Assembly: GCA_965229705.1 (NCBI GenBank) | Contig: OZ245922.1 | Coordinates: 570,001-602,000 of the forward strand | Direction: 5' to 3' | Source: Candidatus Saccharimonadota bacterium | GTDB lineage: Bacteria > Patescibacteriota > Gracilibacteria > BD1-5 > UBA6164 | DNA: 32,000 nucleotides | Shown here: piece after piece, positions 1 through 32,000 of the stretch | Numbering within the stretch: the first letter of the stretch is position 1 | How the letters are laid out: each line of letters opens with the position of its first letter | Notes under the pieces: model-generated | Databases searched by the model: none | What the model was told of the DNA's origin: nothing | What the model saw: the letters and a program-made list of their open reading frames with translations, nothing else | Program-made: the position numbers and the translations under genes

Positions 1-95
1 CGAGCCATCTCTCCTTTGGAAAAGGAGAGAAAAAAAGGAGTTTTTCAGAGATTCCTTAAAGAATATAATTTTTATCTTTATAAACACTTTGTAGT

Positions 96-794
96 ATGTA
101 TAGAACTTTTTTGAAAAAAACTCCAAAGACTCAGGGTTTTACTCTGGTAGAACTAATCACGGTAGTAACAATCCTCGCTGTACTCTCTGCTATAGGATTT
201 GTCTCTTTTTCTGGGTATCTCGCAGGAGTCAGAGATACCAATAGACTGTCACAGATCACATCTATATATGACTGACTGGAACTTTATTCTACAAAGAATG
301 ATCTGCCTATGCCTGATGACGCTGTAGAGATACAGGACGGAACCAGTCTCTTATGATATCAAGGAAATATTGGAGCAAATATTCTCGATATCCTCGACTT
401 TAGTCGAGGAGGTGTTGATCCCAAAGATGATTCATATTTTGTGTATTATCTCTCTGCAGATAAGAATGATTTTCAACTTATGGCGTTTCTCGAGGAAGAA
501 CAAAACGTCCCAACCGTATTTTTTCCTCAGGCATATGCTAAAGACTATAGTAATCTTTATCCAGTCGTATTTGGAGAAAAGCTTGGAATACTCCTTGATG
601 AGACAACGAAGACTCCTGTCCATGAGATAGAGGCAGTCAAGACGGCTGGAGCGTTAGATTTAGATGGAAGTACAGAGAGTTATACTGCCTACTTTAAAAA
701 TGATGATACCGCAACGGATACAGGAGAAAATCTATGAGAGACGATAGAGGAGGAGAGAGAGGAAGGGGCGAGTACTTCTGACAGTATCGAGTAG
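96..794 (+). CDS. Type IV pilin-like protein, copy 1, 0-frame segment (prepilin leader, G|FTLVE cleavage/methylation motif, hydrophobic helix, globular part)
   Basis: ATG at 96. Translation MYRTFLKKTPKTQGFTLVELITVVTILAVLSAIGFVSFSGYLAGVRDT... In-frame TGA at 273, 354 and 735; the first two align with GGT/GGA in copy 2. The frame ends at TAG 792-794. Confidence 0.75.
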
Positions 795-1551
795 TTCAAC
801 TACTGCTTCTACTGCGCCTACTGATTGGAGAGCTCAAGATCCTAATTGTGACAGAGCAGATGTGACTATCTGAACACAGACGTGGGCATGATGTAACTCA
901 ACTCTGGGAACATGATTTGAATGGTGACAAACAGATGCGGATGTAGGGACAAATAATTATAGTGGATCGGTAGGTTCTTCTCAAGGTTGCTACAACTATA
1001 ACGGAAGTACTTCTTGAGTAGCTTGTACCAAGTGAGATATAACGATGGCGAGTACCTCTAAAGCCAATGCTTGGTTTACCGGAACGAATAATAATGGAGA
1101 TACTGCCGTAGATAATATATGGGGAAAGTTCTATACTTGGGATTCTCTCGATACGGATAATGATAACGATATAGATGCAGCTGATACCAATCTTGTATGT
1201 TGAGTGGGATACCATGTACCAAGTGAACTCGAATGGGAAACACTCGAAGAATACTTGAATGGATCAGCTTGTAGAACTTCATATAATAGTTACCAGTGTG
1301 ACTGACAGTGATGGAAGTACCACTCAACGACTAATAGTGATAGCAGTATTGCCGAACTCCTACAGATTCCTTTGAGTGGTCAGCGTACTAATAACACATT
1401 CTATCATCGTGGGAACTATGGGTATCTATGGTCTAGTACGGTAAATGGATCTAAGGCTTATAGGAGAGATTTTTTTTATAATAGTACCAACGTCAATAGT
1501 AACGATGTTACACAATCGAGTTGATATTCAGTCAGGTGTATCAAGGATTAG
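793..1551 (+). CDS. FISUMP-type (Fibrobacter succinogenes major paralogous, TIGR02145-like) domain, copy 1, in the +1 frame relative to 96-794
   Basis: The +1 frame is open from 748 and has no ATG at its 5' end. Translation ...DWRAQDPNCDRADVTIGTQTWAGCN...VCGVGYHVPSELEWETLEEYL...GYLWSSTVNGSKAY...SGYSVRCIKD, stop TAG 1549-1551. It is most simply read as the C-terminal part of the pilin gene after a +1 shift. Confidence 0.7.
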
Positions 1552-1560
1552 GGATTTTTG

Positions 1561-1592
1561 AACGCCGGGGTGTAGCCTGGGGTTGTTTTTTT
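1561..1592 (+). terminator. Putative intrinsic terminator after pilin-FISUMP copy 1
   Basis: aacgccgggg-tgta-gcctggggtt imperfect GC stem followed by gttttttt, 10 nt after the stop. Confidence 0.45.
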
Positions 1593-1715
1593 AAGAAGAA
1601 CTATATTCACACACAAGATTCTTTCTTGAGTCAACGAAAAAAACTCTTGTTCTATTGTATTTTCGTGAAAAAGAAGTATTTTTCTCTTGGAAAATACTTT
1701 CTTAATTATTTCTTT

Positions 1716-2408
1716 ATGAAGCCATCTTTCTTAAAAAAAACTCAGGGTTTTACTCTGGTAGAACTGATCACGGTAGTGACTATCCTTGCTGTACTTGCAG
1801 CTATAGGATTTGTCTCTTTTTCTGGTTATCTCGCAGGAGTACGAGATACCAATAGACTTTCTCAACTTACATCTATCTATGACGGTTTAGAGCTCTACGC
1901 GACAAAGTATGATCTGCCTATGCCTGATGATGCTGTAGAGATACAAGACGGATCGAGTCTCTTAGGATACCAAGGAAATATAGGAGCAAATATCCTCGAT
2001 ATCCTCGACTTTAGTCGAGGAGGTGTTGATCCCAAAGATGATTCATATTTTGTATATTATCTCTCTGCAGATAAAAGTGATTTTCAGCTTATGGCGTTTC
2101 TCGAGGAAGAACAAAATGTTCCAACGGTATTTTTTCCTCAGGCATATGCCGATAAAGACTATAGTAATCTTTATCCAGTCGTATTTGGAGAAAAGCTTGG
2201 AATACTCCTTGATGAGACAACGAAGACTCCTGTCCATGAGATAGAGGCAGTCAAGACGGCTGGAGCGTTAGATTTAGATGGAAGTACAGAGAGTTATACT
2301 GCCTACTTTAAAAATGATGATACCGCAACGGATACAGGAGAAAATCTATGAGAGACGATAGAGGAGGAGAGAGAGGAAGGGGCGAGTACTTCTGACAGTA
2401 TCGAGTAG
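1716..2408 (+). CDS. Type IV pilin-like protein, copy 2, 0-frame segment
   Basis: ATG at 1716. Translation MKPSFLKKTQGFTLVELITVVTILAVLAAIGFVSFSGYLAGVRDT... Reads through TGA 2349 and stops at TAG 2406-2408. The junction sequence is identical to copy 1. Confidence 0.75.
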
Positions 2409-3168
2409 TTCAACTACTGCTTCTACTGCGCCTACTGATTGGAGAGCTCAAGATCCTAATTGTGACAGAGCAGATGTGACTATCTGAACACAGACGTGGG
2501 CATGATGTAACTCGACGCTAGGAGCATGACTTGAGTGGTGACAAACAGATGCGGATATAGGGACGAATAACTATAGTGGAACTATATACTCTTCTCAAGG
2601 TTGTTATGATTATAATGGAAACTACATAGATACAAGTAACTGTACTGCATGAGATATAACGATGGCGAGTACCTCTAAAGCTAATGACTGGTTTACTGGA
2701 ACGAATAATAATGGAGATACTGCCGTAGATAATATATGGGGAAAGTTCTATACTTGGGATTCTCTCGATACAGATAATGATAATGATATAGACGCAGATG
2801 ATACCAATCTTGTATGTTGAGTGGGATACCATGTACCAAGTGAACTCGAATGGGAAACACTCGAAGAATACTTGAATGGATCAGCTTGTAGAACTTCATA
2901 TAATAGTTACCAGTGTGACTGACAGTGATGGAAGTACCACTCAACGACTAATAGTGATAGCAGTATTGCCGAACTCCTACAGATTCCTTTGAGTGGTCAG
3001 CGTACTAATAACACATTCTATCATCGTGGGAACTATGGGTATCTATGGTCTAGTACGGTAAATGGATCTAAGGCTTATAGGAGAGATTTTTTTTATAATA
3101 GTACCAACGTCAATAGTAACGATGTTACACAATCGAGTTGATATTCAGTCAGGTGTATAAAGGATTAG
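2407..3168 (+). CDS. FISUMP-type domain, copy 2, +1 frame
   Basis: Same architecture as 793-1551. The diverged patch (..GTIYSSQGCYDYNGNYIDTSNCTAGD..) keeps the frame open. Ends ...GYSVRCIKD with TAG 3166-3168. Confidence 0.7.
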
Positions 3169-3181
3169 GGATTTTTGAACG

Positions 3182-3210
3182 CCGGGGTGTAGCCCGGGAT
3201 TGTTTTTTTT
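3182..3210 (+). terminator. Putative intrinsic terminator after copy 2
   Basis: ccggg-gtgtag-cccgg stem followed by a T8 run. Confidence 0.4.
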
Positions 3211-3331
3211 GAGAAGAGCTATATTCATACACTACAGTCTTTGCTGAGTCAAGCAAAAATCCTGTAAGTCATTGCGTTTTCCACAAAAGGAAGTATTTTC
3301 CTCTTGAGAAATACTTCTTTAACATTTCTTT

Positions 3332-4153
3332 ATGAAGCCATCTTTCTGTAAAAACACTCAGGCCTTCACTTTCGTAGAACTCATCACCGTTATCACGATA
3401 TTAGTAGTCCTCTCGGCTATAGGATTTGTCTCTTTTTCTGGATATCTCGTATGAGTCAGAGATACAAGCAGACTCTCCCAGCTCTCCTCTCTCTATGATG
3501 GACTCGAGATTTCTCGAACAAGTTATAGTGTTCCTATGCCTGATGACGCCCTAGAAATACGAGATGGAAATACCCTCTTGTGATATCAATGAGTAGCTGG
3601 GAAAAGCGTTCTCAACTCACTGGGATTTACTAAATGATGAGTCGATCCAAAAGATGATTCTTTCTATATTTACTATCTCTCAAATACCAAAAGAGAGTTT
3701 CAGTTAATGGGATTTCTCGAAGAAGAAGAAAATGTCCCAATAGTATCCCTCCCTCAAGCATACGCAAAAGACTATTCGTCTCTCTTCCCTGTAGTATTTT
3801 GAAGGATACTATGAATCTTGTTAGACGAATCAACACAAACACCTATGCACGAAATAGAGTCTGGTGATCTCGATCTCGATGGAGACAACGATACATATAC
3901 TGCCTATTTTGAAAATGATGATATCGTAACAGATACTGGTGATGATCTTGCAGATATTATTACAGACAGGAGAACTACCACAGTAAATACTTCTTCTAGT
4001 GGTTCTTCTGGAGGTGGTTCTTCTAGCTCTTCTAGTAGTTCCAGTTCTAACCGTTATCCATGATGTGATATGGATAATATTACCGTATGAAGTTATACTA
4101 TAGCTGCGTGTAATGTATGATCGAGTACTGCAGGAACATGAACTAGTTCTTAA
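3332..4153 (+). CDS. Type IV pilin-like protein, copy 3: pilin N-terminus, Ser/Gly-rich linker and the first ~30 residues of the FISUMP-type domain in one frame
   Basis: ATG at 3332. Translation MKPSFCKNTQAFTFVELITVITILVVLSAIGFVSFSGYLVGVRDTS... ...SSSGSSGGGSSSSSSSSSSNRYPGCDMDNITVGSYTIAACNVGSSTAGTGTSS, then TAA 4151-4153. Many in-frame TGA align with GGA in copies 1/2 (for example 3452 vs 1836). Confidence 0.75.
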
Positions 4154-4637
4154 TGGAGATTATATCCAGTTTTGAAAATCAGATACGACCGTGACAAACG
4201 CAAATTTTAATCTTCATGATTGGAAATCCCCAGGATGATCAGATAAAGGTTCTGCAAATGATTGGGGAGTATATAATAATACAAAAGATAGTGCAACTTT
4301 TGCAAACTCCAGCACTGCAGATCGAGCAAAAATGCAAGGTCCGTGCGCGAGTGGATACCATGTCCCAACGAGAAAAGAGTGGGTTGATGCTCACTCAGCA
4401 GGTTGATGGTGAAGTAACGGTACGAATATGATGAACGCTCTTTATTTACCAAAAGCATGACAGAAAGACTTAACAAGCTCAATGAGTGAGGAGTGAAGCA
4501 CTTGATACTATCGATCTTCCTCACCAAATGGAAGCTATTCTCATATACTCAGTATAAAATCTTCTGGTATTTCTTTAGATGATGAAAAGAGCCTCAGATA
4601 CTTTACTTGGTCAGTTCGATGTTTTAAAGATAACTAA
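4152..4637 (+). CDS. Remainder of the FISUMP-type domain of copy 3, +1 frame
   Basis: Translation NGDYIQFGKSDTTVTNANFNLHDWKSPGGSDKGSANDWGVYNN...CASGYHVPTRKEWVDAHSAGGWGSNG...YYRSSSPNGSYSH...WSVRCFKDN, stop TAA 4635-4637. The domain is split by the frame change at 4151. Confidence 0.7.
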
Positions 4638-4805
4638 AAAAAAGTAAAGCTTCTCTTTGTCTCAAATACCGAAAAATTGTTCATAAAAAGATATATTCTG
4701 CTATACTAAAGAAGCACGGAAAAATAAGATTGGATTTTGACAATGAAATACGAAGTTTTTCCGCATTTCTCTAAGAATATATCTTTTTTCTTTTGAACTA
4801 TTCAT

Positions 4806-7229
4806 ATGCAAGAAATTTTTATCAGTATTATCAGTGTATGAGTCATACTCTATGGCTTATTATTTGTGATTCGAAAAAAAGCCTATTATACAAGAACGCT
4901 TGAGACTATCTTTTTGCGAGTGATGCTCCCAAAAAAAGAAAGTGACCTCGATACAAAAAAAGATACCTCAAAAGATTTTAAGGAAATGGTATCTCTCATG
5001 GAACAACTCCTCTCTTCCCTCAAAGCTACCTACTCACACAAAATTATCAAACGCATTCTCGGTCAAGATACTCTTTCCCTTGAATATATTGCTCATGAAA
5101 ATGAAATATTTTTTTATGTTACCTGTAGCAAACACTATAAGAAACTCATAGAAAAACAAATACACGGTTTTTATCCTGATGCGATTATCGAAGAAACAAA
5201 AGAAATAAATATTTTTGAGTGAAGAAAAGCGTTTTCTACCACCTATCTCAACACAGTAAAAAACTTTCCTTATCCTATCAAGACATACCAAAAACTCGAA
5301 AGTGATCCTATCAATAATATTGCTGGAGCATTTTCACGACTCGAAGATGATCAATCAGCCGCGATACAAATACTCCTGAAACCCATAGGAGATGACTGGC
5401 AAAATAAATCTGCAAAGATATCTAGTAGTATCATGAAGTCAAAATCCTGATACCTCACGCTTAATCCTCTCAAAATACTTATCTGACTCTTTGAAATACT
5501 TTTTCAAAGCTCAGAAAAAGACAACTCTCCAGAAGAAAATAACTCCTCAGCTCTCACGCAAGAACGAGCAAAAACCGTAGATGAAAAAGGTGATAAAACT
5601 GGATACAAAGCTATTATCAGAGTCATCACTACTGGAAATAGTGAGCAAGACACTCAAACAGAACTCAAAAATATTATCTCTAGTTTTTCACAGTTTTCTT
5701 ATCCAGATTTTAACAAGTTTACCTATACTCTCCGGCATTCTCAAAATTCTCTCATAAAAAACTATATTTATAGATACTTCACCAAACCTTTTTGGCTCAA
5801 GAAAATGATACTCAATACCGAAGAGATCGCTTCTCTCTTTCATTTTCCTCATATCAAGTACAACGAAACACCCGAGATAAAATGGCAAAACTTTAAGGTG
5901 ATCAAGGCTCCACATAATATTCCCAAAGAGTGAATCATGCTCGGACATAATGTTCATAGATGAGTCAAAAAAGAGATACGCATTAAAACCGAAGATCGTC
6001 TCCGACATATGTACGTTATCGGACAAACAGGAACGGGGAAATCAACAATTATGCTCTCTATGGCAAAACAAGACTTTTACTCTTGAGATGGTGTTGCGAT
6101 TATGGATCCTCATGGAGACCTCATCAAAGATGTACTTCCATGGATACCTCGAGAAAGAGCTGATGATGTGATAGTCTTTGATCCCTCTGATGAAGAAAGA
6201 CCTATCGGTCTAAATCTCCTTGAAGCAGAACCAGAAGAACGTGATATGGTCGCGCAGGATGCAAATAATATGATGATCAAACTTTTCTGAAATGAGATTT
6301 TTGGTCCCAGACTCCAAGACTATTTTCTCAATGGATGTCTGACGCTCATGGAGTACCCGCAATGAGGAGCTCTTACAGATATTATTCGTCTCTTTACTGA
6401 TGATGATTTCCAAAAAGATCATGTTCGTAATGTTAAAAATCCTATTGTAAAAGCTTGGTGGGAAAAAACATTTGCCAATATGGGACAACGAGAAAAACAA
6501 GAGATTATCCCCTACTTTGCGGCAAAATTTTCAGGATTTATTACCAATAAAATGATGCGAAATATTATCGGACAAACAAAAAGCTCTTTTAATATCACCG
6601 ACTGTATGCAGAGTAATAAGATCCTGCTACTCAATCTCTCAAAAGGTCTTGTATGAGACCTCAACTCAAAACTCTTAGGAATGATCATCGTCAGTAAGAT
6701 ACAAACTGCAGCAATGCAAAGACAACGAATGACGAAACAAGAAAGACAAGACTTCTTCCTCTATATCGATGAGTTTCAAAACTATGTCACTCCGAGTATT
6801 GAGTCGATACTTTCCGAGGCTCGAAAATATCGCCTTGGTCTGGTACTTGCACATCAGTATCTTGGTCAACTTGAGCAATCTGACGCACTTACAAAATCGA
6901 GTCTCGATCTCAAAAAGGCAATTTTCGGAAATGTGGGAACCGTGATGAGTTATAAAATATGACCTGAAGATGGAGAGTTTATGGCAAAATATTTTCAGCC
7001 AAAAGTTTCTGATGCTGATCTCATAAATATGGATAAGTTTAAATGAGTTATGAAACTTGCTATTGATAACCAACCAACAACTCCCTTCTCTATTATTCCT
7101 GAAAATCCGTATCTTGATGCATGAGATCCAAAAATTGCCAAAGCTCTCATAGAACTCTCAAGACTCAAGTATGGGAGAGATAAAGTATTTGTGAGTAAAG
7201 AAATCGAATATCGCATATGAGTCATGTAG
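4806..7229 (+). CDS. VirD4/TraG/TraD-family (type IV secretion coupling protein-like) P-loop ATPase with N-terminal TM helix
   Basis: 807 codons, uninterrupted with TGA=Gly (checked codon by codon over 5220-6104). N-terminal helix ISIISVGVILYGLLFVI. Walker A VIGQTGTGKST, IMDPHGDL, Walker B-like FFLYIDEFQNY, and LVLAHQYLGQL (TraG-D_C-like). Stop TAG 7227-7229. Confidence 0.8.
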
Positions 7230-7840
7230 CACACCAAGAACTCAGAGAAAAGATTATTGCATACTTTCCTGCTGAGTCGCTCTCCTACTTCCCGGAAAAT
7301 ACGCTGGAGTATCTCCTCAGCGGAGAGATTATTTTTGGTCACTTGATAGAGTGAGAAAATATAGATAGTAGCGCTATGATTTTTGAATACCAAAAAGCTC
7401 TTGATGAAATGCTGGAACTGTATGTTGTTCAACCTTTTCGTCATGAGTTTCGACTTCAGTATTCTTGAGGTATTCCTATACATAATACTGCTTCTCATCT
7501 TGAAAAGTCTCTCTGTCTTGTGGTAGAAAAAAACTATCGTCTGAGTTTTGGGAGGTTTTATGAGGTTCTAGGGCGTATAAGTGAGATATCCAAAAATATA
7601 TGAGTGTATGAAAGTTGACTCAGAGACTTTCTCACAGTATGAACTTTAGAAAAAATACTTGTAAAAAGCCATTTTTGAAAACATCTTGCATCTCTGATAG
7701 AGAGCTGAGTTATGAATGAAAAAAGGCACTCATGAGTCTTGAGTTTTGATGAAGCTCTGAAAGCAAGAAAAAGTATATGTGGAAATTTTGAGAATCCAGA
7801 TTCTCTCTTATACTTGCTCGCAAGTACGCAGATACTATAA
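7217..7840 (+). CDS. Hypothetical protein (207 aa), start overlaps the coupling-ATPase stop by 13 nt
   Basis: ATG at 7217, TAA at 7838-7840, open with TGA=Gly. No recognisable motif. The 167-aa antisense ORF in the track (6995-7498) is rejected in favour of this frame. Confidence 0.55.
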
Positions 7841-7903
7841 CATAGTGCTATCTTCTTGAAAAACTGCTTCTATCCAGTGAAAATATACTCTTAATGTATT
7901 ACT

Positions 7904-8347
7904 ATGAAAATCCTTCTTTTTTTCCCTGCTATTGCCTACCTCGCACTTCTCATCATCAATCTTGAGATATTTTCTGCAAGCACAGAGATAAACTTTTTCT
8001 GGCTTTTGAGTTTCCAGATACCAGTGGTAATATTTATCTCTCTTTTTTTTATTCTTTATATATTGCTTATTTGGGCAGGATTTAACTTTTCACATGTATT
8101 TTCAAATATAAAAACTCGCAAACTCGAAAAAGAGGTGTTTGATCTAAAAACAAAGCTCCTAAACCGTCAGTGAGAACTCGTGAAGGATATAGAAGAAGTA
8201 TTCTCAAAAAAGCTCAGTGACTTTAAGACTGAGTCTGATAAAAAGCTCGAACTCACCAAAAAAGAAACAACAAAAATTGTTTCTCAAATGGAATATCAGT
8301 TTCAAAGTCTCAAAGAAAAGATGCAAGAACTCTGAAAGAAGAAGTAG
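7904..8347 (+). CDS. Small membrane protein with two N-terminal TM helices and a C-terminal charged coiled-coil (LapA/DUF1049-like topology)
   Basis: ATG at 7904, reads through TGA at 8171 and 8333, stops at TAG 8345-8347. Translation MKILLFFPAIAYLALLIINLE...ILLIWAGFNF... followed by a K/E-rich tail. Confidence 0.65.
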
Positions 8348-8483
8348 TCACCTCAAGAACCTCTGATAAATAGAAAAATACTGCGTAGGAAATAAGTATC
8401 AAAAATAACTCTAGGTTTTATACTCTAGGATTCACATTCAATACATATCTTGAGAAAAGCAAAAATACTTTTTCAGAGATTTT

Positions 8484-8729
8484 TTAATTTTGATGGTTAT
8501 CAATATCAAATATCTTGAGTACTCACTTATCCAACTTACATAAAGCCCGGAACTGTTTATTTATCCTAAAGTAGTAAATATTTTCCTTTTTAGGTTTCCT
8601 GAGTTTAAAGTCTGACCTTTTATAGTCTCAAGATATAATAAATTTTTTTGCCTTATAAAACTGACCTAACAACTGTCTCTTTTTCAGAAATTCCAGAGTA
8701 TCATCTGCAATAAGTACTCTCTCTATCAT
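8484..8729 (-). CDS. RelE/ParE-superfamily-like toxin (81 aa), putative
   Basis: Translation MIERVLIADDTLEFLKKRQLLGQFYKAKKFIISGDYKRSDFKLRKPKKENIYYFRINKQFRALCKLDKGVLKIFDIDNHQN. The ..YYFRIN.QFRA......L.IF.I.NH tail resembles RelE/ParE toxins. Its start overlaps the upstream small gene. Confidence 0.55.
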
Positions 8730-8929
8730 TGCAAATCAACAAAATTAAGAGTATCTATATTCTTAAGCCTTTTTTTTGACGATACAGATAAGTCATCAAC
8801 TCATATATGAAATAACTCTATCTGATCTTCTCATAACTCTTTATGAAGAAACTCCAAAAATTTCATCTGTATTTCGTATGATGAATACTTATCTACTATT
8901 TCAGGATGATCTACTGTTATAACTGTCAT
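8723..8929 (-). CDS. Putative antitoxin (68 aa) upstream of and overlapping the toxin gene
   Basis: ATG at 8929-8927, stop TAG 8725-8723, with a 7-nt overlap on the toxin ATG (caATGAtag). The call rests on size and arrangement only. Confidence 0.45.
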
Positions 8930-9017
8930 GGCTATGATGATATTTTTTTTAAAAAAAAATCAATAAAAAAAGGCTCTTTTCTATATAATAGAGAAATATC
9001 CTCAACATAATAAAACT

Positions 9018-9680
9018 ATGCTATATATCATACCCACTCCTATTGGAAATCTTGAAGATATCACGCTCAGAGCTTTGCGAGTACTCAAAGAGGTAGATTA
9101 TATCGCCTGCGAAGATACTCGTACGAGCTGAGTACTCCTCAAACATTATGATATCAGCACACCAACTCTCTCTTACCACTCATACTCCTGACAAGCAAAA
9201 GTTGAGAAAATCATCGATATGCTAAAAAATGGAAAAACTCTCGCGCTCATATCTGACGCTGGAACTCCAGGGATATCTGATCCAGGATATGCTCTTGTAA
9301 GAGCTGTTTTGGAACATGATATTGAGGTATCAGCTCTTCCATGACCGTCAGCCGTACTTACAGCACTCTCAGCATCATGACTCCCCTCTCATCATTTTTT
9401 GTACCTCGGATTTCTCCCTGTGAAAAAATGACGCCAAACACTCCTGAAGAAAATCTCTGAAAACCCCTCAGAGACCATCGTAATCTATGAGAGTGTTCAT
9501 CGTATAGAAAAAACGCTGGGAGATCTCGAAAAATACTTTGGTGAAACACGCTATATAGTTATTGCTCGTGAGATCACGAAAAAGTTTGAGCAGTATACTC
9601 GAGGGAGTATTGGCGAAGTACAAAAATACTTTGCTGACAATCCTGGAAAAATAAAATGAGAGTTTGTTATTTTACTATAA
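9018..9680 (+). CDS. rsmI: 16S rRNA (cytidine1402-2'-O)-methyltransferase RsmI
   Basis: Translation [44 protein letters not shown]...[18 protein letters not shown]...[17 protein letters not shown]...IYESVHR. In-frame TGA falls on conserved Gly. Confidence 0.9.
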
Positions 9681-9684
9681 GTGT

Positions 9685-9954
9685 ATGGATATAGGAAATG
9701 CTCTTCGTCGAAGCTGAATAGATGACATCACTATTCGATCTACTATATCAAGAGTTGTTGCGTCAAGTCTTGAGTATGATGTTACTGTTCTTTCTGTGAA
9801 AATTCATGGAAATATTATCAGAGTGAGAACTGATAATCCCCTGATCAATTCTGAACTTTCTCTGAAAAGTGGAGATATAAAAAAAGCTTCTCTCGAGAAG
9901 CTGTGAGCAATGGGGATTCAGCTATGAAAAAATATAAAATTTCGCTTTATTTAG
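9685..9954 (+). CDS. Small protein (89 aa), DUF721/DciA-like (tentative)
   Basis: ATG at 9685, TAG at 9952-9954. Ends ...GKNIKFRFI, resembling the DUF721 C-terminus. The functional call is weak. Confidence 0.5.
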
Positions 9955-10198
9955 GGTATACTTCTACAAGGTATATTTGCCCATCAATAACTATCTCTCC
10001 TACAACTTCCTGCTTTTTCTCTACTGTTCACTGTAGCGCGCTCGCGCCCCCCATACTCTGTATGTATTCAGCATGGGTTCACTGACTCAATAAACCGAGG
10101 CATATAATCATCATTGCTATAACTATAACAGTAAAAGTTCCGTTTTGTAATGTTTCATCAAAAAATTTGTAATACTGCTCAATAAATATTTGCGCCAT
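9947..10198 (-). CDS. Small hypothetical membrane-anchored protein (83 aa)
   Basis: ATG at 10198-10196, TAA at 9949-9947. One TM helix (FTVIVIAMMIICLGLL). Convergent 8-nt overlap with the previous gene. Confidence 0.4.
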
Positions 10199-10360
10199 AT
10201 ATACTTCTCAAAAAATAGAATTCTTATATATTTTTGCATATATTTATCAATCTGTCAAAAAAATATGCCTATTTTTGGTATATGGGCAAAAAATGTATGA
10301 TTAAGAGATGAGTTTATAGTATAAGATGTTAAATCTTAGAGCGTTATTTACACTTTTTCA

Positions 10361-10404
10361 GTACAGATTATCCAAAAGTGTAAACAACCCTAGAGTTTCT
10401 TACA
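10361..10404 (-). repeat. Solo 44-bp IS481-type terminal inverted repeat (exact inverted copy of 23619-23662)
   Basis: The reverse complement is TGTAAGAAACTCTAGGGTTGTTTACACTTTTGGATAATCTGTAC, identical to the repeat 34 nt upstream of the transposase fragment at 23696. It lies in a 460-bp AT-rich non-coding stretch. Confidence 0.8.
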
Positions 10405-10602
10405 AGTAATTTATATTGTAAAAATCAAGTTTTTTCCAATTAATAAAATACTTTTTTCCATATAATAGCCTCTTATATAGTATAAAAAAATTGCACAAAA
10501 ATAAGGTAAAAACCATTTATTAACACTATTTTTAAACTATAAATAACTTATAAGTTCCACTATCTCACTAGGTCATAGATTTTATGTTATTTTTCAGGTA
10601 AT

Positions 10603-10632
10603 AAAAAAATCTCTATTTCTAGAGATTTTTAA
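10603..10632. terminator. AT-rich bidirectional hairpin
   Basis: aaaaatctct-atttct-agagattttt, a 10-bp stem flanked by A/T runs. Confidence 0.35.
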
Positions 10633-10667
10633 TATTTACATATTTATAAATTATTTTTTAATATACT

Positions 10668-10688
10668 TGGAGCGGGGGACCAGGTTTG
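10668..10688 (-). repeat. 21-nt direct repeat of the 3' end of tRNA-Gly(UCA) (att-like scar)
   Basis: tggagcgggggaccaggtttg is identical at 10668-10688 and 10877-10897. Weaker similarity continues a few nt further (gtgt). Confidence 0.75.
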
Positions 10689-10837
10689 CCTCTTACACTA
10701 CAATCCCCTATCAGGGATTGTAGCTCCAGTAGGGCACTCGGTGATTGCTCCTTTTCGTCGCAATCAATTTTCATCTTTGCGCTACGCGCAGACTGAAAAT
10801 CAGAGCCTCACTTCAAACCTGATCTCATTTCAGAGAA

Positions 10838-10862
10838 ATAAAAAAGCACCACATCCGTGGTA
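10838..10862 (-). terminator. Putative terminator just 3' of the tRNA
   Basis: The minus strand reads taccac-ggat-gtggtg followed by ctttttt. Confidence 0.45.
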
Positions 10863-10876
10863 CTCTTTGATTTCTC

Positions 10877-10955
10877 TGGAGCGGGGGACCAGGTTTGAAC
10901 TGGCACACCCAAGGGTTGAAGCCTTAGTACACTCACTCTTTTATGTTACCCCCGC
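10877..10955 (-). tRNA. tRNA-Gly with anticodon UCA (reads UGA), CCA encoded
   Basis: Minus-strand sequence GCGGGGGTAACATAAAAGAGTGAGTGTACTAAGGCTTCAACCCTTGGGTGTGCCAGTTCAAACCTGGTCCCCCGCTCCA. 7-bp acceptor stem, T arm GCCAG/TTCAAAC/CTGGT, anticodon loop CUUCAAC. Bacterial Gly identity set G1:C72, C2:G71, G3:C70, U73. Confidence 0.85.
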
Positions 10956-11060
10956 AAAATGTAGCCAATGAAGTATATAAGCCAGAGAAAACGAGTCAAA
11001 TTTATTTTACTCTCCGAAAAAGCAAGGTATCATACAAGCAAGTAATTTTTATAAAAAAAT

Positions 11061-11807
11061 ATGAGCCTGCAATTTATTGTTTCTATCTTTGAACAATTTC
11101 TCCAAACAAGTTATACCTATTTTGAACTGCTCGCACCAAAGATGATTGCCGCGACAATCATACTTGTTTTTTGAGCAATTATCTCCTACGCAATATATAG
11201 GTTCTCTATGTATGTTTTTTGGAAGTTTGGCATTGTCGAACTCATCAATAGTCTCTGGGAATGATTTGAAGAAAATACTACAAAAATTGTCGATAAAACA
11301 CTCGACGATAACAAAGAAAAAACCGAAACAAGTACACAAATATCACCAAAGCAAGAAAGTAAAAAAATTCGATATGACCGAATCATCTCAAAATCTCTCT
11401 CCTACTATATCTTCCTCCTCTTTTTTCGCTGGGCAATCGTAGTGCTAGGGATTAGCGAAATAGAGAAATTTATGAGTGATCTCATAGGATACCTGCCAAA
11501 TCTCTTTATTGGTGTGATTATTTGATTTTTTTGAGTGCGTTTTGCGAACTCTGTTCACGATATCATCTACCAGGCTCTCGAACTCACCAAAGATAAAACA
11601 TCGAAGATCATTGCCATGTGAGCCAAGATCATCATCATGTTTTTTACCCTGATGATTATGCTTAACTATATCCAAATCGTTGACGAGTTTATTATCAACT
11701 CCCTCTTCCTCGGTTTCATCACGACACTCACTATCTCTCTTGGACTCTCTTTTGGACTCGGAGGAAAAGACATTGCAAGGCAAATATTAGAAAGTTTTCG
11801 TAAATAA
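11061..11807 (+). CDS. Multi-pass membrane protein with 'conserved TM helix' repeats (MscS-related N-terminal type)
   Basis: ATG at 11061, TAA at 11805-11807. Translation ...APKMIAATIILVFGAIISYAIYRF... and ...LPNLFIGVIIGFFGVRFANSVHDIIYQAL..., separated by a K/E-rich linker. The alternative frames in the track (11146-11442 +, 11445-11783 -) fall in low-complexity sequence. Confidence 0.7.
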
Positions 11808-13225
11808 TGAAACAAGATTTTCTTCAGTATATACAAGAGAACTTTGATTTTTCTCCTGAAGAGTTTCAGGAATTTCAAGATACTCTCTCAAAACCACTCA
11901 AAAAAACTATTCGCGTGAATACCAATAAAATTTCTGTCAAAGATTTTCAAACCCTCGCAGAAAAAAATTGATGGAAGCTCTCTCCAACACCTCTTGGAAA
12001 AAATATGTTGTATATCGATCGAGATGATACGACGCTGGCGCTGGGAAATACGCTTGAACATATTGCCGGCTATTTTTATGTGCAGGAACTAGCTGCAAGT
12101 TCTTCTCCTTTTTATATGTCAGGTGATGAAATTGACTCTTCTTGTTACCGCATTCTTGATATGTCGGCAAGTCCATGAGGAAAAACGACCCAACTCGCAG
12201 AGTATTATCCACAATCTACTATTATCGCCAACGAACTCGATAAATCTCGCATGCGACAACTGCATGAAAACATTGATCGAATGTGAGTAAAAAATGTTTT
12301 TGTGACCAACTATGACTGACGATACTTTTCAAACTTTCCCGAGAGTTTTGATAAAATTCTTCTTGATGCTCCCTGCTCTGGAGAAGGAACTGCCTACAAA
12401 AACAGTGACGCTCTCAAGTACTGGAACATCAAAAATATTAACAGAATTGCCAAACTCCAGTACCAACTCCTCGAGTCAGCATATATGGCGCTCAAACCAT
12501 GAGGAGAACTCGTCTACTCTACCTGTACTCTCAACCGTATAGAAAACGAAGAAGTCATCAAGAAACTTTGTGATCGTTATGGTAGCCACCTTCATATTAT
12601 TTCCTTGAATCCATTCAAAGCAAAAAAGAGAGGAAAAAAACAAGAGGAAAACTCACACATCATTCGTTCTTGGCCACACAAGAATGCGGCATGATGATTC
12701 TTTGTTGCAAAACTGATAAAGAAATCATCTCTGAGCAATGGTGGTGGAGAGTCGGAAAGGAAATTCAAAAAAAAACAGTCTTTTTGAAAAGTCTCTCAAT
12801 GATTTGAAAAGCTTGCAAAAAGGAGTGAAAAAATAATGCAAAGTTTCTTAGCTACAAGCTTTGGTCTCTCTCTCAAAGGACGCTTTTATACCTATAAAAA
12901 TGAGGTATATTATAGCGAGATATTTCCTGATACTTTTTGGGAAAATTTTTTCTTTTTTCAGTGTGGAGTGAAGATAGGGAGAATAGAAAACGGTGTTTTT
13001 GAACCAAACTTTTTTCTCTGAACACATTTTTGAATATTTCAAAAAAGAAGCATTGCTGTAAACAGTACAGAGCTCCATACCCTTTTTTGTGGAGGAGAGG
13101 TTCCTCTCTCACTATTTGAGAAGAATAAGTATATCTGAAGTCATGAATGATATTTCCAGATAGTGCTTGAAAATATTCCTGCTGGAATCGTGAGAATAAA
13201 AAATGGAGTGATGAAATCTCTTTTA
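11807..13225 (+). CDS. NOL1/NOP2/Sun-family rRNA m5C methyltransferase (RsmB/RsmF-like)
   Basis: The ATG overlaps the preceding TAA (taATGa). Motifs: YFYVQELAA, ILDMSASPGGKT, FDKILLDAPCSGEGT, LKPGGELVYSTCT. As written, the frame stops at TAG 13223-13225. A more family-like C-terminus (..IKNGVMKSLLETRFMRK, stop 13246-13248) lies in the -1 frame after an A5 run at 13198-13202. Confidence 0.85.
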
Positions 13226-13335
13226 GAAACTCGTTTTATGAGGAAATAAACTTCAGAGATACGAAGTTTTTCGCATTTTCCTCCCTTGATTTTTGACCAA
13301 AAAACATACAATACCCGCGTTTATAAAAAGCATCT

Positions 13336-14721
13336 ATGAAGTACAAAGTTTTTGGCTGTAAAGTAAATAAATACTACACTGATAAATGGCTCAACTCTGA
13401 GTATCTTCGTGATAAGTCAGGGACCTTTGTTGCCAGCTGCGTGGTAACTGATAATGCAAAAAGAAAGTGGGTACGTTTTGTGAGACAAGAACTTCAAAAC
13501 ATTTCAGGAACAGAAAAGATATATATTTCTGGTTGTGGAGCATTTAAAGACGGAAAAGCTCAAAATGATTTTTTTGAGATATATCCAGAGCTTGCTCACG
13601 CAAAAAAACAGATAGAAGTCCTTGATGAAGAACCTCAAAACTCCCCCTCTCAAAAAAACCTTATCCCCAAGCCCTCTCTTCTCAAAGCAGGAGAAAGTTC
13701 CATATGAGAGGACTCATCTTTTTCTTCAAAAATTCACAAACTCAAACAAGCTCAGTCTCACCAAATCTATACAAAAAAATTTATCCTTATCCAGTGAGGC
13801 TGTGATAGTTTTTGCACCTTTTGCCTTACCGTTCAAAAACGAGGAAGACACTATTTTCGAGCCAAAGAAGATATTGTTGAAGAAATACGAGATTTTGAGT
13901 GACAATGAGGAAAAGAAGTCGTACTCACAGGCGTCAATCTCTCTGCATGGGGATTAAGTAACACTCATGATATACAAAATTTTTCTCCATGGCTTGTAAA
14001 AAATGGCGAGTCATGATGAGGTTCACGGTTCTCAGAACTCCTCGAATATATTCTTGAAAACACCTCTCTTCCTCGTATCCGCATATCTTCTCTCGGTCCA
14101 GAATTTATTGATGAGGCGTGCATAAAAATGTTTTCTCACGAGCGCATTTATCCTCATTTTCATTTTTCTCTTCAGTCATGATCAACCAGTATTCTCCGTT
14201 CTATGGCGAGACACTACGATGGAGAATACCTAAAAACACTTCTCAGAAAAATGCGTCAAATACGACGAGAAGACGGAGTAGATATTTCTCTATGAGCAGA
14301 TATGATTGTTGGTTTTCCTGGAGAAACAGAAGAAGACTTTATGGAGAGCTACCATCTTGTAGAAGAGTTTCAGATAAGCAAGCTCCACGCTTTTCCCTTT
14401 TCTGCCCATACGATGTGAGAATCTGTCCCAGCAGGAAAGTTTTGAAAGCAAGTGTCAGAGGGTATCAAAAAAGAACGCATGAAAAAACTTATGAAACTCT
14501 GAGATCGTATTCGCAAGGATTTTCGTGAATCTCAAAGAGGAAAGCTGTTGAAGGTTTTAGTGGAAAAGTCCCATACTTGAACCAACACTTCTCCCCAAAA
14601 AGATGGAAAAACTCCCTGGTCATGATGGACAGAAAACTATCTTGAAGTAGCTGAAAATCAGTTTGAAATTATTGCAGGACAAGCAAAAAAAAATAGTATT
14701 ATCGTATGAAAACTCCGATAA
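13336..14721 (+). CDS. mtaB: Radical-SAM methylthiotransferase, MtaB-like (tRNA t6A37 methylthiotransferase)
   Basis: N-terminus [13 protein letters not shown], radical-SAM [38 protein letters not shown], and a TRAM-like C-terminus. 461 codons; stop TAA 14719-14721. Confidence 0.8.
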
Positions 14722-15191
14722 AATACTCATCTTATATACTCCCTCCTCTCATCATTTTTAGTTTGATGAGTATATTGATATGTATTGACGCATATACCAA
14801 ACATCTCTCTGAAAGTATTATATCTCCTCTTATGATTCTTGGGGATATTATTTCTCTCGAATATGTACAAAATAGGGGTATCGCTTTTTCGCTTCCCCTC
14901 ACCTGAATAGCTCTCAAAACTGTGACTCTTATTTTGATTTTTTGAATAATATATTATTATTTGACGCAGGAAAAAAAGAAACACTCTCTACTCTTAGACG
15001 CTTGATATCTCTTTATTGTGAGTGGAGCTGTGTGAAATGCGTGGGAAAGAATTTTCCATTGATATGTTACCGACTTTATAGCTGTGAAATATTTTGCAGT
15101 TTTCAATATGGCAGATGCCTATATTAGCCTTGGCGTATTTCTCATCATTTTATACTATATATATACTACACCATGTGACCAAGAAAAGTAG
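14706..15191 (+). CDS. lspA: Lipoprotein signal peptidase (signal peptidase II)
   Basis: Translation ...NRGIAFSLPL...SGAVGNAWERIFHGYVTDFIAV..FAVFNMADAYISLGV... Overlaps the mtaB end by 16 nt. Stop TAG 15189-15191. Confidence 0.85.
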
Positions 15192-15916
15192 TGCTAACAG
15201 ATATATGAATCCATACTCTTTGAGCTCTGATAGCAGGATTTATATGAAGTATCGTCATAGTCCTTATCGTGTTTATTACTTCAAGTATTATCAATATTCC
15301 TGGAACATTTGAGCAGGCTCGTCTTGGCTGAGATACTAACGCCTTGTTTCCATTTATCCTTTCTTTTATCACATTTATTGCCAGCTCTCTGAGTCATTTT
15401 TTAGGGATAAAAATACTTTCACTCACAAATCCTGAAAAGTATAGTACCAATATTGCGAGTTATGGACAGTTTGCATTTTTCTGAATACTTTGTTATATCT
15501 GTATGACTCCTGTGTATGTGTATATGTGACTGCAAAACTATGAGCTTATCATGATGGTATTTATTATCCATGTCCTCACTCTGAGCTTTGGAATCTCTCT
15601 TTTGCTAGAAATATGTAATAGCTATCAACATGTTCTTGTGGGAATATATGGGAGTTTTGTAGGACTCTTTTTTGCTGGAGTGATCACGATAGGTATCTTC
15701 TCTTCTTTTGAATCATGATATGCAAAGCTTCTCTCTCTTCTTATCATGCTTCCTCTTATTCAGTCATGTCTGACTCTGGTAAAGTGATGTTTTGAATGGT
15801 GATATTATCAATACTATCTTTTCACGAATACTGATGGTTTATGAGATATTCTTTACAGAATTGAACAAGAAGCAAAACAGCAAGAAAAAGAAGAAGAAAT
15901 GAAAAATAATTTATAA
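15173..15916 (+). CDS. Hypothetical polytopic membrane protein (247 aa)
   Basis: The frame is open from 15128. ATG at 15173 (alternative GTG at 15191), TAA at 15914-15916. Several hydrophobic helices and a K/E-rich tail. Confidence 0.6.
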
Positions 15917-15933
15917 AAAATAATGTCTATATC

Positions 15934-16467
15934 ATGAAAGATTTTGTCCTGCAAATACTCACATTTTACAAAGAGAAAATGCGATCCCCAAAGCTAGACG
16001 AGCTCACGCTCGTACCAGAAGAATATAAAAATACTCAGTGATGCGTGTGTATCACACTCTATGTGGATGGTGAAGTTCGAGGATCAGCAGGAAATATCAA
16101 AGAAATTCACGGATGTATTGCTGAAGAAATCATTGCTTCAACGATAGAGGCGCTGACGAATGACTCTCGTTTTGGTCCTCTAAAACGGGAAGAGTTTGAT
16201 CGTATAGAGTTCCGCGGGGATATAATTAAAGAGAGAGAAATGGTACATATAAAAGACCTTGAGGCCATAGATCCCGTAAAACTTGGAGCTATCACTATTG
16301 CTCGAGATTATGAATCTCTCGCGTTTATTCTGCCTAATATTTCACCAAAACTCCTTACAGGAGCTGACAGTATTTCCGCACTTTCTCAAAAATTGTGATG
16401 AGCAAAACTTGATGATAAAAAGTATATTTTTTATACCATATCTACAAAGTCTGAGACGAGTTTTTAG
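15934..16467 (+). CDS. AMMECR1-domain protein
   Basis: Translation ...GCVCITLYVDGEVRGSAGNI...IEALTNDSRFGPLKREEFDRIEF... Stop TAG 16465-16467. Confidence 0.75.
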
Positions 16468-16482
16468 GAGAAAGTCATAAAC

Positions 16483-16836
16483 CTATCACACCTCCACATT
16501 CGGGTATCTTGTAACTCTATGCCCTGTCGGTATTTTGAGTATTGCAAGAACATCAAACTGAATATTTTGTAGAGATACCGCGTTTTTTTTACAATAATAT
16601 TCCATAGTTTTTCGACATTTTTTGAGTTTTGCTGGAATAATAGATTCTTCAGGAGAACCATAACCAAGATGAGAACGATATTTTACTTCTATAAAATGAT
16701 ATCTGTGATGTTTTTGGGCAATAATATCTATCTCTCCAAACCGTCAAAATCGAAAATTTGTCTCACAAATCTGATAGTTATGACGCTGCAAGTATTTTAT
16801 AGCAATAACCTCCCCCTCATCTCCTTTGTGTTTCAT
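16483..16836 (-). CDS. yraN: YraN-family (UPF0102) endonuclease-like protein
   Basis: Translation MKHKGDEGEVIAIKYLQRHNYQICETNFRFGRFGEIDIIAQKHHRYHFIEVKYR... 117 aa, stop TAG 16485-16483. Confidence 0.8.
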
Positions 16837-16895
16837 AAACTTTATTTTACAGATTTCTGCATTATACTCATAAAAATATTTTCCAAAGAAAAAAC

Positions 16896-18560
16896 ATGTC
16901 ACTCGTAGATGATCTCGAATCAAGTATAGATATCGTAGATTTGGTATGAAGATATACCAAGCTAAAAAAAACAGGAACAAACTATAAGTCGATCTGCCCT
17001 TTTCCTGGACATAATGAAAAAACACCGAGCTTTGTTGTCTCTCCAGCAAAACAAATAGGTTACTGTTTTGGCTGCCATAAATGAGGCTGACCTATCAAGT
17101 TTCTCATGGATATAGAAAATATGGAGTTTCGTGACGCTCTACAAACACTCGGAAATATTACTGGTCGAGAAATTCCATGATATACCGAAAGTAAGGAAAA
17201 AATTGAAATCAAAAAAAATCTCTACTCTCTCTACAAAGACGCATGTTCATACTATAAAGCAAGTCTCAAAAAACATCCCGAGGTCAAAAAATATCTCTCA
17301 GAAAGATGAGTGCTGCAGGAAGAAATAGATAAATTCCAGTTTGGTTATGCTGATAGTGGTGTAGGACTCTATAACTTCTTAAAAGAAAAATGATATGATG
17401 ACGCCCTTATCGAGTCGTCACAAATATTTGTACAACTCAAAGCGCGAAAAGACAAATTTATCTCTCGAATCATATTCCCTATCTCAAACCTCAGAGGTGA
17501 TATCGTCGGTTTTGCTGGGAGAATTATTGGTTCAGGAGAACCGAAATACCTCAACTCTCCTGCAAGCCATATTTATGATAAGTCTTCTATTTTGTATTGA
17601 CTCTATGAGGCTCGATCAAGTATTACAAAAAATGATAGAGTCATTATTACTGAGTGATACATGGATACTATTGCTCTACATAGGGCAGGATTTTTTGAAT
17701 CAGTTGCTGTCTCAGGAACAGCTCTCACAGAAAAACATATCACTCTGCTCAAACGACTCACTCATAAGATATATCTGTGTTTTGATAACGATAAGGCGTG
17801 AGAGCAAGCAACACGAAACTCTCTTGAGATACTCAAAAATAAGGGATTAGAAATAAAGATTATCCTCCTCAAGTGAGCAAAAGATCCCGATGAGTACCTC
17901 GAAAAAGGAAAAGATTTTTCTGAGCTGATTGTCTCGGCTCGTTCTCCTATCATGTACTTTATTGAAAAAAATAGCTATAATCTTGAAAGTATTGATGAAA
18001 AAAAGAAGTTTCTCACCGAAATTCTCGAAGTTACTGAGAGTTATAGTGATCCGGTAGAACAAGATATGTATCTGAAAGAAGTAGCAAAGATGAGTCATAC
18101 TCCTCTTCAGATTCTCTATGAAATGAGTAAAAAAAGACACTATCGAACAAAAACTGAACCATCAAAACCCCCTGAGATCACTCTCACTCCCGAAGACATG
18201 TTGCTCGCTTTTCTCTATGAATTTGTAGAGTTCTTTTCCGTAGCAAAAAAAGAGCTTGTTTTTCTTGATGGTGCTCATGAATGATTTATGAAGAGTCTTG
18301 AAGCAGCATGATCTGATATAAATACTCTTTCTCTTGAAAAAAAAGAGCAGCTCAGAGGTCTTGGTATGCAACTCAGTGAGAGTCTCGATTCACCAGAACA
18401 AAGAGAAAAAAAACTCCAAGCCCTCATATGAGAAACAAATAAATATCACTTTAAGCGTTTGTGAGAAATATATAAGTGAGAAATGAATTCTTGAGACACT
18501 TTCGCACTTCAAAAATACTCTGAACTCATGAAAAAGTGAAAAGAGTATGGAATGAAGTAG
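16896..18560 (+). CDS. dnaG: DNA primase
   Basis: Zinc ribbon [15 protein letters not shown]...[14 protein letters not shown] domain [19 protein letters not shown]. Toprim [15 protein letters not shown]...LCFDNDKAG. 554 aa, stop TAG 18558-18560. Confidence 0.9.
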
Positions 18561-18569
18561 GTGGTAAGA

Positions 18570-18862
18570 AAAAGGGGAGGACTCAAAAAGTTATAGTAAG
18601 CTTGTAGCCTCTTTCCTTTGAGAACAAAGGAAAGAATTCAAGATAGGAATTGATACACTTATTCCACCTCTGAATCTCCTCCTTTTAACAAAAAAGGAAG
18701 GGAGCGAGAAAAGAACTCAAGATAAGAATTGAGAAAACATATTACTTATTCCACCTCTGAATCTCCTCCTTTTAACAAAAAAGGAGGAGGACTCAAAACT
18801 TGATAGAAAGTCTGCAGCCTCTTTCCTTTGAGAACAAAGGAAAGAATTCAAGATAGGAATTG
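18570..18862 (+). repeat. Tandem intergenic repeat array built from two hairpin modules (about 2.7 copies of a ~118-nt unit, one with an internal deletion)
   Basis: gcctctttcctttgagaacaaaggaaagaattcaagataggaattga occurs at 18607 and 18817. cttattccacctctgaatctcctccttttaacaaaaaagga occurs at 18658 and 18745. A degenerate partial unit runs into the next start codon. Confidence 0.8.
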
Positions 18863-18895
18863 AATATAAAATATTTTACTTACCCCCATCTCTTA

Positions 18896-19345
18896 ATGAA
18901 AAATATTTCAAACATCATTGCTATAGGAGCCATAAGTCTGAACACTGCCGCAGCAGAAAATCCTCCTGAATATGTTCAAACATACATAGATTATTTTGGT
19001 GCATGCTTAAGAGATATTGAAGATGAGTATGGAGATGAACAACTTTTCAAGAGGGTCAATACAGATAATGAAGAAAAACTTCGCATTGTTACTGTTATTG
19101 AAAGATGGTGGAAAATAGTACAAAATACTTACTTTGTACTTGAAGATGAGTGAACAATAACAGAGGTACATGTTGCTGATTATACTGATGATGCTTTACG
19201 ACAATTGATTTTAGGTTGTATCATCAATACTGAGCAAGAAAATATTTGAAACTACATCCTGAGAAGAAATACTCGTCAAAAAGTGCTTATCATAACTGAC
19301 GCTAATAGATATTGGTGACTCATGAACACATTGTTTTTAGAGTAG
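18896..19345 (+). CDS. Small secreted hypothetical protein (149 aa)
   Basis: ATG at 18896. Signal-peptide-like MKNISNIIAIGAISLNTAAA. Reads through 3 TGA; stop TAG 19343-19345. Confidence 0.6.
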
Positions 19346-19493
19346 GGTTTCCTCTCTATTTTATATTTTTCTACTTATTTTTTGCATTTACTCATTTCCT
19401 CCCTATAATCCATCACGAAATAGAGAAAAAATATCTCTATAAAGATTCCCCCTATATACGAAGTAAAAAGTATAATCCAACACAAGCAGCTTT

Positions 19494-19521
19494 CTTCTAG
19501 AAATATTCTAGAAGGTTTTTT
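19494..19521 (+). terminator. Intrinsic-terminator-like hairpin 14 nt upstream of the rpoD start
   Basis: cttctagaa-ata-ttctagaag, a perfect 9-bp stem, followed by gtttttt. Confidence 0.6.
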
Positions 19522-19534
19522 AATATAAAAAAAT

Positions 19535-20923
19535 ATGACTAAAGATACGAAAAAAGATACCGAAGATATACAGTCTCAGATTCAAGAAATCGATCTCAAT
19601 ACTCTCTGAGAAGCGATGAAGAACCTCAAACAACAAGATGAAAAACTCCAAGAACAAGAGGCAGAAGCAGCAGCAAAAGAGATAGAATTATTGTGAACCT
19701 GAGACGAAGAAGCTATTGAAGCACTACAAGAAATAGGAGTCCTTAAAAAAGAAAAAGGTCTCAAAAGAATTCCGAAAGACAGAGATAGAGACTGAAGAAG
19801 AGTCGGGAAATGAATGCAAAAATTCATCGATAACGAAGTCCCTGAAGAAGCTCTCGAAGATATGTCCGAAGAAGTACAAGAACTCATGAGGAAGTGAAAA
19901 ATAGATGGTCGCATTACTCAAGATGAGCTGATGAATGCTATACCTAATGCCGAAGATGACGTTGACTTTCTTGATGAAATATACTCACGATTTATGAGTA
20001 TTTGAGTAGATGTGGTAGACAGTCTTGATAAATCTACTCTTTTTGAATCAGACAAAAAAAAGAATGAAAGAAGAGAACCATGATCTGTTTCACTTACTGA
20101 GATTTCTGATGACTCTATCAGAATGTACCTCAACGAGATTGGTCGGGTAGAACTCCTCACAGGAGAACAAGAAATAGAAATTGGTATGCGTATCAAGGCT
20201 GGAGACCAAGAAGCAAGAAAACAGCTCGCAGCAGCAAACCTCCGACTTGTTGTATCCATTGCAAAAAAATATATGGGAAGAGGTCTCGGTCTTCTTGATC
20301 TCATTCAAGAAGGAAATGTTGGTCTATTCCGTGCTGTTGATAAGTTTGATGCCACCAAAGGATTTAAATTTTCTACATATGCGACATGGTGGATTAGACA
20401 GTGAGTGACCAGATCCATAGCAGACCAGGCTCGAACTATCAGAGTCCCTGTTCATATGATAGAAACTATCAACAAGTTCACACATACCTATCGCAGACTC
20501 ACGCAAGAACTTACCCGTGAACCTCTGATGGAAGAACTTGCAACAGAGCTCGATATGGATATCAAAAAAGTGCGCCAAATAATGCGTATTTCTCAAGATA
20601 TTCTTTCTCTTGATGCCCCAGTATGAAGTGAGGAAGATACCTCTCTTTGAGACTTTATTGAAGACGATAAAACCATGTCTCCTGATGAACAAACAAATAT
20701 GAATCTCCTCAAAGAAAATCTTGCTGAAATGCTAGATTTCCTTACACCTCGTGAACGAAAAATTATCAAAATGCGCTTTGGTTTAGAGTGAGGTGATATT
20801 CATACTCTTGAAGAAGTAGGAAAAGAGTTTGGTGTTACACGTGAACGTATTCGTCAAATAGAAGCAAAAACTCTCGAAAAACTCAAGGAACATCCAAACT
20901 CTGATAAAATAAAATTCTTTTAA
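19535..20923 (+). CDS. rpoD: Primary (housekeeping) RNA polymerase sigma factor
   Basis: Acidic N-terminal region, then [87 protein letters not shown], and region 4 [25 protein letters not shown]. 462 codons counted; stop TAA 20921-20923. Confidence 0.92.
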
Positions 20924-20986
20924 GAAGTATCTGAGAAACAAAAAATTTCTCATCCTCTCTGGCTCTAGCGAGTTCTGAGTATGAAC

Positions 20987-21017
20987 ACCGGGCTTGCAAG
21001 CCCGGTATTGTTTTTTT
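20987..21017 (+). terminator. Intrinsic terminator of rpoD
   Basis: accgggct-tgca-agcccggt followed by attgttttttt. Confidence 0.7.
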
Positions 21018-21107
21018 CGTGTTTGGAGGAAAGGGAGAGAAACCTGTGTTTCCCTCCCTTCACGTATAAGAGACCGGTCTCGAAAATGAATGTTTGTTTG
21101 AGTCTTG

Positions 21108-21132
21108 AAAAACAACCCCGGGGTTGTTTTTT
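21108..21132. terminator. Bidirectional terminator between convergent rpoD and the 786-aa gene
   Basis: aaaaacaaccccggggttgttttt is a perfect palindrome flanked by A and T runs, 19 nt from the minus-strand stop. Confidence 0.65.
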
Positions 21133-21150
21133 GGGTGTGTGGAGAAACTC

Positions 21151-23511
21151 TTACTCATCAAAAAATGGTGGTGGTGTCTGCTGGAGTTTTGGATCATATT
21201 CAATAATGACTGGAAAGCCCTTATCCTCAGGAGCTACTCATAGTGACGAATTTCCACCATTTGCTGGTATTTTTGGAGTGAGATTTCCATCATCCCCGTC
21301 ATGATCATAGAGGAAATATCTTCTCAAGTAGTTGAGGTCATAGGCTTGAGCCTCATTTCTATCTGAACAATCAACATAATGAGGACATTCTATAGGAGTG
21401 CTTCGAGATCCTCAAAGAGTATTCTCGCTAAAGAGTGCTCCATATATATATAACTGATTTGCTATCTGACTTGCTGGAAGAGTCGTATAATCTATAGCAT
21501 TTTCTCCATCCAGACTCGTCGCAACAACCCTATCAGTATACAGTACTGCATGTATATCTGTCACATTTGGATGAATATATATGTTTCATCAAAGAACGAT
21601 GAGTCCTAAAATACCATCTCCATCAGCATTACGTATATTATCAGTAATAAAGAGATTCCCATTTTCAACAAAGATTGTTTTCTCTCCCTGAATATTTGTT
21701 GCAGCATTCAGAGTGACTGTTTTTCCTCACATTTCCCCAAAATAGAGGAGTGTATCAGACCAAAGTGAATGAGCTTGCAAACCATTATCATCCCAAGATT
21801 CTGCACGAAGATTGGTACTCATAACAGTTCTTCCTCCTTGCGTTTTAGGAGTCACACCACGTACAACACTATATATTTTTTGGGCTATATCCCTACGAAA
21901 AATTGATTTTTCTCTCTCTCCAAAAACCCGAAGATCATCTTCAAATTGTCATTCTACAATTTCTTTTGTTTTCTGTGAACTGGTATTTCAGATGATACGA
22001 ACTGATACTTGTGTATTTTCTACATCTTCAAAAATATCGTGATATGCTGTTTTTCCTATGATATCATGTGGATACGTCACCTCTTTCCCACCTATTATAT
22101 AGCGAACAATAGAGGCAAGAAATAGTTTGGCATCACTCGGAACGAGATCAATATCTGTTCTTTGAGAAGTAAAATCATGACTTCCTATAAAATCTGTATC
22201 TGTATAAAATGCTGTTCATAAACTTGTATCTTTTACGACTTCTCTACTATTCACAAGAAATTCTATATCATCTTCTACTTTCTGAGTATCTGCACCAAAC
22301 TCAAAATAGCCTGATTGCTGCGTTGCTCCTGAACCATTTATATCTAACTGTGAGTTTTGTATTCCTCATTCAAGAAATCATTGCGTGATAATTTCTCATG
22401 AAAATTCTGTCGTATATAAAGGGGCAAATCGAAGAGAGTCTCCATCATTTGCGTAAGGGTAAAAATCATCTTCCACCGGTGAGCTCGAACCATCACCACT
22501 CGCGATAGAGGTGTTTGCCGTAATTTTATATTTGAGTGAATGTATCTTTGCGCTTCCAGGGACAAGAGGATCACTCAGTGACGTTGGACTGTACACAAAC
22601 ATATCTATTTCATAACTATCATCTCAAAGTGACTTGTAAGGAATATTTGTCATATTCGTATCTCCAATAGGAAAAGGAATATTGGTATCTCCAATGAAAA
22701 TAGCACTATCAGATCCCGTATTCGTATGCTGATTGAGTCGGAGATCATTGTCTATACTCATATCAAAATTTACCTTTCTCCCAATACCAGGAGCGTCAAC
22801 AATAGCGTTCCCATATATATCTTCAAGTTCTATACCGATATTTTTTTCTGTCCCATCAGCAGGAGAGTTACTTGTGAGATCGCTGGTATTTATGGTTTTT
22901 GTAATAGTATTCACGGTGTTGGCATATACATAGTATGTATACTCTCGAGGAAATCATGAAACACAATTCCCTGCCTTGTCGCATACTCTATTGATTCTGA
23001 GTGTGTATTTTCTGTTTCACTGTGCATTTCTCTCATTATCTACTCGTGACATATTGAGAAAAAAACCTGTTTTTGTTGAGTTAAGTGAAACTGATCTCAT
23101 ACTTCCAGGATTATTATAATCCTCTATCTGAATACTGACATTTGAACCTGATCATCATGAAGTCATATTGCTAATAGGAATAAAGTAGGAATTATTTGCG
23201 AGGATATTTCAGCCAAGACTTGTATTCATACTTGGTGGTGTCCCATCCCAATACAGACATCTCAGTCTTCATGATTGTGACACATTTGTCCGTTGAGTCT
23301 CAGGAGAAAGTGTTGATGAGCTGTTATTATTTGCAACACGACGAGGATCTGTACCATCACGACCATTACTACGGTCTGTATAACAGTTTGTGACTCCCGA
23401 GTTTGATGACCAAGAAGATTGCCCTACATTTTGATACCATCTTGCATCTGCGTAAGACACGGAAAAAAAGAAAAAAAGAAAAAAAAGAAGACAAAATATT
23501 CATTTTTTCAT
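21151..23511 (-). CDS. Large secreted hypothetical protein (786 aa)
   Basis: ATG at 23511-23509, stop TAA 21153-21151. I scanned the reading frame codon by codon across 21154-22410 and 22915-23271 and found no TAA/TAG; about 30 in-frame TGA. The remaining stretch, 22411-22914, is covered by in-frame pieces of the supplied ORF track. N-terminus MKKGIFCLLFFLFFFFSVSYA. C-terminus ...LYIYGALFSENTLGGSRSTPIECPHYVDCSDRNEAQAYDLNYLRRY...PVIIEYDPKLQQTPPPFFDE. No family recognised. Confidence 0.75.
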
Positions 23512-23618
23512 AATATTATAAGAAAAAGAAATAATATATTTACTCCCATTACATCATACTTTTATTAGTATTGCAAATTTTTGTAGTTTCTATTCACTTC
23601 CCTAAAGTGTTGTTTTGA

Positions 23619-23662
23619 TGTAAGAAACTCTAGGGTTGTTTACACTTTTGGATAATCTGTAC
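23619..23662 (+). repeat. 44-bp IS481-type terminal inverted repeat (left end of the IS remnant)
   Basis: TGTAAGAAACTCTAGGGTTGTTTACACTTTTGGATAATCTGTAC is the exact reverse complement of 10361-10404. Confidence 0.8.
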
Positions 23663-23968
23663 AGCAGAATATTTTAGAAGTTAAACATAAAGGAAATGAA
23701 TATACATAAACGAACAAGGCTCACTGAAATGCAAAGAAAAGATATATGGGAGAAATATAAAAATGGTACAAGGGTGAGTAGCCTCTCAGAAATATATCTC
23801 ACTTCCCGAGTCACGATATACAAAGTACTTTCTCGAGCTCGCAGACAAGAATTTAGACCAAGAAATTCTACAAATCATAAATACAGAACTCTTGAATGGT
23901 GACTCAAAAGATTGTGAAAGATAGAAAGAAAGATAGTTGAGAAGAAAAATAGAGAGGCTCAGAGATAA
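23619..23968 (+). mobile_element. Truncated IS481-family-like insertion sequence: terminal repeat plus a 90-codon N-terminal (HTH) transposase fragment (ORF 23696-23968)
   Basis: Translation MNIHKRTRLTEMQRKDIWEKYKNGTRVSSLSEIYLTSRVTIYKVLSRARRQEF.. resembles the MN.HK.ARLT...R N-terminus of IS481-type transposases. No DDE catalytic region follows. Confidence 0.6.
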
Positions 23969-24261
23969 TCAAGATTGTCTGTCCCTTTTATGAGGTCTCC
24001 TTCTTGATAATTTGTCAGATCAACCGTACTCGTATCCACATTGATTGCTGTATAGATTGTATCTTGTTTCAAAGACAACTCTTGATCAACATAGAGAAAA
24101 TCAACCTTAGTATCAATGTAGGCTACCAATTCATTCCATTTGGTAAAGCTGAGGATATCCCCATCTTCAGCGTCAAGACCTATCCAGGCAGAAACATGCA
24201 TAGCTCAGATACTCAGCGCTATCATGCTCAGAATCACAAAGAAAATATTCTTCAGGTACAT
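23959..24261 (-). pseudogene. 3'-truncated paralog of the shared N-terminal module of the propeller-protein family (signal peptide + WIGL.AEDGDILSFTKWNEL module only)
   Basis: Translation MYLKNIFFVILSMIALSIGAMHVSAWIGLDAEDGDILSFTKWNELVAYIDTKVDFLYVDQELSLKQD...NLDYL. Homology to the two full genes stops at about 23960, where the IS fragment ends. With TGA=Gly the frame runs on antisense through the IS remnant to TAA 23676-23674. Confidence 0.65.
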
Positions 24262-24301
24262 AAATAAGGAATAATAAGAATATATAGCTCCTCAGTAATA
24301 T

Positions 24302-24336
24302 ATAAAAAGTCAGGAAAAATAAAATTTTTTTCCTGA
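24302..24336 (-). terminator. Terminator after the LVIVD-repeat gene
   Basis: tcaggaaaaa-taaaatt-tttttcctga, a 10-bp stem, followed on the minus strand by actttttata. Confidence 0.55.
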
Positions 24337-24416
24337 TTTTAATACATCATAAATACAATAAAAATATATCGTAAAATAATCAATATTTTTCCGCTTACTG
24401 AATCATAGATTATATC

Positions 24417-26234
24417 CTACTCATAAGTCACACCTAAATCAAAAATCTGAAATCTATTATAGGTACTATCTCCAAATACTATCAGATATAGTTCATCATT
24501 TGTCTCCACAATCTCTAAACCAGTATTAGCATAAGTACTCGTAACAGAGCCTTGAGTTTTTTCTATGACATTAGTGGGAAATGTTGCGTCATATATTTCC
24601 CAATTATCACTGGAACTATAAACAGGCACAAACACTCTTCCCTTTGAGATATATGGTCTCACATGCTGCGAGATGCTTGTGTACCCAAAAGTACTCTGTA
24701 AAACAGGGTTTGTCGGATCAGTAATATCTAGCAAGCAAAACTGTCTTTTACTGGATGAATATACTATAGCGTAGGTATTGGACTCTGTTTTATATGTTCC
24801 TACTCCCATTGGTTGTCTACAATTTGTAGTATCCACAAACTGACTTTTTCTGGTATAGGTTTCATCTCCAAGCTCATAAACATCTATATAGTTTCTATTG
24901 GAATAACTTGCTGTACCCACAAAGTAGGGCTTACCATCATGCTCATACATCGAAACTCCTTGGAGTCTCCCATAAGACACTCCTATCTTTTGGTTGTATG
25001 TCAGTGAACCATTTTGATACTTATAAATAAAGAAATAATCATAGCTATCGTTAGAACTTTCAGCAGCGACAATATAGGTCACATCTCCAACAGTGACGGA
25101 ACTAATCTTTCGTATGTCATCTAGTTGATCATCTTGGTAAGAAGTTTTGTATCTGAGAGATGAAGGATTAGTAATATCATAAATCGTCAGTTTTTCATTA
25201 AATGAATCATTATCCATAAATAGCCCATATACATTACCGCTGGCATCTTCAAATACATCTAAGTATCTAACCATATCTAAGTAATCAACACTTGTCTCAA
25301 CATCTTTTAAAACAGAGTTTGCAGGATCGGTGACATCCGTAACCATGATTCTATCATGATTTGTACTCATAGAGAGTATATAGTTTTTGTCTCCGACAGT
25401 ATACGCCTTAAATCCACTCGCATCACCGAGGTTACCATTTCGAAAGTACCCGATATCCGTCACATCAAACTCGATATTTCCCATCGAAAATATTTCTGCA
25501 AACATCGAGACCGTGCTTGGAAAATGATTGGCAAATGTTGTAGAGATTCTATCAGCTCTATCTGCAAGAGATGTTATAACTATTGTCGCGGAATTTGGAT
25601 CATTGATCGTTACTTCTTGAGAGTAGTCGCTTTCTGATAAATCTAGTTTCATATTTGGCTGAAAGAGCTCTCCAGTGAGGTTTACTGTTCTTGTGTCATT
25701 GGCTCCATAAAACTGGAGATCTATCAGGTTATTCTCACCGTCATCAAGATAGGGTTTTACAGAAACTTCTTCAGCGATATCGTCAACTTCTATTTTATTA
25801 TAAAACAAACTCGTGATTTCCGTTGATGTCAGATAATTGACAAAGTTATCCCATATAGAGGTAGTCTCTGTATCTACATAGGTGATATCTGCTTTGAGAT
25901 CAAGGCTCGCATCCATTTCTGCCTTGGTATAATACTCAGTCAGATCTGCTCAGCCTATAACCGGTGTAAGTATTTTTTGAGAACTGCTATCAAGCTCTAC
26001 GGTATAGTCAAGATTCTCCTTACTCTTGATGAGGTCCCCGAGCTGATAGTTTGTCAGATCAACCGTACTCGTATCGACATTGATCGCGGTATAAATCTTA
26101 TCTTGCTTCAAGGATACCTGCTGATCAACATAGAGAAAATCAACCTTAGTATCAATGTAGTCGATGAGCTCATTCCATTTGGTAAAACTGAGAATATCTC
26201 CGTCTTCTGCTTCGAGACCTATCCAGGCAAACAT
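24417..26234 (-). CDS. Surface protein: shared N-terminal module + stalk-like segment + LVIVD-repeat beta-propeller
   Basis: Reads MFAWIGLEAEDGDILSFTKWNELIDYIDTKVDFLYVDQQ...ILTPVIGGADLTEYYTKAEMDASLDLKAD..., then repeats such as IMVTDVTDPANSVL, LTIYDITNPSSLRY, FCLLDITDPTNPVL, WEIYDATFPTNVI. Stop TAG 24419-24417. The expected signal peptide (ATG 26301, MNYIKNFFLLLLSLTALTIGAVH) is out of frame because 2 nt are missing relative to the paralogs. Confidence 0.8.
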
Positions 26235-26343
26235 GAACGGCTCAAATAGTCAGTGCTGTAAGGCTCAAAAGGAGCAGGAAAAAGTTTTTTATATAATTCA
26301 TAGCAAAAAATAAAAGTGGTATATGTATGTATCGTAAGATATG

Positions 26344-28209
26344 CTACTCAAAAGCAAAGCTTGTCACAGGTTTAGCATATAAAGAATTTGTTGTTGTTCC
26401 ATCTCCCAATTGTCCATAATCATTTCTTCCCCAGCAATATACTGAGGAATCTTCTAAGATAGCACAGCCTCCATTTAGACCTGCAGATATTTTTACGGCT
26501 GTAGTGATATTCGTTCCATCCTCAAACTGCACATTTACCGGATCACTGACTCGGGTCGTGGTGCTTCCATTTCCAAGTTGTCCACTAGAGCCTTTTCCCC
26601 ATACCTTTACTTCTCCATTTGACTGAAGGGCTATTGAGTGGTTTTCTCCAAGCGCAATATCAATAGGATCAACCAGTGGCACGGTATACCAGCTCGATAC
26701 TCGCTCTGTTGTATTGCTATCCTTCCCCGTTTGATAGTTAGAATTATACCCTGCACACTTTACCTGAGCAGAGGTTGTGAGGATACAGGTATGATAGCCA
26801 TATCCACTATCAACTTTTGCTATGCTTCTTGTGATATATGTTGGGCTGGAGAGTTTTTGGTCTGTGGTTCCTCTTCCAAATCTTCCATTATCCCAACCCC
26901 AACAATAGAGATATCCACTCGTAGTGATGTAGCACCCAGATCTTTGCGACATAGAGAGTTGCTGTATACTTGTGGACATTGATGAAATATATACTGGTGT
27001 GTTTTGCTGACTGGTCTTACCTGGAATATCATAGTAACTCGAACTATATCCTGAACAATACACTTTTCCGTCTGAGTCTCTAATAGCACACATGGTATTG
27101 CTTCCAACATCAAAGTCTCTGATCAGTTCTCCATCGAGATATTCAGTATCAAATGTATCAACTATAGTACTTGAAGAAGTTTCTAAGCCAAAAATTCCGT
27201 TTACCCCCCTTCCCCACATACGAAGCTTCTTATCTGTTCCAAGAGCAAAAGCCGTATTATAAATCAATTGGAGTTTTGTCACATCTTTCACAGAAAATGC
27301 TGTCGGAGTGGTGATAGGTGAGCTCGTATCCCCTGGAGCAATCGCAAGTTGTGTATAATTGTTTTGTCCAGCACAATAGAGGTCTCCATTATACTTTTGA
27401 AAACAGTTGGAATATGTTCCAGACATAAGGTTTTCTGCAAATAAATCAACCGTTTGAAGAGTAATTTTTTTGCCATTTCACCAAGCTTCATGACCAGAAA
27501 ATGAATACTCAGAAGCAAAAACCTCCGTATCTGGAGCAGTAATATTTACGACAACCTCTGTGGGAGATTTTGAAATATATTCCACTACATATCCATCTGC
27601 CTCAAGACCTTCTAAAACATCAGCAGGAGTAAACCCAACTCCACTTATAGTAATACTTTTTGTTTCAGAAACCTTGAGCTGCTCGTCTATACTGCTGGTA
27701 AGATACGGATATACTTCTCTTGGTGGGGCAATGTAATTTCCCGTATCAGAGAGAAACTTGTCTCCTCCGCCATCTGTGATTATCTGTGAAGCATCTGCCT
27801 TGAGATCTAAGTAAGCATCTGTTTCTGCTTGTGTATAATACATTGACAAGTCAGTCCCTTCTATCACTGGCGTAAGTATCTTATTGGAACTAACATCTAA
27901 TTCCACCGTATAATCAAGCTTGTTTGTGTCTTTGATCAGATCTCCCTCTTGATAATTTGTGAGGTCAATATTCGCAATATCAACATCAATATCAGCGTAT
28001 ATCGTATCTTGTTTGAGGCTCAGTTGCTGATCAACATAGAGAAAATCAACCTTGGTATCAATATAGTCGATGAGCTCATTCCATTTGGTAAAACTGAGAA
28101 TATCTCCGTCTTCTGCTTCGAGACCTATCCAGGCAGAAACATGAACGGCTCAAATAGTCAGTGCTGTAAGGCTCAAAAAGAGCAGAAAGAAGTTTTTTAT
28201 GTGTTTCAT
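26344..28209 (-). CDS. Secreted surface protein: shared N-terminal module + stalk-like segment + RCC1-repeat beta-propeller
   Basis: Translation MKHIKNFFLLFLSLTALTIGAVHVSAWIGLEAEDGDILSFTKWNELIDYIDTKVDFLYVDQQ...YYTQAETDAYLDLKAD..., then RCC1-like repeats (LYCAGQNNYTQLA, MWGRGVNGIFG, LYCWGWDNGRFGRG, VKVWGKGSSGQLGNG, VYCWGRNDYGQLGDG). 621 aa, stop TAG 26346-26344. Confidence 0.85.
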
Positions 28210-28453
28210 TATAACAAATAAAGAAGTAATGTAGTATACTCATTTGAAAATCAAAAAACGATTCAAAGAAGAATGTATAGAAAAATACAAAAAAGTGAAA
28301 TTTTTTACAGATAATTTTTTCAGTTTTTTCTTGTATTTACAGAGGGAAAAATTGTCAGGAAAAAATAAGTTCAAAGGTCAATCTCATTTTCTTGAAAAAA
28401 TACTTCCCCATATGATATGCTACTGGTGTATATATTTTTAAACATTTGCAAAA

Positions 28454-29329
28454 ATGAAAAAAATCATCAGCTCTCTCCTCCTATGCACCTCTATGTTTAT
28501 TATATGTGGTGAAGGAATATTTCTAGGAGTTGCCAACGCCGAAAGTGTTGCACCAAACCTTTATACCAGATTTCCTGATAAAAATGATCTTATTCCATAC
28601 GGAGATTTTATCATACAGTACACTATAGATGATACCGACTCAGGTATAGATATTAGTTCTGATTCTCTTACTCTTCAGAAATGGGATGGAACTGCTTGGG
28701 GATCAGATATTCTTTCTGTTCATTTAGGAACAAAAGAAATCACTACAACTCTTGCAAAATATCCTGTAACAAATGTTGCATACGGAAAGTATCAAAAAAT
28801 ATTCTCTATTAGTGATAATGATGGAAATACTACTACCGTATCAACAATATTTTATGTTGATGCTCCAGAGTTTATTATCTCTGCACCAGAACTCGAAATA
28901 GGAACACTCACCTTTGATACACTCAAGGTTTCTGATCAAGAGCTTACCGTGACAGTAAAAACTGTCGGAGCAAAATTTGATGTTACCATGTTACAAAATA
29001 CCGACCTCTCTCTCACAAGTGATTACCGTATTCCTACATGGGACACTGACTCAGGTTTTTGATATACACAGGTCAGTAGCCCAAGTATCAGCGATATACA
29101 AAAAATAGAAGATGCAAATATCTGAAGTGAAGATACAAGCATCAATCAAGATGGAGAAAAGAATACCTATACCTATACGATAAAGTATGCTGCTCTCTTC
29201 TGAGATGATGAATACCTTGCAGGTTGAAACTATGAAGCAAGCATCAATTTTGATATTGATTTTGAATACCAAGATATAGACTCTCATTGTTGGCTTGACG
29301 GCGTAGCAACACTCTGATGTGATGTATAA
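28454..29329 (+). CDS. Secreted hypothetical protein (291 aa), beta-rich, first gene of the surface cluster
   Basis: Signal peptide MKKIISSLLLCTSMFIICGEGIFLGVANA. Reads through 5 TGA; stop TAA 29327-29329. The second half (ELEIGTLTFD...TVTVKTVG...) resembles the next gene. Confidence 0.7.
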
Positions 29330-29350
29330 TATGATATAAGAAAAAGCGCA

Positions 29351-29386
29351 AAATACTACTCTAAAATCTGGAGTAGTATTTTTTTT
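29351..29386 (+). terminator. Intrinsic terminator
   Basis: aaatactactc-taaaatctg-gagtagtattt followed by a T run. Confidence 0.7.
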
Positions 29387-29406
29387 AAAAAAAAGTATTC
29401 AGATTT

Positions 29407-29435
29407 TTGACAGCTCAAAAAAAGAATGCTACACT
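29407..29435 (+). promoter_or_regulatory. Sigma-70-like promoter candidate for 29490-30161
   Basis: TTGACA (29407-29412), a 17-nt spacer ending in TGc, then TACACT (29430-29435). Confidence 0.45.
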
Positions 29436-29441
29436 TATAGT

Positions 29442-29458
29442 AGTTGTGAATCACAACT
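29442..29458. promoter_or_regulatory. Perfect 17-bp palindrome (operator-like or leader hairpin) just downstream of the -10
   Basis: AGTTGTGA-A-TCACAACT. Confidence 0.4.
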
Positions 29459-29489
29459 TTACTTTATTTTTCTAACTTTTATAAAAGTT

Positions 29490-30161
29490 ATGAATACACA
29501 AACACAAAAAATCCTGGCAACTATGCTGATAATTGCAGGTGTGTTTTCATTTTCTTCTGCTTTTGCTGCTACAGAAATCGGTCAAGCAACAGTAACAGGA
29601 GATACTGCGGGAACATTTACAGGAAGTATACAGTGGGATGATAATCTCCCTGGTACAGCTACTGGTAGTGTTGAAAACATTGTCATTAAAGCGCAAGTAC
29701 TTCCAAGTCTTTCTATGGAAATCTCAGCTAGTGAGATTGACCTTGGAACACTCGTTGCTGGAACTGCTTCAACTGGAAGTCTTTCACTTGAAGTAGGAAC
29801 AAACGCTGTAAGTGGTATCACTGTTACAGCTCGATCTCAAACAGGAGGTCTTACAAACCAGAGTGATACAGATACTCAGATTAACTCTCTTACGACTGAC
29901 GGTCTTGCAGAAAGTTACACATGGGAATCAGCTCCAAACGCTACAAATGATTCTTCAAATAGTTCTTTTGCTGCTACAGGGCTCACAGCTCTTGAAGTAA
30001 ATGATGACACTACAGAACATACAGTATACTCTACAAATAAGCCAGAGTCTATTACTGATGTAAATGATGTTGTCTTCACTGTAAACGCTACTGCTGGAGC
30101 AGAAACTCCTGCAGGTGAGTACAGAGATCAAATCACATTTACTATTACTGGAAACTTCTAA
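29490..30161 (+). CDS. Secreted beta-sandwich surface/fibre subunit-like protein (WxL-domain-like, tentative)
   Basis: Uninterrupted 223-aa ORF even in the standard code. Signal peptide MNTQTQKILATMLIIAGVFSFSSAFA. Contains ..IDLGTLVAGTASTGSLSLEVGTNA.. and ends ..PAGEYRDQITFTITGNF. Confidence 0.75.
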   Translation: MNTQTQKILATMLIIAGVFSFSSAFAATEIGQATVTGDTAGTFTGSIQWDDNLPGTATGSVENIVIKAQVLPSLSMEISASEIDLGTLVAGTASTGSLSLEVGTNAVSGITVTARSQTGGLTNQSDTDTQINSLTTDGLAESYTWESAPNATNDSSNSSFAATGLTALEVNDDTTEHTVYSTNKPESITDVNDVVFTVNATAGAETPAGEYRDQITFTITGNF

Positions 30162-30180
30162 GTAATAAAACATTATCTAA

Positions 30181-30213
30181 AAAAGTCTCTTTTATTTTAA
30201 AAGAGACTTTTTT
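30181..30213 (+). terminator. Intrinsic terminator
   Basis: aaaagtctctttt-atttt-aaaagagactttt, a 13-bp stem, followed by a T run. Confidence 0.7.
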
Positions 30214-30284
30214 ATTTTCGCCTTTTCCCTGTATATATGTAGTAGAAAAAAGTGTATTTTGTTCCTTATTAAAGTTCTATAATT

Positions 30285-31964
30285 ATGAAAAGGTTTATAA
30301 GTCTTCTGATGCTCGCGTCTATATTTGCTATGAGTTCTCATGTTACGAACACCCATGCAAATATTAATTTTTGAGTCACTCCGATTAAGTATGAACTCGA
30401 GATGGATCCCGAAGAGTCTATCACGCTCACAGCATGAATACGAAACAACTCTCTCCAAGAGCGAACCATGACAACACTTTCGGCAGACTTCACTTCTGAT
30501 GGAACCAGTGGAACTCCAAGATTTATACGAGATAATTCTGAGATAAACCCCGATCAACATCTCGCAAGTTGGATAGAGATTAGTGAAGATCAACTGACAC
30601 TCGCCTCGTGAGAGTTTCAAGAGATAGAGTTCACTATTACCGTTCCTGAAGATGCAACTCCTGGAGGTCATTATGGTGCTGTACTGTTTCGCGTCGTAAA
30701 TAATACTGGTGGATGAGATGTAAAAGTAGATGTCGATTATGGAATACTCATCCTTGTAGATGTTTCTGGAGAACGAATTGTCGATGTCGTTATTGAGACT
30801 CCGACTGTGAGTAGTGGAAGCTCTAATTCTAGCAGTGATACTTCTACATCTTCTCAAAGTTCTAGTAGCTCTAGTACAAGCTCTTCAAGCTGATGAGGAT
30901 ACTCAAGTTATAAAAGAGAAAGATGAGACCAGCAAGGTTCACAAACTCCTCCGTCTCTTGATCTTGCTCGATATCAGGTATATTTCCCTCAAGAAGTCAG
31001 TCAGCCACAATATACTACTGAAGAAGGAGCTGAACCACTTGAAAGTGTTGTTCCTCCTCAAGTCGCGCAAGTTTCACAGGAGGAAGATACAGATTCTCAA
31101 AACCTTGAAGAAGCAGATGAAACCTCTGAGGAATACATCGAAAACCTGGCTCAAGATATTATAAACTCACTTGAAAATACTCAGGAAGATACCGAAGAAA
31201 ATACCGATATTGAAGTAGCTCAAGAGGAAGACTCTTCCCTACAAGAAGATATCCTCTCTTTTGATAACCAACCCCCTCTCGCAGAGGATACTACTAACAC
31301 TGTCTCTGATGATCAAAACACCAATCTCTGAGACGATACTGAGCAAGACTCTTCATTTGGAATTACTTTCTCTCTTCCGGTAGAAAACAAAGGAAATACC
31401 CATGTAAAACCTCAATGAAAGATTACTCTCAGAAATGAAGATGGTGAAGTCATTCGCGCGGTAGGAAAAGAAGTAGTAGCAAACTCTCTTGGAGCTATTG
31501 TTGATGAAAAAATAGTAGACTACATCCCTATCAATGATCAGTGAGGAAATGTTCTCCCTTTTTCTACTCGAGTGTTTAGTGCTGAGTGGAAAGGGTTTCC
31601 CTACAAGACCTATAATCAGTTTGGAGAACCTCAGATTAACTACTGGACTCCTGAAGAGTATTATGAAAAGTCTCGTACCGAGTCTGGAAATATCTATGTA
31701 AATTTTTGGGAAAAAGTGAGTAAAAAGGATATCCAAGCAAATATCTTTGCCGATTTTGAGCTATCGTATAAAGATGAGGAATGAAAAGATGTATGGTATG
31801 AATCAACACAGGTTTTCCCTATAGAATATACTGCTACCATCGTTGAAAATAATGAAAAAGTTCTCTACAGTCTTGCTGGGCTCGCGTTTGTGATGAGTAT
31901 TGCGATGATATTTGCTGTTTCTCAAGGAATAAGCGCTGTGTGAGGGCTGTTTATGAGGAAGTAG
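30285..31964 (+). CDS. Membrane-anchored surface protein: DUF916-like N-terminal domain, long Ser-rich/acidic linker, second beta domain, C-terminal TM anchor
   Basis: Translation MKRFISLLMLASIFAMSSHVTNTHANINFGVTPIKYELEMDPEESITLTAGIRNNS...ASWIEISEDQLTLASGEFQEIEFTITVPEDATPGGHYGAVLF... Ends ...LYSLAGLAFVMSIAMIFAV.., stop TAG 31962-31964. The frame was checked at both ends. The 221-aa antisense ORF and the 116-aa alternate-frame ORF in the track lie in the low-complexity linker. Confidence 0.75.
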
Positions 31965-32000
31965 GTATCTTGGTAGAATTATGCATATAGCCGTATCTGT

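Follow-up and report, generated by a model that had tools for sequence, protein, structure and literature searches.

Translation table 25, the code of Candidate Division SR1 and Gracilibacteria, assigns UGA to glycine (Campbell et al. 2013 and Rinke et al. 2013, as cited in PMC8629427), and proteomics of a BD1-5 bacterium yielded 97 peptides unique to the glycine translation vs 3 unique to the tryptophan translation (PMC4032931). For Absconditabacteria (SR1), a variant in which CGA/CGG are read as tryptophan in addition to UGA as glycine was proposed by Codetta (PMC8629427). In table 4, used by Mycoplasma/Spiroplasma and insect endosymbionts, UGA is tryptophan. We analyzed a stretch of DNA of 32 kb, hereafter the window, whose preliminary description had claimed the glycine code and had noted that this code is known for Gracilibacteria/Absconditabacteria. 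The second statement is right (PMC8629427, PMC4032931, PMC6851277), and UGA as glycine is itself already known biology; the first was upheld by all the tests that were run, on alignment columns, Pfam profiles, codon exchange and the tRNA. Judged from its sequence, the window is, with a probability of about 0.97, part of the chromosome of a Gracilibacteria-type (CPR/Patescibacteria) bacterium using table 25, with UGA read as Gly, UGG as Trp, and UAA and UAG as the only stops.

The window shares with table 25 systems the presence of UGA at Gly positions, a tRNA(UCA) with a Gly identity set, UGG for Trp and stops of TAA and TAG only, and no difference in kind was found. Its G+C content of 36.6% falls inside the range of 0.21-0.53 given in PMC8629427. 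The named best homologues belong to Candidatus Gracilibacteria; those of the MtaB-like protein are all 'Candidatus Gracilibacteria bacterium', which, as names of top matches rather than positions in a tree, suggests a placement in this group. With the Absconditabacteria variant the window has in common UGA as Gly and a rare CGG (9.7 per 10,000 codons), but CGA is common (77 per 10,000 codons). Since CGA occupies invariant Arg columns (RpoD 237 and 300; DnaG 191; MtaB 169, 175 and 311) and both informative CGG columns are R/K, the additional reassignment of CGA/CGG to Trp is ruled out here. Table 4 shares with the window a sense UGA, low G+C and the same ORF map, and differs from it in the meaning of UGA, which is Gly and not Trp, and in the tRNA(UCA), whose features are of the Gly type and not of the Trp type.

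Genes read across in-frame UGA codons

Readthrough of TGA resolves about 87% of the window into 29 genes with a total of 195 in-frame TGA, which constitute 2.1% of all codons. Fifteen of these genes end with TAG and fourteen with TAA, and none with any other codon. TGA accounts for 30.5% of Gly codons overall and is exceeded by GGA alone. Under table 11 the whole window gives short ORFs only, and DnaG, RpoD, RsmF and other conserved genes fall into pieces of 45-148 aa, as had been described. The two long ORFs reported before, one of 786 aa and one of 807 aa starting at 4806, both exist, and the latter becomes 828 aa if started at the first ATG, at 4743. A run of 786 codons without TAA/TAG is expected by chance with a probability of about 4e-10 at the composition of the window. 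Long ORFs need a second check, because TGA readthrough also yields long spurious antisense ORFs. For the 786-aa secreted protein, the orthologue in the close strain L085 is 92% identical and keeps the TGAs. The main features are listed in Table 1, together with their synteny in L085 and in two further relatives, L081 and L083.

Table 1. Features of the window, in order of position, with numbers of in-frame TGA and supporting matches.
Feature	Coordinates	Strand	Remarks
Three tandem pilin-like + Fib_succ_major modules	96..4637	+	Pfam N_methyl, Fib_succ_major
Type IV pilin-like genes	96-794, 1716-2408, 3332-4153	+	
Fib_succ_major-domain genes	1045-1551, 2662-3168, 4113-4637	+	
TrwB/VirD4/HerA-like P-loop ATPase, 828 aa	4743..7229	+	15 TGA; Pfam TrwB_AAD_bind, DUF87
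RsmI (16S rRNA C1402 2'-O-methyltransferase)	9018..9680	+	6 TGA; Pfam TP_methylase, TIGR00096
tRNA, anticodon UCA, encoded CCA end	10877..10955	-	ARAGORN; read as tRNA-Gly(UCA)
RsmF/NOL1-NOP2-Sun family rRNA m5C methyltransferase	11807..13249	+	13 TGA; Pfam RsmB-F
MiaB/RimO-family radical SAM methylthiotransferase	13336..14721	+	14 TGA; MtaB is the best match, under cut-off
LspA signal peptidase II	14706..15191	+	5 TGA; Pfam Peptidase_A8
AMMECR1-domain protein	15934-16467	+	3 TGA; Pfam; syntenic in L081, L083, L085
YraN/UPF0102	16483-16836	-	2 TGA; Pfam; syntenic in L081, L083, L085
DnaG primase	16896..18560	+	17 TGA; all DnaG domains matched
RpoD/SigA primary sigma factor	19535..20923	+	12 TGA
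Secreted protein of unknown family, 786 aa	21151..23511	-	19 TGA
Secreted/surface protein gene cluster	24417..30161		few TGA; genes 24417-26234 (-), 26344-28209 (-, RCC1-repeat), 28454-29329 (+), 29490-30161 (+)

Domain matches to Pfam profiles run end to end across the in-frame TGAs, with TP_methylase covering profile positions 1-211 of 212 in RsmI, RsmB-F covering 11-198 of 199 in RsmF and Peptidase_A8 covering 2-141 of 142 in LspA. RsmI also scores 260.9 bits against TIGR00096, over the cut-off. When G, X or W was placed at the TGA positions, bit scores decreased in the order G, X, W in all seven non-overlapping Pfam domains, and the advantage of G over W summed to +85.6 bits. The three scores were 170.0, 157.0 and 149.3 for RsmF, and 104.0, 94.5 and 90.5 for LspA.

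Residues and codons opposite UGA

RpoD and DnaG were compared with homologues from 79 bacteria of GTDB species genomes, for which the standard code was assumed from record titles without individual checks. At 17 well-aligned TGA columns of the two proteins the mean Gly frequency is 0.51. GGA and GGT columns reach 0.67 and 0.61, and the columns of all other codons 0.025; Gly columns are thus about 20 times more frequent at TGA positions. Trp and Cys have frequencies of 0.0 and 0.002 at the same 17 columns, whereas TGG columns have W at 1.0, in line with the earlier claim that conserved Trp residues are encoded by TGG. In a BLOSUM-based likelihood over the 17 columns, Gly is the maximum-likelihood reading of UGA, with Ser 13.0 nats and Trp 26.3 nats lower. 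Other departures from the standard code appeared just for codons with 1-4 columns and have negligible support.

Each of the 13 coordinates named in the preliminary description proved to be exactly the TGA or GGN claimed for it, in the context claimed. In DnaG, the TGA of E-x-YMD (17655) is opposite Gly in 67/67 homologues from other bacteria and that at 17799 in 68/68, with 57/67, 52/67 and 50/67 at three further columns; in RpoD, 74 of the 79 homologues have G at 20624 and at 20648. In PDB homologues of RsmI, RsmF, MiaB/RimO and LspA, most TGA columns are Gly and none is Trp or Cys. The matches include G at five of six columns between RsmI, whose LP-x-PSA motif has its TGA at 9342, and 5hw4, at SP-x-GKT (TGA at 12176), DRM-x-V and A-x-FFVAKL of RsmF, and at GAV-x-N (15033) and FH-x-YV of LspA. 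Roughly one in three aligned TGA columns is not Gly in other bacteria; 20402 has Ala, 20789 and 17088 have Asp, and the remaining ones are variable. The TGA at 20402 follows WWIRQ in RpoD, and Ala, the residue stated before for E. coli, is found there in 76/79 of the other bacteria. Such non-Gly sites are GGN within the lineage wherever the DNA of a relative was checked; in the relative L001, which has GGN at five of nine window TGAs, 20402 is GGG and 20789 is GGC.

The MtaB-like gene has the expected TGAs at 13795 (IQ-x-GC) and 14179 (QS-x-S). The description of the cited sites as invariant glycines was overstated for IQ-x-GC, where solved MiaB/RimO proteins have R or D; G or TGA occupies this site in 118/118 lineage orthologues. 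Nine of the 14 TGA columns are almost wholly G and 'W' among these 118 homologues, many of which are stored as table-4 translations, and GGN columns display the same mixture of G and 'W'. The remaining columns comprise three that are variable and non-Gly, aa389 with A and S as well, and one in a gapped stretch. Informative TGG columns have W in 91-118 homologues, out of at most 118, and never G.

Exchange between TGA and GGN was also observed within the window. The pilin/Fib_succ_major modules recur with a period of about 1.61 kb, and their codon alignment reveals 2 + 7 pairs of TGA with GGA/GGT and one pair of TGA with GCA. The pilin pairs proposed previously are all present (TGA at 273, 354 and 3452 opposite GGT at 1884, GGA at 1965 and GGA at 1836), as are the two further ones in VVF-x-..L-x, where TGA at 3800 and 3812 faces GGA. 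A total of 10 TGA-to-GGN pairs were found among window paralogues. In relatives, window TGA is opposite GGN 26 times in L083 and 23 times in L081, and window GGN is opposite TGA 21 and 38 times, respectively. A window TGG was opposite TGA in no case in L083 or L081, and the reverse, a window TGA opposite TGG, occurred twice in each at about 60% identity and may be alignment noise. In L085, which was independently assembled and has 96-98% nucleotide identity, 120 of 122 aligned TGAs are kept.

A conserved tRNA with anticodon UCA

ARAGORN places a tRNA on the reverse strand exactly where one with a UCA anticodon and a Gly identity set had been reported, and the Rfam RF00005 (tRNA) model matches 10880-10955 with 44.5 bits. 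Without its CCA end the tRNA measures 76 nt; its acceptor stem is of 7 bp (GCGGGGG/CCCCCGC), its variable region is short and its anticodon loop is CUUCAAC. Either the D stem and the anticodon stem are separated by one additional nucleotide, or the anticodon stem is lengthened by a sixth pair, C:G. L081, L083 and L085 have the gene in the same syntenic position, with 77/79 positions invariant, and L083 carries a compensatory change from A:U to G:C in the anticodon stem. The pairs G1:C72, C2:G71 and G3:C70 and the discriminator U73, the four features that make up the rule of Shulgina & Eddy for tRNA-Gly(UCA) (PMC8629427), are all present.

We propose that this dedicated tRNA, at 10880-10955 on the reverse strand, decodes UGA. 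The acceptor-stem and discriminator features recognized by glycyl-tRNA synthetase (GlyRS) are kept, so the tRNA would carry Gly and pair with UGA. Its nucleotide 36 is A. Canonical tRNA-Gly has C36, reported as a GlyRS identity element, and because of this substitution the charging by GlyRS is what we infer rather than observe. By analogy with published Gracilibacteria genomes, RF2 should be absent, leaving no competitor at UGA. No prfB, 16S or ribosomal-protein gene was found within the 32-kb window, a result that does not address the genome-wide RF2 status.

Alternative readings and practical consequences

A tryptophan meaning, the table-4 assignment of Mycoplasmatales and several insect endosymbionts, would leave the ORF boundaries unchanged, and a public protein collection has W at every TGA for proteins of this genome (P0001, P0121), which indicates that some pipeline used table 4. 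The few TGA-TGG pairs with the two relatives would also fit. This meaning is contradicted and scarcely credible, however, given the lack of Trp at the 17 TGA columns with a likelihood 26 nats under Gly, the scores of W below both X and G in every Pfam domain tested, conserved Trp columns that are TGG only and never paired with TGA in relatives, and the discriminator U73, where G73 is expected of a Trp acceptor (rule in PMC8629427). ARAGORN labels the tRNA 'tRNA-SeC', which would make UGA a selenocysteine (or cysteine) codon read by tRNA-Sec, but it does so because of the UCA anticodon only. U73, C35 and A36 occur in tRNA-Cys as well. Bacterial tRNA-Sec has an 8+5 architecture, a long extra arm and G73, none of which is present in the tRNA found here: its acceptor stem has 7 bp, its variable region is short, its discriminator is U73, and the general tRNA model fits it. 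The acceptor stem has the Gly pattern at 1:72, 2:71 and 3:70, Cys is nearly missing at TGA columns, and 195 UGAs in 29 genes are far above any selenoproteome; selenocysteine is thus contradicted, with a vanishingly small chance of being right. We give a similarly minute chance to UGA as a stop, with pseudogenes or with in-frame TGAs that are assembly or sequencing errors. A decaying genome would show short ORFs only under table 11, as the window does, but pseudogenization is contradicted in that the interruptions are TGA alone, with no frameshifts and no TAA/TAG, the TGAs persist in the independently assembled strain, TGA is enriched on Gly columns, and the cognate tRNA is conserved.

A mixed or context-dependent meaning, Gly in most genes and stop or avoided in a subset, is very improbable, though somewhat less so than the others. 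TGA use is uneven between genes (chi-square p = 1e-4), and in three neighboring surface-protein genes TGA accounts for 3 of the 107 Gly codons (1/32, 2/55 and 0/20), far from the overall share. Against a second meaning, TAA or TAG ends every gene, and the TGAs of TGA-poor genes lie in frame inside the ORF, one of which, at 25950, pairs with GGG at 27856 in a paralogue; codon bias or gene origin is a simpler cause of low TGA use. Collinearity with L085 is lost beyond 23617, and the strain-variable block of about 23.6-30.2 kb is nearly without TGA; its only close homologues are TGA-poor too. A 51-nt inverted repeat has one arm at the start of the block and the other next to the tRNA(UCA) locus. 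It is conceivable, though rather unlikely, that the block is 'code-11-compatible' DNA moving between standard- and recoded-code bacteria, or that UGA is selected against in genes expressed at very high levels, because tRNA(UCA) would decode poorly.

With UGA as glycine already established, the value of the finding is practical, for all gene calls in the window hinge on the code. Because UGA makes up 30.5% of Gly codons, calls under table 11 are fragments and calls under table 4 put Trp at Gly sites. Table 4, as used by at least one large public protein collection for this genome, introduces Trp at 2% of residues, often at conserved functional glycines. Any later reading of the pilin modules, the VirD4-like ATPase and the surface proteins needs table 25.

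UGA is a glycine codon in the window, and the preliminary description, which had proposed translation table 25, read it correctly.

Genes resolved with TGA read through

The G+C content of the 32-kb window is 36.6%. When TGA, TAA and TAG all terminate, stop-to-stop ORFs reach at most 510 aa, and the standard code (table 11) splits the conserved genes, with the longest TGA-free stretch being 45-148 aa. With only TAA and TAG as stops, a greedy non-overlapping selection gave 30 ORFs covering 87% of the window. One of them, a 233-aa Cys/Ser-rich ORF on the minus strand, was rejected and dropped, being antisense to a + strand ORF with a signal peptide, which is the real gene. The 29 retained ORFs contain 195 in-frame TGA among 9013 codons (21.6 per 1000 codons) and no in-frame TAA or TAG, and they terminate at TAG (15) or TAA (14). 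Given the window composition, the probability of meeting no TAA or TAG in 786 successive codons by chance is about 4e-10. Spurious long ORFs are common with TGA readthrough: 119 ORFs reach 100 aa or more, summing to 2.2 times the window length, and under table 25 the length of an ORF is by itself weak evidence for a gene. All 13 coordinates in the preliminary description were exact; its 786-aa ORF and its tRNA are both present, with the strand corrected here to minus for both.

Translations for the domain searches carried X at each TGA, and thus no amino acid was assumed. Pfam domains span the TGA codons uninterrupted in these translations, as listed below for five conserved genes and likewise for Radical_SAM, AMMECR1, UPF0102, TrwB/DUF87, RCC1 repeats, pilin N_methyl and Fib_succ_major. 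The NCBIfam equivalog/domain cut-offs were passed by RsmI, LspA, DnaG and the C-terminal domain of RpoD. For the radical SAM protein and the m5C methyltransferase the nearest NCBIfam models are MtaB and RsmF, respectively, each below the equivalog cut-off.

Features of the window, with Pfam matches across TGA codons (profile positions) and the TGA share of Gly codons in TGA-poor genes
Feature	Position	Strand	Pfam match	TGA/Gly codons
Pilin-like/Fib_succ_major gene modules	96-4637
Pilin-like copy 1	96-794	+
Pilin-like copy 2	1716-2408	+		1/18
Pilin-like copy 3	3332-4153	+
RsmI	9018-9680	+	TP_methylase, 1-211 of 212
51-nt inverted repeat, arms	10354-10404 and 23619-23669
22-nt direct repeat, tRNA 3' end	10667-10688 and 10877-10897
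tRNA(UCA)	10877-10955	-
RsmF	11807-13249	+	RsmB-F, 11-198 of 199
MtaB-like	13336-14721	+
LspA	14706-15191	+	Peptidase_A8, 2-141 of 142
DnaG	16896-18560	+	all domains
Intergenic repeats after dnaG	18569-18863
RpoD	19535-20923	+	sigma-70 regions 1.1 to 4
Three tandem paralogues	23674-28209	-
First paralogue	23674-24261	-
Secreted/surface protein	24417-26234	-		1/32
Secreted/surface protein, RCC1	26344-28209	-		2/55
Rejected antisense ORF	29472-30173	-
Secreted/surface protein	29490-30161	+		0/20

Amino acid identity at TGA codons

A scan with RpoD, taking one genome per GTDB species, yielded 80 loci. A 70%-identical relative (L001) was set apart from the comparison set of 79 bacteria at no more than 64% identity, whose standard code was taken from the groups named in the record titles; dnaG adjoins rpoD in many of these loci. 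Seventeen TGA columns in RpoD and DnaG, each with at least 40 aligned homologues, were counted. The mean Gly frequency at these columns is 0.51, with 0.67 at window GGA columns, 0.61 at GGT and 0.025 at all other codons, and the frequencies of Trp and Cys are 0.0 and 0.002. A Codetta-style likelihood, based on BLOSUM62 and summed across columns, places Gly first, by +13.0 nats against Ser and +26.3 against Trp. Only five other codons are at odds with the standard code, on 1-4 columns each and with differences of at most 1 nat. Glycine occupies DnaG 17655 in 67/67 homologues and DnaG 17799 in 68/68, and each of RpoD 20624 and 20648 in 74 of 79.

Homologues with solved structures display the same residue. 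E. coli RsmI has G at five of six TGA columns, and G is found at SP-x-GKT, DRM-x-V and A-x-FFVAKL in RsmF homologues, at QS-x-S and x-GKEV in MiaB/RimO, and at GAV-x-N and FH-x-YV in LspA homologues; neither Trp nor Cys occurs at TGA columns in these solved-structure homologues. The IQ-x-GC site of MtaB, previously described as an invariant Gly, is R/D in the solved MiaB/RimO structures, and the claim stands for a conserved Gly within the lineage only. When G or W is put in place of X, Pfam bit scores rank G > X > W in all seven non-overlapping domains tested, with a summed G - W of 85.6 bits.

Codon exchange was also seen within the lineage. The pilin paralogues display 2 + 7 TGA-to-GGA/GGT pairs plus one TGA-to-GCA pair, and the two large surface-protein paralogues one TGA-to-GGG pair. 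DNA of relatives was located through homologues of the MtaB-like protein. The contig L085, collinear with window 6485-23617 at 96-98% nucleotide identity, keeps 120 of 122 aligned TGAs. Two further contigs, L083 and L081, are syntenic with the window, and their conserved-gene proteins are about 50-83% identical. Window TGA is paired with GGN at 26 (L083) and 23 (L081) positions, and window GGN with TGA at 21 and 38, respectively; window TGG is never paired with TGA in either relative, and window TGA is paired with TGG twice in each. The relative L001 has GGN at five window TGAs, including RpoD 20402 (GGG) and 20789 (GGC). These are Ala and Asp columns, respectively, in the 79 comparison bacteria; the GGN codons of L001 thus mark lineage-specific glycines, which are no evidence against the glycine reading.

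The best 120 MtaB-like homologues all come from the same recoded lineage and many were translated with table 4 (UGA as Trp); they are therefore unusable as independent standard-code columns and served for a test of G/W mixing. In 118 lineage homologues, the window GGN columns and 9 of 14 TGA columns are almost entirely G and 'W'. Four of the six window TGG columns are W in 111-118 sequences, the fifth has W in 91 and F in 26, and the sixth, a gapped column, has D; G is present at none of the six among the 118 homologues. Public proteins of this genome (P0001 and P0121, matching the MtaB-like and RCC1 genes) are also table-4 translated, with W at every TGA, and the deposited proteins carry Trp in place of Gly at about 2% of residues. 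The same 'W' artefact is seen in many lineage homologues.

Repeats, strain differences and TGA-poor genes

TGA accounts for 30.5% of Gly codons overall, with heterogeneity between genes (p = 1e-4). The three TGA-poor secreted/surface protein genes lie within a strain-variable block. A recent transfer of the RCC1 gene from a standard-code donor was sought, and no close homologue was found beyond three 52-60% relatives, which likewise show no sign of TGA. The low TGA use could be caused by expression-linked avoidance or by 'code-11-compatible' foreign DNA (compare PMC10746230).

The three tandem paralogues each have a signal peptide, and roughly 100 aa of their N-terminal region are conserved (WIGLEAEDGDILSFTKWNEL...); their C-terminal domains differ (LVIVD-like propeller, RCC1 repeats). 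In the first, only the N-terminal part is left and low-quality sequence comes after it; this copy is probably a remnant of a truncated gene. The 51-nt inverted repeat (94% complementary, arms 13.2 kb apart) has one arm inside a long AT-rich intergenic region adjoining the tRNA and the other exactly at the end of L085 collinearity (window 23617). It may be a recombination/inversion site, or a shared regulatory/terminator element.

A pilin-like gene and a Fib_succ_major-domain gene form a module that is present in three tandem copies, the period being about 1.61 kb. DNA identity between copies 1 and 2 is 88-100%, and they contain three and one TGA codons, respectively; copy 3 is diverged (71%) and contains 11. 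L085 has an extra 128-aa SET-domain gene (its positions 5337-5723) between the MscS-like gene and rsmF, absent at window ~11807. The intergenic region after dnaG, which aligns poorly to L085, contains two direct repeats, one of 85 nt (89% identical, spacing 210) and a perfect one of 42 nt (spacing 87).

The tRNA(UCA), competing readings and the known code

A single tRNA, with anticodon UCA, was found by ARAGORN, whose 'SeC' label stems from the anticodon alone. The Rfam tRNA model scores 44.5 bits at 10880-10955 in a 951-nt local scan (10150-11100), the gathering score being 29. A whole-window scan at the Rfam gathering threshold reported no family and overlooked this tRNA, and is thus not evidence of absence; the fast filters lost a slightly unusual tRNA, whose D loop has 10 nt and whose anticodon stem is preceded by an extra nucleotide. 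The tRNA reads GCGGGGG-UA-ACAU...GUGU-A-CUAAGG-CUUCAAC-CCUUGG-GUGU-GCCAG-UUCAAAC-CUGGU-CCCCCGC-U-CCA. It carries G1:C72, C2:G71, G3:C70 and U73, the exact criterion of Shulgina & Eddy for tRNA-Gly(UCA) (PMC8629427), whereas its position 36 is A and canonical tRNA-Gly has C36. In L081, L083 and L085 the tRNA gene is likewise found upstream of this MscS-like gene, with 77 of 79 positions invariant despite the 50-83% protein identity of L081 and L083 to the window, and L083 has a compensatory A:U to G:C change in the anticodon stem. From its sequence, we infer that GlyRS charges this tRNA.

The 22-nt repeat of the tRNA 3' end (TGGAGCGGGGGACCAGGTTTG, + strand) has its second copy downstream of the gene, at a distance of 209 bp; L085 shares the repeat (4170-4190), and L081 and L083 lack it. 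It resembles an att-type scar left by integration into the tRNA gene. ARAGORN and Rfam (E <= 10) gave no support for a tmRNA or permuted tmRNA as source of the second copy.

Column composition, score comparison, TGA conservation and tRNA features jointly contradict the readings of UGA as Trp (table 4) or as selenocysteine/cysteine, and the attribution of in-frame TGAs to pseudogenes or sequencing errors. U73 argues against Trp, and tRNA-Sec is excluded by the 7-bp acceptor stem and short variable region. Against pseudogenes or errors, the TGAs are kept in L085, an independently assembled strain. A second, context-dependent meaning of UGA finds no support, since all genes terminate at TAA or TAG. 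CGA/CGG was predicted to encode Trp in some Absconditabacteria and possibly some Gracilibacteria (PMC8629427). This was rejected here, as CGA is frequent in the window and falls on invariant Arg columns, and both of the informative columns for CGG are R/K; the window thus follows table 25 without further reassignment of these codons.

Named homologues of the MtaB-like protein are from Candidatus Gracilibacteria. PMC8629427 cites Campbell 2013 and Rinke 2013 for the same code in SR1/Absconditabacteria and in Gracilibacteria, and proteomics on a BD1-5 enrichment validated glycine at UGA (PMC4032931). Code 25 was used for gene prediction in a closed BD1-5 genome, and prfB was undetected in it and in all other BD1-5 genomes then available (PMC6851277). 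No departure of the window from the SR1/Gracilibacteria code was found. The reading of UGA as glycine is not new, being an already-known code, and table 25 is necessary to annotate the window.

Follow-up and report, generated by a model that had tools for sequence, protein, structure and literature searches.

The window, by which we mean the whole 32-kb stretch of DNA that was analysed, contains a single tRNA gene, which lies on the minus strand at 10877-10955 and is referred to below as tRNA-Gly(UCA). ARAGORN calls it as a 79-nt tRNA with the anticodon tca at position 37, and labels it 'SeC' because of the anticodon alone. The Rfam model RF00005 scores it at 44.5 bits (E = 2.3e-08) in a local scan of 451 bases (10700-11150), above the gathering score of 29. 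When the whole 32-kb window was scanned with default filters no tRNA was returned and the gene was missed, and filtered pipelines could therefore overlook the recoding tRNA. The features of the gene and its surroundings are as follows (window coordinates).

10877-10955 (-): tRNA-Gly(UCA) gene, 79 nt including an encoded CCA (ARAGORN, RF00005)
10949-10955 (-): acceptor stem, 5' strand GCGGGGG, pairing with 10887-10881 (CCCCCGC)
Positions 8-9 of the tRNA (-): UA, read from the sequence
10929-10946 (-): D arm, stem ACAU/GUGU with the 10-nt loop AAAAGAGUGA, which has no GG
10928 (-): linker, a single unpaired purine (A) between D stem and anticodon helix
10909-10927 (-): anticodon arm, helix CUAAGG/CCUUGG and loop CUUCAAC (ARAGORN)
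10919-10917 (-): anticodon UCA, in the 7-nt loop C-U-UCA-A-C with U33
10905-10908 (-): variable region GUGU, 4 nt (AGGU in family f3)
10888-10904 (-): T arm, stem GCCAG/CUGGU with G49.U65, loop UUCAAAC
10880 (-): discriminator U73
10879-10877 (-): CCA, encoded
10972-10999 (-): promoter-like TTGACT-16 nt-TATACT, 10 of 12 positions matching the consensus (a consensus match only)
10841-10868 (-): terminator-like hairpin and U run directly after the gene, inside a 188-nt insert
10668-10688 (-): direct repeat, exact over 21 nt, of the stretch from T loop to CCA at the 3' end of the tRNA, lying 188 nt beyond the gene

The initial annotation had described a cloverleaf with the loop C-U-UCA-A-C, an encoded CCA and the acceptor set G1:C72, C2:G71, G3:C70 and U73, and had proposed that a tRNA finder be run; every one of these details is present in the sequence, ARAGORN accepts the 79-nt tRNA with the anticodon UCA, and RF00005 places it above the gathering score. 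The D stem is formed by A10-U25, C11-G24, A12-U23 and U13.G22, and the anticodon helix by C:G, U.G, A-U, A-U, G-C and G-C, with an extra nucleotide located between D stem and anticodon loop. In tRNAs, G18-G19 of the D loop are conserved and pair with Psi55-C56 of the T loop; the T loop of tRNA-Gly(UCA), UUCAAAC, is canonical, and its D loop, AAAAGAGUGA, has no GG. Upstream of the gene, the second hexamer of the promoter-like sequence ends 17 nt before the tRNA 5' end, leaving 16 nt between them.

Glycine identity and the reading of UGA

The host genome is a single contig of 1,006,762 bp (35% G+C, 96.7% complete) in which open reading frames appear as short fragments under table 11 and become long when TGA is read through, with up to 23 in-frame TGAs each. 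When RpoD, DnaG and RsmF were aligned with solved homologues, 14 of the 22 aligned in-frame TGA sites faced glycine and none faced tryptophan. The glycine-facing sites include the Toprim E-G and primase D-x-A-G motifs, the P-G-G-K and P-G-G motifs of the methyltransferase, and two invariant glycines of sigma region 3. In 560 long ORFs, which together represent 74% of the genome, 24.7 of every 1000 codons are TGA. It accounts for 36% of glycine codons and is the commonest of them, followed by GGA (23.4), GGT (10.9), GGG (6.4) and GGC (2.4 per 1000 codons). All 560 ORFs end in TAA or TAG. A profile search of the one contig (96.7% complete) did not find RF2 (prfB). The sole class-I release factor is prfA (458 bits, above cut-off), and the prfB model reaches only 269 bits, on the prfA gene itself. 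Since RF2 is missing, tRNA-Gly(UCA) faces no termination competition at UGA, and the earlier suggestion that the tRNA competes with termination does not apply here. Earlier work describes UGA as a glycine codon in these lineages (PMC8629427, PMC3812714), and for BD1-5 proteomic data support this (PMC4032931).

ARAGORN finds 37 tRNAs in the host genome, including one tRNA-Gly(UCC), one tRNA-Trp(CCA) and tRNA-Gly(UCA). The one tRNA-Gly(UCC), which carries C32, must serve all four GGN codons, while over a third of the glycine codons fall to the one tRNA-Gly(UCA) gene. As side observations, the host tRNA(UCG) combines A73 with a D loop of arginine type (CGA and CGG occur at 7.9 and 1.1 per 1000 codons), and in-frame TGA is found within the window in an 830-aa protein with a TrwB/VirD4-type coupling-protein domain (4737-7229, +) and a 676-aa protein with RCC1 repeats (26344-28374, -).

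The acceptor end of tRNA-Gly(UCA) (GCGGGGG, U73, CCA) closely follows that of tRNA-Gly(UCC) in the same genome (GCGGGUG, U73), the two having GCGGG.G in common, and tRNA-Trp(CCA) carries the acceptor AGGCCCA with G73. The two glycine tRNAs agree at six of the seven acceptor pairs, in U73 and the encoded CCA, in G49.U65 and in C32-U33-U34-C35. They differ in the remainder of the molecule. The tRNA-Gly(UCC) is a canonical tRNA of 77 nt: its D arm has G10-C25 and a loop with GG, its anticodon stem has 5 bp and is flanked by A26/G44, its variable loop has 5 nt, and position 38 is A. G1:C72, C2:G71, G3:C70 and U73, which were used as the acceptor criterion in PMC8629427, are all found in tRNA-Gly(UCA) and are invariant in the host's own order and in a second recoded order (f14, see below). 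Pairs 4-7 change with compensation, pair 4 covarying between G-C and A-U among tRNA-Gly(UCA) orthologues. To judge from the alignments, invariance of pairs 1-3 and U73 next to covarying pairs 4-7 is the pattern that would be expected of identity elements. The consensus glycine set also includes C36 and G10-Y25 (PMC9976931); tRNA-Gly(UCA) has neither and carries A36 and A10-U25 instead.

The host has a dimeric GlyRS at 311894-313282 of the genome, matched by TIGR00389 at 472 bits in three in-frame pieces that contain five TGAs; glyQ was not found in the host genome, the only GlyRS found being the dimeric one. The initial annotation had assigned a bacterial GlyRS identity set to the tRNA. The U73-type set is indeed present, and the enzyme is the dimeric GlyRS of TIGR00389 and not the alpha2-beta2 GlyQS. 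We propose that the dimeric GlyRS would charge tRNA-Gly(UCA) with glycine through its acceptor end, tolerating A36 in place of C36, and that the charged tRNA would then decode UGA by full Watson-Crick pairing.

With TGA facing glycine, RF2 absent, and acceptor and discriminator matching those of tRNA-Gly(UCC), the earlier identification of the molecule as a UGA-decoding tRNA-Gly(UCA) is upheld. We consider the gene at 10877-10955 (-) to be the single-copy, dedicated UGA-decoding tRNA-Gly(UCA) of code-25 Gracilibacteria (BD1-5/GN02-type), with a probability of roughly 0.9. It is the same molecule as the table 25 decoder reported for Gracilibacteria (Rinke et al. 2013, as cited in PMC8629427; Hanke et al. 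2014, PMC4032931), the gene itself showing no differences. Two other identities have a negligible probability. A tRNA-Trp(UCA) in a genome using code 4, with UGA as tryptophan, would fit the opening of the frames, which follows from reading TGA as any amino acid; it is refuted at the sequence level by the alignments (0 of 22 TGA sites facing Trp and 14 of 22 facing Gly) and by the identity elements, namely the glycine-type acceptor with U73, not G73, and the presence of a separate tRNA-Trp(CCA) with G73. A selenocysteine tRNA, as in the ARAGORN label, would account for the UCA anticodon and for the C:G pair by which the anticodon stem is lengthened, a feature also of Aquifex tRNA-Sec (PMC3711452), and is refuted by anatomy: acceptor and T stems are 7/5 and not the bacterial 8/5, the variable region is 4 nt with no long extra arm, and the D arm has 4 bp and a 10-nt loop rather than 6 bp and a 4-nt loop. 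A frequency of 25 UGA per 1000 codons likewise speaks against selenocysteine.

The tRNA-Gly(UCA) gene is thus the physical basis of genetic code 25 in the host genome, and finding it tells annotators to translate TGA as glycine, as otherwise nearly every gene breaks.

Form and conservation of the tRNA body

The 79-nt gene aligns without gaps in the loci of 38 relatives at 84-100% identity, and ARAGORN recognises it at all 38. Eight of the sampled relatives, seven from the host's genus and one from a genus next to it, match the host at 100% over the full 79 nt. A pattern search that fixed only GCG, UUCAA, the T loop and CGCU was run on 401 genomes of the class, and it recovered the 79-nt form from 61 of 64 sampled genomes of the host's own order, with three families represented. 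Exact copies of the 5' 47 nt are present in at least 118 named species-level genomes, which places the host among the Gracilibacteria in the narrow sense (BD1-5/GN02). Among these genomes are HOT-871 (CP017714.1), GN02-872, UBA6164 and Candidatus Altimarinus. The gene must therefore be regarded as already known; it and UGA recoding have been known since 2013. For the unusual body, we found no mention in the searchable literature.

Among 17 distinct orthologues, compensatory changes back each of the four helices, and over the 22 pairs 99.5% of cells are paired. Seven helix pairs change on both sides, and the observed covariation score is reached in 0 of 500 shuffles. The D stem covaries (A-U to G-C, A-U to U-A), as does the third anticodon-stem pair (A-U/G-C), and three T-stem pairs show compensatory changes. 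The weak D arm of the initial annotation is real, its ACAU/GUGU stem with U.G covarying and its GG-less loop being conserved. Linker, helix and the GG-less D-loop arrangement are fixed across the order; the linker purine at 10928, an A, is replaced by G in a single relative, G326. tRNA-Trp(CCA), compared in 25 relatives as a control, showed 23 distinct sequences at 76-93% identity, with 26:44 unpaired in 19; as it is far more variable, the rigidity is specific to tRNA-Gly(UCA). This extreme conservation shows that linker, extra pair and D loop are under constraint, whichever function may impose it. The conserved odd body is real.

Within the host genome the body stands apart. Of 29 tRNAs whose layout could be parsed from ARAGORN output, 19 combine a 1-nt linker with a 5-bp anticodon stem and nine have no linker and six pairs; linker and 6-bp stem occur together in one of the 29, tRNA-Gly(UCA). 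As 26:44 is pairable in nine of 29 ordinary host tRNAs, what is unique is the extra nucleotide and not the sixth pair as such. The gene is also the only one of the 37 host tRNAs that has no GG in the D region.

While the presence of these letters is plain, their pairing can be drawn in two ways. ARAGORN draws an anticodon helix of 6 bp, and the RF00005 model draws a 5-bp stem with a bulged U. Nearest-neighbour energies are -26.1 kcal/mol for the cloverleaf with the 6-bp helix and -21.3 kcal/mol for the 5-bp stem with the bulged U, the 6-bp helix being favoured by 3-5 kcal/mol over the alternatives. The reading predicted to be most stable is thus an uninterrupted anticodon helix of 6 bp beneath an unpaired purine. 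The extra anticodon-stem pair, on whose conservation the initial annotation had made its reading depend, is conserved: the top two pairs of the helix, C:G and U.G, are present in 61 of 61 order-level matches. Because these columns never vary, covariation is unable to prove the two extra pairs. Of the earlier claim of a 6-bp anticodon helix with a 4-nt variable region, then, the letters are all present and energy favours the helix, and covariation cannot separate it from a 5-bp stem with a bulge. The latter would be a canonical 5-bp anticodon stem with C27:G43 on top, one flipped-out U, a 5-nt variable loop and no sixth pair. It agrees with the alignment by the Rfam covariance model, bacterial tRNA-Sec offers documented cases of bulged, flipped-out anticodon-stem bases (PMC3711452), and an arm of normal length would suit the ribosome with no further adjustment. 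Set against the lower energy of the continuous helix and the 6 bp drawn by ARAGORN, we hold this form to be a serious possibility with the odds somewhat against it.

The unconstrained minimum free energy fold of tRNA-Gly(UCA) (-26.2 kcal/mol, z-score only -1.0 versus shuffles) is not a cloverleaf, the D/anticodon region being refolded. This is because ACAU (10946-10943) can pair with the variable-region GUGU (10908-10905), which is identical to the 3' strand of the D stem, and does so equally well. The pairing is kept in family f3 (GCUU with AGGU) and broken in relative G326, and the non-cloverleaf fold was dropped on the ground that this relative breaks the alternative helix.

Some of these features recall other stop-codon readers. 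In tRNA-Sec and tRNA-Pyl (PMC3711452, PMC7609411) a sixth anticodon-stem pair is likewise present (C26:G44 in Aquifex tRNA-Sec), and tRNA-Pyl shares the absence of G18-G19. They differ in that their sixth pair is 26:44, with no extra nucleotide, and tRNA-Gly(UCA) differs from them in its 7/5 acceptor and T stems, its short variable loop and normal elongation. The parallel is weak because 26:44 is pairable in nine of 29 ordinary host tRNAs, which likewise weakens the idea that stop-codon decoders are marked out by anticodon stems of 6 bp.

Among the families of the class, in-frame TGA in rpoD was found only in the host's own order, in the second recoded order f14 (2-15 TGAs) and in one f27 genome, and in no other family of the class. 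Representatives of f3, f14 and f27 lack RF2, which the non-recoded control G072 has. The order f14 uses a 74-nt tRNA(UCA), found in 62 of 71 genomes. It agrees with the 79-nt form in the anticodon UCA, in G1:C72, C2:G71, G3:C70 and U73, in A10-U25, U13.G22, a 10-nt D loop and C38, and in six stacked pairs in the anticodon helix; 26:44 is A-U in 12 and G-C in eight of 20 distinct sequences and is never broken. It differs in having no linker, a 3-nt remainder of the variable loop, a D loop (AAUUGGUGUA) that contains GG, G37 instead of A37 (the anticodon loop being C/A-U-UCA-G-C), and no encoded CCA. Six pairs above the anticodon loop are therefore present in both recoded orders, and the extra nucleotide and GG-less loop only in the Gracilibacteria form. 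The comparison with other code-25 tRNA-Gly(UCA) genes that the initial annotation had called for thus gives a divided answer, the oddities being kept in the own order and absent from the second. Since f14 decodes UGA with a GG-bearing tRNA of ordinary length, the oddities are not required for decoding UGA as glycine.

In the 401 genomes of the class, the G37 form of glycine-type tRNA(UCA) was found in f14, and the A37 form only in the host's own order and in one other genome, G053, which belongs to another family. The G053 gene (C1:4485-4561) encodes a 77-nt tRNA(UCA) with the glycine acceptor set, the loop AUUCAAC and two nucleotides between D stem and anticodon stem. This genome keeps RF2 (464 bits), and no in-frame TGA was seen in its rpoD, its release factor genes or three neighbouring genes; its tRNA(UCA) may act as a natural suppressor of UGA or represent a step on the way to recoding. 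A further genome, G081 (f27), is recoded: in-frame TGAs number 16 in rpoD and 14 in prfA, and RF2 is absent. A pattern search of its assembly (50 contigs, 93% complete) returned no glycine-type tRNA(UCA).

Possible roles of the body in decoding

Anticodon-stem length and hinge affect the reading of UGA by tRNA-Trp (PMC13092985), and work on tRNA-Trp with a 4-bp anticodon stem has recently reopened the question of how UGA and UGG are discriminated (PMC13092985). In the 4-bp-stem tRNA-Trp(CCA) and in the Hirsh G24A and A9C suppressors (PMC13092985), distant changes in stem, D arm and hinge alter UGA versus UGG discrimination, and it is in this respect that tRNA-Gly(UCA) may be likened to them. 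In the tRNA-Trp variants, however, the stem is shortened or loosened and near-cognate decoding is relaxed, whereas tRNA-Gly(UCA) is cognate and its helix is longer, and any effect of the longer helix on fidelity is conjecture.

MnmG was not found in the host genome, and for that reason U34 of tRNA-Gly(UCA) is probably not xm5-modified. MiaA is present, and A37 may accordingly carry i6A.

One reading, at slightly less than an even chance, is that the oddities of shape are a frozen accident of the lineage, or serve charging or processing (for example by offsetting the lost C36 and G10), and have no part in codon discrimination. It is favoured by the second recoded order, where the tRNA that reads UGA is 74 nt long, carries G37 and a normal GG, and lacks the linker, and by the absence of C36 and G10-Y25 of the consensus glycine set (PMC9976931). 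A near-invariant molecule is, moreover, what would be expected of a single-copy tRNA serving 2.5% of codons. What it must contend with is that the extreme conservation spans the linker, the extra pair and the D loop, while tRNA-Trp drifts to 76-93%.

A role in fidelity is suggested by analogy, as mutations of stem length and hinge in tRNA-Trp alter the reading of UGA (PMC13092985). Our best guess at the role of the body, though with a probability well below even, is that the altered hinge and elbow of tRNA-Gly(UCA) might tune the behaviour in the A site of a U34 that is probably not xm5-modified, giving efficient reading of UGA with no wobble onto UGG (Trp) or UGY (Cys). Still more doubtful is a specific version of it, in which the extra nucleotide with the sixth pair, the hinge purine and the GG-less D loop would act as a joint fidelity device in a cell that lacks MnmG-type modification of U34, the 74-nt form solving the same problem through a Watson-Crick 26:44 pair and G37. 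If true, the device would invert the case of tRNA-Trp(CCA), in which a shortened anticodon stem brings about the reading of UGA. The converse idea, that the tRNA-Trp(CCA) of these genomes has a conserved extended stem that keeps it off UGA, was rejected, as 26:44 is unpaired in 19 of 25 relatives.

Whichever of these readings holds, tRNA-Gly(UCA) is near-invariant in an order in which tRNA-Trp drifts freely. Together with the load carried by a single gene and an odd body that is missing in the other recoded order, this provides a clean natural pair for studying the distant control of UGA/UGG discrimination.

The insert and structured module behind the gene

Directly behind tRNA-Gly(UCA) lies a 188-nt insert (window 10668-10876, -), which is closed by the exact 21-nt repeat of the tRNA 3' end and is absent from the loci of 29 relatives; insert and repeat are the local difference between the host and the known table 25 tRNA-Gly(UCA) of Gracilibacteria. 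The terminator at about 10630-10600, after the repeat, is the one that lies directly behind the tRNA in relatives (ancestral). Most of the insert is taken up by a three-hairpin module of about 115 nt (insert nt ~61-188), in which 17 of 29 pairs show compensatory changes among 10 copies from three genomes. The insert has no Rfam match.

Further copies of the module are found in the host genome at C1:884025-884560 (after tRNA-Met), 118540-118880 and 603220-603380, and in relatives at L176 (G006) and at L177, L179, L181, L183 and L184 (G022). Directly after each copy come about 21 nt from the 3' end of a tRNA, with CCA as the last letters. These ends derive from Gly-UCA, Met (three tandem 168-nt units), His, Lys and, in two relatives, others. 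The His copy comprises two units 36.6 kb from the tRNA-His gene, and the Lys copy lies 7 kb from the tRNA-Lys gene. The module has the look of a conserved terminus shared by a family of elements that integrate into tRNA T loops, mini versions with no cargo among them.

A 7-kb element occupies the interval between the tRNA-Lys(UUU) gene and the module with the tRNA-Lys 3' repeat (C1:602001-611000, at about 1220-8270). It encodes a 548-aa large serine recombinase (Resolvase and Recombinase domains), the ORF of which runs into the tRNA-Lys(UUU) gene on the opposite strand, a BglII-like endonuclease and a C5 DNA methylase (a restriction-modification pair), and three unassigned proteins. No tyrosine integrase was found near the 188-nt insert, the one tyrosine recombinase of the genome being located at 451.8 kb, and no TnpB was found in the host genome. 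In a genome of another genus (L021, G019), a 128-nt tandem duplication of the last 21 nt of tRNA-Gly(UCA) with its flank lies 107 nt after the tRNA, and differs from the 188-nt insert of the host.
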